Shown here piece by piece: positions 1-64,000 of a stretch of 64,000 bases of DNA (the first letter of the stretch is position 1; each line of letters begins with the position of its first letter). This stretch comes from Clostridia bacterium (GTDB taxonomy: Bacteria; CBDUZB01; JAGLHV01): assembly GCA_030637025.1 (NCBI GenBank), contig DAOVVV010000005.1:1-64000 (forward strand), given 5' to 3'. The notes beneath the pieces are model-generated. The model was not told the DNA's origin and searched no databases. It saw nothing but the letters and a program-made list of their open reading frames with translations. The position numbers were made by a program, and so were the translations under genes.

Positions 1-1
1 A

Positions 2-1669
2 CATCAGGTTAATTATATCCAAAAACAGCACATATTTGATTGGTTTATTCTTAACCATGACAGCACAAAGGATAATTTTCTTATTAGTAAAGAGGCTAAA
101 ATTGTCGGGATTGATAAGGATTCAGCATTTAATTTGTTGAATATCCCATCATTAACTGTTACATTATCTCCCCATGATGATCCGGTAAATTTCAGTTATT
201 ATTATTACTTTTGGAAGGCATATGTCGACAGAGAAATAAGCGTTGATTTTAAAAGTGCTTTTGACTTAATAAATTACATTAAAAATTTGGATAATGATTT
301 AATAAAAGAAATATTTAATCCGGTTTTTTATGTTTATGGTAAATACAGCCCTTCCCGATATGAGATATTAATCAGGAGGAAAAAACATATTCAGGGTGTT
401 TTTAAAGGCTTTTACAAGAAATTAGTAAATAAAAGAGGAGATAGTATTTCTTTAAATTCAAATGAAAATAAGGAATATTCAAAAACAGTTCTAATTAAGC
501 TGAAAAATCATTATCTAGGAAAAGAAAAATTACTGGCACAATTACAAGAGAATAAAACAATTGCTAAACAGGAAAATATCAAAGTAATTTCCTCCAAGAA
601 GGGATGGTATACTATTAGTGTTTTACGGGAGGGTTACCAAAAACGGATAGTAACGGATAGTGAATCTTTTTTTTCACTTGGAAAGGGTGTGCTTAAAGGA
701 TTAAGGGGATTGGAAAAGCAATCTACATCTTTTTGTGAAAAATTAGCGATTAGTTTATATCATTATCAGATTAAGCATCTTCAAAAAGAGATAAATATAG
801 AGGATTTTGAACAGGATTTAATTCGACATATTACTATTCATCCGGAGGAAATAGATGTTTCCGCTTTAGAATCAACATTGAGGGTTTCCTACCGAAAGCC
901 AAAAAAGAAGTTAGGAGGGTATAGGGAAATAATAAAGGAAACTCCCCTGGATTTTATAACCTATCTGAATTATATGTACCGGCCCATGGAAAATGATGAG
1001 CGCAAAGAAAAAATAATAGAATATAAAGGTGAAATCGAACAATTGCTTAATGTTGATTTAGCCAAACTTGTTTATGGCATTCTAAAAGAAACGGACCCTC
1101 ATTTTTTACGGATATATCTAGAGAATGTTACGGATTCGGGGTGGAAATATTGTTTGTTAGGAAGAATGTATAGACAAAGAAAACAATATAAAAAAGAGTT
1201 GCAAAGTTATAAAAAAGGAATTGCTTTGAGTTCTGAAAAAAAAGCAACTGCCTGGTTATTTACCCTTTTGGGAATTTACTATGAATATAATGAAAAAAAC
1301 GTTCGTTTCGGCAGGGGGTTTGATATTGATTCAGCCATATTAGGGTTTAAAAGAGCGATTGAAATTGATCCCGGGTTGATAACTGCGCGGCTAAATTTAG
1401 CTAGTTTGTATATAATTAAAAAAAATATAAAAGAAACGGTAGAGCAATTTAAAGAGATAATCAAAATAGAACCTGATTATGCTGGTGTATATTCTCCCTT
1501 GTTGGATATTATTAAAGAGAAAAGAATAGAGTCCCTGCAAAAAATAAAAATGGATACTCTTGACGGAGAAGCCCATTATATTGTAGGATTAACTTATCAG
1601 GTTAAAGGCCAAAAAAGGAAAGCAAAAAAGCATTTTAAAAAAGCACGGGAATTAGGCTGGCTGGATTAG
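2..1669 (+). CDS. Atypical kinase-like + TPR protein, 5'-truncated by the window edge (paralog of the 34.9-62.6 kb array)
   Basis: The frame is open from base 2, upstream of the ORF-track start at 134, and reads HQVNYIQKQHIFDWFILNHDSTKDNFLISKEAKIVGIDKDSAF. The C-terminus carries the family motifs YEYN..RFGRGF and MDTLDGEAHYIVGL..KKHFKKARELG. Confidence 0.85.
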   Translation, partial: HQVNYIQKQHIFDWFILNHDSTKDNFLISKEAKIVGIDKDSAFNLLNIPSLTVTLSPHDDPVNFSYYYYFWKAYVDREISVDFKSAFDLINYIKNLDNDLIKEIFNPVFYVYGKYSPSRYEILIRRKKHIQGVFKGFYKKLVNKRGDSISLNSNENKEYSKTVLIKLKNHYLGKEKLLAQLQENKTIAKQENIKVISSKKGWYTISVLREGYQKRIVTDSESFFSLGKGVLKGLRGLEKQSTSFCEKLAISLYHYQIKHLQKEINIEDFEQDLIRHITIHPEEIDVSALESTLRVSYRKPKKKLGGYREIIKETPLDFITYLNYMYRPMENDERKEKIIEYKGEIEQLLNVDLAKLVYGILKETDPHFLRIYLENVTDSGWKYCLLGRMYRQRKQYKKELQSYKKGIALSSEKKATAWLFTLLGIYYEYNEKNVRFGRGFDIDSAILGFKRAIEIDPGLITARLNLASLYIIKKNIKETVEQFKEIIKIEPDYAGVYSPLLDIIKEKRIESLQKIKMDTLDGEAHYIVGLTYQVKGQKRKAKKHFKKARELGWLD

Positions 1670-1760
1670 TTTATAATTAATAAAAAAATAAGAGATGAGA
1701 AGATGTAAGAGATTGGCGGTTAGTAAATTAATATTTTATTTGTGCAAAGGGAGAGTGAAA

Positions 1761-4037
1761 ATGGAAAAATTTAAAAATTTATTGAACAAATTTTTATCCA
1801 GGGAAAAATATTTGATTATTGCTCTATTTCTTTTTGCATTAACCATTCGTCTTATGTATTTTGTTAGTGTTTATCATTCACCTGATTTTAAAAAACTATG
1901 CTATGATGCAATGGTTTTTAATGGTTTGGCCCAAGAGGTTATTCATAAAAGTTTTTTCCTGAGCAATTATAAAGCTCCTCTGGATATGAGTCCGGGATAT
2001 ACTTATTTTTTAGCAATGGTTTCTAACATTTTTAAAAATAATTTTTCACTAATTAAAATAACTCAATGGATAATAGGCTCTTTGAATTGTGTTTTGCTTT
2101 ATTTTATTGGCAGGAAATTATTTAATAAATGGGTGGGACTTATAGCGTGCCTGATAGCTTCCTATTATGGGATGTTTGTGTTTTTTGAAGGAATTTTAAT
2201 GCCGGAGTTTTTAATATTATTTCTCAATAGTTGCCTATTTCTCTTTCTTCTTACAGCAAAAGAAAAACCTATTTGGAAATATTGGGTTGGGGCCGGAATA
2301 TTTTTAGGGCTGTCTGCTATAACCCGTCCTAATATTTTACTTTTTGTCCCTTTTGTTTTATTTTGGATATATTCTTTGAATAAAATATCTTTAAAAAAAA
2401 GATTCAATTTTTCCTTGTATTTTTGTCTTGCCATAGCAGTAGTAATTATGCCGGCAACCATAAGGAATTATGTTGTAGCCGGTGATTTAGTTTTGATCAC
2501 CGATAGCGGAGGTTCAAATTTTTACGGCGGTAATAATCCTTCCAGCCAGGGTGTATTTATAACTGCCCGGAAAAAATATAAGGAATTAATTAATACGGCA
2601 GAATTATCTACCCGTAAAATACGAATTTCAGATGAAATGAATGAACATCAACGGGATAGGGCTGTAGCTGAACTTTTACTGGGAAAAAAAGCTAAACCGT
2701 CTTATGTTTCTAAATTTTGGTTTAAACAGGGATTTAAAAATATATTAAAAAACCCTTCTTGGTGGTTAATGTTAGAGACAAAAAAATTAATTCTTATTTT
2801 TAATAGTTTTGAAGTTCAGGATGGCGATATTCCTTTTCTGGAGATGAAACACATTTCTTCTTTATTGAGGATATTTATATTTAATTATGGGTTTATTTGT
2901 CCTTTAGGTTTGGTAGGTATTATTTTGAGCTTTAAGGAACGAAATAAATTCAAAATTATTTATTTTTTTATGATTAGTTATATTGCTTCAATGTTAATTT
3001 TTCATACTGCCTCCCGTTATAGATTGCCCTTAGTACCGTTTTTTATAATATTTGGGGCATATGCCCTTTATTTTTGTTATACACAAATAAAACAAAAAAG
3101 ATGGGATTTGCTTTTTTCCCCACTGATTATTTTTATTATTTTATCCGGCCTTATAAATTATGACGATACTTTCGGATATGATTTTGAAATTAATCGTGCT
3201 TTTATTCCGATGCATGAACAAAAATATAATTTTTTAATAAAAAATAAGGAATATTTGAGTGCTACTGATTCGGGGGAAAGATTAACAGAGCTTAATCCTG
3301 ATAGTGCTGAAGTGTTTACTAATTTAGGCTGGGCATATTTTAATTGCAGAGCAGTGGATAAAGCCATAGAAAGTTATAGGAGGGCGATAGATTTGGATCC
3401 TCACTATTTTACAGCGTATTTAGACCTTGCTCTGGCTTATTATACTAAAGGAGCAACAAATAAAGCTATAGATATTTATTTAAAAATAGACGAAATGTTG
3501 CCTCATAACCCGTTTGTGTATAATATTTTAGGAAATTTTTTTGCAGAAAACGAAGAGTATGAAAAAGCAAATAAAATGCTTAAACGTGCGGTTGATTTTA
3601 ATCCTGAAAACATGATCTTTTCTCTGGATTTGGCTAATGTTTTGCTTGCTACAGAACAATATGAAAAAGCTATTAAGGGGTATGAATATGTTTTAAAATA
3701 TGATCCGGAAAATAAAAAAATTAAAAAAATTTTAGAAATTATTCAAATAGAAAAAGAAATAAAAAAACATCCTTCAGCTGTGAAAACAATACCCCTTTAT
3801 GAGAAAGTAGGAAAATTTTGGTATAGGAGTGGAAATTATAATAGAGCCATACAAAGGATGAAGAAGTTAATTTCTTTATCAAAAGATAATCCGACGGCTT
3901 ATTATAATCTTGGGCAGGCCTATAAAGCTTCCGGGGATTTAGAAAAAGCAAAAGCTAAATATGAAAAAGCTTTAAAACTTCGACCGGATTTTATTCAGGC
4001 AGCAATGGAATTAGATAACCTAAAAACAGAGGAGTAG
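1761..4037 (+). CDS. GT-C (PMT/ArnT-like) membrane glycosyltransferase with C-terminal TPR repeats
   Basis: Many hydrophobic segments with YDA..F, PGY.YFLA, LSAITRPN, NFYGGNNP and SRYRLP motifs; TPRs such as NLGWAY..A..Y.RAI.LDP. ATG 1761 preferred (GGGAGAG upstream); the ORF track starts at 1695. Confidence 0.8.
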   Translation: MEKFKNLLNKFLSREKYLIIALFLFALTIRLMYFVSVYHSPDFKKLCYDAMVFNGLAQEVIHKSFFLSNYKAPLDMSPGYTYFLAMVSNIFKNNFSLIKITQWIIGSLNCVLLYFIGRKLFNKWVGLIACLIASYYGMFVFFEGILMPEFLILFLNSCLFLFLLTAKEKPIWKYWVGAGIFLGLSAITRPNILLFVPFVLFWIYSLNKISLKKRFNFSLYFCLAIAVVIMPATIRNYVVAGDLVLITDSGGSNFYGGNNPSSQGVFITARKKYKELINTAELSTRKIRISDEMNEHQRDRAVAELLLGKKAKPSYVSKFWFKQGFKNILKNPSWWLMLETKKLILIFNSFEVQDGDIPFLEMKHISSLLRIFIFNYGFICPLGLVGIILSFKERNKFKIIYFFMISYIASMLIFHTASRYRLPLVPFFIIFGAYALYFCYTQIKQKRWDLLFSPLIIFIILSGLINYDDTFGYDFEINRAFIPMHEQKYNFLIKNKEYLSATDSGERLTELNPDSAEVFTNLGWAYFNCRAVDKAIESYRRAIDLDPHYFTAYLDLALAYYTKGATNKAIDIYLKIDEMLPHNPFVYNILGNFFAENEEYEKANKMLKRAVDFNPENMIFSLDLANVLLATEQYEKAIKGYEYVLKYDPENKKIKKILEIIQIEKEIKKHPSAVKTIPLYEKVGKFWYRSGNYNRAIQRMKKLISLSKDNPTAYYNLGQAYKASGDLEKAKAKYEKALKLRPDFIQAAMELDNLKTEE

Positions 4038-4041
4038 GAAT

Positions 4042-5949
4042 GTGTGTGGTATTTGCGGCTTTGTTGGTGTGGACGAAAATAATTTACTGGATAGAATGAT
4101 TGAGCCGTTAGATCATCGAGGTCCGGATAGTAAAGGGAAATATAGTAATAAAAAATTTCAGGTAGGATTAGGACATAGCCGTTTAAGTATCATAGATTTA
4201 AAGGGAGGAAATCAGCCTTTATTTAATGAAGACAAATCTATTTGTCTTGTTTGTAATGGTATGATTTATAATTTTAAAGAATTAAAGAATGAACTAAAAA
4301 ATAAAGGGCATATATTTTATACTCAAACGGATTCTGAAGTTATTCTCCATTTATATGAGGAAAAAGGAGAAAAATGTGTAGACAGTTTTAATGGTAAATT
4401 TGCTTTTGCTCTTTGGGATGAAAGAAAGAAAAAATTATTTATTGCTCGTGACCGGTTAGGTATTTGTCCTTTATACTATACTGTTTTAAATAAGTCTTTT
4501 CTTTTTGCTTCTGAAATTAAAGCTATTCTTAGGAGTTCTTTGGTAAAAAGAGACCCGGATTTTTTATCTTTAGATTCTTATTTAACCTTTCGTTATGTTC
4601 CCGGACCCGGAACAATGTTTAAAGGAATCTTTGAATTACTTCCGGGGTGTGTTTTAATTCATCAAAATGGTACGGTAAAGTTAAATAGATACTGGGATAT
4701 TAGAAAAAAGACGGATAACAATAGTGTTCATATTTATCAAGAAAAAGAATATTATGAAATGCTGGTTGATTCGGTGCATAAGCGATTGCTTAGCGATGTC
4801 CCGGTGGGAATGTATTTAAGCGGAGGAATAGATTCAACCGCTATATTGTCATTAATGAATAATTTTGTTAAGCCGGTTAATACATTTAGTGTTGGTTTTG
4901 AATCCGGGCCGGATGAATTAGCTCAGGCGCGGGAAATGTCGTTATTTTATAAAACCCGGCATCAGGAAGTAATTGTTAAACAAGAAGAATTCCAATTATT
5001 ACCCCGGATAGTGAAGTTTTTAGATAGTCCTTTAGGTGATGCTATAATTATTCCTCTGTATTGTCTTTCAAAATTAGCTAAGCAAGCAGGGGTAGGAGTA
5101 ATTCTTACCGGTGATGGAGCTGATGAATTATGGGGCGGATATATTCATCATTTCGTTTTAAATTACTTAGAGCTTTATAAAAAATCCGTTCCGGATTTTG
5201 TTCAGGTTAATCTGGTAAATAAATTCATGCAGCTTATTCCTGTTAAATTATTAGACTTTTTTTTCCCTTATCCTGCTTCTCTTGGGCATGAAGGGAGGAA
5301 AAGATTTTTAGGATATTTTGGTGCATTTGAGAATAGAGAAAGATTTTATTTTGAATTGCTCAGTTTGTTTACCAGTGAGGATAAAAAAAAGTTATATACT
5401 AAAGAATTGTTTGAGGAAGTAGAAGCGAGCAAAAAAAGACTGAATATAGATTTCACTAAAGAACTTAAAAACAAAAATAATAATACTTTTTTACAAGAAT
5501 TAATTTTTAAAGACTTAACAAGCTGGTTACCGAACAATATTCTTTTTAAAAATGACCGGATGGCTATGGCTAATTCTATAGAAAGCCGAATGCCTTTTCT
5601 TGATCATCGGTTAGTTGAATTTTCCCTGAATTTGCAGGACAAAGATAGAATAAATAAACTGGTCAATAAATGTTTTCTGCGCAAGGTGATGAAGAACTAT
5701 TTGCCCGGAAAAGTAGTTAAAAGAAAGAAAAAGGCGTTTTATTTTCCGGTAGATAGATATTTTAAGGGAAAATTTAAAAATAATGTTGAAGCTGTTCTTT
5801 CTTCAACGATGACTAACCAAAGAGGATATTTTAACTATAATTTTATTGAAAATATCTTAAAAAAACGCCGGAATTCGCCTTTGATTTATGATAAACAGAT
5901 TATGGCTTTGGTTATTTTAGAATTCTGGAATCAGGCTTTTTTAGATTAA
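4042..5949 (+). CDS. asnB: Asparagine synthase (glutamine-hydrolysing)-family amidotransferase, probably acting on a glycan or lipid
   Basis: N-terminal MCGI (Ntn Cys), HRGPD, RLSIID, LSGGIDS, LTGDGADE, ESRMPFLD. Confidence 0.92.
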   Translation: MCGICGFVGVDENNLLDRMIEPLDHRGPDSKGKYSNKKFQVGLGHSRLSIIDLKGGNQPLFNEDKSICLVCNGMIYNFKELKNELKNKGHIFYTQTDSEVILHLYEEKGEKCVDSFNGKFAFALWDERKKKLFIARDRLGICPLYYTVLNKSFLFASEIKAILRSSLVKRDPDFLSLDSYLTFRYVPGPGTMFKGIFELLPGCVLIHQNGTVKLNRYWDIRKKTDNNSVHIYQEKEYYEMLVDSVHKRLLSDVPVGMYLSGGIDSTAILSLMNNFVKPVNTFSVGFESGPDELAQAREMSLFYKTRHQEVIVKQEEFQLLPRIVKFLDSPLGDAIIIPLYCLSKLAKQAGVGVILTGDGADELWGGYIHHFVLNYLELYKKSVPDFVQVNLVNKFMQLIPVKLLDFFFPYPASLGHEGRKRFLGYFGAFENRERFYFELLSLFTSEDKKKLYTKELFEEVEASKKRLNIDFTKELKNKNNNTFLQELIFKDLTSWLPNNILFKNDRMAMANSIESRMPFLDHRLVEFSLNLQDKDRINKLVNKCFLRKVMKNYLPGKVVKRKKKAFYFPVDRYFKGKFKNNVEAVLSSTMTNQRGYFNYNFIENILKKRRNSPLIYDKQIMALVILEFWNQAFLD

Positions 5950-5987
5950 CAGATAATATCTAATTTAAATAGGAGGGGAAAGCGTAA

Positions 5988-6881
5988 ATGAATGAATTAA
6001 TTAGCATTATTATCCCTGTTTATAATGAAGAGAAGGCAATTGGGACGGTTATAGATGAAATTAAAGAGGTGATGGGAGAAAACAAATATGAATATGAGCT
6101 TATTATCGTTGATGATGGTTCTACAGATAAAACAAGGGAGATTATTTTATCTAAAGGAGAAAAAATAATAAAACATTTTAGGCGTAAAGGTTCAGGGGCT
6201 GCCCGGAAGACCGGGATAAAAACAGCAAAGGGAAACATCATTGTTATGCTGGATGGGGATGGAACATATAGTCCGGGAGATATTCCCCTCATGCTGCAAT
6301 TATTTCCTCAATGTGACCAGGTAATCGGTGAAAGAACCAGTGAAAAAGGTAGGTTTGTTTTATTTCGGAAGCCTACTAAATGGCTAATTAAAAAATTAGC
6401 TTCTTACTTAACCGGCGTTAAGATTCCGGATCTTAATTCGGGCCTGAGAGCTTTTAAAAAAGATTTAATGGTAAAATATTTATGGGCTTTTCCCGATGGT
6501 TTTTCCTGTGTTTCTACAATGACTGTCGCTTTTTTATGTAATGGTTATACGGTGGAATGGATTCCGACAGAGTATCGTTCCCGAATAGGTAAATCAAAAT
6601 TTCACCCTATAAAAGATACTTATAATTATATTTTAACTGTAATTAAGATAGTAATGTATTTTAATCCGCTTAAGATATTTTTACCTTTAAGTTTCTTGTT
6701 AATGGCCTTAGGGATAGTAAAAACACTTTATGATTTCTTTTTTGTAGTAGGAAAGATGCAAATGTCGGATATTGTTATAATTTTGAGTAGTCTTTTAATT
6801 GCTGTTTTTGGTTTTTTAGCCGACCTTATTGTGGTTCAGGGAAAAGCGAGAGATTACAATAGTGCCGGGGAAAACAAATGA
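5988..6881 (+). CDS. GT2 glycosyltransferase, polyprenol-phosphate glycosyltransferase-like, with two C-terminal TM helices
   Basis: IIIPVYNEE, IVDDGSTD, DGDG, DLNSGLRAF, R.GKSK; hydrophobic C-terminus; RBS AGGAGGGG. Confidence 0.88.
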   Translation: MNELISIIIPVYNEEKAIGTVIDEIKEVMGENKYEYELIIVDDGSTDKTREIILSKGEKIIKHFRRKGSGAARKTGIKTAKGNIIVMLDGDGTYSPGDIPLMLQLFPQCDQVIGERTSEKGRFVLFRKPTKWLIKKLASYLTGVKIPDLNSGLRAFKKDLMVKYLWAFPDGFSCVSTMTVAFLCNGYTVEWIPTEYRSRIGKSKFHPIKDTYNYILTVIKIVMYFNPLKIFLPLSFLLMALGIVKTLYDFFFVVGKMQMSDIVIILSSLLIAVFGFLADLIVVQGKARDYNSAGENK

Positions 6882-8590
6882 GAGAAAAAATTATTACTAA
6901 TACACCCAGGCTTCTCTCATTACTGGACAGGAATAAGTTTTCTCCTGCTTATGGATGTTTCGACCGTTCATATTGGCAATATAAAGTCGTTGATTTTCCT
7001 GCGGCTACTTATCAGCAGGGGGTATTATCGCTAGCTTTAGTATACAAGAATCAATTTCAGGGAAATGTTTATTATAAAAACAATAAAATTATTGATTATA
7101 TTTCTGCCGGGATGTTATTTTGGGCAAATATTCAAAACAAGGATGGTTCTTTTAATGAATGGTATCCCAACGAACGCAGCTTTGTAGCCACAGCCTTTAC
7201 TGTTTATGCCCTTTCGGAGGCGTATTTAATCTTAAAAGATGAATTGGCTAATAACGCTAAGCTAAAAGGGATAATGGAAAATTCTTTTAAAAAAGCAGGA
7301 GAATGGCTTTGGAAAAAAGAGGACAAGCATGTTTTTAATCATACAGCAGGAGCAATTGCCGGATTATATAATATTTATTTAATTACCGGAGAGAATAGAT
7401 TTAAATCGGCGGCTGAGGACAGGGTGAAGCTTATTGCTGAATATCAAAATGAAGAAGGGTGGTTTTATGAATACGGTGGAGCGGATATAGGGTATTTAAG
7501 TGTATCCCTGGATTATCTGGCTAAATATTTACAAAAAAGTAATGATTTAAAAATAAAGGAAATATTAAAGAAAGCTTTAGATTTTATGGGTTTTTTTGTT
7601 CATCCGGATGGAACAATGGGAGGCGAGTACGGGAGCCGTAACACAAAATATATTTTACCCCATGGGTTAACTATTTTAGCCGGGCAATTCAAAGTTGCCG
7701 GGTATATTTTGAGTAAATTTCACCAGTCTCTGGAAAATAGAGGGGCAGTGATTCCCTCTACGGTGGATGACCGGTATTTTATGTTTTTTTACATGGCAAA
7801 TTTTCTTCAGGCAGGCTTGGAGAGATACAACCAATCGCAACAGAAAGAAGAATATTTTTTGTTCTCTAAATTCAAAAGGGTTTTTTTGCATGCCGGATTA
7901 ATAACGGTTAAAAATCAATGGTTTCATTTTCTCTCTAATTTTAAAAAAGGGGGAATCATGCAGGTTTTTAATGTTCATCCGGATAATCCTCAGTTAGTTT
8001 ATTCAGATAGCGGTTATTTTGGTAAGTTAAAAAATGGAAAAATTATTACTTCCGGTTGGTTAAATTCTGATACTTGCTTTTTTGGTAAGGAAGATAGTCC
8101 TTTTAAAATAAAATTTAGTACGGATTTCGTTTATGTTAAATACCGGTTTTTTTCCGGAGGGAAATTTATATTATTTCGGTTATTTAATTATATTTTAGGA
8201 AGAAATAGTTATTTTAGTTCCCTGTTTAATGAATATATAAAGAAGATTATTATAACAAAAAAGAAAAAAACACCTTTAAAGTTAGAAAGAGAAATTATAA
8301 TAGAAAACAATGAAATTGTTATTAAAGATAAGATAAGTAGAGAAAAAAATACTTATTTTTTAAAGGAGCTGAGTATAACAGATTGTTTAACCAGTATGCA
8401 TAGCCCGACTTCTTTATATTTTATGTCCAATGATTTAGTAAATAATTCATTGGCCGCATTTGACTTTGCAGAAATACTTAATAACAATGGCGAGTTTTAC
8501 TTAGAAATGCGTTTAATGTTTACGGATAATATGGTAAATACAAAATATATGCTTAACGGTAATGAAATTTTAACACAAAAGTCAAACTAA
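6878..8590 (+). CDS. Hypothetical protein, probable alpha/alpha-toroid fold
   Basis: Repeated QW-like motifs QNKDGSF, QNEEGWF and HPDGTM; ATGA overlap with the upstream GT2. Confidence 0.6.
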   Translation: MREKIITNTPRLLSLLDRNKFSPAYGCFDRSYWQYKVVDFPAATYQQGVLSLALVYKNQFQGNVYYKNNKIIDYISAGMLFWANIQNKDGSFNEWYPNERSFVATAFTVYALSEAYLILKDELANNAKLKGIMENSFKKAGEWLWKKEDKHVFNHTAGAIAGLYNIYLITGENRFKSAAEDRVKLIAEYQNEEGWFYEYGGADIGYLSVSLDYLAKYLQKSNDLKIKEILKKALDFMGFFVHPDGTMGGEYGSRNTKYILPHGLTILAGQFKVAGYILSKFHQSLENRGAVIPSTVDDRYFMFFYMANFLQAGLERYNQSQQKEEYFLFSKFKRVFLHAGLITVKNQWFHFLSNFKKGGIMQVFNVHPDNPQLVYSDSGYFGKLKNGKIITSGWLNSDTCFFGKEDSPFKIKFSTDFVYVKYRFFSGGKFILFRLFNYILGRNSYFSSLFNEYIKKIIITKKKKTPLKLEREIIIENNEIVIKDKISREKNTYFLKELSITDCLTSMHSPTSLYFMSNDLVNNSLAAFDFAEILNNNGEFYLEMRLMFTDNMVNTKYMLNGNEILTQKSN

Positions 8591-8607
8591 TATTTTCTTG
8601 AAAAACA

Positions 8608-10938
8608 ATGAAAACAATAACCTCTATCATTAAAAAAAAGTATCTTTTATTTATTATAGGGTTTTCTATTTTAACATCATTATTTTTATTAAATGGTGAT
8701 TTACCGGTGAGTATGGATGGCCCCTTATATATTACTCTGGCTAAATCGCTAGCTTTTAATCACACTTACAAGGATATTTGTTATCCGGGCGAACCTTACG
8801 AGGGAGTGGAACACCCGTTTTTATATCCCTTATTGCTCGCATTTGTTTTAATGATTTTTTCTGAAACCGTGATTGGTTTGAAATTGGTTTCTGTTTTATT
8901 TGGAATTGCTTCCCTGGGGGTTATTTATTTTTTCTTTTCCGGTAAATATCCAAATATTGCAAATTATATCTTTAGACATAAAGAATATAAATTAAAAAAT
9001 ATAATTGGTTGTTCATCTCTTTTCAGTCGTTCTGCCCTGGTGTTATTGTTTATGTGTACCAATCTTTGGTTTATATTTTTTTTAGTAACTACTATACCGG
9101 AAACGACATATCTTTTATTTTCGATGTTGGCTATTCTTTTCTTAGAAAAATATAAAAAACAAAATACTTATTTTAATATGTACCTTGTTTTGGGAATTAT
9201 TAGTTTAGTAGGGGCTTATTTTACCAAAACAATGGGTATTTTTCTTATACTGGCATCCGTTATTTACTTTGTAGTGCAAAAACAATATAAGAAAGCAATG
9301 CTGATTACTTTCTTTTGTTCTTTATTAATTTCTCCCTGGATTATATATAAGTTAATTTTGATTCCTTCTACTCTGGGTGAGGAAGGAAGTTTACCTCAGA
9401 CATATCTTTGGCAGATTTGGTATGGTTATAGGGGTAATGTAATAAATTTACTAAAAACAATTCCCTGGAATATTATTCAATATGCAAAAGCCGTTACTCA
9501 TTTATTACTACCCGGTTATTTTTTGGATATTCCCTGGTTTGAGGGGAAAGGTTATTTTCATATTTTATATGGTTTGGTGTCAGGAATAAAGAAAACAAGT
9601 ATATTGTTTTCTGTGCCTTTTTTTTACTTTTTAATAATTATTTTTTTATCCGGATTAGTAGTAGTAGGTTTTTTAGTCAAATTCAGAAAAAAGAACCTGG
9701 CAGAAATTTATTTTTTAATTTATTTTGTAATTCTTCTTCTCTGTCCTGCTAATTATTATTTTGTAGGAGGAAGAAGATATCTTTTTCCTTTATTGCCTTT
9801 TATTTTTTATTATTTGTGGACGGCTATGTTTTTATTAAAGAGAAGGATGAATTTATCTGCCCACTTATTTAAAGCAGTAATTCTGACTGTTTTTATAATA
9901 TTTTTTTATGGAAATATCATCCCGCTTCTTTGGGGAATAAAGGGAAATGTAAGTTACTTGATTAATAAAAAAGAGTTATCTCAGGAGGAAAGGAGTTATT
10001 ACTATTCTTCGGAGTATTTTGTTTGCTGGAAGCTTGCTTTATGGGTAAAGAATAATACTTTTCCTAATGATGTGTTTATGGCCAATGATCCTCCGGCATT
10101 TTATTTATTTACTGGCCGTAAAACATGTTATTTCCATCGCAGTCGTTATCAGTTAGATACGGAGCAAAGAAAAATAGCAGATATTGATTTAGAAATAGAA
10201 GAAAAAAAAGTAAAATATATTGCTGTCGATATGGAAACAGAAAAAATAGTGGAGAAATTGGATTATTATTGTAAAGAAAAATTATTTGTGCCTATCGCAG
10301 AATTTGAATCATTTCGGGAAGAAAAATTAAAGGTATACAGGGTATTGATGATTAACCCTAAATCTAAAGAGTTAAGTAATCAGGGAGTTTATTGGTACAA
10401 TAAGAGGAAGTTAAGGCAATCAATAAGGAGTTTTGAGAATGCTTTGGAAATTAATTCTAATTTTATAGGATATTTTAATTTGGGATGCTGTTATGAAAAG
10501 ATGGGTTTATTTCCGGAAGCATTGGATAATTACAGAAAAGCAATTAAGTTACAACCCAACTATGAAATAGCAAAAAACAGAATTAACATTATAACCAAGA
10601 AGGAACATCTAAAAGAAAATCCGAAAGATGCTTTGTTGTGGAATGCTCTGGGGGAAGCGTATATGGCCAATTATGATTATGAGGTAGCAATTAATTGTTT
10701 TTTAAAGGCCACGAAAATTAATCCCCGGATGGGTAAGGTATACTTTAAATTAGGGTTGGCCTATATTTTGACATATGATGATGAAAAGGCATTAGAGGCA
10801 TTTAAAACAGCATTTAGATTATTACCATCATTAAAATTTAAGATAAAATATTACATGAAAATCATGAATGGCAAAATAAAGGAAGAGGGTGAGTATTTAT
10901 CTTATGAAATAAGAGAAGTTGAACGGTTGCTAAAGTAG
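8608..10938 (+). CDS. GT-C membrane glycosyltransferase + TPR (paralog family A)
   Basis: DGPLYITLAKSL..Y.D..YP..P...HPFLYPLLLA, RYLFPLLPF, multiple TM segments; TPRs FNLGCCYEK..LQPNYEIAKNR. Confidence 0.8.
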   Translation: MKTITSIIKKKYLLFIIGFSILTSLFLLNGDLPVSMDGPLYITLAKSLAFNHTYKDICYPGEPYEGVEHPFLYPLLLAFVLMIFSETVIGLKLVSVLFGIASLGVIYFFFSGKYPNIANYIFRHKEYKLKNIIGCSSLFSRSALVLLFMCTNLWFIFFLVTTIPETTYLLFSMLAILFLEKYKKQNTYFNMYLVLGIISLVGAYFTKTMGIFLILASVIYFVVQKQYKKAMLITFFCSLLISPWIIYKLILIPSTLGEEGSLPQTYLWQIWYGYRGNVINLLKTIPWNIIQYAKAVTHLLLPGYFLDIPWFEGKGYFHILYGLVSGIKKTSILFSVPFFYFLIIIFLSGLVVVGFLVKFRKKNLAEIYFLIYFVILLLCPANYYFVGGRRYLFPLLPFIFYYLWTAMFLLKRRMNLSAHLFKAVILTVFIIFFYGNIIPLLWGIKGNVSYLINKKELSQEERSYYYSSEYFVCWKLALWVKNNTFPNDVFMANDPPAFYLFTGRKTCYFHRSRYQLDTEQRKIADIDLEIEEKKVKYIAVDMETEKIVEKLDYYCKEKLFVPIAEFESFREEKLKVYRVLMINPKSKELSNQGVYWYNKRKLRQSIRSFENALEINSNFIGYFNLGCCYEKMGLFPEALDNYRKAIKLQPNYEIAKNRINIITKKEHLKENPKDALLWNALGEAYMANYDYEVAINCFLKATKINPRMGKVYFKLGLAYILTYDDEKALEAFKTAFRLLPSLKFKIKYYMKIMNGKIKEEGEYLSYEIREVERLLK

Positions 10939-10991
10939 TGTATATTAATTTTTTATTTGAACAAAAATCACTAAAGCGGAATTTTTACCAA

Positions 10992-12179
10992 ATGCGAATA
11001 AAACTAATGCGTAAAATTGATTATTATCTGGGTATTCCTATTTGTTATTTTATTTCTATAATTAATAAATTGATTGTTTTTCCCTCTAAAAAAAACAATT
11101 TAAAGAACTGCCGAAAAGTATTATTTATTAAGTTCTTAGGGATGGGAAGCATAGTTCTTGCTTCATCGGCTTTAAAATTATTCAAGGCACAATATCCCTC
11201 TTGTAAAATTTATTTCATGACTTTTAATAAGAACAAGGATATCTGTGAACTTTTGAATTTAACAAGTAATCAATATCTATTGACTGTTGATGAGTCCTCA
11301 CTAATATCAATTATAATCGGCACTTTAAAAAATATAATTATTTTAAGGAGGCAAAAGATAGATGCTGTTATTGATATGGAATTTTTTTCCCGGGCAACAG
11401 CAATAATTTCTTTTCTAATCAGTCCGGCTTACCGGGTCGGTTTTTGTAACCCGAATACAAAAGGATTATATAGAGGTAATTTTTTGACTCACCCGGTAAG
11501 GTATAATTGTTATAAGCATACTATTGATATTTTTGGTGCTTTGCTGAAGCCGTTTGATGTACAAAGAAAGAATAAGGAAATTTTTCTGCCAAAAATTAAA
11601 ATTGATGAAAAAACCAAAGAAGAGGTTTTTTGTAAATTAAAAAAAATAAATTGTAACGTTGACAGAAAAAGCAGATTAATAATAATAAATGTAAATAGTA
11701 GTAAATTGGCTACTTTAAGAAAGTGGCCGAAAGAAAATTTTATTATTCTTGCTGATAAAATTATTGACTACAACCATGAAAACTTTCTGATATTTATTGG
11801 GGATAAAGCAGATAAACAATATGTAACTTCGTGTATTAGCGGGATAAAAAATAAAAACAATGTGGTTAATTTAAGCAGCAAAATAAACATAAGGGAATTA
11901 ACTGCTCTTTTTTACAGCAGTAAAGTGTTTATTACTAATGATTCGGGCCCTGCACATTTAGCAGGTTTAACCGATATTAACATATTTGTTTTTTTTGGGC
12001 CTGAAACACCTGTTTTGTATAGACCGATTAGTGACAGAGTGGCTGTATTTTATAAAAATTTTTATTGTTCTCCCTGTCTTACAATATACAACGGAAAATA
12101 CTCTACTTGTAAAAATAATGAATGTTTAAGGGGAATTGGGGTTAATGAAGTATTCTATAAAATAAAGGACTATATTTAA
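10992..12179 (+). CDS. GT9 heptosyltransferase-like glycosyltransferase
   Basis: IKFLGMGS, RKWPKENF, FITNDSGPAHLA, FFGPETP, CSPC. ATG 10992 preferred over GTG 10938. Confidence 0.88.
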   Translation: MRIKLMRKIDYYLGIPICYFISIINKLIVFPSKKNNLKNCRKVLFIKFLGMGSIVLASSALKLFKAQYPSCKIYFMTFNKNKDICELLNLTSNQYLLTVDESSLISIIIGTLKNIIILRRQKIDAVIDMEFFSRATAIISFLISPAYRVGFCNPNTKGLYRGNFLTHPVRYNCYKHTIDIFGALLKPFDVQRKNKEIFLPKIKIDEKTKEEVFCKLKKINCNVDRKSRLIIINVNSSKLATLRKWPKENFIILADKIIDYNHENFLIFIGDKADKQYVTSCISGIKNKNNVVNLSSKINIRELTALFYSSKVFITNDSGPAHLAGLTDINIFVFFGPETPVLYRPISDRVAVFYKNFYCSPCLTIYNGKYSTCKNNECLRGIGVNEVFYKIKDYI

Positions 12180-12331
12180 GGGTTCCTCATATTTGACATA
12201 AAAACTTATTATAATGTAAAAAAAATATTAAACTAAAGAGACGGGAAAAAACTCCTTAAGCAAGTAAAATAAGGAGTTTAAAATGTTTAGAAAGAAATAA
12301 TAAAAGCAAATTGTGAGAATATAAAAATAAA

Positions 12332-14551
12332 ATGATAGAATTTATTAAAAAAAAATATTTTTTGGTTATCTTGGTGCTGTTTATATTGCTTTCCGGAGTC
12401 CTTATTAATTTAGATCTACCGGTTTTCGGCAAAGATAGTTCTTTTTACTTGATATTATCCCGTTCCATTAGTTCCGGTCAGGGATATAGTGACCTTTATT
12501 ATCCTCAAAATCCTCCTAATACAGAGTTTCCATTTGTTTATCCTTTGATATTGGCAATGATTTTAAAAATTTTTCCCAAAGCTGTTATTGAATTAAAATT
12601 GCTTTCCGTTTTATTTGGGTTGGCCTCTTTAATCGGTATATATCTTTTGTTTTTGAATAAACATAATAACGATGTACAAAATAAAAGGTTTACAGCTGTA
12701 ATTTATGATTTGGCAAGGCTAAATCATGAGTGGGTGATATTGTTATTGGTTTGTACTAATTTGTGGTTCCTATTATTTTCTACACTTATTGCTTCTGAAA
12801 TAATTTATCTGTTTTTTTCTCTTATTACTCTTATTTGGTTAGAAAAATATGCGGATAATGTAAAAGTCGTTAATAAATATTTATTTTTAGTATCTTTTAT
12901 GTTAATTGCATCTTTTTTTATTAAATTTATCGGGTTTTCGTTGTTTATGGCCGGCTCTATTTATTTTTTTATGATTAGGAATAAATATAAAAAAGGTTTG
13001 CTTTTAGTTGTTTTTTATTTCTTATTAATTTTACCATGGATAATTAGATTGATTTTAGTTTCTGATTCGGCTGTATCTATGAATTACCTTGACCAATTTA
13101 TATTAGGACACCGTCTATCTGTTATGAATATAGCCAGGGCAATTCCCGGTAATATTATCCGGTATACTTATAAAATTCCCGCTTTTTTGTTTTCAGGATA
13201 CTTTAGTCCGTTAGTTTTAAAGGGTAAAAAAGTTTATTTTATTTTTTCTGCTTTGGGAAGCATCTTTATTTTTATAAATGTATTATGGGGTTTTATCTTA
13301 AATTTTCGTAAGGGTAAAAATAATTTGATAAATATATATACCCTGTGCTATTTAGGAATAATAATTGTTTTACCCGGCTGTCTTTATGCGAAAATAGGGA
13401 ATAGATTGTTTTTCCCTTTACTTCCTTTCATAATATATTATTTTTTAAATGGTTTAGTCGTAATGATATTCTGGTTTTCGCGATTTGTAAACTTAAGTTT
13501 TTTTAAGAATAAATATTGGGTATTGGTTGGTGGGTTGTGTTTTATATTTATAGGTAACTTGTTTGTTATATTAAGATCCGCAAAAAGTAATGGACTTTAT
13601 TGTTCGGGGTGCACGTCTTTATCAAAAATCCAGAGGGAAAAATATATTTTATCCTGGTATATCGGTCAACTAACTGTAATTGAATGGGTTAGAGAAAACA
13701 CTTTATTAAATGATGCATTTATGTGTTCTAATCCGGCATTATTTTATTTAGAGACTAATCGCCGGGCAGTATATTTTCAGAAAGAGCCCTATTATCCTAA
13801 TTACCGTAGAGAGACGGAAGAGATAGAGTTTATAATAAAAGATAAAAAAATTAAATATATTATTGCGGATAATGATGAACAAAAGGAAATAATTGACCAG
13901 ATAAACTATCAGGAAAATATTAAATTAATATTGGTCCCTTTAAAAAAATTTAAATTACTGGAAGAGGGCTGGATAGAAATATATAAAGTGGTCGAAATTA
14001 ATTTACAGGCTAAAGCATTAAACAGTCAGGGAGTCTATTCTTTTAGTAATAAAGATTTTAAGCAAGCAATAGCAAATTTTAAAAAGGTATTAGAAATAGA
14101 TCCTAATTTTTTATTATATTTTAATCTGGGTAGTTGTTATGAAAAAAAAGGGTTATTTGAGGAAAGTGCAGGGTTTTATAATAAAGCAATTGATTTGCAG
14201 CCCAACTATGAAATAGCTAAAAACCGAGTGTCCTTTCTTCGACAGAAACGGGTAGTAGAGAAGAAACCCAAGGATGCGGGAGAATATTTGTTGTTGGGAG
14301 ATATTTATTTAAAAAATCATGATTTTTTTCAGGCAGTACTCTCTTTTAAAAGAGCACTTCAATTAGATTCCCGATTAACAATTGCTTATTATAATTTGGG
14401 AATTGTTTATAGTTACGTGCAGGATTATGACTTGGCTATATTATATCTTAAAAAAGTAATCGGGATGAATTCCCTTTTAAAGAATAAGGCAGAATGTTTA
14501 ATTAAGATTAATGAGAAAATAAAAAATATCCAGGAGCAGGACTCTAATTAA
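12332..14551 (+). CDS. GT-C membrane glycosyltransferase + TPR (family A)
   Basis: DSSFYLILSRSISSGQGYSDLYYP..P..EFPFVYPLILA; TPRs with LQPNYEIAKNR. Confidence 0.8.
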   Translation: MIEFIKKKYFLVILVLFILLSGVLINLDLPVFGKDSSFYLILSRSISSGQGYSDLYYPQNPPNTEFPFVYPLILAMILKIFPKAVIELKLLSVLFGLASLIGIYLLFLNKHNNDVQNKRFTAVIYDLARLNHEWVILLLVCTNLWFLLFSTLIASEIIYLFFSLITLIWLEKYADNVKVVNKYLFLVSFMLIASFFIKFIGFSLFMAGSIYFFMIRNKYKKGLLLVVFYFLLILPWIIRLILVSDSAVSMNYLDQFILGHRLSVMNIARAIPGNIIRYTYKIPAFLFSGYFSPLVLKGKKVYFIFSALGSIFIFINVLWGFILNFRKGKNNLINIYTLCYLGIIIVLPGCLYAKIGNRLFFPLLPFIIYYFLNGLVVMIFWFSRFVNLSFFKNKYWVLVGGLCFIFIGNLFVILRSAKSNGLYCSGCTSLSKIQREKYILSWYIGQLTVIEWVRENTLLNDAFMCSNPALFYLETNRRAVYFQKEPYYPNYRRETEEIEFIIKDKKIKYIIADNDEQKEIIDQINYQENIKLILVPLKKFKLLEEGWIEIYKVVEINLQAKALNSQGVYSFSNKDFKQAIANFKKVLEIDPNFLLYFNLGSCYEKKGLFEESAGFYNKAIDLQPNYEIAKNRVSFLRQKRVVEKKPKDAGEYLLLGDIYLKNHDFFQAVLSFKRALQLDSRLTIAYYNLGIVYSYVQDYDLAILYLKKVIGMNSLLKNKAECLIKINEKIKNIQEQDSN

Positions 14552-14710
14552 TTTTTTTGTAATGCAAGGTGTGTTTTTATTTGGGTGTAGTTCTTTTGGA
14601 AAAGAGATTTGAAAAGATGTAGTTGATTAATAGAATGGTGCTACTGAATAAAGGATTTAAACTATGGATATAACTTGTAAATTTATTTTTTTATCGGAAA
14701 GGTTAAATTA

Positions 14711-16174
14711 ATGAAAATTGTATTAGTAAAATCTTCAATTTATGGAAGTATTCCTTTGGGGATACCGGATGGAATGTCTCCTATAATAAATAGGTTTATT
14801 CATACTTGTCCGCCGTTAGGCATACCCTATATAGCGGCGGTTTTGTTAAAAGAGGGATTCGATGTGAGTATAGTAGACCCGGATGTTTACAGGAAAAAAA
14901 ACACAGACGCTGCTATTGTAAAAATACTTGACCAAAAACCGGATGTGATTGGGATTTCCGTTATGTCTCATACTTTTTTATATGGGTTGGAATTAGCTCA
15001 AAAGCTTAAGATGGTTACTGATATTCCCATTATCGTTGGGGGAAATCATCTGATGCTTTATCCCCACGAGGTAATGACTCATAAGTGTTTTGATATCGGC
15101 GTTATAGGAGAAGGTGAAATTGTTTTTTTAAAAATTGCCCGCCTTTTAGATAAAAAAGGTGCAGATTATAAAAAGAATTTGTATGAAATTCCTAATATTA
15201 TATTCCAGAGCGAGGGAGAGATTATCCGTACCGAAAGAAAAGAGCCTGTTAAGGATTTGGATAGTTTGCCTTTTCCTGCAAGACAATTATTGCAGATTAA
15301 CAAGTATTGTCAACCGACTTTAAAAAAACCTTTTACTATTATTGTTTCTACCCGGGGTTGCCCTTACCGTTGTACATTTTGCTCAAGGGATAGTATGGAG
15401 AGGTCTTACCGTGTTCGCTCTATTGAGGCTGTAGTTGAAGAAATAAAGTATTGCATAGATGAGTTTAATATGAAAAGCTTTTATTTCGTAGATGACACTT
15501 TTACGGTAGATAAGAAAAGAGTCCTTTCCTTTTGTGAACTGATTCAAAAACGTGGAATAAAAACAGAGTTCAGTATGAGGACGAGAGCGGATTGTATGGA
15601 TGAAGAAATTGTAAAAGCACTTAAGAATATTAATTGCATACAAGTCAGTCTGGGCATTGAATCAGGGGATGATGTTATTCTGAAATTGTTAAAGAAAAAG
15701 ATATCTTTGGAACAAGTGGAAAAAACAGTATCCTTGTTGGTAAAATACCGTATACGAGCTGTGGGTTTTTTAATGGTCGGTCATCCTGAGGAGAAGCTGG
15801 AAAGCATCCAAAAGACATTTCGGTTTGTAAAAAAAATTCAACTTGATTGGTGTAAGGCTAATATTCTTACTCCTTATCCCGGTTCTGAGTTGTATTATAA
15901 TCTCCTGAAAGAAAAACAGATAGACGATTTTTGGAAAAAGATAACTATTGAGGGGCGTGTCTATAAAACACCGAATATTAGCAAATATTTAAGCATTAAT
16001 GAGCTTAATGATTGGAGAGACAAAATAAATGCCATACCTTACTTCAGAAAAAAGACTAATTTGTTGAAATTTGAGAAAATAACTTCTTTCAGGGATATAT
16101 TTATCACTGCTGCGTGGGTATATTACTATTTAGCTAAGAAGGTCAAAAAGACTTTTCGGGATTTTATGAATTAA
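14711..16174 (+). CDS. B12-binding radical SAM protein
   Basis: PPLGIPYIAA and IVGGNH B12-domain motifs, GEGE, TRGCPYRCTFC (CxxxCxxC), FVDDTF, GIESG. Confidence 0.9.
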   Translation: MKIVLVKSSIYGSIPLGIPDGMSPIINRFIHTCPPLGIPYIAAVLLKEGFDVSIVDPDVYRKKNTDAAIVKILDQKPDVIGISVMSHTFLYGLELAQKLKMVTDIPIIVGGNHLMLYPHEVMTHKCFDIGVIGEGEIVFLKIARLLDKKGADYKKNLYEIPNIIFQSEGEIIRTERKEPVKDLDSLPFPARQLLQINKYCQPTLKKPFTIIVSTRGCPYRCTFCSRDSMERSYRVRSIEAVVEEIKYCIDEFNMKSFYFVDDTFTVDKKRVLSFCELIQKRGIKTEFSMRTRADCMDEEIVKALKNINCIQVSLGIESGDDVILKLLKKKISLEQVEKTVSLLVKYRIRAVGFLMVGHPEEKLESIQKTFRFVKKIQLDWCKANILTPYPGSELYYNLLKEKQIDDFWKKITIEGRVYKTPNISKYLSINELNDWRDKINAIPYFRKKTNLLKFEKITSFRDIFITAAWVYYYLAKKVKKTFRDFMN

Positions 16175-16280
16175 GTAAAAATATAAAAGTTAATAAATTA
16201 GAATAATTATAAAACAATTTTTAGGTTTTATTTAAAAGTGTGGTTTAAGACAAACGATATTATATTTTACGGATAGGGAT

Positions 16281-17486
16281 ATGGATTTAATGACTAATGT
16301 ACGTTGTTTTTCAGATAAAAAAAACAGTTTTTGTAAGGGGTATATCCTTTCAGAAAATAATCATGTTTATTTAACCAGGTATGATAAAGGAAAGAAGAAA
16401 AGAACTTTATTGGAAAAAGATGCCTTGCTTTATCATATTCTGCAAAATTTAGGAAGAAAAAAAATGATTAAACCCCACCATCTTTTTCTGGAGATTACCG
16501 GGAGATGTAACCTTAATTGCCAGGTATGTTACGCCCGGAACAAAGTTTTGTCCGATATTAAAAGTGAAGAAGTTAGAAGGCTTATTTCTCCTTTTAAAAA
16601 TAAGATAGTAAGTATTTCAGGGGGTGAGCCTACTTTACATAAAGAACTTCCTGCTATTATACGTATTTTAAATAAAAAAAATGTTCCGGTATTGGCAACT
16701 AACGGGGTTAGGTTAGCGGATTTTGAATATGTAAAAAAATTGAAATCTGCAGGTCTTCGATATGTTACTTTTTCTTTTAACGGATATAGTAATCATCCGT
16801 ATGAATGTATAAATGGACAAGCTCTTTTAAAGATTAAGTTGCAGGCTCTGGATAATCTTTGTCGGGCGGGGATAAAAGTACTTTTATCTATGCTTTTAGT
16901 AAGAGGTATTAATGAAAACGAGGTTGGACCGGTTTTTCGTTTTGCTTTTAAGAGGAAAGATTTTATTCGTGAATTGCGGATACGAAGTATGAGTTCGTAT
17001 GGGTCATATTTGTCTTCTAAACAGTTTTTTTCTTCCGAAATCTTACAGTTAATATGTAAACAGACCGGACTTGAGAAAAAAGCTATTCATCAGGAACTAT
17101 TGTTTAAGAAAAAAATATCAGAATTAATCCCTCAAGTGGGCATTCTATTGAAGCCCTGCCGGTTTAATTTTTTGGTAAAAGCTTCGGAGGGGAAATGTAA
17201 AGCATTATTTAATATTAATGAACAAACTTCGATTTTTCCCTCTCTTCTTAAAATCTTATATAATAACTATAGCAGTGCTTCTATTTACCGGATGTTACTT
17301 AAAAGCTTAAATCTTTCAAGATCATTATGGACTCATCCTTCATCGTGTCTGAAAATTTCTGTACGTTCATGGCCAACCAGGGAAACCCTTATATTTAAGG
17401 AACATGTTCGATTTTGCGGTACCCGGTATCTTAACGGAGTACAAAAGGGTTTACCCTTGTGTTATAGCAATATCTTGCATTCTTAA
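16281..17486 (+). CDS. Radical SAM protein resembling the Tes/MJ0619 (tetraether synthase) family, divergent
   Basis: EITGRCNLNCQVCYA, SGGEPT, ATNGVRLAD.EYVKKLK.AGL, LLKIKLQALDN, LVRGINENEVG, C-terminal RFC..Y...LPLCYSN. Radical SAM call is secure; the subfamily is from recalled motifs. Confidence 0.8.
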   Translation: MDLMTNVRCFSDKKNSFCKGYILSENNHVYLTRYDKGKKKRTLLEKDALLYHILQNLGRKKMIKPHHLFLEITGRCNLNCQVCYARNKVLSDIKSEEVRRLISPFKNKIVSISGGEPTLHKELPAIIRILNKKNVPVLATNGVRLADFEYVKKLKSAGLRYVTFSFNGYSNHPYECINGQALLKIKLQALDNLCRAGIKVLLSMLLVRGINENEVGPVFRFAFKRKDFIRELRIRSMSSYGSYLSSKQFFSSEILQLICKQTGLEKKAIHQELLFKKKISELIPQVGILLKPCRFNFLVKASEGKCKALFNINEQTSIFPSLLKILYNNYSSASIYRMLLKSLNLSRSLWTHPSSCLKISVRSWPTRETLIFKEHVRFCGTRYLNGVQKGLPLCYSNILHS

Positions 17487-17515
17487 AATGTGAAAAGTGA
17501 ATTGGGGATAATGAA

Positions 17516-18421
17516 ATGAAAAACAGTAAGATTTGGGTAAATGGTGAATATATTGAACAGGTGAAAGGGATAGTAAATGTTTCCCTTAATACAATTCACT
17601 ATGGGACGAGTATTTTTGAAGGTATTTTATGTGTAGGGACAGGAAAAAAAAAGGTTATATTCAGGCTTCAGGAACATATTGAGAGATTATATTATTCTGC
17701 TAAAGTATTGAATTTTAATATTTCCTATTCAAAAGAAGAATGGTATAAGGCAATAAAAGGTTTGATTAAAATCAACAATTACAAGTCTTGCTATATAAGG
17801 CCGGTTGTCTTTATGGATGCTTCTTATCTTGATTTATCGCCAAAGGAGAAATTAAGTACCATTATAATGTGTAAGCAATTTAATATTTACTTGTTTTTGT
17901 TGCAGATGAGAAGAAAGGTTAAACTTACCGTATCCAAAAAGGTAAAAAACACCTGGGAAGGTGTTTTGGCCAAAGCCAAAATATCCGGTAAATACATAAA
18001 TAGTGCTATTGCCATGATTGAAGCAAAGGAGAACGGATTTGATGATTCTTTTTTATTAAATGAGCATAAAAAAGTATGCGAAGCAAGTTCGTCGAATGTT
18101 TTTGTTGTTAAAGATGGTATTATAAAAACTCCGTTTCCTGATAATATTCTCAATGGAATTACGCGGGATTCGATAATAAAAATAGGACAAAACCTTGGCT
18201 ATAGTTTTGTTGAGCAGGATATAGCAGTAGATGAATTGTATACTGCTGATGAGATATTTCTGACCAGTACGGCAAGAGGGATTAAGTTGGTTTCCCGGGT
18301 AAACTCAAAGAAAATAGTAGATTCAACTAAGATGAAAATAGGGCAAGTTTTACAAAGGAAATATATCGAGATTATTTTGGGAAAAGATGATAAATATGAT
18401 AAATGGCTTAGTAGTTTTTAA
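17516..18421 (+). CDS. ilvE: Branched-chain amino acid aminotransferase-like (PLP fold IV)
   Basis: IWVNGE, HYGTSIFEG, IFRLQEHIERL, YIRP, AKAKISGKY (PLP Lys), EASSSNVF, ILNGITRDS. Confidence 0.88.
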   Translation: MKNSKIWVNGEYIEQVKGIVNVSLNTIHYGTSIFEGILCVGTGKKKVIFRLQEHIERLYYSAKVLNFNISYSKEEWYKAIKGLIKINNYKSCYIRPVVFMDASYLDLSPKEKLSTIIMCKQFNIYLFLLQMRRKVKLTVSKKVKNTWEGVLAKAKISGKYINSAIAMIEAKENGFDDSFLLNEHKKVCEASSSNVFVVKDGIIKTPFPDNILNGITRDSIIKIGQNLGYSFVEQDIAVDELYTADEIFLTSTARGIKLVSRVNSKKIVDSTKMKIGQVLQRKYIEIILGKDDKYDKWLSSF

Positions 18422-18461
18422 CTTTATGAAATTCGGAAAGCAGTAGAAAGGAATTCATGTT

Positions 18462-19307
18462 TTGATAAACATTAATAAATATTTAATTTTCTTTAGAATT
18501 AAAGATTGGGTACATGTGTTAGGATTGGTAGTGTTAGGGTTTGTATGTGGTTCCGGATGGAAGATAGAATTTGGTATTTTTATCTTGAGTCTTCTGATAG
18601 GGTCTTTACATTTAGCCTATGGTTATTCTTTAAATAATTGTTTCGATATAAATGTTAATTATAGATTTTTAAAAGATAAAGACATTTTTTCTTTCAAGAG
18701 GGCAATGTTATTATCACATTACATATTGGTTATTAATTGCCTGATTTGTTTATTTTTTTTTAAAAGGGGACTTGCTTTAGTTATATCAGGGGCAGTTTTG
18801 GCTTGGATTTATTCGGCTCCACCGACAAGGCTTAAGAATGTACCGGTACTCGGTCTTTTTTGCAATTCAATGGCGTTTGGTGTTTTGTTTTTGATGGGGT
18901 ATTGTATCAATGATAAATTAGATATAAGATCTATCGTCTGGACATTTTTTATTCTTATTTTGTTTTTGCCGGTGCAGTTGATACACGAATTAAATGATAT
19001 AAAAGATGATAGGTTAAAAAAAATCAATACGACAGTTTCTAAGTACGGTGTTAAGGGAACGCTTGATTTAATCAGTTTTTTTCTTTTAATATTAATAGGG
19101 TGGGCACTTCTTTTAAATTATTTATCAGTTACATCAATTTATCTTTTTTTTCTAACTATAATTTTTTCGATATCGATGTCTTGTTTTCTGTTTAAGCGAA
19201 CCAGTAAGGGCGGAACATATATTGAAACATTTAAATTGAAACTGCAGGCCAGATATCTTGTTATTTTATTTGGAATTGGGATGTTCTTCATTTTATGTGA
19301 AACATAA
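18462..19307 (+). CDS. UbiA-family membrane prenyltransferase
   Basis: About 8 TM segments; LNNCFD (first acidic motif, degenerate), YSAPPTRLK, HELNDIKDD..KKINT. Confidence 0.8.
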   Translation: MININKYLIFFRIKDWVHVLGLVVLGFVCGSGWKIEFGIFILSLLIGSLHLAYGYSLNNCFDINVNYRFLKDKDIFSFKRAMLLSHYILVINCLICLFFFKRGLALVISGAVLAWIYSAPPTRLKNVPVLGLFCNSMAFGVLFLMGYCINDKLDIRSIVWTFFILILFLPVQLIHELNDIKDDRLKKINTTVSKYGVKGTLDLISFFLLILIGWALLLNYLSVTSIYLFFLTIIFSISMSCFLFKRTSKGGTYIETFKLKLQARYLVILFGIGMFFILCET

Positions 19308-19351
19308 AGGGGATAAACTGAATAAAGTGATATAATGAGGTCTTTTATTTT

Positions 19352-20914
19352 ATGATGATACTAATTCAAAAATCCAAAAAATATATTTATGAAAAAAAAT
19401 ATTTATTTATTTTAAGTTTAATTTTAATTGTTAGTTTAATCCTTCGGTTATACAAAATAGGTTCTAAGAGTTTATGGTATGATGAAATTATAAGTATTGG
19501 TTTTGCCGTTAGTAATTTTTCTTTCATGTTCCTCAGGCCTAATACTCATCCTCCGTTTTATTCCGTGTCTTTGAAATTTTGGATGTTTATTTTCGGTTCC
19601 ACTGTTTTTTCGATGCGTTTTTTCTCAGCCCTTTGCAGTTTTTTATCTGTCTATATGGTTTTTAAAATTGCTAAAAAACTTTTTGATGTTAGAGTTGCTC
19701 TTTTAAGCGCTGCTTTTACAGGCCTTTCCGTATTTCATATTTTCTATGCTCAGGATGTTACGAATTACAGTCTTTTTCTTTTATTGAGTTTGGTGTCTAT
19801 TTATTTTTATCTTTTTTTTATTGAAAGTTTAAACCGGAAAATAATCTTTTTTTATGGGTTATCAACACTTTTATGTTTATATACTCATGTTTTTTGTTTT
19901 TCACTTATTATTTTACAGAATATTCATTTTTTATTACAAAGAAAAAAAAAATATTTTAAAATATGGTTTATTATTCAAAGTATATTTATTTGTTCTTTTT
20001 CAGGTTGGGTGTTTTTACAAAAACCATTTAGTGTAAGAGCTGTAAAACATATAAGTTGGATAACCCCATTAATAGTTAAAAAAAATTTTCTTAATATTTT
20101 CTCTACTTATAGTTTTGGCGGACAGCATTTGGGAGGGTATGATTTTGTTTTTCCTCTCCCCTGGTATGGAAAACTTTCTTTGCCTGTTTTTGTGGCGGTT
20201 ATAGGGTACTTTACCTTTTTTTTAAAGAAGATTAGTTTTATAAAGAAGGAAACTTACGCAGTTCGTTTTTTTCTTTTATGGTTAGGTGCCGGTATTTTAA
20301 TCCCCTGGGTCTTATCGTTACTTATTCGTCCTGTTTTTATTATTAGATATCTTATAGCTGTTTCCATTCCCTTTTATATTTTAGTTGCTTATGGGATAAA
20401 TAAAATTTCCGGATTATATAGAATATTGTGCTGTTTTTTGCTTATTTTTTCTACCTCTGTAGTTTTAAATTCTTATTATACCAATCAATTAAAAATGCCA
20501 TGGAAAGACGTGGTTGGTTATGTAGAAGAAACTAAAGAAAAGAATGATAATGTCGTCGTTATGATTAAAATGCAGGATATTATATATAGATATTATACCG
20601 GGGATAGAGATTTTTGGAAAAATGCAGTGGAAAAGACGGAGTCTGGAATAAAATTTATAAAATTAAATCAATATTTTTTCTTTAGCATAGATTTATTATG
20701 TGAGCTTCGCAAAATAGTTGATTCCGAATATTTTTCTACTAATTCTCTTTGGATAATTTGTTCACCGTGGGTTTCTGAAGAAGAAAAAATAAAAGAATAT
20801 TGTGAAGATTCAACAAGGGGTTTCCTTAAAAAAGAATTTGATCGAATAACAGTTTATAAGATTTATAAACGGAATATTGATAAAAAATTAAAAAGTATAT
20901 CTGATTTTGAATAA
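19352..20914 (+). CDS. GT-C (GT39/ArnT-like) membrane glycosyltransferase without TPR
   Basis: LRLY.IG.KSLWYDE, HPPFY, FHIFYAQD..NY, LYTH, RYLI; many TM segments. Confidence 0.82.
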   Translation: MMILIQKSKKYIYEKKYLFILSLILIVSLILRLYKIGSKSLWYDEIISIGFAVSNFSFMFLRPNTHPPFYSVSLKFWMFIFGSTVFSMRFFSALCSFLSVYMVFKIAKKLFDVRVALLSAAFTGLSVFHIFYAQDVTNYSLFLLLSLVSIYFYLFFIESLNRKIIFFYGLSTLLCLYTHVFCFSLIILQNIHFLLQRKKKYFKIWFIIQSIFICSFSGWVFLQKPFSVRAVKHISWITPLIVKKNFLNIFSTYSFGGQHLGGYDFVFPLPWYGKLSLPVFVAVIGYFTFFLKKISFIKKETYAVRFFLLWLGAGILIPWVLSLLIRPVFIIRYLIAVSIPFYILVAYGINKISGLYRILCCFLLIFSTSVVLNSYYTNQLKMPWKDVVGYVEETKEKNDNVVVMIKMQDIIYRYYTGDRDFWKNAVEKTESGIKFIKLNQYFFFSIDLLCELRKIVDSEYFSTNSLWIICSPWVSEEEKIKEYCEDSTRGFLKKEFDRITVYKIYKRNIDKKLKSISDFE

Positions 20915-20957
20915 AAGAATAGATGTTTGTTTAGTACAAAACTGAAAGGGGTAAAAA

Positions 20958-21992
20958 ATGAAGATTTTAATAACCGGAGGAGCGGGTTTGGTGGGAAGTC
21001 ATGTAGCTGAATATTATGCCCGAAAAGGGGAAGAAGTGTTAGTATTGGATAATTTATTACGTTCTAAACTTTTTCGTTTCGAGAAAGAAACCGTAGGATA
21101 TAATTGGAATTATTTGGCACAGTATGACAATATTAAACGGGTTAAAGGGGATATAAGGAATAAAGAAGATGTGTCCGGAGCAATCGGTTCTGGTGTAGAT
21201 GTAGTTATTCATACTGCTGCTCAACCCGGGGTGCCTTCTTCTATACATAATCCCCGGGAAGATTTTAGTATCAACGCTTTTGGAACATTCAATTTATTAG
21301 AATGCCTGAGAGAACAATGTCCAAAAGCAATCTTTATTTATTGTTCAACTAATAAGGTTTACGGTGAAAATGTAGATAAAGTTTTAATTGAAGAAAAAGA
21401 AACCCGTTATATTTTTAAAGATTGCAGGGGAATATCAGAAGAAATGTTTATAGACCGGACCAGCCATACCCCTTACGGAGCCAGTAAATATGTGGGGGAC
21501 CTTTATACCCAGGAATACGGATTTATTTATGGATTAAGGACGGCAGTTTTTCGGATGAGTTGTATTTATGGGGCCCGACAATTTGGTTTTGAAGATCAAG
21601 GATGGGTGGCCTGGTTTGTAATTGCCGGTTGCTTGAATAAACCGATAACTATTTACGGTAATGGCAAACAATTGAGAGATTTATTGTATGTGGAGGATTT
21701 GGTCGAAGCTTTTGATGCTTTTATTGAAAGTAATATACAACAAGTAGTTTTTAATATCGGGGGAGGAGAAGAAAATACTATTTCTCTTTTGGAGCTTTTA
21801 GATTTTTTAAAAAAAGAAATGGGTATAAAAAACCAGGTATGTTTTAATGATTGGCGACAGAGCGACCAAAGAGTTTATGTTTCCGATATTTCTAAGGTAA
21901 AAAAACAATTAGGTTGGCAGCCAAAGATTAATCTAAAGGATGGATTGAACAAATTAATTGAATGGGTATTGAAAAATAAAAAAATATTTTAA
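20958..21992 (+). CDS. NAD-dependent nucleotide-sugar epimerase, CDP-paratose 2-epimerase (RfbE/Tyv)-like
   Basis: ITGGAGLVG, STNKVYG, TPYGASK, FRMSCIYG.RQFG.EDQGWVAWF, WRQSDQ. Confidence 0.88.
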   Translation: MKILITGGAGLVGSHVAEYYARKGEEVLVLDNLLRSKLFRFEKETVGYNWNYLAQYDNIKRVKGDIRNKEDVSGAIGSGVDVVIHTAAQPGVPSSIHNPREDFSINAFGTFNLLECLREQCPKAIFIYCSTNKVYGENVDKVLIEEKETRYIFKDCRGISEEMFIDRTSHTPYGASKYVGDLYTQEYGFIYGLRTAVFRMSCIYGARQFGFEDQGWVAWFVIAGCLNKPITIYGNGKQLRDLLYVEDLVEAFDAFIESNIQQVVFNIGGGEENTISLLELLDFLKKEMGIKNQVCFNDWRQSDQRVYVSDISKVKKQLGWQPKINLKDGLNKLIEWVLKNKKIF

Positions 21993-22042
21993 TAAATACA
22001 ATTTGTTTATAATCTAACGGAAAGAAGATAAAGGCATGTATA

Positions 22043-22756
22043 ATGGGTAAAATATTAACAGGTTTATCTATAATTATCCCTGTTCATAATGAAGAGGGTA
22101 TTATTGAAAAGACAATATGTGATTTAGAAAAAAAACTAAAAATAAGGCACGAAATAATAGTAGTTAATGACCGGTCTATAGATAAGACTGAAGAGATTGT
22201 AAAAAAAATTGCCAGGCAATATGAAAATATTAGATTAATATCTAATAAAAGGATACCGGGGTTTACCAGTGTTTTAAAGCTGGGATTTGAAAATGCAGCC
22301 TATAATGTCGTTGTGCCGGTAATGGCTGATTTTTGTGATGACATTTTAACTATAGAGAAAATGGCGGGAAAGATTGAACAGGGTTATGATATCGTTTGTG
22401 CTTCAAGATATATGAAGGGGGGAGTAAAAACAGGCGGCCCATTGTTAAAATCTTTTTTTTCCCGTTTAGTTTGTTTAAGTATGTGTTGGCTGATAAAATG
22501 TCCTACCCATGATATAACTAATGCCTTTAAAATGTATCGAAAGGAAATTTTGAAAAACATTAATATTGAAAGTGCCGGGTTTGCTGTTTCAATGCAAATT
22601 ACTTTAAAAGCGTTTTTTGCGGGTTATCGTATTACTGAATTGCCAACTACCTGGAAAGGCAGAGTTGTCGGCCAATCTGATTTTGGATTTGTTAAAGAAT
22701 TAAAGAATTATGCCGGATGGTATATTTGGGCAGTCGTAAGGTCGTTAAATCGTTAA
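22043..22756 (+). CDS. GT2, dolichol/polyprenol-phosphate glycosyltransferase (DPM1-like)
   Basis: IIIPVHNEE, VNDRSID, MADFCDD, ASRYMKGG, DITNAFK. Confidence 0.85.
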   Translation: MGKILTGLSIIIPVHNEEGIIEKTICDLEKKLKIRHEIIVVNDRSIDKTEEIVKKIARQYENIRLISNKRIPGFTSVLKLGFENAAYNVVVPVMADFCDDILTIEKMAGKIEQGYDIVCASRYMKGGVKTGGPLLKSFFSRLVCLSMCWLIKCPTHDITNAFKMYRKEILKNINIESAGFAVSMQITLKAFFAGYRITELPTTWKGRVVGQSDFGFVKELKNYAGWYIWAVVRSLNR

Positions 22757-22811
22757 AAAACAGAAGAATATTTTTACTCATAGATTTTATAAATGTATTG
22801 GTTAATAAAAA

Positions 22812-24998
22812 ATGAAAAATAAATATGTATTATTAATTTGTGGTGTTTATGTCCTGCTGGCGGTATTTTTGTTGAATCCCCAACTTCCTCATAGTGATGA
22901 CGGTGATGATTTTTTATTGTTATCCCAATCTATAGCTGACGGACAAGGGTATAAGGACCTTTATTGTCCTTCTCAACCCCCGCACACTACTTTTCCCTTT
23001 CTTTACCCCTTGTTTTTGGCTCTAATCAGGATTTTTTTTTCCGGAAATATTTTTGTTTTAAAATCTTTTTCCGTTGTTTTAGGATGTGCTTCGTTAATCT
23101 TTATTTTTTTTCTTTTTGAAAAAAAACTTAAGAATTCCCAATTAATGCTTCTTTTATTTTTAGTGGCTACTAATCCGGGATTTTTGAGTTTTTCCACAGG
23201 GCTTAATAGTGATATGCCCTATCTTTTTTTTTCCGTGCTATTACTGTTTGTTTTGCAAAAGTATAAGGATAAAGAAGAGGGTTTGCTTCTCATTATTTTT
23301 TTGGCTGTTGTAACTTTTTTTATTAGATGGATCGGACTCTCTTTAATATTGACCGTTTTTATTTATTTTTTTGTTAATAAACAATATAAAAAGGCATTTG
23401 TATTGATTGGTTCTTGTTTCCTTTTTATTCTTCCCTGGATAATTAGGAATCATATTCTTTCTGTTCATTCGACTGCTTCCAAACCTTATTTATGGCAATT
23501 CATTGCTGGATATCAGGGGAATATTTTTTTTATGGTAAAAACAGTGTTAAACAATGCTGCTCATTACTATGAAGAGTTTGCAAAAGTAATTATTCCCGGG
23601 TTTTTTTTATATCAGGGTAATTCTAGATTTTTCCTTCCCCAATTTTATGGTATATTACACAGTTTGGTGAATTGCTCCGGCATTTTTATTTTCTCTTTTC
23701 CTCCTTTAATATCTAAGTTTGTGCAAATGTTTTTTGCTATTATGGTTTTGGTTGGCTTTTTTAAACAGTTTAAGAAAAATCCCAAAGGGATAATTCATTT
23801 ATACGTTATTATTTATATGGTGGTAATTGTAATTCTTCCAAAGGATTTTCAACAAGGATGTTCTACCCGATATGTTTTTTCTCTATTGCCTTTTATTACA
23901 TATTATGCAATTAAAGGGTTTTATTTGTTGTTAGGACATATTCTTTTTTTTAAGCGGGCAGGGATATTTTTAATTGTCAGCGTTTCTGTTTTTTTTAATG
24001 TAATACCCGTTGTTGAGATTTTGCAAAACAATGTTGCTTATTTATTAAATCATAAGCATCTTTCCCTAAAAGAAAAAAAAGATTATTATAATCCCTGGTT
24101 AATACAATATTTTTCTACTGCTTTGTGGTTAAAAGAAAACACCTCTTTCGATGAACTGATTATCAGCAATATCGTTCCGGCTTTTTATATTTACAGCCAA
24201 AAAAAAGGATTTTTTTTCGATAAGAATATTTTTTGTCCCCGGCAGAAAACATTGAAACAAATGAAAGCCATTTTCGAAAAAAAGAATACGGATTATTTAA
24301 TTATTTATGATGTAGAAGAAAAGATTAATTTATTAAGAAGATTAGATAGGGAATGTAAAGGGATGGTATTCGTTCCCTTAGTAGTTATGTTTGAACAGGG
24401 ACAACATCCGGCAACAATTTATAAGCTTGAGTGCGTTGAACCAAAAATTAAATCTTTTTTTACTAAGGCTATAAGTGCTATGATAAAAGATAATTACGAT
24501 GAAGCAATTATGATTTGGGAAAAGGCTATTCTTATTGATCCTGAAATATTTTTCATTTATTATTATTTAGGGCAATGCTATGAAAAGAAAGGGTTAATTA
24601 AAAAAGCTCAAAAATTGTATGAAAAAGCAGTTGAACAGCAACCAAATTATGAGATATCTAATAATAGATTGAAGATTATAGAGCAGGAAGAAATAACAAG
24701 AAATGCGACTTACAAAGGGTATGAATATCAAAAATTAGGTGAACTTTATTTGAATAATTATAATTCTTCTAAGGCAATTGATTCGTTTAAAACAGCGCTT
24801 AATTTGAATCCCGGCTTAGTTGATTGCTATTACCATTTAGGGCGAGCGTATGTTTATAAAGAGAAATATGGGTTAGCAATGTTATATTTTAAAAAAGCAA
24901 AGCGGATAAATCCCAGGTTAAAGGATAAAATAAAGCATCAAATTAAGATTAATAAGAGAAGGAGAATAATTTGTCAGGAAGGGGAAGAAGATGATTAA
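22812..24998 (+). CDS. GT-C membrane glycosyltransferase + TPR (family A)
   Basis: DGDDFLLLSQSIADGQGYKDLY..P.HTTFPFLYPLFLA; TPRs with QQPNYEISNNR. Confidence 0.8.
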   Translation: MKNKYVLLICGVYVLLAVFLLNPQLPHSDDGDDFLLLSQSIADGQGYKDLYCPSQPPHTTFPFLYPLFLALIRIFFSGNIFVLKSFSVVLGCASLIFIFFLFEKKLKNSQLMLLLFLVATNPGFLSFSTGLNSDMPYLFFSVLLLFVLQKYKDKEEGLLLIIFLAVVTFFIRWIGLSLILTVFIYFFVNKQYKKAFVLIGSCFLFILPWIIRNHILSVHSTASKPYLWQFIAGYQGNIFFMVKTVLNNAAHYYEEFAKVIIPGFFLYQGNSRFFLPQFYGILHSLVNCSGIFIFSFPPLISKFVQMFFAIMVLVGFFKQFKKNPKGIIHLYVIIYMVVIVILPKDFQQGCSTRYVFSLLPFITYYAIKGFYLLLGHILFFKRAGIFLIVSVSVFFNVIPVVEILQNNVAYLLNHKHLSLKEKKDYYNPWLIQYFSTALWLKENTSFDELIISNIVPAFYIYSQKKGFFFDKNIFCPRQKTLKQMKAIFEKKNTDYLIIYDVEEKINLLRRLDRECKGMVFVPLVVMFEQGQHPATIYKLECVEPKIKSFFTKAISAMIKDNYDEAIMIWEKAILIDPEIFFIYYYLGQCYEKKGLIKKAQKLYEKAVEQQPNYEISNNRLKIIEQEEITRNATYKGYEYQKLGELYLNNYNSSKAIDSFKTALNLNPGLVDCYYHLGRAYVYKEKYGLAMLYFKKAKRINPRLKDKIKHQIKINKRRRIICQEGEEDD

Positions 24999-27198
24999 GA
25001 AAGGGAGAATATATTTATTCCTAATTCTCTTGTTTTATTTGATTTGTTCTTTTTTATTGATTAGTCCTGATTTTCCAATAGGCGGTGATAATGATGAATT
25101 ATATTTATTGGGACGTTCAATTGCCAATAAACATTGTTATCAGGATATTTATTACCATTCTTGTCCTCCTCATGCAAAACAGCCGTTTTTATATCCTTTG
25201 ATTTTAGCTTTGGGGCAATTACTTTTTGGAGAAAATGTAATATTTTTAAGACTGATTTCTGTTTTTTTTGGGCTGGGTTCTTTGATTTTTATTTATTTTT
25301 TCTTCAAGAAAAAAATAATATTTTCTCATTTATTGTTTATTTTATTTTTTACGGCAACCAATCCGTGGTTTTTAGTCTCTTCTGTAAGCTTTGCTAATGA
25401 AATCGTTTATCTGTTTTTCTCTTTTCTCGTGCTGGTTATTTTTGAAAAACATGAAGATCAAAAGAAATTTTTACCTATGCTTATTTTCTTTTTAATTAGC
25501 ATTTTTTTTACTAAGTGCATTGGTTTTTCCTTAGTGACGGCTGTTTTCTTTTATTTTATCATTAAAAAGAGATACAAACAGGCATTTTTGATAATGGGTT
25601 TGTGGAGTTGTTTCGTTCTGCCATGGATCGTTAGAAATATGGTAGTTTCTTCATCTGCAATATCAAAGTCCTATATGCAGCAATTTAGCATGGGATTAAG
25701 CAATAATGGTTATGCCCATGTAATGATTTCTATGGGGAAAAGGATATTTAGTCACATCTTTTTTTATTGGCAAGCGGTTCCCAAACTAATTTTTCCAGGA
25801 TATTTTTCGGGAGTAGCGGAATTTGGTTTTATTAAACAAAGATGTTTTCCTATGGCGTACAGCTTAATGAATAATACCGGTTTATTTCTTGCTCCAGCGC
25901 CTTATCCTTTTTTCTCTTTCCTGATTTCTGTCGTTTTGGGGGCTATTCTGATAATAGGTATGTTGTTTAAAATTAACAAAAAAAGTAATAGGTTGTTCTC
26001 TTTATATATTTTTTTATATTTAGCAATACTTTTAGTTTTCCCGGAAGGATATGAAGATGTCCGGTATCTTTTTCCTTTAGTCCCTTTTATTTTGTATTAT
26101 ATGATTAATGGTGTATTGTTTTTTGTTTCCGGTAAGGGAAGATTTTTCAAGCTGGCAGGGATAATCTTAATTATATTGGTTCATTTTTACTATAATTTAA
26201 TACCAATCACTGAAATAATTTATAATAATATTGCCTATTTAGCCAACTATAGAAATCTTTCCTGGGAGGAAAAAGCAGATTACAACGATTTTTGGAAGGG
26301 GCAATGCTTTATAGCTGCTCCGTGGGTTGAAAAAAATATTCCTTTTAATGAGGTAATCGTTTCTGCCTGGCCACCGGCTTTTTATCTTTACAGTAAGAGG
26401 CAGGGGGATTTTTTTGAATATATTCCTTGTTGGCCGGACCGGAGGACCCCGGAAGAAATAAAGTTTGCCATTGAGGAGGGGAATGCCGCTTATTTTGTTA
26501 TTAGAACGCAAAAAGAAGAGAAATTACTACAAAAATTAGATGCGGAATGCAGCAATCTTATATTTGTTCCTTTGGTAATTATGTTCAAACCGGATGCCGT
26601 TTTTACTAAAAATATAGACAGGGTTTATAAGATCGCGAGGGTTTCATCCCGGATAAAAGTTTTTTTTAAAAAAGGAATACATTATTTTGAAGAGAACAAT
26701 TATAGTAAGGCAATTTTAGAATACAAAGAAACAATAAAGGTTAATCCTGATTTTTTTGATAGTTATTATCGGATGGGGCTTTGTTATGAAAAAGAAGGAT
26801 TGTTTAAGGATGCTTGTAGATTATATGAAAAAGCGATAGAGTTACAGCCTAATTATGAAATGGCAAAAAACCGGTTAAATTTTCTTTATCAAAAGGAACT
26901 AATAAAAAACAACTCAAATGATGCAAAGGAATATTTATTATTTGGAAATATTTGTTTAAAAAATTATGATTTTGTTAATGCGGTTAATGGTTTTAAAAAG
27001 GCAATAGAAATTAATCCTGATTTGCCGGAGGTTTATTATAAGTTAGGGATTGTTTATACTTACGAACAAAAATTTGGTTTGGCAATATTATATTTTAAAA
27101 AAGCGATGGAGATAAATTCTTGTTGGGCAAATAAAGCAAAGCACCAAATCAAAGTTAACCGGAGGCGAAGGATAATTGAGCAATATCTTAAAAGTTAA
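24991..27198 (+). CDS. GT-C membrane glycosyltransferase + TPR (family A)
   Basis: DNDELYLLGRSIA..YQDIYY..PPH..QPFLYPLILA, RYLFPLVPF; TPRs with LQPNYEMAKNR; 8-nt overlap with the previous paralog. Confidence 0.8.
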   Translation: MIKKGRIYLFLILLFYLICSFLLISPDFPIGGDNDELYLLGRSIANKHCYQDIYYHSCPPHAKQPFLYPLILALGQLLFGENVIFLRLISVFFGLGSLIFIYFFFKKKIIFSHLLFILFFTATNPWFLVSSVSFANEIVYLFFSFLVLVIFEKHEDQKKFLPMLIFFLISIFFTKCIGFSLVTAVFFYFIIKKRYKQAFLIMGLWSCFVLPWIVRNMVVSSSAISKSYMQQFSMGLSNNGYAHVMISMGKRIFSHIFFYWQAVPKLIFPGYFSGVAEFGFIKQRCFPMAYSLMNNTGLFLAPAPYPFFSFLISVVLGAILIIGMLFKINKKSNRLFSLYIFLYLAILLVFPEGYEDVRYLFPLVPFILYYMINGVLFFVSGKGRFFKLAGIILIILVHFYYNLIPITEIIYNNIAYLANYRNLSWEEKADYNDFWKGQCFIAAPWVEKNIPFNEVIVSAWPPAFYLYSKRQGDFFEYIPCWPDRRTPEEIKFAIEEGNAAYFVIRTQKEEKLLQKLDAECSNLIFVPLVIMFKPDAVFTKNIDRVYKIARVSSRIKVFFKKGIHYFEENNYSKAILEYKETIKVNPDFFDSYYRMGLCYEKEGLFKDACRLYEKAIELQPNYEMAKNRLNFLYQKELIKNNSNDAKEYLLFGNICLKNYDFVNAVNGFKKAIEINPDLPEVYYKLGIVYTYEQKFGLAILYFKKAMEINSCWANKAKHQIKVNRRRRIIEQYLKS

Positions 27199-27208
27199 CG
27201 AAAAAATG

Positions 27209-27217
27209 TGTTATAAT
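27209..27217 (+). promoter_or_regulatory. Possible extended -10 promoter element (TGnTATAAT)
   Basis: TGTTATAAT at the start of a 300-bp intergenic gap; weak evidence in AT-rich DNA. Confidence 0.25.
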
Positions 27218-27269
27218 GAAAATTAAGGATTTTATGTAAAGATATATAATAAAATTATCTTTAAACAAA

Positions 27270-27458
27270 TAGCCTTCTGTAAAATACAATATTTTGTCAT
27301 TCCGCTCCGCCTCATCCGCCTTAGGCGGAGGACGATGCGGAATCTATGATGTTTTTAAATATCAATAGATTCCTGCTTTCGCAGGAATGACCCTTCTTAT
27401 CCGCCTCAGGCGGAGCGGGCAGGCAAAAAAGGTAAAAAGGCTATTTTGCAGAAATCTA
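27270..27458. mobile_element. MITE-like element, family A copy 1, with nested palindromes
   Basis: Imperfect terminal inverted repeats TAGCCTTCTGTAAAATA / TATTTTGCAGAAATCTA (14/17). Exact flanking direct repeat TTTAAACAAA at 27260-27269 and 27459-27468. Internal GTCATTCCGC..GCGGAATCTA..TAGATTCCTGCTTTCGCAGGAATGAC and two TCCGCCTYAGGCGGA units. Confidence 0.8.
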
Positions 27459-27500
27459 TTTAAACAAAAATAAACAGACTAAAATAAAGAGTATATTATT

Positions 27501-29261
27501 ATGCATTACTTTATAAAAAAATATAAAAAATTGTTTTTATTTTCAAGCTATCTTATATTAGGGGTATATACTTATACGCTTCAGGGGAAGCAATATATAA
27601 ACAGCCGAATTAGTCATACTGAGATTTTAATCCCCTCAAAAGTAGGCAGTGAAAATGGATGTTATGCTTATAATTTAAAATATCCCTGTATTCCGGATGG
27701 AGAAAACCCGTCTAATTTAGTTTTGCATGAGAACGGAATTGAACTCGGTCCGGCGCATAGTGCACATAGTCAAATAAGAAAAAAAGGGAAAGGGAGGTTT
27801 TCTCACTGGAAGTCCGATTTATTGTATTTCTCAAGTTCGGATAATTCAGATCCCCGAAACAATGGGAGAAAGTATAAAGTGGTTACTACTCATAATATAG
27901 TTTTTTCCGAAGAGATTATTACTGTTAACTTTCATCAATATCAAATAAGTGTGCAGGGGAAGAAAGAACCGTTTACTCGTTATATAAAGATAGAAAACAT
28001 AGGGGAAAGTGAGATTATAAATCCTAAAGTTATTTCGGACAATGTATTGGATATGTCTTCTGTCCAGTCGATTTTAAATGGAGTCATTACGGATTCTATG
28101 AGTGATAAAGAAAAAGCAATTAAGCTTTGGGAATTTGTAAAAGACAATCGTTATAACTGGTATTCCCCTGAAAGAAAAAATAATCTTGCCGATCCGGTTA
28201 AATATTTTAATGTATATGGATATGAATTTTGTAGCATTTCAGCTTATAGTTTAGAAGCCTTGTGGGAAGGAGCAGGATTAAAAGGACGTTGTTGGGGGTT
28301 GGGCTCCGAGCATGTGGTTGCGGAAGTTTTTTATGATAATAAATGGCATATGTTTGATCCGCACTATGAGATTTTTTATTTTTGCCGGGATAATAAAACA
28401 ATTGCCAGTGTGGAGAATTTGGAAAATAATCCTGCTTTAATTATACAATCGGATAGAAAACCTTTTGGTTGTAAAATACGTTGGCTGGCAAAATTATATA
28501 AAAATAAGAAAAGAAAATTGAATAGTGAGATAGAAGGCGGTGATTATGTATCTAAACATACAATGAATATCGTTTTAAGGCCCGGTGAATTTTTGATTAG
28601 AAACTGGGAAATAGGTGCTAAGTATCATGATAATTGTTATCATAAAGAGCCGCCGGTTTATGCTAACGGTAAAATTGTTTATACCCCTGATTTAACCAAA
28701 ATTAATTGTCTTGAGGGTCTACATAAAATGGTAAATATAAAATTAGGTGAGGGAGGGAAAGGGGATTTTGGTATATATATCGATAAACCCGGGGAAAGAT
28801 CCTATATTATTTATAAAGTTGAGAGTCCATATGTAATTGTAGGAGGGAAAGTAGGGGGGGGATTTGTTGGTGGTGGAAAAATGTATATCTCTTTTGATGA
28901 AGAAGATTGGACAAAGATATGGGAAAAAGAAGAAGCAAAGGATATTGAGCATTATGAAGAAATAGATTTAATTGTGAATAATCCGACTGGCGGCAGGTAT
29001 AGAACAGCTGATTGGAATCCGGAATTTAACGCAAAATATTTTTATTTTATTAAGTATGAGTTTATTAATGATTCAGGCGGAAAATCAGGATTAAATAAGG
29101 TGATGCTCAGTACCGATATACAGGTTGCTCCTAAATCTCTTCCTGCCCTTGATTCTGGGCTGAATAATATATGTTTTTCAAGAGCTGATAACGGAGAAAA
29201 GAGGAGCTTAACGGGTAATTCTCCGATAGTTAAGATTATTTATGCCTGGGAAGAAAATTAG
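27501..29261 (+). CDS. Exported transglutaminase-like (Cys-His-Asp) protein, copy 1
   Basis: N-terminal hydrophobic segment; KAIKLWEFV, YGYEFCS, EHVVAEVFYDNKWHMFDP; N-terminal module LGPAH..H..IR..GKGRFSHW..LYFSSSDNSDP..NGRKY. Confidence 0.75.
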   Translation: MHYFIKKYKKLFLFSSYLILGVYTYTLQGKQYINSRISHTEILIPSKVGSENGCYAYNLKYPCIPDGENPSNLVLHENGIELGPAHSAHSQIRKKGKGRFSHWKSDLLYFSSSDNSDPRNNGRKYKVVTTHNIVFSEEIITVNFHQYQISVQGKKEPFTRYIKIENIGESEIINPKVISDNVLDMSSVQSILNGVITDSMSDKEKAIKLWEFVKDNRYNWYSPERKNNLADPVKYFNVYGYEFCSISAYSLEALWEGAGLKGRCWGLGSEHVVAEVFYDNKWHMFDPHYEIFYFCRDNKTIASVENLENNPALIIQSDRKPFGCKIRWLAKLYKNKKRKLNSEIEGGDYVSKHTMNIVLRPGEFLIRNWEIGAKYHDNCYHKEPPVYANGKIVYTPDLTKINCLEGLHKMVNIKLGEGGKGDFGIYIDKPGERSYIIYKVESPYVIVGGKVGGGFVGGGKMYISFDEEDWTKIWEKEEAKDIEHYEEIDLIVNNPTGGRYRTADWNPEFNAKYFYFIKYEFINDSGGKSGLNKVMLSTDIQVAPKSLPALDSGLNNICFSRADNGEKRSLTGNSPIVKIIYAWEEN

Positions 29262-29338
29262 TATTTTAAAAAAGAGATAAAAGTGTTTTTCTGTAAATTG
29301 ATTTATCATATCAAAACTGTTTTTAGAAAGAAGAACTT

Positions 29339-31096
29339 ATGCTTTATTTAACAAGGATTAATAAAATATTAATTGCATTATTAATTTGTCTTGTTCTGGC
29401 AAATTGTAATTATGTATTTTTAGGAAAAGCACTTGCCGGGCAGTATAGCACTCATACGGAGATTTTAATTTCTTCAAAGATATATTATGAAAGTGGATGG
29501 TATGCTTATAATTTAAAATACCCTGCTATTTCGGATGGAGAAAAACCGTCTAATTTAGTTTTGTATGAGAACGGAGTCAAACTTGGGCCGGCGCATAGTA
29601 CACATAGTCAAATAAGAAAAAAAGGGAAAGGAAGGTTTTCTCACTGGAAGTCCGATTTATTGTATTTCTCAAGTTCGGATAATTCAGATCCCCGGAGTAA
29701 TGGGAGAAAGTATAAAGTGGTTTCTATTCATAAGATAAATATTCAGAAAGAAATTACCGGGACTAAACAACATCAATATCAAATTATTGTACAGGGTAAA
29801 AAAGAACCGTTTAACCGGTATATAAAGATAGAAAACATAGGGGACAGTGACATTATAAATCCTAAAGTTATTTCTGACAATGTAGTGGATATGTCTTCGG
29901 TCCAATCAATTTTAAAAGGGGTCATTACGGATTCTATGAGTGATAAAGAAAAAGCAATTAAACTATGGGAATTTGTAAGAGACAACCGTTATAACTGGTA
30001 TCCTGCCGAAAGAATAGATGAACTTGCGTATCCGGTTAAATATTTTAATGTATATGGATATGAATTTTGTAGTGCTACCTCCGAAGTTCTGGAAGCCCTA
30101 TGGGAAGCAGCAGGATTTCCTGCTCGTTGTTGGGGATTGGCAGATGAACATGTGGTGGCAGAGATTTTTTATGATAATAGCTGGCATATGTTTGATCCAC
30201 ACTATGATATTTTTTATTTTTGCCGGGACAATAAAGCAATTGCCAGCGTAGAGGATTTGGAAGACAATCCTGCTTTAATTATGCAATCGGATAGAAAACC
30301 GGTTGGTTGTTCTTCAGACTGGCTAGCCGGGTTATTTGCGGATAGGAATAATTCGATAGAAGATAACCGGTTTGTGAGTAGTTATAGAATAAATATAGTT
30401 TTAAGGCCTGATGAATATTTGATAAGAAGCTGGGAAATAGGCAGCAAATATCATGATAACTGTTATCATAAAGAACCGCCGGTTTATGCTAACGGCAAAA
30501 TTGTTTATACTCCAGATTTAACTAAAATTAATTGTATGGAGGGTATGTATAAGAAGGTAAATGTAAGACAGGATTCAGGGAAGAAGAATTATTCCGGTAT
30601 ATATGCGGATAAACCCGGGAAGAATGCATATATTATTTATAAGGTGGAGAGTCCATATGTGATTGTAGGAGGGAAAATAGGTGGAGAATTTGTAGGGGCG
30701 GCTAAGATGTATATTTCTTTTGATGCGGAAAACTGGAGAGAAATATGGGAAAAAAAGGTAAAAAAGAATGTAGAACATTATGAGAAAATTGACTCAATTG
30801 TGAATAATCCGAACGGGGGAAACTATAAAACAAATAGTTGGAATACGGAATTTAACGCAAAATATTTTTATTTTATTAAATATGAGTTTTTTAGTGATGC
30901 AGACCGAAAATCAGGCATAAAAAAGATAGTACTTAGTACTGATATACAGCTTGCTCCTAAATCTCTTCCTGCGTTAAAGTTAGGGGTAAACAGTATATGT
31001 TTTTCAAGAGCTGATAATGGAAAAAAGAAGAGCTTAAGGGATAATGGTCCCATAGTTAAGATTATTTATGCCTGGGAAGAAAATCAAGGCAAATAA
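29339..31096 (+). CDS. Exported transglutaminase-like protein, copy 2 (tandem duplicate)
   Basis: Same motifs (YGYEFCS, EHVVAEIFYDNSWHMFDP); long stretches of DNA near-identical to copy 1; signal-like N-terminus ending KALA. Confidence 0.75.
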   Translation: MLYLTRINKILIALLICLVLANCNYVFLGKALAGQYSTHTEILISSKIYYESGWYAYNLKYPAISDGEKPSNLVLYENGVKLGPAHSTHSQIRKKGKGRFSHWKSDLLYFSSSDNSDPRSNGRKYKVVSIHKINIQKEITGTKQHQYQIIVQGKKEPFNRYIKIENIGDSDIINPKVISDNVVDMSSVQSILKGVITDSMSDKEKAIKLWEFVRDNRYNWYPAERIDELAYPVKYFNVYGYEFCSATSEVLEALWEAAGFPARCWGLADEHVVAEIFYDNSWHMFDPHYDIFYFCRDNKAIASVEDLEDNPALIMQSDRKPVGCSSDWLAGLFADRNNSIEDNRFVSSYRINIVLRPDEYLIRSWEIGSKYHDNCYHKEPPVYANGKIVYTPDLTKINCMEGMYKKVNVRQDSGKKNYSGIYADKPGKNAYIIYKVESPYVIVGGKIGGEFVGAAKMYISFDAENWREIWEKKVKKNVEHYEKIDSIVNNPNGGNYKTNSWNTEFNAKYFYFIKYEFFSDADRKSGIKKIVLSTDIQLAPKSLPALKLGVNSICFSRADNGKKKSLRDNGPIVKIIYAWEENQGK

Positions 31097-31115
31097 CAAG
31101 GAAATTTAGTGATAG

Positions 31116-32543
31116 ATGAGAATTTATTTTATTAATCCTCCGGGAGCTAATATAACAAAACAAATTAGAGAAGGGCGGTGTATGTTAAGTACCGGCGCCT
31201 GGAGTAGTTTGTGGGCTCCTGTTTCACTGGCACTTTGTGCGGCAAAAGTAAGAACGAAGGAAGAAATAGAAGTAAAATTAATTGATTGTGTTGCTGAAAG
31301 GATAAATTTTTCTAAACTTTCAGCAATGATTAAAGATTTTTCTCCGGATTTAGTTGTTATTAATACATCTACCCCTTCTATTGAAAGTGATTTAAGTACG
31401 ATAAAGTATATAAAAGGTGTTAATCGGAAAATCAGAACTGCCATTATCGGAATTCACGGCACTGTTTTAACGGAAGATTGTTTTAAGTTGGCGCCGGAGT
31501 TGGATTTTATAATTCGTGGAGAACCGGAGTATACAGTTTGTGATTTAAGTTTAGCCGTTAATGACAATAATGATTTTTCACTGGTGAGGGGAATTTCATA
31601 TCATAAAGGGGATAAAGTTGTACATAATCCATCCCGGGAGTTTATTAAAAACTTAGATGAATTACCCCATCCTGCATGGGATTTAGTGGATTTATCTAAA
31701 TATACTTTGCCTTTTAATAACCAGCCGTTTTTATTAATCATTCCGGCGAGAGGATGTCCGCATAAATGTGTTTTTTGTAATAGTAAAATTTATTATGGTA
31801 ATAATTTGCGATTACGCTCGGTAAATAATGTAGTTGATGAGTTAGAATGGGCTAAGGATAAATTCGGCATAGATAATTTTTTATTCTGGACCGAATCATT
31901 TACCCTGGATAAAAAATATGCCTTAGGAATAACGGAGGAAATTTTAAGGCGAAAATTAAAAATATCCTGGGTTTGTAATAGTCGAGTAGATGATGTTGAT
32001 AAAGAAATGTTAAACAGATTTAAAAAAGCCGGTTGTTGGATGATTGGTTATGGTATAGAGTCGGGGGATGAAGATATTCTTAAAAAAACCAGGAAAGGAA
32101 TCCATGTTAATGAGTCGATAAATGCTGTTGGTTTGACTAAGAAAAGCGGTTTGCAGGTAGCGGCCTATTATGTATTAGGGTTACCTGATGAAACCAAAAA
32201 AAGTATAAAAAAGACAATAGAATTGGCTAATCGATTAGATGCTGATTTTACTCAATTTTATTGTGCGGTACCTTATCCGGGATGTGACTTGTATGAGGAA
32301 GCGAAAAAGAGAAAATGGTTAAATACAAATGATTGGACTAAGTTTGAGCAAAATTATTCAATTTTAGATATGGATGGTATAACGGCAAAGGAAGTTATGT
32401 CTTTCAGGAAAACAGCTTATTTACATTTTTATTTTCACCCGCGGAGAATTTATAAAATATTGAAAAGAATAAAATCTAAGAGAATGTTTTTTAATCTTGT
32501 TCGAATGGGTAAAGATTTTTTACGCTGGGTATATACGAGTTAA
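31116..32543 (+). CDS. B12-binding radical SAM protein
   Basis: FINPP..IREGRC..WAPVSLA, IGIHGT, RGEPE, ARGCPHKCVFC, GYGIESG, PYPG. Confidence 0.9.
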   Translation: MRIYFINPPGANITKQIREGRCMLSTGAWSSLWAPVSLALCAAKVRTKEEIEVKLIDCVAERINFSKLSAMIKDFSPDLVVINTSTPSIESDLSTIKYIKGVNRKIRTAIIGIHGTVLTEDCFKLAPELDFIIRGEPEYTVCDLSLAVNDNNDFSLVRGISYHKGDKVVHNPSREFIKNLDELPHPAWDLVDLSKYTLPFNNQPFLLIIPARGCPHKCVFCNSKIYYGNNLRLRSVNNVVDELEWAKDKFGIDNFLFWTESFTLDKKYALGITEEILRRKLKISWVCNSRVDDVDKEMLNRFKKAGCWMIGYGIESGDEDILKKTRKGIHVNESINAVGLTKKSGLQVAAYYVLGLPDETKKSIKKTIELANRLDADFTQFYCAVPYPGCDLYEEAKKRKWLNTNDWTKFEQNYSILDMDGITAKEVMSFRKTAYLHFYFHPRRIYKILKRIKSKRMFFNLVRMGKDFLRWVYTS

Positions 32544-32579
32544 TATCTTAATTGAAATCATAAGGTGCATAAAAACAAA

Positions 32580-34865
32580 ATGATAAAATTTATTAAAAAA
32601 AGATATTTTATATTGATTCTTTTATTATTTCTGTTAATGTCTATTCCTCTGATAAACGCAGATTTACCCTTTCTTAATAGTGATAGTTCTTTTTATGTAA
32701 TATTGGCTCATTCAATTAGTTCCGGCGAGGGATACAAAGATATTTATTATCCGGGAAATCCTTCAAATGTGGAATTTCCCTTTTTTTATCCTTTACTTTT
32801 GGCGATATTTTTAAAAATTTATCCGGAAAATTATGTGGTTTTTTTAAAATTTCTTTCTATCCTGTTTGGAATAGCTTCATTAGTTGTTGTGCAAATTTTC
32901 TTTTCTAACAAGGTTAAAACGCAAACTATAAAAACCGGACCTTTTACTTCCGAGCATGTACCCCTAATTGCTTTATTTATCTCTGTTAATTTATGGTTTT
33001 TATCCTTTTCCACAAGCATTCTTCCTGAAATACCTTATTTGTTTTTTTCTTTTACGTCTTTAATTTTATTAAATAAATATGAACAAAGCAGTAAAAATTC
33101 AGGTAAATATTTTTTATTTACTGCACTTAGTTTAACTGTAACTTTTTTTACCCGTTCAATAGGGTTAGCTTTGATTATGGCGGCAATAATTTATTTTATA
33201 ATTATAAAAAGAAAAAAAAGGAAAGGATTTTATATCGGGGGTATATGCATTTTTTTATCTTTGCCCTGGCTGATGAGGACAATATTAATTTCTTCTGCGA
33301 CAATTTCTAAAAATTATGTAGGCCAATTTATGCACGGTCATAACGAATCGTCCATAAAAATACTAAAAGCAATAGTATGGAATTTAACCCACTATTGGCA
33401 GTTAATTTCAACCCTGCTCCTGCCGGGATTTTTTCTTTCAAAATTAAGCGAGGAAATGAGTTATTTCCCCTTTTTATGTGGATTAATTAATAAAAAAATA
33501 AAATATTTCAGTTTTAGTCCTTTGCCCTGGCTGTCTGCCTTTCTAGCTTTTACTCTTTTTGCTATTGTCGTAGCAGGTTTTATTTACCATTTTAAAAAAA
33601 GAAAATTAAGCGAAATTTATATATTATGCTATTTAAGTATAGTCTTTATTTTTCCCTCCCGGTTTTTTCAAGAGAGTGGAAATAGATTTATTACGCCCAT
33701 ACTTCCTTTCATATTGTTTTATTTTTTTACAGGATTATTTTTGTTGGTTAATTTGTTTAAGTCCTCAGGAGAAGATGTAAAAGAAAAACAGGGAACGAAA
33801 AAAAACAAAAGGGTGGCGGTAATCAAAATTCTTGTTTGTCTTTTTGTGTTAATAGCCAATCTTATTCCTGTTTCGAGATTGATAAAAGCTAATGTAAAAT
33901 ATCTTATAAATTATAAATTTTTATCACTTGAACAAAGAAAGGATTACTATCCTTCCTGGTTTATGGACCGTTTCATAGTTGCTTATTGGATAAAAAATAA
34001 TACTTCTCCCGATAGTATTTTTATGCATGATTATCCTCCTCCTTTTTATTTGGTTACGGGACGTAAAACAGTTTATTTTACCAAAACCCCCTGCCCGGAA
34101 AGAGAAATGAAATTAGTGGAAATTGCTAATACTATAAAACAAAAAGGAGTTAATTATATTGTTACCCTCACTCCCCATGAAGAGAAAATAGTCAGGCAGT
34201 TAAATCAACAAATAGAGGATATGATTTTTTTCCCTTTAGTTCGCTTTGAATCTATAGATGAAATAATTAAAATATATAAAGTGAGTAAAATTAATCCACA
34301 GGCAAAAACATTAAATCAAGAGGGGATTGATTGGTATCATAAGAGAAATTTTAACAAAGCGAGAGAGGGATTTAAAAAAGCGATAGCAATAAATGCTCAT
34401 CCTCTGGAATATTTCAATTTAGGCCAGTGTTATGAAAGAGAAGGGGAAAAAGACAGAGCTATTTTTGCTTATGAAAATGCGGCTAAAATGCAATTCAATT
34501 ATAAAATGGTAAAGGATAAAATAGAGATAGTTAAACAGCAGGAAAGGATAGAAAATAACCCGTTTTCGTATGAAGAATATTTGGTATTGGGAAAGTTATA
34601 TTTGAAAAATTATAAAGCTATAGATTTGACTATATATTTTTTTAGAAAAGCTTTAATTTTGAATCCTGAGAGTGCCCTTGTTCATTATAATCTTGGCCGT
34701 GCTTATATTATTGATGAGGCTTATGATGCTGCTTTGAGTGAACTTAAAATATCGCTTAAATTAAAACCGGAGTTAAAACATAAAGTAAAACATTATATGC
34801 AAATAGCCGGTCAGAAAAAGAAGGAAAAACAGTTATCTTATCTGGGAAGAGAGCATCTACAATGA
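32580..34865 (+). CDS. GT-C membrane glycosyltransferase + TPR (family A)
   Basis: DSSFYVILAHSISSGEGYKDIYYPGNP..EFPFFYPLLLA; TPRs. ATG 32580 matches the paralog start MIEFIKKKY; the ORF track starts at GTG 32565. Confidence 0.8.
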   Translation: MIKFIKKRYFILILLLFLLMSIPLINADLPFLNSDSSFYVILAHSISSGEGYKDIYYPGNPSNVEFPFFYPLLLAIFLKIYPENYVVFLKFLSILFGIASLVVVQIFFSNKVKTQTIKTGPFTSEHVPLIALFISVNLWFLSFSTSILPEIPYLFFSFTSLILLNKYEQSSKNSGKYFLFTALSLTVTFFTRSIGLALIMAAIIYFIIIKRKKRKGFYIGGICIFLSLPWLMRTILISSATISKNYVGQFMHGHNESSIKILKAIVWNLTHYWQLISTLLLPGFFLSKLSEEMSYFPFLCGLINKKIKYFSFSPLPWLSAFLAFTLFAIVVAGFIYHFKKRKLSEIYILCYLSIVFIFPSRFFQESGNRFITPILPFILFYFFTGLFLLVNLFKSSGEDVKEKQGTKKNKRVAVIKILVCLFVLIANLIPVSRLIKANVKYLINYKFLSLEQRKDYYPSWFMDRFIVAYWIKNNTSPDSIFMHDYPPPFYLVTGRKTVYFTKTPCPEREMKLVEIANTIKQKGVNYIVTLTPHEEKIVRQLNQQIEDMIFFPLVRFESIDEIIKIYKVSKINPQAKTLNQEGIDWYHKRNFNKAREGFKKAIAINAHPLEYFNLGQCYEREGEKDRAIFAYENAAKMQFNYKMVKDKIEIVKQQERIENNPFSYEEYLVLGKLYLKNYKAIDLTIYFFRKALILNPESALVHYNLGRAYIIDEAYDAALSELKISLKLKPELKHKVKHYMQIAGQKKKEKQLSYLGREHLQ

Positions 34866-36949
34866 AAAATTACTTAAAAGTAGGGGCCTTTATGTTCTTG
34901 TTATTTTATTGGAACGTTTCTTTTATTGGGGCAAAAGAACACAATAAGCGTATAATGAAAAAAATTATTAAACTTGCACAAAAAAGCCAGGCAATGGATA
35001 CTGCTATTATTAAAAGAATGCGGTTTGATTTGTTAGAAGAACAAATTATTCTTGATGGCTCAACAGAGAAATGTTTGCTGAAGGATAATAGCAATATTGG
35101 TGTATGGTTGTTTAAGAGTTATACTAATCCAAAAAAAGTAATAATATCCAGAAGTGTATATCTTTTAGCTAAGTTGACGGGTATTTCTACTCCACTGATT
35201 TATGAAATCACTCTTCCTGTTAACGGGAAAATGGTTTATGGTTCAATTCAGGAATTTATTCTGGGAGCCAAAAAAGTAAAAGAGATGAAACTTTCTGAAT
35301 TTAGTGATAAACAAATTGCAGAAATTAAGAGGTGCCAAATTTTTAGTTGGTTAATTTTTAATAAAGATTCCGGACAAAAGCATCTTATTGTTCATCCGGA
35401 AACAAAAGAAATTTTTACTATAGATAACGATAACTCTTTAGTATTTAGAAGGAGATGGTCAATAGAAAAGCATCTATTTGGTAAATTTGATAAGGTTTGG
35501 AATGCTGATACAGGAAATAGAAGAGTATTTGAGTTAAAAGAAATTCTTAGTTTCATTGATTATCTACAAAGTATTGATAACAAGGAATTAAAAAAAATAC
35601 TTTTATTAGTTATCAATAAGCCTGAACAAATGAACGAGTTTTTTTTGAGAAAAGAAAATTTGAAAAGTGATTTTATAAGGTTTTACTGCAAATTAAAAAA
35701 ATCACCAAAAAGGTTATCCGATGAGGCGAGTAAGGGTAATGGCGAAGAGTATGCAAGGTTAATTTTAAAAGAACTAAAAGCTTCCATCTTAAAAAAAAAG
35801 CAGTTGCTTAAAAATTTAAAAAGTAAACCATTAACAAAACAAAAGGATATTAAAGTTATTTCTTCAAAAGAGGCCTGGATTAAAGCAAGAAAATTAAGTT
35901 ATTCTTCGAATAAAGAGTTTTTAAATTATCTAAAAAAGGCGACTGAAACATTAAAATATCTGGAAAACAGTAATTTAAATATTTATGAAAGATTAGCGGT
36001 AAATTTATATACAGAAGAAATTGCAAGAGAATCTATGGAAGGAAAGATAGATAGGTTTATAAACAGGAAGGGAATTAAAAGGATTAGTATTCATCCAGTA
36101 CGAATGACAGCTAAAAAAATATTGAATATAGAATATAATTTGAGGGCTATATGCGGGAAAAAGAGAAAATCATTTTCCGAATATAAAAAAGAATTGGCAA
36201 ATGATAAGGAAAATATTTTGTTACATCTCAATTATATTAAGTATCCCCCACAAACTACTCAGGCAATAAATGAGGTTTTAGAAGAATATCAACAAAAAAT
36301 AAAGAAAGAAGGAAATATTAAAGTAAATGACTTTATTTGTAAAATAACGCAGAGAGACGAAAAATACCTTAACAATGTGGACGACAGCTTTACCTGGAAA
36401 TATTTAGGGTTAGCTTTGGTAAATGCGTATCGTAAGCGCAAAAATAAAGCAATTGGATGTTGTAATAAATCAGTTGCTTTAACTAAGGATAATTTTGTTG
36501 TTTATTGGAGTTATTTACTATTGGGACTTCTTTATGAATATAACGACTCTTGGGAAAGATTTGGTGAAGGATTTAAAAGGGAAAAATCCGTTAAGGCCTA
36601 TAAAAAGGCAGTAATGATTAATCCTGAGTCGGTAGAAGCGCATTTGAACTTAGGAATTATTTATTTGATAAATAAAGAGCCGGACAAAGTTTTAGAGGAG
36701 TTTAAGCAAGTAGACAGATTAGATGTTAAATATGGAAAAAAGCATTTTCATTTTAGCAAGATAAAAGAGAAATATGAATATAAAAGTAAAGAGAAATATT
36801 TAGAAGCAATAAAGATGAATACTTTGAGTGGTAGACATCATTATGTGGTAGGCCTGGCTTATATGGTAAATAATGATGTAAAAAGAGCAAAGCAACATTT
36901 TAATAAAGCAAAAGAATTTGGTTATAAAGTTAATGTTAGAGTGGAATAA
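34862..36949 (+). CDS. Signal peptide + atypical kinase-like + TPR protein, array gene 1
   Basis: LDGSTEKCL, WLFK, YGSIQEFI, WLIFNKDSGQKHL, FTIDND, MNTLSGRHHY; ATGA overlap with the upstream GT-C gene. Confidence 0.82.
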   Translation: MKNYLKVGAFMFLLFYWNVSFIGAKEHNKRIMKKIIKLAQKSQAMDTAIIKRMRFDLLEEQIILDGSTEKCLLKDNSNIGVWLFKSYTNPKKVIISRSVYLLAKLTGISTPLIYEITLPVNGKMVYGSIQEFILGAKKVKEMKLSEFSDKQIAEIKRCQIFSWLIFNKDSGQKHLIVHPETKEIFTIDNDNSLVFRRRWSIEKHLFGKFDKVWNADTGNRRVFELKEILSFIDYLQSIDNKELKKILLLVINKPEQMNEFFLRKENLKSDFIRFYCKLKKSPKRLSDEASKGNGEEYARLILKELKASILKKKQLLKNLKSKPLTKQKDIKVISSKEAWIKARKLSYSSNKEFLNYLKKATETLKYLENSNLNIYERLAVNLYTEEIARESMEGKIDRFINRKGIKRISIHPVRMTAKKILNIEYNLRAICGKKRKSFSEYKKELANDKENILLHLNYIKYPPQTTQAINEVLEEYQQKIKKEGNIKVNDFICKITQRDEKYLNNVDDSFTWKYLGLALVNAYRKRKNKAIGCCNKSVALTKDNFVVYWSYLLLGLLYEYNDSWERFGEGFKREKSVKAYKKAVMINPESVEAHLNLGIIYLINKEPDKVLEEFKQVDRLDVKYGKKHFHFSKIKEKYEYKSKEKYLEAIKMNTLSGRHHYVVGLAYMVNNDVKRAKQHFNKAKEFGYKVNVRVE

Positions 36950-36985
36950 AATGTGGGGATGTGGCAAAATAATGGGAGTAAACTA

Positions 36986-39900
36986 ATGAGGATTAAAGAA
37001 AAATGTTTTTTAATTGTTTTTATAATAGCTACATTGGTTTTTTTTAATTTTCCTGTAAGTGCAAAATCATTGAAGGCAGATATTGTCCGAGTGTTTGATG
37101 AAAACCGGAAATTGGATGCCCGGATAGTTAAAGAAATGAATTTTAAATTGGCTAAAGAACAGGATGTAGGAGGAAACACTGAAAAATATCTCCTGGAAGG
37201 GAAAGACGGCAATAAATGGATTTTTAAAATTTATAGGACTCCTTCTACGGTAAAAAGTTCAAGGGTTGTTTATAGATTATCCACTTTTTTTGGTATTAAA
37301 ACCCCTCCTGTTTATGAAATTGAATTATTGATAAATACAAAACCAGAGTATGGATCGCTTCAAAAAATGTTACAGGATGTTAAAGTGTGGAAGAGTAGTT
37401 TTTTGGCTAATATTTCGCCCGGACAAATAATATCTTTTCAGAAACAACAGGTATTGGATTGGCTTATTTATAATGGGGAAGTGGAGAGCGAAGAATTTTT
37501 ATTAGACACAAAAACCGGTGAAATTATTCCTATTGATAGAGATGAAGTTTTTTGTACTGAACGTTATGAAAAAGTAAAACTACCCGGTAAAGACCCTGAT
37601 ATGTTTTGGTATAATAAATTTTTTAAAAATCTGTATCGAAATAATAGGGAAATAGATTGTACCGCTGTTTTTGAAATGATTGATTATATACAATCAACGG
37701 AGGATAAACTAATAAAAAATATATTCGAAGAGATATTTGAAAAAGGGGCGGATTATTTCTGGCGGAGATTTTTAGTCAAGAAGAATAATTTGCGTAGTGA
37801 TTTTGAAAAATTTTATCAGGAATTATCTTTTACAACAGAAAAAAACATTCTTATTCCTCCCCGGACGGTAAATAACAGTTATGTAAAGACGGTTTTAGAA
37901 AATATGAAAAAAGAGATTTTAGACAAAAATAAAAGTCTTGGATGGATAAAATTAAACAGCATTAAAAGGCAGGAAAATATAGAAGTGATTTCTTCTAAAA
38001 GATCATGGCATTTGATCTATTATAATCTAAAATATGTACCGGAATATGAATTGTTATCACGGGCAGAAGAAATTAATAAAAAACTGGAAAAACTAAAAAA
38101 TGAAACCGGGGATGTTTATGAAAAATGTGCCATAAATTTGTATATTAATCAGATTGAAAAGATTAAGAAACTTTATGAAGGGAAAAATATTGATAAACAA
38201 GAGGCCTCATTTAAAAGGATTACAATCCATCCTCTGTCAGATAAATTATTTGATTTGGGATATAAAGAGGTTTCACTCTCGCAGCCGCAAGCGGGAAATA
38301 AATGTAAATATGATAAAAAAAGATTAATGAATGAACTCATTTGTAATTTTAAAGAAATCCGGAAATTAGATAAGCAGATTATAAAAAAATTACGATTTGA
38401 ATTATGTGAAAATCAATATTTAGGAGGAAGTACCCAGAAATATTTATTCAAAAGTAATAGTGGGGATTTGTGGCTGTTTAAAACATACTCTTCTCCGAAA
38501 AAGGTGAAAATATCAAGGACTATATATCTTTTATCTCAATTATTAGGTGTGTCTACCCCGGTGGTTTATGAAATTAGTTTGCCGGTTAACGGAAAATTAT
38601 GCTATGGGGCAATTCAAAAATTTATTGCCGGAGGTATACAAATTGTTAAAGCGATGATTGAAAAATTAAGTGATGAGCAGATTAACGAAGTACAAAATCA
38701 TTGGGTTTTTGATTGGTTAGTTTTTAATAGTGACCCCTCACCGGAACACTTTCTGCTTGAGCCAAAAACAAAAGAAATCATTGCCATAGACAAAGATTCA
38801 TCGTTATATGATATGAAGTTGATTTTTCCGGATAAAAACCCGTGGAAGAAGGCACATTACTCTAAATTTCGGAAAGCATACATAAATAACAAAATTAATA
38901 TTGATTTTGAAGAAACTTTTAATTTTATTGATTATATACAAAGTATAGAAAAAAGTGAATTAAGGGAAATTCTTTTACCGGTATTGGAGAAAGATGAATT
39001 AATAGATAAGTTTTTTTTGAGGAGGGCAAATTTAAAGAGTCATTTCGAAAAATTGTATTATGAATTATCAGTGTTACGAGGCGAACAGTTTCAAATGGCA
39101 GGTAATAGTAATAAGTCATTACATTTAATATCGGTTCTGGAAAAAATCAAAAATATTGTTTTAGAAAAAAGACAGTTACTCGAAAACTTGAAATCTCAAA
39201 AGAAAACAAAACAAAGTAATATTATAGCCCTTTCTTCCAGCCAGACATGGTCTATGGTGAGTAAATTCAACGGATCTTTGCGAAGACTTTTTTCCTTAAA
39301 TGTTAAAAAGAGCCTGGATAAATTAGAATATTTAGAAAGTGAGGCTTTAAATATATATGAAAAATTAGCTATAAATTTATATATAGAAGAAATTAGAAGG
39401 ATTTCCACGGAAAGAGACATAGAAAATTTTTTGCAGAGAAAAATTAAAATGATTTCAATGCATCCCGGGCAAATAACGGATAAAAAAATATTAAACAGAG
39501 AATATATATTCCGGGTTACATACGGGAAAAGTAAAAAATCGCCTGAGGTATATAAAAGGAAATTAGAAGCAGACAGCACGGATGTTTTATCACATTTTGA
39601 GTATATTCAATATCCGGTGAGGGGTAATGATAAAGGAGGAGTGTCGATTTTAAAAGAGTATGAAAAGTGGGTAGAGAAAGATCCGGAAAACTTGATGTAT
39701 AAACTCTTTTATGGAATAGTATCAAATGATTTAAATTATCTTAAAAGAATGGAAGATAATTTAAATTTGAAATATTTAGGAATGGCTTTAATACAGAGTT
39801 TTGCAAAGGACAGAGACGAAATAGTCAAATATTGCAATAAAGCAATTATTTTAAATAAAGGCGGCTATATTGCCTATTGGAGTTATATGTTATTAGGGTT

Positions 39901-40339
39901 GCTTTATGAATACGGGGACGGATGGAGGAGATTTGGGGAAGGTTTTGAATTAGAAAAATCTATTATAGCTTATAGGAACGCAGTAATGATTGACCCTGAA
40001 TCGGTGAAAGCACACTTGAATTTAGGCACGCTTTATTTAATAAAAGGAGAAGCGGATAATGCTTTGAATCAATTTAAGGAAGCAGATGAATTAGATTCTA
40101 AATACGGGAAGAAACATTTTTATTTTGATAAAATAAAAAGGAGAGATTTATACGAAAATAAAGAGGCATACCTGGAAGCAATAAAAATGAATACACTCTC
40201 CGGTCGACATCATTATGTCTTGGGACTGGCTTATTTAGTAAAAGGGAATACAAAAAAAACGAAACAACATTTTAATAAGGTAAAGGAATTTGGTTATAAA
40301 ATTGATGCAAAATTAAAAAAATATTTTAAGGATAAATAA
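36986..40339 (+). CDS. Signal peptide + two kinase-like domains + TPR, array gene 2
   Basis: Domain 1: VGGNTEKY/WIFK/YGSLQ/DWLIYNGE/PIDRD. Domain 2: LGGSTQKY/WLFK/YGAIQ/DWLVFNSD/AIDKD. ATG 36986 follows GGGAG; the ORF track starts at 36953. Confidence 0.82.
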   Translation: MRIKEKCFLIVFIIATLVFFNFPVSAKSLKADIVRVFDENRKLDARIVKEMNFKLAKEQDVGGNTEKYLLEGKDGNKWIFKIYRTPSTVKSSRVVYRLSTFFGIKTPPVYEIELLINTKPEYGSLQKMLQDVKVWKSSFLANISPGQIISFQKQQVLDWLIYNGEVESEEFLLDTKTGEIIPIDRDEVFCTERYEKVKLPGKDPDMFWYNKFFKNLYRNNREIDCTAVFEMIDYIQSTEDKLIKNIFEEIFEKGADYFWRRFLVKKNNLRSDFEKFYQELSFTTEKNILIPPRTVNNSYVKTVLENMKKEILDKNKSLGWIKLNSIKRQENIEVISSKRSWHLIYYNLKYVPEYELLSRAEEINKKLEKLKNETGDVYEKCAINLYINQIEKIKKLYEGKNIDKQEASFKRITIHPLSDKLFDLGYKEVSLSQPQAGNKCKYDKKRLMNELICNFKEIRKLDKQIIKKLRFELCENQYLGGSTQKYLFKSNSGDLWLFKTYSSPKKVKISRTIYLLSQLLGVSTPVVYEISLPVNGKLCYGAIQKFIAGGIQIVKAMIEKLSDEQINEVQNHWVFDWLVFNSDPSPEHFLLEPKTKEIIAIDKDSSLYDMKLIFPDKNPWKKAHYSKFRKAYINNKINIDFEETFNFIDYIQSIEKSELREILLPVLEKDELIDKFFLRRANLKSHFEKLYYELSVLRGEQFQMAGNSNKSLHLISVLEKIKNIVLEKRQLLENLKSQKKTKQSNIIALSSSQTWSMVSKFNGSLRRLFSLNVKKSLDKLEYLESEALNIYEKLAINLYIEEIRRISTERDIENFLQRKIKMISMHPGQITDKKILNREYIFRVTYGKSKKSPEVYKRKLEADSTDVLSHFEYIQYPVRGNDKGGVSILKEYEKWVEKDPENLMYKLFYGIVSNDLNYLKRMEDNLNLKYLGMALIQSFAKDRDEIVKYCNKAIILNKGGYIAYWSYMLLGLLYEYGDGWRRFGEGFELEKSIIAYRNAVMIDPESVKAHLNLGTLYLIKGEADNALNQFKEADELDSKYGKKHFYFDKIKRRDLYENKEAYLEAIKMNTLSGRHHYVLGLAYLVKGNTKKTKQHFNKVKEFGYKIDAKLKKYFKDK

Positions 40340-40349
40340 ATCAATTTAA

Positions 40350-40443
40350 TTCAATGAGGCTTAGAGCTTTTTCAGCTATACTGATAAAACTCTGTAGTCG
40401 AATTTATCCTGAGCACTTTGCTTTGTTCAGCGGAGTCGAATGG
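40350..40443. repeat. Palindromic intergenic repeat, family B (partial, degenerate)
   Basis: TTCAATGAGGCTTAGAG..CAG..CTG..AAAACTCTGTAGTCGAATTTATCCTGAG matches 58205-58270, followed by AGCGGAGTCGAATGG. Confidence 0.7.
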
Positions 40444-40462
40444 TTTAGGAATGGGGAAAGTT

Positions 40463-42550
40463 ATGGTTTTTAAGTTAAAAAAACGTATTAGGAAAAGATA
40501 TTTTTTATTTGGCTTATGTATGGTTTCATTTATTTTGCCGGTAAATGCAAAACCGGTAATGAAAGAGATTTTCCAAAGCTTTAAAGAAAGTCAAAAGTTA
40601 GATAAAAAAATTCTAAAAAAATTACGATTTGAATTAAGTGAAAATCAGAATTTAGGAGGAAGTACTCAAAAGTATTTATTGAGAAGCGGTAATAATGATT
40701 TATGGCTATTTAAAGTATATCCGGATTCAAAAAATAAAAGAATGAAAGTCTCCAGATGTGTTTATCTTCTGGCACAATTATCAGGTGTTTCGACACCGGA
40801 AGTTTACGAAATTAATTTACCGGTTAATGGAAAATTATACAATGGAGCAATTCAAAAATTTATTTCCGGAGGCAAAGAACTTTCGGGTGTTAAAATTGAT
40901 GAATTGAGCAAAACACAGATTCGGAATATACAAATCCATCAAATTTTCGATTGGTGGCTTTTTAATAAAGATTCATCAGCAGAACATTTTATCATTGAGC
41001 CGAAAACGAAAGAAATTATTACAATAGATAAAGATTTATCTTTGCATAATATGCGGTTTGTTTATCCGGAGAAAGATTTCTGTAATGATACATATTATAT
41101 GAATTTTTGGAGAATGCATGTAAATAGTAAAATCAATATTGATTTTAAAGAAGTTTTTAATCTTATTGAACACATTCAAAGTATAGAGAATAATGAACTA
41201 AGAAAAATACTTTTACCGGTACTGGATAAAGATGAATTAATGGATAAGTTTTTTTTACGGAAAAAGAATCTAAGAAGCCATTTTGAAAAGTTTTATAGAA
41301 ATCTGTCAATGCTGAGAGGAGAGCAATTTTTTGAGATGGGCAAGGTAGATAAAAAAGCGTATTCAGAATCGGTTTTGAAAAAAATAAAAAATATTGTTTT
41401 GGAAAAAAGACAAATACTTGGAAATTTGAAAGGTAAAAAGGCAAAACAAAATAATATTATAGCGGTTTCGTCAAAAGATGCGTGGGGTATAATAAATGAA
41501 TTAAATTGTTTTTATAAGGCAGAATATTTATTTCATATTAAAAAAGTAATAGAAAAGCTACAACGTTTGGAAAGGGGCGATGTAAATGGTTATGAAAAGT
41601 TAGCGATAAATTTATATATTGAAGAGGTTAGAAGAACATATATAAAGCAGGATATAGAAAGTTTTCCTGCAAGAAAAGAAATTATATTGATTACATTAAA
41701 TCCGAATCAGATAAATGACAGGAAAATATTTGATTTAGAATATAATTTTAGAGCAATATACAGGGAAAAGAAAAAACCGCTGTCAGAATATAAAAAGAAG
41801 TTTGTAGAGAATCATGAAAATATTTTCCTACATTTAGATAGTGTTTTGCATTCTGTCAGGAGAAATGACCGGGCAGGAGAACCACTTTTAAAAGAGTATA
41901 AAAAATACACGGAAAATGACCCGGTGCAGTTAACACATGAAGTTTTATATGGGATACTATTAAGAGATTTGAATTATCTTGAAAAAATAAATGATAACAC
42001 CGGTTTGAAATATTTAGGAATGTCATTAGTCTGGAGTTTTGAAAATGAAAAGGATGAAATAGTTAAAAATTGCAATAAGGCAATCAGCCGAAATAAAAAT
42101 AATTTTATTGCCTATAAAAGCTATATGTTATTGGGATTGATTTACGAGTACAATAACCAGGGGAAAAGATTTGGAGAGGGGTTCCGGATAGAAAAATCTA
42201 TTGTAGCTTATAAAAAAGCAGTAAAGATTAATCGGGAATCGGTTAAAGCACATTTAAATTTAGGAATTCTCTATCTAATAAAAGAAGAACCGGATAAAGC
42301 TTTGCATCAATTTAAGAAAGCGGATAAATTAGATTCTGAATACGGTGAGAAACATTTTCATTTTGACCAAATAAAAAGGAAAGATTTATACGGGAATAAG
42401 AAAGAATACCTGGAAGCAATAAAAATGAATACGCTTTCCGGAAGACATCATTATGTGTTAGGCCTGGCTTATTTGGTAAAAGGGGACAAAAACTCTGCAC
42501 AAAAACATTTTGAAAAGGCCGGTGAATTTGGATATAAAAAAGGAAGTTAA
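40463..42550 (+). CDS. Kinase-like + TPR protein, array gene 3
   Basis: Signal ..ILPVNA; LGGSTQKYL, WLFK, GAIQKFI, DWWLFNKDSSAEHF, TIDKD. The ORF-track TTG at 40418 lies inside the repeat; ATG 40451 or 40463 is more likely. Confidence 0.82.
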   Translation: MVFKLKKRIRKRYFLFGLCMVSFILPVNAKPVMKEIFQSFKESQKLDKKILKKLRFELSENQNLGGSTQKYLLRSGNNDLWLFKVYPDSKNKRMKVSRCVYLLAQLSGVSTPEVYEINLPVNGKLYNGAIQKFISGGKELSGVKIDELSKTQIRNIQIHQIFDWWLFNKDSSAEHFIIEPKTKEIITIDKDLSLHNMRFVYPEKDFCNDTYYMNFWRMHVNSKINIDFKEVFNLIEHIQSIENNELRKILLPVLDKDELMDKFFLRKKNLRSHFEKFYRNLSMLRGEQFFEMGKVDKKAYSESVLKKIKNIVLEKRQILGNLKGKKAKQNNIIAVSSKDAWGIINELNCFYKAEYLFHIKKVIEKLQRLERGDVNGYEKLAINLYIEEVRRTYIKQDIESFPARKEIILITLNPNQINDRKIFDLEYNFRAIYREKKKPLSEYKKKFVENHENIFLHLDSVLHSVRRNDRAGEPLLKEYKKYTENDPVQLTHEVLYGILLRDLNYLEKINDNTGLKYLGMSLVWSFENEKDEIVKNCNKAISRNKNNFIAYKSYMLLGLIYEYNNQGKRFGEGFRIEKSIVAYKKAVKINRESVKAHLNLGILYLIKEEPDKALHQFKKADKLDSEYGEKHFHFDQIKRKDLYGNKKEYLEAIKMNTLSGRHHYVLGLAYLVKGDKNSAQKHFEKAGEFGYKKGS

Positions 42551-42551
42551 A

Positions 42552-44756
42552 GTGAAAGATATTAAAATAAGGAATGTATCTGCCAAAGAGCAATTGTTTA
42601 TAAAAAGGAAACGCTTTCCGTTTGGTTTTTTTATGGCGGTATATTTAATCGGAAGTTGTTTTATTGTCCGACCATGTGCAGGTTCGATTATTAAAAAGAT
42701 TATTAAATTGGAACGGGAAAATCAAAAGTTAAACGAAAAGATTATTGCCGGATTGAGATTTGAATTGAGCGAAGAAAGAAGATTTGATAAAGGAGAAACT
42801 TGTAAATATTTACTAAAAGATAAAGATACTGATGATTTGTGGTTATTTAAAATATATAAATCTTCATTTCCGGCAAATGCAACAATCGCAACATATAGAT
42901 TATCTCAATTATTAGGTACGGATATGTCGGAAATTACCGGAACTCTTTTGCCTGTTAATGAAAGAATGAAATTTGGGTCGATACAGCGAATAATACCGAA
43001 GGTTAAAGAGATTAATAATATTCCTTTTAGTAAGTTATCTGCTGATCAAAAAGAGTGTATAATGAAAAATCAGGTATTGGATTGGCTTGTCTTTAATAAA
43101 GATGTAGACGAAGAAGAATTTCTTGTAAAGAAAGATACAGGTAAAATTATAGCAATTGATAGGGATGAAACTTTTTCTGTTGAGAAAGAGAGAATTTCTT
43201 TAGACGATAATACAGGGGAGGATTCTTACTATTATGAATTTTGGAAGGTTTATTTAAAAGGAGGAATTGATATTGACAATATTAATTTCAAAAAAGTATT
43301 TGAGTTTATAGATTATATTCAAAATATCAAGGATAAATATATAGTATCTATAATAAAAGGATTGTTAAAAAATTCGCTGGATTCTGTACAACTGGATTCT
43401 CTGATAAAAGCAGTAATTTTAAAAAAACATAATTTAAGATTGGATTTTGAGGCATTTTACGGAAATTTAGCAGAAACAAAAGGCTTTTTTTTACAAATAC
43501 CACCGGTAAATAAGAACAATCTGTATGCTCAAGTAGTATTAAAAAAGCTGAGGAAGACTGTTTTTGAAAAAAAAGAAAAACTTAGTCGATTAAAACATAA
43601 AGAACCGAGAAAACAGGAGAATATCGAAAGAATATCTTGCTCGGATGCCTGGTATCTGATAGAGAAGTTAAATTATGCAAAAAGGGAAGATTTTTTTTCT
43701 TTATCCACCGAAACAATTAAGAGACTCAAGGATTTAGAAGAAAAGGTATTTTCTGTTTATGAAAAATTTGTGATATGTTTATATATTGAAGAAATTAGAA
43801 ATCTCCAGTCTAAAAATGGTATAGAAAATTTTGTTCATCAACAAATAGAACAAATTATTTTATATTCCGACCGGTTAACAAATAGTAAAATATTAAGTAT
43901 TGAATGCCGGTTAAGAACGGTTTATATGAAAAGCCTTAAAAAATTTAGTGAGTTTAGAAAAATTATTGATGAAAGCCCATTAAATTTTATACGGCATCTG
44001 GACTATTTTAAATATTGCTTAGGATTTGGAGAAACCAGGGAAGAAGATTTAATTTTAAAAGAATATAGAGAATGGATAAAAAAAAATCCGGAGGATTTAA
44101 CATATAAAGTTTTATACGGAATATTAGTAAGAGATTTAGACTATCTTGAAAAAATAAAGGATGATATTGGTTTGAAATATTTAGGAATGGCATTAGTCTG
44201 GAGTTTTGAATATGAAAGGGACAAAATAATTAAATGTTGTAATAAATCAGTTAGTTTAAATAAAGATAACTTTGTTGCCTATGAAAGCTATATGTTATTG
44301 GGTCTGATTTATGAATACAACAGGCAATGGAAAAGATTTGGAGAAGGATTTCAAGTTCAAAAATCTATTATGGCTTATAAGAAAGCAGTGATAATTAACC
44401 CGGGTTCGGTAAAAGCACAGTTGAAGATGGGTATTCTTTATTTATTAATGGAAAAACCGGATAAAGCTTTAGGTAAATTTAAAATAGTAAACAAATTAAA
44501 TCCTGAATATGGAAAAGGACATTTTCATTTTAATAAAATAAAAGAAAAAAAATTATATAAGGACAAAGGAGAATATTTAGATGCAATAAGAATGGATACT
44601 CTAAACGGAAGATATCATTATATAATTGGATTGGCGTATTTAATAAAGAAAGACATGAAATCAGCACAGAAGCATTTTAATAAAGCTTGTGAATTTGGAT
44701 ATGAAATAGATGAGAGGGAAAAAAGATGGTTATTAAATCCGGCCACCGGGGAATAA
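42552..44756 (+). CDS. Kinase-like + TPR protein, array gene 4
   Basis: GETCKYL, WLFK, FGSIQ, DWLVFNKDVDEEEFL, AIDRD. GTG 42552 follows AAGGAAG; the ORF track starts at 42510. Confidence 0.82.
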   Translation: MKDIKIRNVSAKEQLFIKRKRFPFGFFMAVYLIGSCFIVRPCAGSIIKKIIKLERENQKLNEKIIAGLRFELSEERRFDKGETCKYLLKDKDTDDLWLFKIYKSSFPANATIATYRLSQLLGTDMSEITGTLLPVNERMKFGSIQRIIPKVKEINNIPFSKLSADQKECIMKNQVLDWLVFNKDVDEEEFLVKKDTGKIIAIDRDETFSVEKERISLDDNTGEDSYYYEFWKVYLKGGIDIDNINFKKVFEFIDYIQNIKDKYIVSIIKGLLKNSLDSVQLDSLIKAVILKKHNLRLDFEAFYGNLAETKGFFLQIPPVNKNNLYAQVVLKKLRKTVFEKKEKLSRLKHKEPRKQENIERISCSDAWYLIEKLNYAKREDFFSLSTETIKRLKDLEEKVFSVYEKFVICLYIEEIRNLQSKNGIENFVHQQIEQIILYSDRLTNSKILSIECRLRTVYMKSLKKFSEFRKIIDESPLNFIRHLDYFKYCLGFGETREEDLILKEYREWIKKNPEDLTYKVLYGILVRDLDYLEKIKDDIGLKYLGMALVWSFEYERDKIIKCCNKSVSLNKDNFVAYESYMLLGLIYEYNRQWKRFGEGFQVQKSIMAYKKAVIINPGSVKAQLKMGILYLLMEKPDKALGKFKIVNKLNPEYGKGHFHFNKIKEKKLYKDKGEYLDAIRMDTLNGRYHYIIGLAYLIKKDMKSAQKHFNKACEFGYEIDEREKRWLLNPATGE

Positions 44757-46846
44757 AATTACTTTTTTTAATTTACATGTTTATATTCCGTCTCGATTTT
44801 AGAGCAGAAACAAGAGATTTAATCGGCGAAATTACAAAATTAGCCAAACAAGAACAGGCGTTAAATAAGAAACTAATTAAAATGACGGTTTTTGAATTAG
44901 CGGAAACACAAAAAACAGTAGCTGGGAATAATGAAAAATATTTACTCAAAGATACCTGGAATAATTTGTGGTTGTTTAAACCGGATGGTCGGCGGCCGGT
45001 GAAAAATGCTGAAATGGTTTCGAATCTTGGTCAATTATTAGGTGTTGGTGTTCCTGTCCTTGAAGAACTTACTTTACCTATTAATGGGAGGGAAGTTTTT
45101 GGCTCAATTCAAAAAATAGGTTTTTATAATAGATTAGGCAATGAAAAAACCTTTATTAAAGAAATGTCTTCCGCAGAAATTTTATCCCTTCAAAAGCTGC
45201 AGGTTTTTGATTGGCTTATTGTGATGCGTCCGGGAGAAATGGATGAGCACTGTTTTATCAGTTCAAAAACCGGCGATGGAATTTTGGCTATTGACCGGGA
45301 TGATGGGTTTGTGAATCCTAAACACGGAAGAATATTAAAAATGGAAGAAACTGATTGGAAGAGGTCTCTTTATGCCTGCTTTTGGGATGCCTATCTTGCC
45401 GGAGAAATTGATGTTAATTTTAAAGATGTTTTTGAATTAATAAGTTATATTCAACATCTCGGAGACGAAGAATTTAAGGAGAGATTGTTTTTTATAGAAC
45501 CGGAACATAAGGAGGAAATTTTAGAGGAAATACTTTGGAGGAAAGCTAATTTAAAAAAAGAATTCAAAAAATTTTATCATGATTTAGCTGAAAAAAGGGG
45601 AGAATTATTAGTTATTTTCCCGAACGAAGATTATAAAAATTATGCAGCTAATCTTATAAAAAAAATGCAAGAACGAATTTCAAATAAAAAAACGGAATAT
45701 AAATCACTAACAGAAAAACAAGGAGAAACGCAGGGAAACATAGAGATTATTTCAGCAATAAAAATTTGGGAATGGATTTGTCAATGGAATGAAGAATGGA
45801 ATGAATTAAAAACCCCGCAGGAAATTATTGAAAAAGCACAGGCAATGAAAAAAAATTGCTCATTTATTGGTGAACAATTGGCGATAGCGTTATATATCAG
45901 GCAATTGAAAACTAAACAAAAACTAAATATTTACAGGATTATTAAACATCCTAAAAAACTAAATCCCATACGATTAGAATATAATCTTAGACGGAACAGT
46001 TATAGTGTTTTTTTTAATAATAATGACAGAAAAATGACAATTTTCAAAAAGAATGGGAGTATTCTTGCCCATCTTAGATATATAGACAGCATGAAAATGG
46101 AAAACAGAAATACGGAATTAATAGCTGAATATAGAGAAAAATTAAATGCAAATTCAAACAAAAAAACTTATTTATTTTTATCTGCAATGTCTCAAGCCGA
46201 GTATGCTTTCAACGGGATATTAAATAAGCTGGTTATTACAAACACTAATAAAGTAAAGACTTTTTTAAAAAAATTAGATGATAAATTTTCATGGAAATAC
46301 TATGGATTTGCACTTTGTTACTATGGGAAAGGTTATATTAAGAAAGGAATAAAAAAATGTGAAAAAGTGATTAATTTGAATAATGATAAAGAAGCAGTTT
46401 ATGCCGCACATATGTTGCTTGGGGTTTTTTATGAGCATAACAGTGAAAATATTAGATTCGGGAAAGGGTTTAATATAGAAAAAGCAATTGCAAATTATAA
46501 AAAAGCTCTTAAAAATAATAGTAATTCTATAGAAGCACATTTAAATCTTAGTAATCTTTATTTAATTAAAGAATTACCAAAAGAAGCATTAAAAAAATTC
46601 AAAAAAGTAATAAAATTAGATCCTCAATTTGCAAAGGAATATTTACACCTTGAAAATATAAAAGGGGAAAATACTTATGAAAATAAGGAAAAATATTTGG
46701 ATGCAATAAGGGACAATACTCTTAGCGGCGAAGAACATTATATTTTAGGTTTAGCTTATGCGACAAAAGGCCGGCTTGGGTTAGCAGAAAAACATTTTAG
46801 TAAAGCACGGGAATTTGGATACGAGGTGGATGTAAAATTAAACTGA
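44726..46846 (+). CDS. Kinase-like + TPR protein, array gene 5 (degenerate catalytic loop)
   Basis: AGNNEKYL, WLFKP, FGSIQ, DWLIVMRPGEMDEHCF (no NxD), AIDRD, DNTLSGEEHY. Confidence 0.8.
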   Translation: MVIKSGHRGIKLLFLIYMFIFRLDFRAETRDLIGEITKLAKQEQALNKKLIKMTVFELAETQKTVAGNNEKYLLKDTWNNLWLFKPDGRRPVKNAEMVSNLGQLLGVGVPVLEELTLPINGREVFGSIQKIGFYNRLGNEKTFIKEMSSAEILSLQKLQVFDWLIVMRPGEMDEHCFISSKTGDGILAIDRDDGFVNPKHGRILKMEETDWKRSLYACFWDAYLAGEIDVNFKDVFELISYIQHLGDEEFKERLFFIEPEHKEEILEEILWRKANLKKEFKKFYHDLAEKRGELLVIFPNEDYKNYAANLIKKMQERISNKKTEYKSLTEKQGETQGNIEIISAIKIWEWICQWNEEWNELKTPQEIIEKAQAMKKNCSFIGEQLAIALYIRQLKTKQKLNIYRIIKHPKKLNPIRLEYNLRRNSYSVFFNNNDRKMTIFKKNGSILAHLRYIDSMKMENRNTELIAEYREKLNANSNKKTYLFLSAMSQAEYAFNGILNKLVITNTNKVKTFLKKLDDKFSWKYYGFALCYYGKGYIKKGIKKCEKVINLNNDKEAVYAAHMLLGVFYEHNSENIRFGKGFNIEKAIANYKKALKNNSNSIEAHLNLSNLYLIKELPKEALKKFKKVIKLDPQFAKEYLHLENIKGENTYENKEKYLDAIRDNTLSGEEHYILGLAYATKGRLGLAEKHFSKAREFGYEVDVKLN

Positions 46847-46915
46847 ATAATGTTCGGATAGATAAGATTAGGTTTGAATTCTTTAATGATTGTAAGGATC
46901 AACAGGGGTAAAATA

Positions 46916-49021
46916 ATGTTTAGTAAATTAGAAAGCATTAAAAAGAAATATTTTTTGTTTGCTCTGGGAATATATTTATTATTTTTTTTTATTTCAGAAG
47001 TATATGCAAATTCGTTAATGAATAATATTATTTGCCTTTTTCGGGAAAGTCAGGAACTGGACAAAAAGATTATCAAGAAAATGAGATTTGAATTATTTGA
47101 CACTTGGGTTTTGAGTGGAGATACTGAAAAATACATCTTTAAAAGTGACAATGGTGATCTATGGTTATTTAAAACTTATTCTTCCCCGGAAAGGATAAAA
47201 ATATCAAGGGCTATATATCTTTTGTCTCAATTATTAGGGATTTCTACACCCCGACTCTACGAAATCACTTTGCCTATTAATGAAAAATTTGTATATGGCT
47301 CAATTCAAAAATTTATTACTGAATGTACAGGACTCAATAAAGTGCCGTTTAATCAATTAAAGAAAAAGCAAATCAGCGGGATACAAAATTGTCAGATTCT
47401 TGACTGGCTGATTTTAGACAATGATTCTACGGCGGATCATTTTATTATTGAGCCAAAAACTAAAGAGCTTATTATAGTAGATAAAGATGATTCTTTGCGT
47501 TATGTGGTGCGTGATTCTTTAGGTGAAAATCCGTGGAATAATTCCTATTATACTAAATTTTGGAATGCATATGTAAAGGGGGTGATAGATGTTGATTTCG
47601 GGGAGACTTTTGATTTTATTGATTATATACAGAGTATAAATAATAATGAATTTGAAAAGATATTTTCAATAATTTTAAATAAAAAAAAGTTAATAAATGA
47701 ATTTTTTTACCGAAAAAAAAACTTAAAAACCGAGTTTGATAACTTTCGGCAGAAATTATTGCGAAGACGAAAAGAACAATTTCAAATATCAGCTAAGAGC
47801 AAAGAAGAAAAACATTTGAACTTAGTTTTAGGAAAACTTAAAAAAACCCTTTTAGAAAAGAGAAAGGTACTTAAAAAATTAGAATCTAAAAGGCTTACAG
47901 AACAAAAAAACGTTGTGATTGTTTCTTCGGGAGAGGCGTGGTTTGCCGTAAAAGGATTAAATTACTGTTCAAGAGAAAAGTTTTTGCCTGGTATTGAAAA
48001 AATATTAGAAAAATTAAAATCTTTAGGGGACAATACTTTAAATATTTATGAAAGCCTGGCGATAAACCTATATATGGAAGAAGTTGAAAAAATACGGAAA
48101 AAGAAAGATATAGAAAATTTCCTGCAGAATAAAATTAAACGGATTACAATATATCCCGGACAGATAACAGATCTGAAGATATTAAACATAGAATATGATC
48201 TCAGATGTGCATATGGAGAAAATATGGGATTGTTTTCCGAATATAAAAAAGAAATTGAAATAAATCCTCACAATGTGTTGTTACATTTGAATTATATTCA
48301 GCACCCTGTAGAGGATAAATTTGATGAAGAAGAGCAGGATTTTTTAAAAATTTATAAGGAAAAAGCGGAGAATAGTGAAAATGATCCGGTGAATAAATTT
48401 GTATATGGAATATTATCAAAAGATTTAGATTGGCTTGGGAAAATAACCGATAGTTTTAGTTGGAAATATTTAGGAATGGCTCTGGTATGTAGTTTGAATA
48501 GGGACAGAGAAGACGCTATCGAATTTTGCAAAGAGGCCCTTATTCGTAATAAAGGCGGATTGGTTACTTCACAGGCATATATATTGTTAGGGCTCCTTTA
48601 TGAATGTAATGACAAGTGGGAAAGATTCGGAGAAGGATTTGATAAAGAAAAATCTATAGAAGCTTATAAAAAAGCCATTGAAATTGATCCTGAATCAATA
48701 AAAGCGCACTTGAATATGGGTATTCTCTATTTAATATTTGAAAAACCGGATAAAGCTTTGAAAGAATTTAAAGAGGTGAATAAATTAGATCCTCAATATG
48801 GAAAAGAGCATTTTCACATTGAAAATATAAATAAAAAGAGCTCCTATAAAAAAAAGAAAAAATATTTAGAAGCAGTAAAAATGAATACTCTTTCCGGAAG
48901 GCATCACTATATATTGGGTTTAGCATATTTAATAAAAGAGGATAGAGATATGGCTCAAAGACACTTTAATAAAGCAAAAGAATTTGGATATAAAATAAAT
49001 GATAAACTTGAGTTAAAATAA
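46916..49021 (+). CDS. Kinase-like + TPR protein, array gene 6
   Basis: Signal ..SEVYA; LSGDTEKY, WLFK, YGSIQKFI, DWLILDNDSTADHF, IVDKD. ATG 46916 follows AGGGGT; the ORF track starts at 46874. Confidence 0.82.
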   Translation: MFSKLESIKKKYFLFALGIYLLFFFISEVYANSLMNNIICLFRESQELDKKIIKKMRFELFDTWVLSGDTEKYIFKSDNGDLWLFKTYSSPERIKISRAIYLLSQLLGISTPRLYEITLPINEKFVYGSIQKFITECTGLNKVPFNQLKKKQISGIQNCQILDWLILDNDSTADHFIIEPKTKELIIVDKDDSLRYVVRDSLGENPWNNSYYTKFWNAYVKGVIDVDFGETFDFIDYIQSINNNEFEKIFSIILNKKKLINEFFYRKKNLKTEFDNFRQKLLRRRKEQFQISAKSKEEKHLNLVLGKLKKTLLEKRKVLKKLESKRLTEQKNVVIVSSGEAWFAVKGLNYCSREKFLPGIEKILEKLKSLGDNTLNIYESLAINLYMEEVEKIRKKKDIENFLQNKIKRITIYPGQITDLKILNIEYDLRCAYGENMGLFSEYKKEIEINPHNVLLHLNYIQHPVEDKFDEEEQDFLKIYKEKAENSENDPVNKFVYGILSKDLDWLGKITDSFSWKYLGMALVCSLNRDREDAIEFCKEALIRNKGGLVTSQAYILLGLLYECNDKWERFGEGFDKEKSIEAYKKAIEIDPESIKAHLNMGILYLIFEKPDKALKEFKEVNKLDPQYGKEHFHIENINKKSSYKKKKKYLEAVKMNTLSGRHHYILGLAYLIKEDRDMAQRHFNKAKEFGYKINDKLELK

Positions 49022-49190
49022 TTCTGCGAAATAACACATTCTGCCTGTCCGTTAGTCCATAAGGCGGGTCATTCCGCTCCGCCTCAGGCGGATGATGCGG
49101 AATCTATAATGTTCTTAAACTATAAATAGATTCCTGCTTCCGCAGGAATGACAATGAAGGTAAAAAGGCTATTTTGCAGGCAGAAGGCTA
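49019..49190. mobile_element. MITE-like element, family A copy 2
   Basis: GTCATTCCGCTCCGCCTCAGGCGGATGATGCGGAATCTA..TAGATTCCTGCTTCCGCAGGAATGAC..AAGGTAAAAAGGCTATTTTGCAG is shared with 27270-27458; ends are degenerate (TTCTGCGAAATA / TATTTTGCAGGCAGAAGGCTA). Confidence 0.75.
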
Positions 49191-49216
49191 CTTATGTTAA
49201 AGTAAAGGAGGATAAC

Positions 49217-51379
49217 GTGTTGGGAGAAAAACAAAAACTAACAGGGAAAATTTTTATTTTAATATTTTTTAAGGTGATAATAATAATAAACCTGACTATT
49301 ATTTTCCTTAATTTACGGGCCTATGCCGGTTTTGCCGTTAATGAAATTATTAAATTGGAAAAGGAAAATCAAAGATTAAATGAAGAAATCGCAGATAGAT
49401 TGAACTTTAAATTCAGGAAACAAAAAAAATTTGAATTCTACGGGGAAAATTATAAATATTTATTTAATGAGAAAAAGACAGATGACCTGTGGCTGTTTAA
49501 AATATATGAATCTTCATTCCCGGTAAATGCTACGGTTGTAACCTATCGGTTAGCACAATTATTAGGAATAGATATGCCGGAAATTACCGGAACTACTCTA
49601 CTTATTAATGAGCGGGAAAAATATGGTTCAATCCAAAAGATGTTTCCGGATGTGAAAAACATTGATGAGGTTCGTTTTAGTAGTTTGTCGGTCAAACAGA
49701 TAGAATCTATAATGAAAAATCAGGTATTAGATTGGATTGTATCTAATGTTGACATAGACGAAAGCGAATTTCTTATAGGGAAATACGGCAGGATTATTGC
49801 CATAGATAAAGATGAAACTTTTTCTGACGAAGGGAAAGCAATCTCATTAGCGGATAATGTGGGAGGAGATTCTTATTATTATCAATTCTGGAAAGCATTT
49901 CTTGAGGGCAAAGTGGAGACCGGTAAGGTTGATTTTAAAAAAGTATTCGAAGTAATAGATTATTTTCAAAAAATCAATGATGAATATATCATAAATATAT
50001 TTAATGATCTATTAAAAAAAGTAACGGCTCCTTCCGAATTTAATTCTATAGTAAAAAATGCAATTTTAAAAAAGCATAATTTGCGAAAGGATTTTGAAGA
50101 TTTCTATAAAGATTTAGCAAAAAATAAAATTTTTTCTTTTCGTACGCCGGTTATAGATAAAAATAATACTTATGCCCAATATGTCTTAGACAAACTAAAG
50201 GAAAATATTTATCAGAAAAGATATACACTTTCCCGTTTAAAACCTAAAAAAACAAATAAAAAAGAAAACATTAAAATAATATATTGTTTAGAGTCGCTGT
50301 ATTTAGTGAATGAACTGAATTATGTTTATAAAGAAAATTTTTTTTCCTCATCAAATCGGGTTATTAAAAAACTAAATGACTTAAAGAAAAAAAATCCTCC
50401 TATTTATGAACAATTTGCTATAGATTTATATATTGAACAGGTTAAGAATCTCCAGAATAGAAAAAATATAGAAAACTTTATGTTACAAGGAATAAAAGAA
50501 ATTATTTTGTGTTCCGAAGAAATGACAGACAGTGAAATATTAAAGATGGAATATAATTTAAGAGTTATTTATGGTAAAGAGCAGAAAGAATTTGGATACT
50601 ATAGAAAAGAGATTGAGAGAAAACCGCGGGATATTTTAGCACATCTGGATTATATTAAATACCCCGTAAAAGGGGATTTAAATAGGGAGGAGAAGTTGAT
50701 TTTAAAAGAATATAAAGAGTGGTTAAATAAATATCCGGTAGACTTTACATATCAGGTCCTTTATGGCATAGTATCAAATGATGAAGAATATCTGAAAAGG
50801 ATAGAAGATGATTTTGCCTGGAAGCATTTGGGATTGGCATTAATTTATAGTTTTGATAAGGAGGGGGAGAAAGCAATAAAAGAATGTAATAAAGCTTTAC
50901 TTTGTAAAAAGGAAAGGGGAAGTAGTTTTTGTTCCTATATGTTGTTGGGGGTTCTTCATGAATATAATAGTAAGTGGGAAAGGTTTGGAGAGGGGTTTGA
51001 TATGGAAAAATCTATAAGGGCTTATAAAAAAGCCCTTAAAATTAATCCGGAATCAGTGAAAGCTCACTTGAATATGGGTGTTCTTTATTTAATCTCGGAA
51101 AAGCCGGATAAAGCTTTGGAAGAATTTGAAGAAGTAACTAGATTAGATTTTCAATACGGAAAAAAACATTTTTATCCGGATAAAATAAATAAAAAGAGTT
51201 CGTATAAAAACAAGAAAGAATATTTAGAAGCAATAAGGATGAATACTCTTTCCGGAAGGCATCATTATATCTTGGGTTTAGCATATTCGATAAAAGAGGA
51301 TAGAGATATGGCGCAAAGACATTTTAATAAAGCGAAAGAGTTTGGATATAAAGCGAATAATAAAGTTAAAAACAAGTAA
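49217..51379 (+). CDS. Kinase-like + TPR protein, array gene 7
   Basis: GTG 49217 follows AAGGAGG (the ORF-track ATG 49148 is inside the MITE); signal ..RAYA; YGENYKY, WLFK, YGSIQ, DWIVSNVDIDESEFL, AIDKD. Confidence 0.82.
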   Translation: MLGEKQKLTGKIFILIFFKVIIIINLTIIFLNLRAYAGFAVNEIIKLEKENQRLNEEIADRLNFKFRKQKKFEFYGENYKYLFNEKKTDDLWLFKIYESSFPVNATVVTYRLAQLLGIDMPEITGTTLLINEREKYGSIQKMFPDVKNIDEVRFSSLSVKQIESIMKNQVLDWIVSNVDIDESEFLIGKYGRIIAIDKDETFSDEGKAISLADNVGGDSYYYQFWKAFLEGKVETGKVDFKKVFEVIDYFQKINDEYIINIFNDLLKKVTAPSEFNSIVKNAILKKHNLRKDFEDFYKDLAKNKIFSFRTPVIDKNNTYAQYVLDKLKENIYQKRYTLSRLKPKKTNKKENIKIIYCLESLYLVNELNYVYKENFFSSSNRVIKKLNDLKKKNPPIYEQFAIDLYIEQVKNLQNRKNIENFMLQGIKEIILCSEEMTDSEILKMEYNLRVIYGKEQKEFGYYRKEIERKPRDILAHLDYIKYPVKGDLNREEKLILKEYKEWLNKYPVDFTYQVLYGIVSNDEEYLKRIEDDFAWKHLGLALIYSFDKEGEKAIKECNKALLCKKERGSSFCSYMLLGVLHEYNSKWERFGEGFDMEKSIRAYKKALKINPESVKAHLNMGVLYLISEKPDKALEEFEEVTRLDFQYGKKHFYPDKINKKSSYKNKKEYLEAIRMNTLSGRHHYILGLAYSIKEDRDMAQRHFNKAKEFGYKANNKVKNK

Positions 51380-51389
51380 AGGGCATACT

Positions 51390-53540
51390 ATGTTGGTTAA
51401 AAGGCAGGGGTTAACAAGGAAAAATGTTTTTTTTGTAGTGATATTAATATATCTGGCTATTGCTTGCCTTAATTTGGATCTATATGCTTATTCCGCCGTT
51501 AATGAAATTATTAAACTGGAAAAAGAAAAGCAAAAGTTAAATGAAGAAATTATTAATAGCTTGAATCTCAGATTTAGTAAACGAAGAAAGGTTAATTTCT
51601 ATGGAGAAAATTATAAATGTTTTTTAAAGGACAGGGAATCAGATGATTTATGGTTATTTAAAATATATAAATCTTCCTTTCCGGCAAATGCTACAGTGGC
51701 AACTTACCGGTTGGCAGAGTTATTAGGATTGGATGTTCCGGACATTGCCGGGATTACTTTGATTATTAATGAACAGGAAAGATACGGTTCAATTCAAAAA
51801 ATGATACCCGGTGTGAAAAGAATTGATAAGATACCGCTTAGTCAATTATCTTCTAAACAAGTAGAGTCTATAATGAAAAATCATGTACTGGATTGGCTGG
51901 TATTTAATAGTGATATGGACAACGATGAGTTTCTTATAGAGGAAAAAACGGGCAGGGTTATAGCCATTGATAAGGATAAAACCTTTTCTGACGAAGAAAA
52001 AACAGTTTTGTTGGAACAAAAGAGGGGAAAGGATTTTTATTGTCATGATTTTTGGGGTGCTTATTTGAAGGGGGAAATAATTGTTAAAAATGTTAGTTTT
52101 AAGAAAGTGTTCGAATTGATAGATTGTTTTCAAAGAATTGATGATGAGGATATAATAAATATATTAGATGATTTGTTAAGCGAGGTAATGAGTCCCGGCG
52201 AATATAATTCGATACTAAAAGCAATAATTTTAAAAAAGCATAATTTGAGGAGGGATTTTGAAAAGTTTTATAAAAAGTTAACAAAAAATAAAGGTTTTTC
52301 TTTTAGTGCCCCTTCTATAGATAAAGATAATACTTATGCCCAATTTGTCCTGGACAAATTAAAGGAAAATATTTATCAGAAAAAATCTACACTTGCCCGG
52401 CTGAAAATCAGAAAATTAAAGAAACAGGAAAAGATGAAAATAATAGCTTGTTTTGAGGTAATGTCTTTAGTGAATGAACTAAGATTTGTCCGCAAAGAAG
52501 AATTTTTTTCTTTATCAAACCTGATTATTAAAAAAATAGATTGTTTAAAGAAAAAAAAAGGTTCTGTTTATGAGCAATTTGTTATGGATTTATATATCGA
52601 ACAGATTAGAGATTTTCAAAATAGGAGGGGAATGGAAAAAATTATTTCAAGCAGGATAAAACAGATTGTTTTCTGTTTGGAAGAAATGACTAATAACAAA
52701 ATATTAAGGATAGAACATCATTTAAGAGTTATTTATGGCCAACCACAGAAAAAACCCGGATATGATAGAAAAGAAATTGAGAGAAAACCAGGGGATATTT
52801 TAGTACATTTAGACTATATTCAATGCCCTGTAAAAGGGGATTTAAATGCAGAGGAGGAACTGATTTTAAAAAAATATAAAGAGTGGGTAAATAAATATCC
52901 GTCGGATTTAACCTGTCAGGTTCTTTATGGAATAGTATCAAATAATGAAGAGTATCTAAAAGGGATAGAAGATAGTTTTGCCTGGAAACATTTGGGATTG
53001 GCATTAATTTATAGTTTTGGGAAAAAGAGAGGGAAGGCAATAAAAGAATGTAAGAAGGCTTTAATTTGTAAAAATGAAGGGGAAAGTACTTTTTGTGCCT
53101 TTATGCTTTTAGGGTTTCTTTATGAATATAAAAGTAAATGGGAAAGGTTTGAAGAAGGATTGGATATAAAAAAAGCTGTAGAAGTTTATAAAAAAGCTGT
53201 TAAATTTAATCCCGAATCGGTAAAGGCTCACTTGAATCTGGGTGTTCTTTATTTAATGTCGGAAAAGCCGGATAAAGCTTTGGAAGAATTTAAAGAAGTA
53301 AATAGATTAGATTTTCAATACGGAAAAAAACATTTTAATCTGGATAAAATAAATAAAAAGAGTTCGTATCGAAATAAGAAAGAATATTTAGAGGCAATAA
53401 GGATGAATACTCTTTCCGGAAGGCATCATTATATATTGGGTTTAGCATATTTAATAAAAGAGGATAAGAATCTGGCGCAAAGACATTTTAATAAAGCAAA
53501 AGAATTTGGATATAATAGATTAAAAAAGATAGGAAATTAG
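51390..53540 (+). CDS. Kinase-like + TPR protein, array gene 8 (closest to gene 7)
   Basis: YGENYKC, WLFK, YGSIQ, DWLVFNSDMDNDEFL, AIDKD. ATG 51390 preferred over TTG 51342. Confidence 0.82.
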   Translation: MLVKRQGLTRKNVFFVVILIYLAIACLNLDLYAYSAVNEIIKLEKEKQKLNEEIINSLNLRFSKRRKVNFYGENYKCFLKDRESDDLWLFKIYKSSFPANATVATYRLAELLGLDVPDIAGITLIINEQERYGSIQKMIPGVKRIDKIPLSQLSSKQVESIMKNHVLDWLVFNSDMDNDEFLIEEKTGRVIAIDKDKTFSDEEKTVLLEQKRGKDFYCHDFWGAYLKGEIIVKNVSFKKVFELIDCFQRIDDEDIINILDDLLSEVMSPGEYNSILKAIILKKHNLRRDFEKFYKKLTKNKGFSFSAPSIDKDNTYAQFVLDKLKENIYQKKSTLARLKIRKLKKQEKMKIIACFEVMSLVNELRFVRKEEFFSLSNLIIKKIDCLKKKKGSVYEQFVMDLYIEQIRDFQNRRGMEKIISSRIKQIVFCLEEMTNNKILRIEHHLRVIYGQPQKKPGYDRKEIERKPGDILVHLDYIQCPVKGDLNAEEELILKKYKEWVNKYPSDLTCQVLYGIVSNNEEYLKGIEDSFAWKHLGLALIYSFGKKRGKAIKECKKALICKNEGESTFCAFMLLGFLYEYKSKWERFEEGLDIKKAVEVYKKAVKFNPESVKAHLNLGVLYLMSEKPDKALEEFKEVNRLDFQYGKKHFNLDKINKKSSYRNKKEYLEAIRMNTLSGRHHYILGLAYLIKEDKNLAQRHFNKAKEFGYNRLKKIGN

Positions 53541-53545
53541 GAAAA

Positions 53546-53894
53546 ATGGGTTTTAATATAAATAATAAATCCGGATTTAGCAGAGTTACATCTCAATCTT
53601 GTTAATCTTTATTTAATCAAAAATTCACCTAAAAAGGAGTTAAAAGAGTTTAGGAATGCAGAAAGATTAAATTTTCGATGTGCGAAAGAACAGTTTTATC
53701 TGTATAAAATAAAGAAGAAGAGTTTATATAGAAATAAAAAGGAATATCCGGAGGCTATAAGAATGAATACCCTTTTCGGAAAAGATTATTATATCATGGT
53801 TATGGCTTGCATGGTAAAAGGAGATAAAGTTTCCGCAGAAAAGCATTTTGATAAATTTCTCTAGTTTGGGTATAAAAATGGAGGTTTAAAATGA
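53546..53894 (+). pseudogene. Decayed 3' remnant of a kinase-TPR paralog (TPR tail only)
   Basis: Hand translation: GFNI, then a frame change to IINPDLAELHLNLVNLYLIK..EAIRMNTLFGKDYY..AEKHFDKFL*FGYKNGGLK*; internal TAG at 53862-53864. Confidence 0.85.
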
Positions 53895-56059
53895 AAGACA
53901 TTGAATTTAAAAGTACGCTTATTAAAAAGCAATCGTTGAAAAACAAGAAATATTCAACTTTGTTTTTTTTAATGGTGATATGTTTTATCGGAAATTGTTT
54001 TGTTGTAGAATCAAGTGCAATTTCCGTTATAAAAAAAATTATTAAATTAGAAAAAGAAAACCAGGCGTTGAACGAAAAAATTATTACTAAATTAAGGTTT
54101 GAATTATATAAAGATAAGACATTGGGAGGAGAGACTTGTAAATATTTGCTTAGAAATAAAGAATCCGGTGAATTATGGTTATTTAAAAAATATGAATCGC
54201 TTGGTCCGGTGAATAGTACAATAGTGACATATCGGTTAGCTCAGTTATTAGGAGTAGACATATCGGAGATTATCAGGACTGTTTTACCCATTAATGAAAG
54301 AATGCAATATGGTTCAATTCAGAAAATAATACCCGGAGTTAAAAAAATTAACTCTATTCCTTTTAGCCGGTTATCTTCCGAACAAATAACCTCTATAATG
54401 AAAAATCGGGTATTAGACTGGCTCGTTTTTAATAGTGATACGGATAAGGATGAATTTCTTGTGGAAATAGAGACAGGGAAGATTATAGCCATTGATAAAG
54501 ATGAAACCTTTTATGATGAAAAATCAAGCATGTTAACAGATAATACGGAAGGAGATTCTTATTACTATGAATTCTGGGAAGCTTATTCAAAAGGGGAGTT
54601 TATCATTAGCGAAGTTAATTTAAAAGAAATATTTAAGTTGATAGATTATATTCAATGTATTAAGGACAAAGATATAACATATATAATAAACGATTTATTG
54701 AAAAATGTAAAAGATTCTTCTGAGTTAGAGTTCATAATAAAAAGAGTCCTTTCAAGAAAAAATAGTTTAAGAGTAAATTTTAAAAACTTCTATAAAAATT
54801 TATTAGAAAAACAGAATTGTTTTTTTCAAATACCTCTTGTTGATAAGGATAATACTTATGCCCGAACGGTGCTGAAAAGACTGGAAGAAAGTGTTTTTCA
54901 AAAAAAAACAAAACTTGCTCAATTAACATTGATGGAACGTGGAAAACAGGAGACTATCAAAAGAATATCTTGTTCGGATGCCTGGTATTTAATCGAGAGG
55001 TTAAATTATGTCTCCAGAGAAAAATTTTTTTCTTTAGCCGAAGATATTTTTAACAAACTGAATTATTTAAGGAAAAGAGTTCCTTCTGTTTTTGAGAAAT
55101 TTATTATAAACTTGTATCTCGAAAAACTTATAAATATCCAAAATAAAAGAGGAATGGAAAATTTTATCCAAAGAGAAATAAAAGAAATTGTTTTATATCC
55201 TGATCAAATAACAAACAGTAAAATATTAAATATAGAATACAATTTAAAAGCGATTTATGGGGATTCACGGGGAGAATTTAATAAGTATAAAGAAGCTGTT
55301 GTGAATAACCCCCGGAATATTTTATTTCATCTGGATTGTTTTCTCTATCCTATAAAAGATGAAGATTACGGTGAAAGGGATTTAATTGTAAAAGAATATA
55401 AGAAAAGGTTAGAAACAAATCCCGATGATTTAATAGATAAGCTCTTGTATGGCATAGCATTAAGAAATGATCAATATGTTAGGGCAATAGATGGTGATTT
55501 TGCCTGGAAGTATTTAGGATTGTCCTTGATTTATAGTTCTAAAGAAAGAAGAAGAAAAGCAATTGAAGAGTGTAAAAAAACATTACATTTTAAAAAGTCA
55601 AAAAAAATTGCGTATGAGACATATATGTTTTTAGGATTACTTTATGAGCATAATGATAGATGGGAACGGTTTGGAGAATGGTGTGAAGTGGAAAAGGCTT
55701 GTAATGCCTATAAAAAAGCAATTGCAATTAATCCGGAAAATGTTAAAGCTCATTTAAATCTGGGTATTCTTTATTTGATGATGGACCAACCCAACAAAGC
55801 TTTAAAAGAATTTAAAAAGGTAAATAAATTAGATTCACAATATGGAAAAAAACATTTTCATCTGGATAAAATAAATAAAAAAAGTTCGTATAAAAATAAG
55901 AAGGAATATTTAAACGCGGTAAGAATGAATACTCTTTCCGGAAGGAATCATTATATATTGGGTTTAGCATATTTAATAAAAGAGGATAAGAATCTGGCAC
56001 AAAGACATTTTAACAAGGCAAAAGAATTTGGATATATAGAAAAGATTGATCCTGAGTAG
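53891..56059 (+). CDS. Kinase-like + TPR protein, array gene 9
   Basis: RBS GGAGG; LGGETCKYL, WLFK, YGSIQ, DWLVFNSDTDKDEFL, AIDKD. Confidence 0.82.
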   Translation: MKDIEFKSTLIKKQSLKNKKYSTLFFLMVICFIGNCFVVESSAISVIKKIIKLEKENQALNEKIITKLRFELYKDKTLGGETCKYLLRNKESGELWLFKKYESLGPVNSTIVTYRLAQLLGVDISEIIRTVLPINERMQYGSIQKIIPGVKKINSIPFSRLSSEQITSIMKNRVLDWLVFNSDTDKDEFLVEIETGKIIAIDKDETFYDEKSSMLTDNTEGDSYYYEFWEAYSKGEFIISEVNLKEIFKLIDYIQCIKDKDITYIINDLLKNVKDSSELEFIIKRVLSRKNSLRVNFKNFYKNLLEKQNCFFQIPLVDKDNTYARTVLKRLEESVFQKKTKLAQLTLMERGKQETIKRISCSDAWYLIERLNYVSREKFFSLAEDIFNKLNYLRKRVPSVFEKFIINLYLEKLINIQNKRGMENFIQREIKEIVLYPDQITNSKILNIEYNLKAIYGDSRGEFNKYKEAVVNNPRNILFHLDCFLYPIKDEDYGERDLIVKEYKKRLETNPDDLIDKLLYGIALRNDQYVRAIDGDFAWKYLGLSLIYSSKERRRKAIEECKKTLHFKKSKKIAYETYMFLGLLYEHNDRWERFGEWCEVEKACNAYKKAIAINPENVKAHLNLGILYLMMDQPNKALKEFKKVNKLDSQYGKKHFHLDKINKKSSYKNKKEYLNAVRMNTLSGRNHYILGLAYLIKEDKNLAQRHFNKAKEFGYIEKIDPE

Positions 56060-56110
56060 ACCGTAGGGAGTCGAAGGGTCTTGGGGCTCTTGCTGCGCGG
56101 TAGTTGATTT
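56045..56110. repeat. Palindromic repeat, family B (right part)
   Basis: ATTGATCCTGAG..TAGGGAGTCGAAGGG..CTTGCTG..GGTAGTTGATTT matches 58259-58338. Confidence 0.65.
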
Positions 56111-56143
56111 ATTATTAAATAATATAAAGAGGGGATAGAGGGG

Positions 56144-58219
56144 ATGAAAATGTTTTATAAAGGGGTTTTTATTAAAAAGATGCAGTTTTTGATTATAATT
56201 ACTTGTTTAGTTTCTCAAGTATCTGCAAATTCTATTAGAAAGGATATTGTTAAATTGTTTCGGGAAGACCAATATTTAGACAGGGGGGTTATTAAAAATT
56301 TAGTTTTTGAATTAGCAGAAGGACAAGATGAGTATATAGGGGAATCTACAGAAAAATATCTTTTAAAAGATAATGAAGAAAATTTATGGCTGTTTAAAAC
56401 CTATGCTGACCCCATTCATGTAAAAAATGATATAGTTGTATACCGGTTAGCTCAATTGTTCGGGCTTAAGTTACCGGCTATATGTGAAATTGAACTGCCT
56501 ATTAACGGAGAAATAATGTATGGGTCAATTCAAAAAATAATACTTGATATTGTCCCTCTGAATAATGACTTATTGCCCGGTCAGATCGAAGATATACAAA
56601 GACACCATATTTTAGATTGGCTCGTTTCTAATTATGATGCGGGAAAGGATGAGTTTTTTATACAAAAAAAAACAGGGAAGATCATAGCTATAGATAAAGA
56701 TGATGCCTTTTCCAAAGAGAAGTGCTTTTCTCCGGGTGAAGACCCATGGGGAGATTTATATTATAAGAAATTCTGGGAAAACTATACCCGAGGGAAGATA
56801 AGGGTCGATTTTACAAGAAGTTTTGAATTGATAAATCATATTCAAAATATTGATAATAATTTACTGGAAGATATATTGAAAAATTCATTCGGTGAAATAC
56901 TATTACCCTATTGGGTAAACAGGAGAATAGATTCAATAATTTCAAAAAAAGAAAATCTTAAAGTTGATTTTGAAAAATTTTATCGGAAACTAGCAAAGAA
57001 AAAAGGAGAAAAATTTTATAATTCATTTAAAAGAAAAACAGACAATTATTCAGATGTGGTTTTAAAAAACTTAAGAAAAACAGTTTCCCAAAAAAGACTT
57101 CATTTTAAACAATTAAGGGACAAAAATCGTCCTAAACAGAAAAACATTGAAGTGATTTCTTCAATGAAAGCGTGGTATATGGTAGACGAATTGGGATATC
57201 CCCGCTTTGGTCAATTTCTTTTACTATCCGATAAAATACTGCAGGATCTCAGAAATTTGAGAGAGAATGTCTTAACGGTTAATGAAAAATTAGCTATAAG
57301 TTTTTATATTGTACAAATTAATCAGATGCGAAAAGAAAAAAATTGGCAAGCAGTGGGTAAAGAATTTCCAAAAAGAATAACTATTAATTCCAGGCGTATG
57401 GAGATATCACAGGTAGAATGTAGTTTAAGAGTTTATTCCGGCTCGGACAGAAAACCGGTTAGCGAATATAAGGATAAAGCAGAAAAACATCCACATAATC
57501 TTTTAGCCCATTTAAATTATATTCAGGTTCCTATGGATGATCCGGATAAAAAAAAGCTCCTGGAAGTGTATAAACGAAAATTAAAGCAGGAACCCGGTAA
57601 TTTGATATACCAGCTTGTTTATGCTATTCTGGCTGACGATACTAAGTACCTTAAAAAAATGGATAATAAATTTGCCTGGAAATATCTCGTATTGGGTTGT
57701 TTAAGAGACGATGAAGAAGAATATAAAAAAGTTTTTGCATTAAAGGGTAATGATAAAGTAGCTGTTTATTGGGCACATATACTACTCGGGGGATTTTTCC
57801 AGCATAATAGTAAAAAAATAAGATTTGGTAAGGGATTTAATATAGAAAAAGTAATTACAAGTTATAACAAAGCACTTGAAATTGTTCCTGATTCTCCGGA
57901 GGCACATTTGCATCTTGGGTCCCTTTATTTAATTAAAAAGCTTCCTGAAAAGGCATTGAAAGAATTTAAAAAAATAGAGAAATTACTGCCTCAATATGCA
58001 AAGCAACATTTTCATTTGGATAAAATAAAAGAAAAGGACTTATACGGAAGTAAGAAAGAGTATTTGGAAGCAATAAGAATGAATACTTTAAGCGGGGAAC
58101 ATCATTATGTATTAGGTTTAGCCTATGCGGTAAAGGGACAAAATGGATTAGCGAAAAAACATTTCAATCAAGCAATAAAATTCGGATATAAAGTCGATAT
58201 TAATTTCAATGAGACTTAG
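56144..58219 (+). CDS. Kinase-like + TPR protein, array gene 10
   Basis: Signal ..SQVSA; IGESTEKYL, WLFK, YGSIQ, DWLVSNYDAGKDEFF, AIDKD, MNTLSGEHHY. Confidence 0.82.
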   Translation: MKMFYKGVFIKKMQFLIIITCLVSQVSANSIRKDIVKLFREDQYLDRGVIKNLVFELAEGQDEYIGESTEKYLLKDNEENLWLFKTYADPIHVKNDIVVYRLAQLFGLKLPAICEIELPINGEIMYGSIQKIILDIVPLNNDLLPGQIEDIQRHHILDWLVSNYDAGKDEFFIQKKTGKIIAIDKDDAFSKEKCFSPGEDPWGDLYYKKFWENYTRGKIRVDFTRSFELINHIQNIDNNLLEDILKNSFGEILLPYWVNRRIDSIISKKENLKVDFEKFYRKLAKKKGEKFYNSFKRKTDNYSDVVLKNLRKTVSQKRLHFKQLRDKNRPKQKNIEVISSMKAWYMVDELGYPRFGQFLLLSDKILQDLRNLRENVLTVNEKLAISFYIVQINQMRKEKNWQAVGKEFPKRITINSRRMEISQVECSLRVYSGSDRKPVSEYKDKAEKHPHNLLAHLNYIQVPMDDPDKKKLLEVYKRKLKQEPGNLIYQLVYAILADDTKYLKKMDNKFAWKYLVLGCLRDDEEEYKKVFALKGNDKVAVYWAHILLGGFFQHNSKKIRFGKGFNIEKVITSYNKALEIVPDSPEAHLHLGSLYLIKKLPEKALKEFKKIEKLLPQYAKQHFHLDKIKEKDLYGSKKEYLEAIRMNTLSGEHHYVLGLAYAVKGQNGLAKKHFNQAIKFGYKVDINFNET

Positions 58220-58338
58220 AGTTTTTGTCAGCATAGCTGACAAAAACTCTGTAGTCGAATTGATCCTGAGGCTCCCTTATAGGGAGGCGAAAGGTATAGT
58301 GTTTAAGTCCCTGCAGCTTGCTGAGGGGTAGTTGATTT
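58205..58338. repeat. Palindromic repeat, family B (most complete copy), three hairpins
   Basis: Perfect 15-bp stem AGAGTTTTTGTCAGC-ATA-GCTGACAAAAACTCT (58218-58250), CTCCCT-TAT-AGGGAG, CCCTGCAGCTTGCTGAGGG, ending TAGTTGATTT. Confidence 0.75.
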
Positions 58339-58375
58339 GGTCAATAGTTAAAAAAGATGTTTACGGAGATTTACT

Positions 58376-60469
58376 TTGGGAATAATTGGTAGGATAATAC
58401 TTTTTCTGATAAAGGGAATGCTTATAGCTGTTTGTTTTAGTGGGCGTATTTATGCCCGTGATACCATTGATAAAATTGTTAATCTTATGGAGGAAAATCA
58501 AAGATTAGACCGGGAAATTATTAAGTTAATGAGGTTTGAATTATCCAACGAGGTGAAAAATACACCGAAACTTATGCTAAAAGATAATTATAACCGTTTG
58601 TGGATGTTTAAATTTTATAAATCATCTGTTCCTGTGAATAATTCAATAGCAGCATATCAAACAGCTTCTTTGTGCGGAGTTCAAACTCCCTGTATTTATG
58701 AAGTTATGCTTCCTTTTAATGGCAAATTGGTTTATGGTTCAATTCAGAGCTTTGTAAATGATGCCCGCACAATTAGTAGTATATATCCATGGATGTTATC
58801 AAAAAAACAGATTAAAATAATGCAACGGTGTCAGGTTTTTGATTATTTTATTTGTAACCCGGATATTGGAGGAGATAATTTTCTCATAAAATTAGATAAA
58901 CGGGGGAGTTATCTTTCAGATATAAAAAAAGGAGATATTATCGCAGTGGATAAAGATACTTCTTTTTATAAAATATTCAATTCTCCTTATGATGGTATAT
59001 GGAATGATAATGATCCCTACTACAAGCGGATATGGGAAGCTTATACAGAAGAAAAAATAGATGTTGATTTTTCAGGAAGTTTTCAATTAATAGATTATAT
59101 TCAGCAGATTGATGCGGAAAGAATAGAGGATTTATTAAGGCCTTTTTTTCGCGGACGGGAAACATTTTTAAAAGAGGTAATTTCCCGCAAAGATAAATTG
59201 AGGAGTACCTTTGAGAAATTTTATCAGGACCTGGCAAATAAAAGAGGAGAACATTTTCAATCTCAAATAGTAAATAAAGAAGAATATGCACGAATTGTTT
59301 TAAAGAAAATAAAGAAAATTGTTTCACAGAAAAAGAAACGGTTTAAATATTTACAATCCGAATCTAAAGAAAAGCAAAAAAACATTGAAATAATATTTCA
59401 TCGGGAAGGATTTAATAAAGCAGAAGGGTTAGAGAATGTTTTAAGAAAAGATATCGATATTAAAGCACGCAAGGTTTTGGAAGAACTTAAAATGTTAAGG
59501 AAAAACAGTTTAAATCTTTATGAGAAATTGGCTCTTAGCTTATATATTTATGAGGTTGAGAATGTTTTGAGGAGAAGGCCCCTTGAGTTTTTTCTTAATA
59601 ACCATCCGCTAGAGAAGATTGATAAAGATGCTAATAATATCAATGTGGCTTTTTGGGAATATACTTTCAGAACTTTTTATGGATTATCCCGCCGGATACA
59701 CGGGAAGATTTTAAAAGATTTTGATTATCATTCACAGGATATTTTAAAGCATTTGAATTTTATTCAAAGTCCGGTGTACTGGAATGAAAGGAAAATAATT
59801 TTTACAGAATATGAAAAACAAATAGGACATAATTCCGTACTTAAATTTATTGGAGGGATGCTTTTTAATAAGATAGAATATTTAAAGAAAATAAAAGGTG
59901 ATTTTGAATGGAAATATTTGGGAAAAGGGATGATTTACTGGTTATACGAAGAAAGGGATAAAGCAATGCAGGAATATAAAAAAGCAATAACATTGAGCGA
60001 GGATAAGACAATTAAATTTTTCGGATATAGATTGCTTGGGTTTATTAATGAATATAATTATAAAGGAGTTCGTTTTGGCAGGGGATTTAATATAGATGAA
60101 GCAATTGCCAATTATAAAAAAGCTCTTGAGATAAAACCGGGTTCAGTGGAAGCATACCTTAATCTGGGGAGTCTTTATTTAATAAAAAGTGTTCCTGAAG
60201 AGGCTTTGAGGCAATTTAAAGAAATAGAAAGATTAGTACCTCAATATGCAAGAGAACATTTTCATTTGGATAAAATAAAAGAAAAGAATTTGTATGAAAG
60301 TAAAGAAAAGTATTTAGAAGCAATAAGAATGAATACTTTGAGCGGGGAACATCATTATGTATTAGGTTTAGCCTATGCGGTAAAGAGGCAAAGCGAATTA
60401 GCAAAAAAACATTTTGGTCAGGCAAGAAAATTTGGTTATGAAACCCATGTGGGCATAAATGGAAAGTAA
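58376..60469 (+). CDS. Kinase-like + TPR protein, array gene 11
   Basis: Signal ..GRIYA; WMFK, YGSIQSFV, DYFICNPDIGGDNFL, AVDKD; Gly-rich loop absent. Confidence 0.82.
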   Translation: MGIIGRIILFLIKGMLIAVCFSGRIYARDTIDKIVNLMEENQRLDREIIKLMRFELSNEVKNTPKLMLKDNYNRLWMFKFYKSSVPVNNSIAAYQTASLCGVQTPCIYEVMLPFNGKLVYGSIQSFVNDARTISSIYPWMLSKKQIKIMQRCQVFDYFICNPDIGGDNFLIKLDKRGSYLSDIKKGDIIAVDKDTSFYKIFNSPYDGIWNDNDPYYKRIWEAYTEEKIDVDFSGSFQLIDYIQQIDAERIEDLLRPFFRGRETFLKEVISRKDKLRSTFEKFYQDLANKRGEHFQSQIVNKEEYARIVLKKIKKIVSQKKKRFKYLQSESKEKQKNIEIIFHREGFNKAEGLENVLRKDIDIKARKVLEELKMLRKNSLNLYEKLALSLYIYEVENVLRRRPLEFFLNNHPLEKIDKDANNINVAFWEYTFRTFYGLSRRIHGKILKDFDYHSQDILKHLNFIQSPVYWNERKIIFTEYEKQIGHNSVLKFIGGMLFNKIEYLKKIKGDFEWKYLGKGMIYWLYEERDKAMQEYKKAITLSEDKTIKFFGYRLLGFINEYNYKGVRFGRGFNIDEAIANYKKALEIKPGSVEAYLNLGSLYLIKSVPEEALRQFKEIERLVPQYAREHFHLDKIKEKNLYESKEKYLEAIRMNTLSGEHHYVLGLAYAVKRQSELAKKHFGQARKFGYETHVGINGK

Positions 60470-60486
60470 TTGGTGGTACTAATTTA

Positions 60487-62568
60487 GTGAAAATAAAAAA
60501 AACATTATTTTTAATACCGGTTATATTTGGAATAATTTATTTTATTTTGAATATAAACGCGGATAATACGATTGACAGGATTATAAAATTTGCGAATGAA
60601 AATCAAAGATTGGATAAAGAAGTTATTAAATTAATGAAATTTAAGTTATCCAAACAGATAAAAAATGTACATAAAATTATTTTAAAAGATGAAGGAAATC
60701 ACTTATGGTTATTTAAAAGTTATAAGTCTTCCAATTCGGTAAATGAGTCTATAGCAGTGTATCAATTAGCTTGTTTATTGGGAATAAATGTTCCTCCCAT
60801 TTATGAAGTCACACTTCCTATCAATGGGAAGATGGTTTATGGTTCAATCCAGAGGTTTATTGATAATGCAGGGATAGTTAGTTATGTTGTCCCCGGAGAA
60901 TTAACAAAAAAACAAATTAAGGATCTGCAACTCCACCAGATTTTAGACTATTATGTTTGTAATCCTGATGTTGGCGGGGATAATTATCTGGTAAAATTGA
61001 AAGGCGGGGATGATTTTCTTTGGGATATAAAAGAAGAAGATATTATAGGGGTGGACAAGGATGATTCTTTCTATAATATATTGAATAGCCCTTATGATAT
61101 CTGGAATGATAATGATCCCTACTATTGCCGTTTTTGGAATGCTTATATAAAAAAAGAGGTAGACATTAATTTTAACGTTGGGTTTCAATTGATAGATTAC
61201 ATTCATAGTCTTGATATAAAAGAAATAGAACAATTACTAAATCCTTTTTTTTATGGCCGGGAAGAATTGTTGAAAGCAGTACTTTTAGCCAGGGGTGAAT
61301 TAAGAGTTGACTTTGAAAAATTTTACCGGGGAGTAGCAAGTAAAAGGGGACTGCGTTTCCGGTTCCGGAGGAATAAGAAGGGTGCGGAAAAATATGCACA
61401 GTTTGTTTTAGAAAAAATGGATAAAATTATTTCCAAAAAAAAGGAATGGCTCAGATATTTAGAAGCTAATCCGGATAAAAAACAAAAAAACATCGAAGTA
61501 ATATTTCACCGGGAGGGATTTGATAAGATAAGAGCATTAGAGTATGTTTCCGGAAACAATATGGTTGTTAGCGCAAGTAAAGTTTTAAACGAACTTAAAA
61601 TGGCAAGAAGTAATAGTCCGAGTCTTTATGAGAAGTTTGCCCTGAGTTTATATATTTATGAGGTAGAAGATATTTTAAGAGAAAGACCTCTTGAGTGTTT
61701 TCTTAAAGAGCCGATAGAAAATATTGCTATGGATCCCGATGATATCGATATTTGTTCCTGGGAGTACAGCCTTCGAACTTTTTATAAATTACCCCGTCGA
61801 ATATCCTGTAAAACTTTAAAAAAAATTGATTATCATTCATGCGATATTTTAAAACATTTAAGTTTTATCCAGTGTCCAATAGATTGGGATGAACGAAAAA
61901 TTATTTTTGACGAATATAAAAAACAAATTGGTTATAATTCGCTGGTTAAGTTTATTGGAGGGATGCTTTTTAATGAAATAACGTACTTTGAAAAAATAGA
62001 TAATTATTTTCCCTGGAAATACTTAGGGAAAGGGATGCTTTATTGGTTGCGTGAGGAGTGGAATGAATCGGTCAGTGAATATCAAAAAGCAATAAAATTA
62101 CATAACGATAAAACAATTAATTTTCTTGGATATCGGATGCTTGGGTTTATTAAGGAGCATAATTCTAAAAGAGTTCGTTTTGGTGAAGGATTTGGTGTAG
62201 AAGAAGCAATTGCCAATTATAGAGAAGCATTGGCAATTAATCCCTGTTCGGTAGAAGTGCAGCTTAATTTAGCAAGTCTATATTTAATTAAGCAATTACC
62301 TCGGAAAGCATTGGAATCGTTTAAAGCAGTGCAAAAATTAGATTTTAAATATGCAGAAGAAAATTTTCATTTTAAAAACATCAAAAAAATGTCTGAATAT
62401 AAAAGCCGGCAGGAATATTCGGAAGCGGTACGGGTGAATACTTTGAGCGGGGAACATCACTATCTGTTAGGGTTGGCCTGTGCAGTAAAAAAACAGAATA
62501 AGCTGGCAAAAAAATATTTTAATCAAGCAAGAGAATTTGGATATAAAGTCGATGTACATTTGAAATGA
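60487..62568 (+). CDS. Kinase-like + TPR protein, array gene 12 (closest to gene 11)
   Basis: Signal ..LNINA; WLFK, YGSIQRFI, DYYVCNPDVGGDNYL, GVDKD; Gly-rich loop absent. Confidence 0.82.
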   Translation: MKIKKTLFLIPVIFGIIYFILNINADNTIDRIIKFANENQRLDKEVIKLMKFKLSKQIKNVHKIILKDEGNHLWLFKSYKSSNSVNESIAVYQLACLLGINVPPIYEVTLPINGKMVYGSIQRFIDNAGIVSYVVPGELTKKQIKDLQLHQILDYYVCNPDVGGDNYLVKLKGGDDFLWDIKEEDIIGVDKDDSFYNILNSPYDIWNDNDPYYCRFWNAYIKKEVDINFNVGFQLIDYIHSLDIKEIEQLLNPFFYGREELLKAVLLARGELRVDFEKFYRGVASKRGLRFRFRRNKKGAEKYAQFVLEKMDKIISKKKEWLRYLEANPDKKQKNIEVIFHREGFDKIRALEYVSGNNMVVSASKVLNELKMARSNSPSLYEKFALSLYIYEVEDILRERPLECFLKEPIENIAMDPDDIDICSWEYSLRTFYKLPRRISCKTLKKIDYHSCDILKHLSFIQCPIDWDERKIIFDEYKKQIGYNSLVKFIGGMLFNEITYFEKIDNYFPWKYLGKGMLYWLREEWNESVSEYQKAIKLHNDKTINFLGYRMLGFIKEHNSKRVRFGEGFGVEEAIANYREALAINPCSVEVQLNLASLYLIKQLPRKALESFKAVQKLDFKYAEENFHFKNIKKMSEYKSRQEYSEAVRVNTLSGEHHYLLGLACAVKKQNKLAKKYFNQAREFGYKVDVHLK

Positions 62569-62614
62569 AAAGAAGTAAATAACGAGCGGTCGTTTGGTAT
62601 GCCAGGGGAGGATA

Positions 62615-64000
62615 ATGTTTAATTCTATAAAGGGTATTTCAAATAAAAAATACTTATTGTTGATACTAATGATATATACGATATTATCCGGATTATTGTT
62701 AAATACCGACTTACCCATAGTTGATGAAGAACCCTATTATTTTCTGCTATCTCAATCTATTATTTCCGGAGAAGGGTATAGAAATGTATTTTATCCGGAC
62801 AATCCGGTTAACGTGGAATATCCTCCTTTGTATCCGTTATTTATATCACTGATTTTGTTTGTTTCACCTTATGCTATTTTGGGATTACGGATACTTTCCT
62901 TTTTTTTCGGAGCGGGTTCTTTGATTGTTTTTTACTTTTTTGTTTTTTCTGAGTTACCGGGTCCGGGAGGTATTAAGAACCGGAAATTAACCCGGAATTG
63001 TTTTTTTGTATTGTTATTATTTATTACTATAAATCCTTTATTTTTATCTTATTCGGTCAGGATACTAGCGGAAAAATGTTATTTGTTTTTTTCTTTAATA
63101 ACGGTTTTTATGCTGGAGAAGTATATTACCCGGGATAATTCGAATAAATTATATTTAGGGATAGGAACAATTAGTTTGATTTTTGCTTTTTATACAAAGA
63201 CGCTGGGATTGTCCCTGGTGCTGGCGGTGGGATTATATTTTTTTATTAAAAGGAAATATAGAGATATTCTATTAATAGGAAGTGTATTCGGTCTTTCTGT
63301 TTTACCCTGGATAGTCAGAAATATATTGGTATCAGGTGTTCCTTCTGAATATGTAGGCTCTATTATATCAGGGCATAAGGTTTATTCAGTAAATATTTTC
63401 CAATTAATTTTGTTCAATATTATACACTATGGACAATCTATTAAATATGTCTTTTTCCCGGGTTGTTTTTTATCTAAATTAATATGGTATTTTCCGTCTT
63501 TGTTTTCTTTGATGAATATAGAAGACTATTTCAATTTCCCTTTTCCCGGAATGTGTTCTGTGTTCATGGGAGGGATATTAGTATTTGGTTTTTATTTAGA
63601 TACCCGTAATAAATTTTCTTTGATGACAGCTTATACATTGTTTTTTTTCTCGATGCTTTTATTGTGTCCTCCGGACTTTTTTTTAAGGGATGGTAATAAA
63701 TATCTTTATCAAATATTGCCTTTTTTATCGTATTATTTCATAAGTGGATTTTTTGGGATTGGCCGAAAAATAAATTTTTTACATTTTATTGCAAAAAAAA
63801 TAATTGTAGGGATTTTTATATTGATTTTAATAATTCCTAACTTAATTTGCGATTTTTATTTAATAAGAGGGAATATTAACTGCCTGGCAAATACTAAAAA
63901 ATTATCCAAAGAAGAAAAAATAGATTATTATGCTCCGTGGTTTAATGTATATTTTATGACTGCTTCCTGGGTGAAAGAGAAGTTGCCTTTAGATGCTTGT
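62615..64000 (+). CDS. GT-C membrane glycosyltransferase (family A), 3'-truncated by the window edge; absent from the ORF track
   Basis: ATG 62615 follows GGGGAGG; translates MFNSIKGISNKKYLLLILMIYTILSGLLLNTDLPIVDEEPYYFLLSQSIISGEGYRNVFYPDNPVNVEYPPLYP, matching family A. Confidence 0.82.
   Translation, partial: MFNSIKGISNKKYLLLILMIYTILSGLLLNTDLPIVDEEPYYFLLSQSIISGEGYRNVFYPDNPVNVEYPPLYPLFISLILFVSPYAILGLRILSFFFGAGSLIVFYFFVFSELPGPGGIKNRKLTRNCFFVLLLFITINPLFLSYSVRILAEKCYLFFSLITVFMLEKYITRDNSNKLYLGIGTISLIFAFYTKTLGLSLVLAVGLYFFIKRKYRDILLIGSVFGLSVLPWIVRNILVSGVPSEYVGSIISGHKVYSVNIFQLILFNIIHYGQSIKYVFFPGCFLSKLIWYFPSLFSLMNIEDYFNFPFPGMCSVFMGGILVFGFYLDTRNKFSLMTAYTLFFFSMLLLCPPDFFLRDGNKYLYQILPFLSYYFISGFFGIGRKINFLHFIAKKIIVGIFILILIIPNLICDFYLIRGNINCLANTKKLSKEEKIDYYAPWFNVYFMTASWVKEKLPLDAC

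Follow-up and report, generated by a model that had tools for sequence, protein, structure and literature searches.

The locus described here raises the question of why a bacterium would keep a dozen similar, apparently exported proteins side by side in a single run of genes. The stretch of DNA analysed (64,000 nt, hereafter the window) comes from an uncultured bacterium of seep sediment. Positions 34862-62568 carry 12 consecutive open reading frames on the + strand encoding kinase-TPR paralogs, and ORFs, alignments and motifs agree on this co-oriented array as originally predicted. The size given in that prediction stands at 12 genes, to which a 13th paralog at window 2-1669 and a gene relic at 53562-53861 are now added. 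The answer that we somewhat favour is that the array encodes periplasmic phosphotransferases that modify envelope glycoconjugates. The relevant features are as follows, in window coordinates unless a contig is named:

2..1669, + strand: 13th paralog, 3′ part, in which the last section of the kinase domain is followed by the helical region and the TPR tail
contig C48 (L008:6168-8396): 13th paralog, 5′ part, running from the multi-pass membrane domain through the TPRs into the beginning of the kinase domain
32565..34865, + strand: multi-pass membrane protein with C-terminal TPR and eight hydrophobic segments
34862..36949, + strand: paralog 1 (695 aa), with a signal-like N-terminus, predicted kinase fold (~40-280), helical linker and TPR superhelix (~432-695)
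36953..40339, + strand: paralog 2 (1128 aa), two tandem kinase domains followed by one TPR tail
40418..42550, + strand: paralog 3 (710 aa for the longest ORF, though translation probably begins at residue 12 or 16)
42510..44756, + strand: paralog 4, 748 aa by longest ORF
44726..46846, + strand: paralog 5 (706 aa), with a degenerate catalytic loop
46874..49021, + strand: paralog 6 (715 aa)
49148..51379, + strand: paralog 7 (743 aa), by the tree a recent duplicate of paralog 8
51342..53540, + strand: paralog 8 (732 aa)
53562..53861, + strand: paralog relic, comprising the final ~100 codons of a TPR tail and interrupted close to its end by an in-frame stop
53891..56059, + strand: paralog 9 (722 aa)
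56144..58219, + strand: paralog 10 (691 aa)
58376..60469, + strand: paralog 11 (697 aa), Gly loop without glycines, loop Lys kept
60487..62568, + strand: paralog 12 (693 aa), Gly loop without glycines, loop Lys kept
62594..64000, + strand: next multi-pass membrane protein, open at its 3′ end, with eight hydrophobic segments

Paralogs and Their Database Labels

All 12 array proteins align end to end, with 29-47% identity to gene 1 and a mean pairwise identity of 40% (range 32-66%), and on these alignments the likeness among the genes is judged to be homology, chance being excluded. The paralogs are 691-748 aa in length with the exception of gene 2 (1128 aa), whose kinase domains 2a and 2b lie at window 37055-37819 and 38309-39061; a two-kinase-domain gene 2 is also present in genomes G001 and G003. 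At least seven paralog subfamilies with cross-species orthologs are distinguished in the tree. Genes 8 and 9 are separated by 350 nt that contain the relic, the decayed remnant of a lost paralog, which shares 53% identity over 96 aa with the C-terminus of gene 8 (BLASTP, E 1e-29), and one array copy in G001 is broken.

Automatic pipelines had been expected to label these proteins only as TPR proteins, and this is what was found: TPR families alone score above threshold in Pfam for all 12, and a scan of seven window proteins against NCBIfam matched no kinase family. The Pfam PI3_PI4_kinase model reaches 15.6-16.6 bits in three of the 12 proteins, below its cut-off of 27.1. Six database relatives have no source name and carry no Pfams other than TPR-type ones, save for PF26725 on one of them. 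Literature searches did not turn up this architecture, in keeping with the claim that no such family was known.

Kinase Fold and Domain Architecture

The proposed kinase-like fold of these proteins is borne out by structure prediction. A model of the ~250-residue N-domain of gene 2 (AlphaFold2; pLDDT 84.3, pTM 0.83) gave 177 Foldseek matches at E<=0.001, and the matches listed are all kinase or kinase-like proteins, one of them a pseudokinase. By VIA-align the best structural match is PI4KII-alpha (Z 16.2, rmsd 3.4, 226 of 251 residues), followed by Hydra Fam20 (Z 14.0), CtkA (Z 13.4), actin-fragmin kinase (Z 12.9), CotH (Z 11.2), HipA (Z 11.1) and HipT (Z 10.7), such that the families named beforehand as sharing the motif order (PI4K type II, HipA/CtkA, Fam20 and CotH) were matched structurally (Z 11.1-16.2). 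In a full-length model of gene 1 (AlphaFold; pLDDT 81.4, pTM 0.76), residues 40-273 match PI4KII-alpha (Z 14.4) and residues 432-695 match APC/OGT-type TPRs (Z about 12). From these models, a protein-kinase-like fold is predicted with confidence for the N-domain of the array proteins. Each protein is built of four parts: a putative signal or signal anchor of the Sec type comes first, then the kinase domain of 250 residues, the helical linker and finally the TPR tail. Mean identity is highest in the TPR tail (58%) and lower in the C-lobe (36%) and the linkers (32%).

Motifs and Catalytic Residues

The motif order is present in the array proteins as predicted: a Gly loop that closes with an invariant Lys, W[LIM]FK, GS[IL]Q, DWLxxNxD....[HEN]F and IDKD. 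The Gly loop said to be absent from genes 11 and 12 has indeed lost its glycines, with the loop Lys retained. The NxD loop holds in most domains, however its catalytic Asp is not universal; Glu takes its place in domain 2a (2b being canonical), and the NxD positions of gene 5 have neither Asn nor Asp. As the same degenerate loop is found in the G001 and G003 orthologs, gene 5 is a candidate pseudokinase. The WLFK Lys is replaced by Glu in the 13th copy, fused to a GT-C-type membrane domain (below), in all three array-bearing species. These three exceptions to the full Lys/Asp/Asp set are kept across species, and part of the family may be inactive given the Glu of the fused copy and the missing catalytic Asp of 2a and gene 5. 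Lys58, the catalytic Asp142 and the metal-binding Asp161 occur together in 11 of the 14 kinase domains of the genome, while Asp161 and the loop Lys44 are found in all 14. Across the wider family, sampled as 215 domains from its 150 best representatives, conservation is 80% for Lys58, 81% for Asp142 and 93% for Asp161.

Such conserved substitutions at Lys or the catalytic Asp in 3 of 14 domains would be expected if the array encoded exported pseudokinases or binding modules, in which the kinase fold would be retained as a scaffold that binds a nucleotide, sugar phosphate or polyprenyl phosphate without phosphate transfer and might serve as an adaptor of the GT-C/TPR machinery. In a distant paralog array of G316, the catalytic Asp is replaced by His in the copies read, and the periplasm is generally held to lack ATP; no gene for the supply of a phosphate donor was identified. 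Precedent comes from Fam20A and other secretory-pathway pseudokinases, and Fam20 also has an arrangement of kinase and pseudokinase (PMC5865150). We nevertheless consider this reading rather unlikely, as the full Lys/Asp/Asp set persists in 11 of 14 domains despite divergence to ~32% pairwise identity, and the wider family retains these residues in 80-93% of its domains.

Relationship to Known Kinase Families

The paralogs constitute a previously unnamed family between PI4K type II, Fam20 and HipA/CtkA. The structurally closest proteins, PI4K2A and PI4K2B (PF00454; Foldseek TM 0.61), have the same motif order, HMMER aligning both their GSxQ hinge and their DxxxxNxD....N/H/E catalytic loop with the family, and profile-to-PDB alignment places GSIQ on the GSFQ hinge of PI4K2B and DWLxxNxD....F on its catalytic loop (E 0.11). 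However, PI4KII is a eukaryotic lipid kinase of the cytosolic face with 14-17% sequence identity to the window proteins, which differ in their export-type N-terminus and TPR tail; the Cys-rich CC.CC motif, which we take to mark PI4KII, is found in none of the 12.

Hydra Fam20 (5xom), a Fam20B-type xylosylkinase, is the best PDB sequence match of the wider-family profile (E 0.0081), a weak match of about 48 residues that sets the catalytic loop and IDKD on the xylosylkinase catalytic and metal-binding motifs; the structural match has Z 14.0. Fam20 leaves the cytosol and acts beside glycosyltransferases, as the array proteins probably do. It is, however, an animal protein of the Golgi, where ATP is imported, and it lacks a TPR tail. 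No Pfam Fam20 match to the family was found.

With HipA, HipT and CtkA (PF07804, PF20613), the family shares its fold and a Gly loop that ends in a conserved Lys. The HipA_C cut-off is passed by 3 of 15 distant relatives scanned, and HipA_2 is found in 46% of the members of one Atlas neighbour cluster; among the 12 window proteins there is no HipA_C match at E<=0.1. HipA-type proteins are cytoplasmic toxins with neither signal nor TPRs, and no HipB or HipS partner gene is located at the array. The terms signal peptide, TPR, secreted, periplasm, tandem and PI4K do not appear in the text of PMC8262856.

Predicted Export and the Glycosylation Locus

A basic-hydrophobic N-terminus had been noted in nearly all array proteins and was found in all 12. 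The hydrophobic stretch follows the basic residues (best 15-residue Kyte-Doolittle means of 1.62-3.19), and mostly small residues lie ahead of the mature part; signal peptides were judged by eye and hydropathy. The same basic-then-hydrophobic layout is seen in 64 of the 150 best family representatives, and the array in G316 bears twin-arginine (Tat-type) signals. The host is a diderm whose genome encodes three secretins, its outer membrane being indicated by genes for BamA and LpxC.

The 13th paralog spans two contigs, joined by an exact 141-nt overlap between the end of C48 and the start of the window, and window 5-418 matches positions 124-252 of the family HMM. It has the order multi-pass membrane domain, TPRs, kinase and TPR tail (from the ORF and Pfam TPRs); its orthologs are intact in two sister species (1213 and 1249 aa), and the GT-C-kinase fusion is kept in all three array-bearing species. 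By Atlas features the membrane domain is nearest to PMT_2 clusters (0.98), then to TMTC_DUF1736 (0.93). The position of the kinase after this PMT_2/TMTC-like domain and its TPRs argues that the kinase domains face the periplasm and work with the GT-C/TPR genes. The side of the membrane on which the fused kinase would lie is assigned by analogy with GT-C enzymes. Together with the 12 signal-like N-termini and the distant Tat signals, this fusion supports the claim of export.

If the array proteins were instead cytoplasmic kinases held at the membrane by an uncleaved anchor, the ATP that kinases need would be at hand, and residues 2-52 of gene 1 are drawn by AlphaFold as one long helix where the signal was called by eye and hydropathy. 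We regard this arrangement as very improbable, since the basic residues stand before, not after, the hydrophobic stretch in all 12 proteins, with small residues ahead of the mature part, and distant relatives carry Tat export signals. The fused kinase, moreover, is preceded by a PMT_2/TMTC-like membrane enzyme with TPRs at its C-terminus, and in such enzymes the TPR domain is luminal or periplasmic.

The whole window is co-directional, within a co-directional locus of more than 70 kb, and contains PMT_2/TPR paralogs, GT2, GT9, UbiA, epimerase and radical SAM genes. The stop of the membrane-protein gene at 32565-34865 overlaps the start of gene 1 by 4 nt; Pfam finds TPRs alone in its product, PMT_2 not being matched, and it is GT-C-like by analogy with the PMT_2-positive window paralogs. 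The N-terminal region of the protein at 62594-64000 resembles that of 32565-34865, and no Pfam family was found in it.

Proposed Function

The analysis establishes paralogy, fold, conserved motifs, export-type N-termini, the fusion and the surrounding genes; for the envelope phosphotransferases favoured here, residence in the periplasm, catalytic activity, the class of substrate and the donor of phosphate are inferred. After export to the diderm periplasm, the kinase domain would bind nucleotide through the WLFK Lys, the invariant Gly-loop Lys and the metal-binding Asp of IDKD, and the NxD-loop Asp would promote phosphate transfer onto a hydroxyl of an envelope substrate, possibly a glycan, glycoprotein or polyprenol-linked intermediate made by the GT-C/TPR transferases that this locus encodes. 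Each paralog could owe a substrate of its own to its divergent C-lobe and linker, while the well conserved TPR tail would dock all of them to one common partner. A role as regulatory pseudokinases, similar to Fam20A, is possible for domain 2a, gene 5 and the GT-C-fused copy, which alternatively may use the loop Lys in the manner of WNK kinases.

Many large proteins (1000-7742 aa) are also matched by the family HMM; MuF, ADP-ribosyltransferase and NUDIX domains occur among them, often together with two tandem kinase domains. These relatives probably correspond to the kinase group of phage and conjugative-element polyvalent proteins, for which Iyer et al. 2017 (PMC5512222) mention a Gln conserved at the final strand of the N-lobe, comparable to the Gln of the array GSIQ; the polyvalent proteins, however, have no signal peptide or TPR tail and are located in mobile elements. 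The setting of these distant relatives, in phage MuF and ADP-ribosyltransferase polyvalent proteins, is one of conflict and not of the envelope, and weighs against the envelope reading, as do the presumed absence of ATP from the periplasm, the altered residues of the three variant domains and the weakness of sequence links to named kinase families.

Secreted effectors or toxins would have access to ATP by phosphorylating targets in or on another cell, reaching them by, for example, a secretin-based system, with the TPR tail binding the target and the array expanded by an arms race. Such a role would suit the occurrence of the same kinase domain in phage MuF minor-head fusions (P0092, P0111, P0148), beside ADP-ribosyltransferase toxin domains (P0140, P0148) and in proteins of up to 7742 aa, as well as the polyvalent kinase group already described. 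The secreted kinase CtkA is among the structural matches, three secretins are encoded in the genome, and the relic and the broken G001 copy are signs of gene birth and death. Effectors are nonetheless fairly unlikely: one paralog carries a multi-pass membrane domain in each of the three species and so cannot be released, the subfamilies of paralogs are old, with one-to-one orthologs and not rapid turnover, and the supposed target-binding tail is the most conserved region instead of the most variable. The genes also lie inside a glycosylation locus, joined by the 4-nt overlap to a membrane-TPR gene, and no secretion-system gene is present in the window.

As a functional analogy alone, the envelope phosphotransferases can be set beside the POMT/TMTC O-mannosyltransferases and the protein O-mannose kinase POMK of the eukaryotic ER. 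There, a GT-C transferase with luminal TPRs and a kinase-fold enzyme act jointly in a non-cytosolic compartment; at the array this compartment would be the bacterial periplasm, and transferase-like domain and kinase are even fused in one paralog.

Organization of the array

The 12 array genes are consecutive on the positive strand and, in the ORF listing, encode products of 691 to 748 aa, except for gene 2 (1128 aa), which contains two kinase domains in tandem (2a and 2b).

34862–62568, + strand: array of 12 kinase-TPR genes
53562–53861: pseudogene relic in the gap of 350 nt that separates genes 8 and 9
2–1669, + strand: 3′ part of a thirteenth paralog, whose 5′ part lies on contig C48

All 12 proteins can be aligned over their full length, sharing 29–47% identity with gene 1 and a mean pairwise identity of 40% (range 32–66%). 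The order of motifs put forward in the original prediction holds throughout: a Gly loop, terminating in an invariant Lys, is followed by W[LIM]FK, GS[IL]Q, DWLxxNxD....[H/E/N]F and IDKD, and the loop glycines are missing from genes 11 and 12 just as had been described. Mean pairwise identity is highest in the C-terminal TPR tail (58%), followed by the N-lobe (46%), the C-lobe (36%) and the linkers (32%), a pattern that would fit a shared docking partner combined with diversified substrate sites.

Of the 15 matches of a family HMM in the 2.36-Mb genome, 13 fall in the array, and the remaining two are halves of a single further gene, the thirteenth paralog. The relic corresponds to the last ~100 codons of a paralog TPR tail and contains an in-frame stop; it shares 53% identity with gene 8 over 96 aa (E 1e-29) and attests to gene loss in the array. 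Chance ORFs and misassembly were rejected as explanations of the array: paralogs as diverged as these would not collapse, and the stretch has the support of sequencing runs, four of which, from one study, contain it at 95–99% of sampled words. The seven runs listed for the stretch are all DNA, none RNA, and are labelled as cold seep and marine sediment metagenomes.

Predicted kinase fold and catalytic residues

An AlphaFold2 model of the N-terminal domain, built from a 13-row alignment, has a pLDDT of 84.3 and a pTM of 0.83 and shows the kinase-like fold that had been anticipated. A Foldseek search of the PDB with this model returned 177 matches at E ≤ 0.001, with kinases or kinase-like proteins throughout the matches listed and the top TM-score (0.61) belonging to PI4KII-alpha. 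When the model was compared with 48,161 chains using VIA-align, 75 chains were found at Z ≥ 8 with kinases leading: PI4KII-alpha (Z 16.2, rmsd 3.4, 226/251 residues), Hydra Fam20 (Z 14.0), CtkA (Z 13.4), actin-fragmin kinase (Z 12.9), CotH (Z 11.2), HipA (Z 11.1) and MavQ (Z 10.9). The model thus places the array N-domains within the PKL (protein kinase-like) superfamily, with a predicted bilobal fold whose N-lobe is beta-rich and whose C-lobe is helical. Two parts are recognisable in the full-length model of gene 1 (pLDDT 81.4, pTM 0.76), a kinase part at residues ~40–280 (PI4KII-alpha, Z 14.4) and a TPR superhelix at residues ~432–695 that matches the TPRs of APC, OGT and PilF at Z 10–12.8.

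The WLFK Lys (Lys58), the NxD Asp (Asp142) and the IDKD Asp (Asp161) occur together in 11 of the 14 domains of this genome, with Asp161 and the loop Lys kept in every one of the 14. These residues align with the catalytic motifs of Fam20 and PI4K2, and judging from the alignment the array domains would possess the set expected of PKL enzymes: an ATP-binding Lys, a catalytic-loop Asp and a metal-binding Asp. The exceptions are domain 2a, in which Glu replaces the catalytic Asp, gene 5, in which the catalytic loop is degenerate, and the thirteenth paralog, which reads WLFE instead of WLFK; each is kept in the sister-species orthologs, which marks them as selected variants and not decay. Across 215 domains from the 150 best of 1319 database representatives, the Lys is kept in 80%, the catalytic Asp in 81% and the metal Asp in 93%. 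That the family might consist of exported pseudokinases, as these three domains could individually be, is an unlikely reading beside the retention of the complete set in most domains.

Relationship to named families

The original prediction expected automatic annotation to see TPR proteins only, and Pfam indeed places all 12 proteins above the cut-offs of TPR families and of nothing else. PI3_PI4_kinase (PF00454) reaches 15.6–16.6 bits in three proteins, below its cut-off of 27.1 and outside family membership, and gives no match at E ≤ 0.1 in the other nine; HipA_C (PF07804) has no match at E ≤ 0.1 in any of the 12. A HipBA-type toxin-antitoxin system was rejected based on this absence of HipA_C and of a partner gene, the neighbours being paralogs and membrane-TPR genes. 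Neither CotH (PF08757) nor a Fam20 family is listed by Pfam among the array proteins, and the two CotH matches of the genome are located elsewhere, on contigs C76 and C5. An NCBIfam scan of seven window proteins found no kinase family, and PHROGs gave a single weak match (E 0.0037) in one of four window domains scanned.

In the PDB, a profile of the paralogs has PI4K2B and PI4K2A as its best matches (E 0.11 to 1.2), aligned such that GSIQ falls opposite GSFQ and the catalytic loops fall opposite each other. A wider profile of 49 sequences matches best a Hydra Fam20B-type xylosylkinase at E 0.0081, over only 48 residues that span the catalytic loop and the metal-binding Asp motif, followed by PI4K2A (E 0.11) and HipA (E 2). 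The Hydra enzyme is described as acting on a Gal-Xyl disaccharide, which it phosphorylates, and not on proteins (PMC5865150).

Predicted export signals and the paralog with a GT-C-like fusion

With genes for BamA, LpxC and three secretins, the host is a diderm. A basic and then hydrophobic N-terminus, which the original prediction had reported for nearly all of the proteins, is present in all 12 (best 15-residue hydropathy mean 1.62–3.19), mostly with small residues ahead of the mature part; these features were scored by hydropathy and by eye, which read cleaved and anchored segments alike. No twin-arginine motif was found in the 12 N-termini.

The thirteenth paralog bears on the location of the kinase domains. 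An exact overlap of 141 nt joins contigs C48 and C39 (window 1–141, equal to 8258–8398 of the C48 locus L008), so the locus runs at least 8.4 kb further upstream; C48 breaks off in the N-lobe of the paralog and the window begins in its C-lobe. The joined product comprises a strongly basic N-terminus, at least nine hydrophobic segments, at least four TPRs and the kinase domain, with a WDD motif after the first hydrophobic segment. The nine segments are a crude hydropathy count that clearly misses some, from which topology parity is not derivable. Intact orthologs of 1213 and 1249 aa are encoded in both sister species that have the array (G001 and G003), at 1237–4875 of locus L012 (minus strand) and 3133–6879 of locus L014. 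The nearest ESM Atlas clusters to the membrane part carry PMT_2 (0.98) and TMTC_DUF1736 (0.93); it has no Pfam match, no PDB sequence match at E ≤ 1 and no BLASTP similarity to the PMT_2/TPR protein encoded nearby. GT-C enzymes of the PMT_2/TMTC kind hold their C-terminal soluble domain in the lumen or periplasm. The 12 free paralogs, with their signal-type N-termini, and the fused one point the same way, to kinase domains that would face the periplasm.

A separate tandem array of at least five relatives of 470–490 aa was observed at 8699–17545 of locus L030, in a sampled high-GC genome outside the family of the window's organism (G316). Its proteins have twin-arginine (Tat) signal motifs, a third line for export of the family, and His replaces the catalytic-loop Asp in the copies read.

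Kinases anchored by the same N-termini and working in the cytoplasm, as an uncleaved segment would permit, are very improbable beside these three lines. Secreted effectors are an unlikely alternative when one paralog is itself part of a multi-spanning membrane protein. On balance, and with some reserve, we lean towards kinase-fold enzymes that face the periplasm, are tied to GT-C/TPR glycosylation and are catalytically competent in most copies.

Gene neighbourhood

Within the window, the ORFs that reach 100 aa all lie on the positive strand, except for one of 106 aa nested in another gene. Upstream of the array are PMT_2/TPR and membrane/TPR paralogs, an asparagine synthase, GT2 and GT9 transferases, three radical SAM genes (B12-binding or other), a class IV aminotransferase, a UbiA prenyltransferase and an epimerase, while the joined contig C48 contributes VTC-domain, B12-type radical SAM, PMT_2, GT2 and polysaccharide deacetylase genes followed by the fused paralog. 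There is a 4-nt overlap between the start of gene 1 and the stop of the membrane-TPR gene before it, and several paralogs overlap or nearly abut one another. Between 44000 and 63000, neither promoter-like sites (96 vs 96.4 ± 9.9 in shuffles) nor terminator-like sites (12 vs 8.9 ± 3.4) are in excess. Further features upstream of the array are:

6878–8590, + strand: 570-aa soluble protein with no Pfam family, between GT2 and membrane-TPR genes
14711–22756, + strand: two radical SAM genes (one B12-binding), class IV aminotransferase, UbiA prenyltransferase, PMT_2 membrane protein, NAD epimerase/dehydratase and GT2
27501–29261 and 29339–31096, + strand: adjacent paralogs of ~585 aa with a hydrophobic N-terminus and no family assignment

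The sub-cluster at 14711–22756 has the appearance of a route to an unusual polyprenol-linked sugar. One of the ~585-aa pair has a weak match to a transglutaminase core (E 0.0014).

Evolution of the array and the wider family

In the collection searched, the lineage is represented, at phylum level, by four species that share a genus, and the family is found in three of the four; the fourth (G002, 89% completeness) shows no family member. A maximum-likelihood tree was built from 35 domains, consisting of matches at E < 1e-40 covering more than 200 profile positions and seven outside representatives, with the split gene, one contig-truncated copy and a broken G001 copy left out. It resolves seven or more subfamilies, every one of which includes orthologs from two or three species, and identifies genes 7/8 and genes 11/12 as recent duplicates. 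The broken copy, at 6851–8954 of locus L010 in G001, is an array member in which a TAG stop or a frame break separates two ORFs.

A profile search of 1.84 billion representatives returned 1319 at E ≤ 0.001, 698 at E ≤ 1e-10 and 86 at E ≤ 1e-30. The 150 best include 64 short proteins with a hydrophobic N-terminus right before the domain, 66 of at least 1000 aa, often with two tandem domains, and 20 of other kinds. When 33 relatives were scanned with Pfam, three were above the cut-off of HipA_C and two above that of PI3_PI4_kinase, while a phage MuF domain was present in three and ADP-ribosyltransferase domains in two. Among the database relatives P0022–P0147, many are 1000–7742 aa in length with two or three kinase domains, often as an adjacent pair, and some of these giants carry MuF, ADP-ribosyltransferase, NUDIX or EamA domains. 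PMC5512222 describes phage "polyvalent proteins" whose kinases form a group of their own, in which the final strand of the N-lobe has a conserved Gln; the giant relatives probably belong to this group.

Outside the genus, nine of 397 sampled genomes have a match at E ≤ 1e-5. Related-locus searches gave one TPR-only match for gene 6 in genome contigs and one 1.7-kb contig for the family alignment in metagenome contigs, and neither search provided independent gene context for the outside relatives. No database source gives a name to the close relatives.

Proposed function and phosphate donor

Neither the fold nor the chemistry is new. The combination of a signal, a PI4KII/Fam20/HipA-like kinase, a helical linker and a TPR tail has no name in Pfam, NCBIfam or PHROGs, and neither it nor the array expansion and the fusion to a GT-C-like enzyme is described in the literature found, although the family lists of a PKL-survey preprint (10.64898/2026.09.18.752743), KINtaro (PMC10870513) and PMC5512222 could include the domain.

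A more specific form of the periplasm-facing reading, which we offer as a tentative possibility, is that of a bacterial counterpart of Fam20B/POMK: active periplasmic kinases, physically and genetically coupled to GT-C/TPR glycosyltransferases, that would phosphorylate envelope glycoconjugates. Extracytoplasmic phosphorylation is an established feature of the eukaryotic secretory pathway. We know of no accepted counterpart in the periplasm of diderm bacteria, which is generally taken to lack ATP. The Fam20B/POMK-like reading would need a periplasmic phosphoryl donor so far unrecognised in diderms, and no donor-supplying gene was identified in the locus. Exported ATP and polyphosphate are candidates; for some bacteria there are reports of periplasmic or released ATP.

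A conserved and expanded kinase-fold family with export-type signals, one copy fused to a GT-C-like domain and the catalytic residues kept in most copies makes the question directly testable. If active, these proteins would represent a new class of envelope-modifying enzymes with a hidden supply of phosphate donor, and many genes labelled "TPR protein" only would gain a name, the 1319 matches being representatives of clusters. If inactive, they would form a large family of bacterial secreted pseudokinases, likewise new.

Two loci of this genome may touch on polyphosphate. A gene with a VTC domain, polyphosphate-polymerase-like, heads the joined locus (L008, 168–869), and on contig C5 (59495–61057) a DUF4956 gene directly precedes a CotH-kinase gene, with DUF4956 and CotH found in the same three species in the control genomes. 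As leads, the VTC gene and the DUF4956-CotH pair raise the possibility that exported kinase-fold proteins are connected with polyphosphate.
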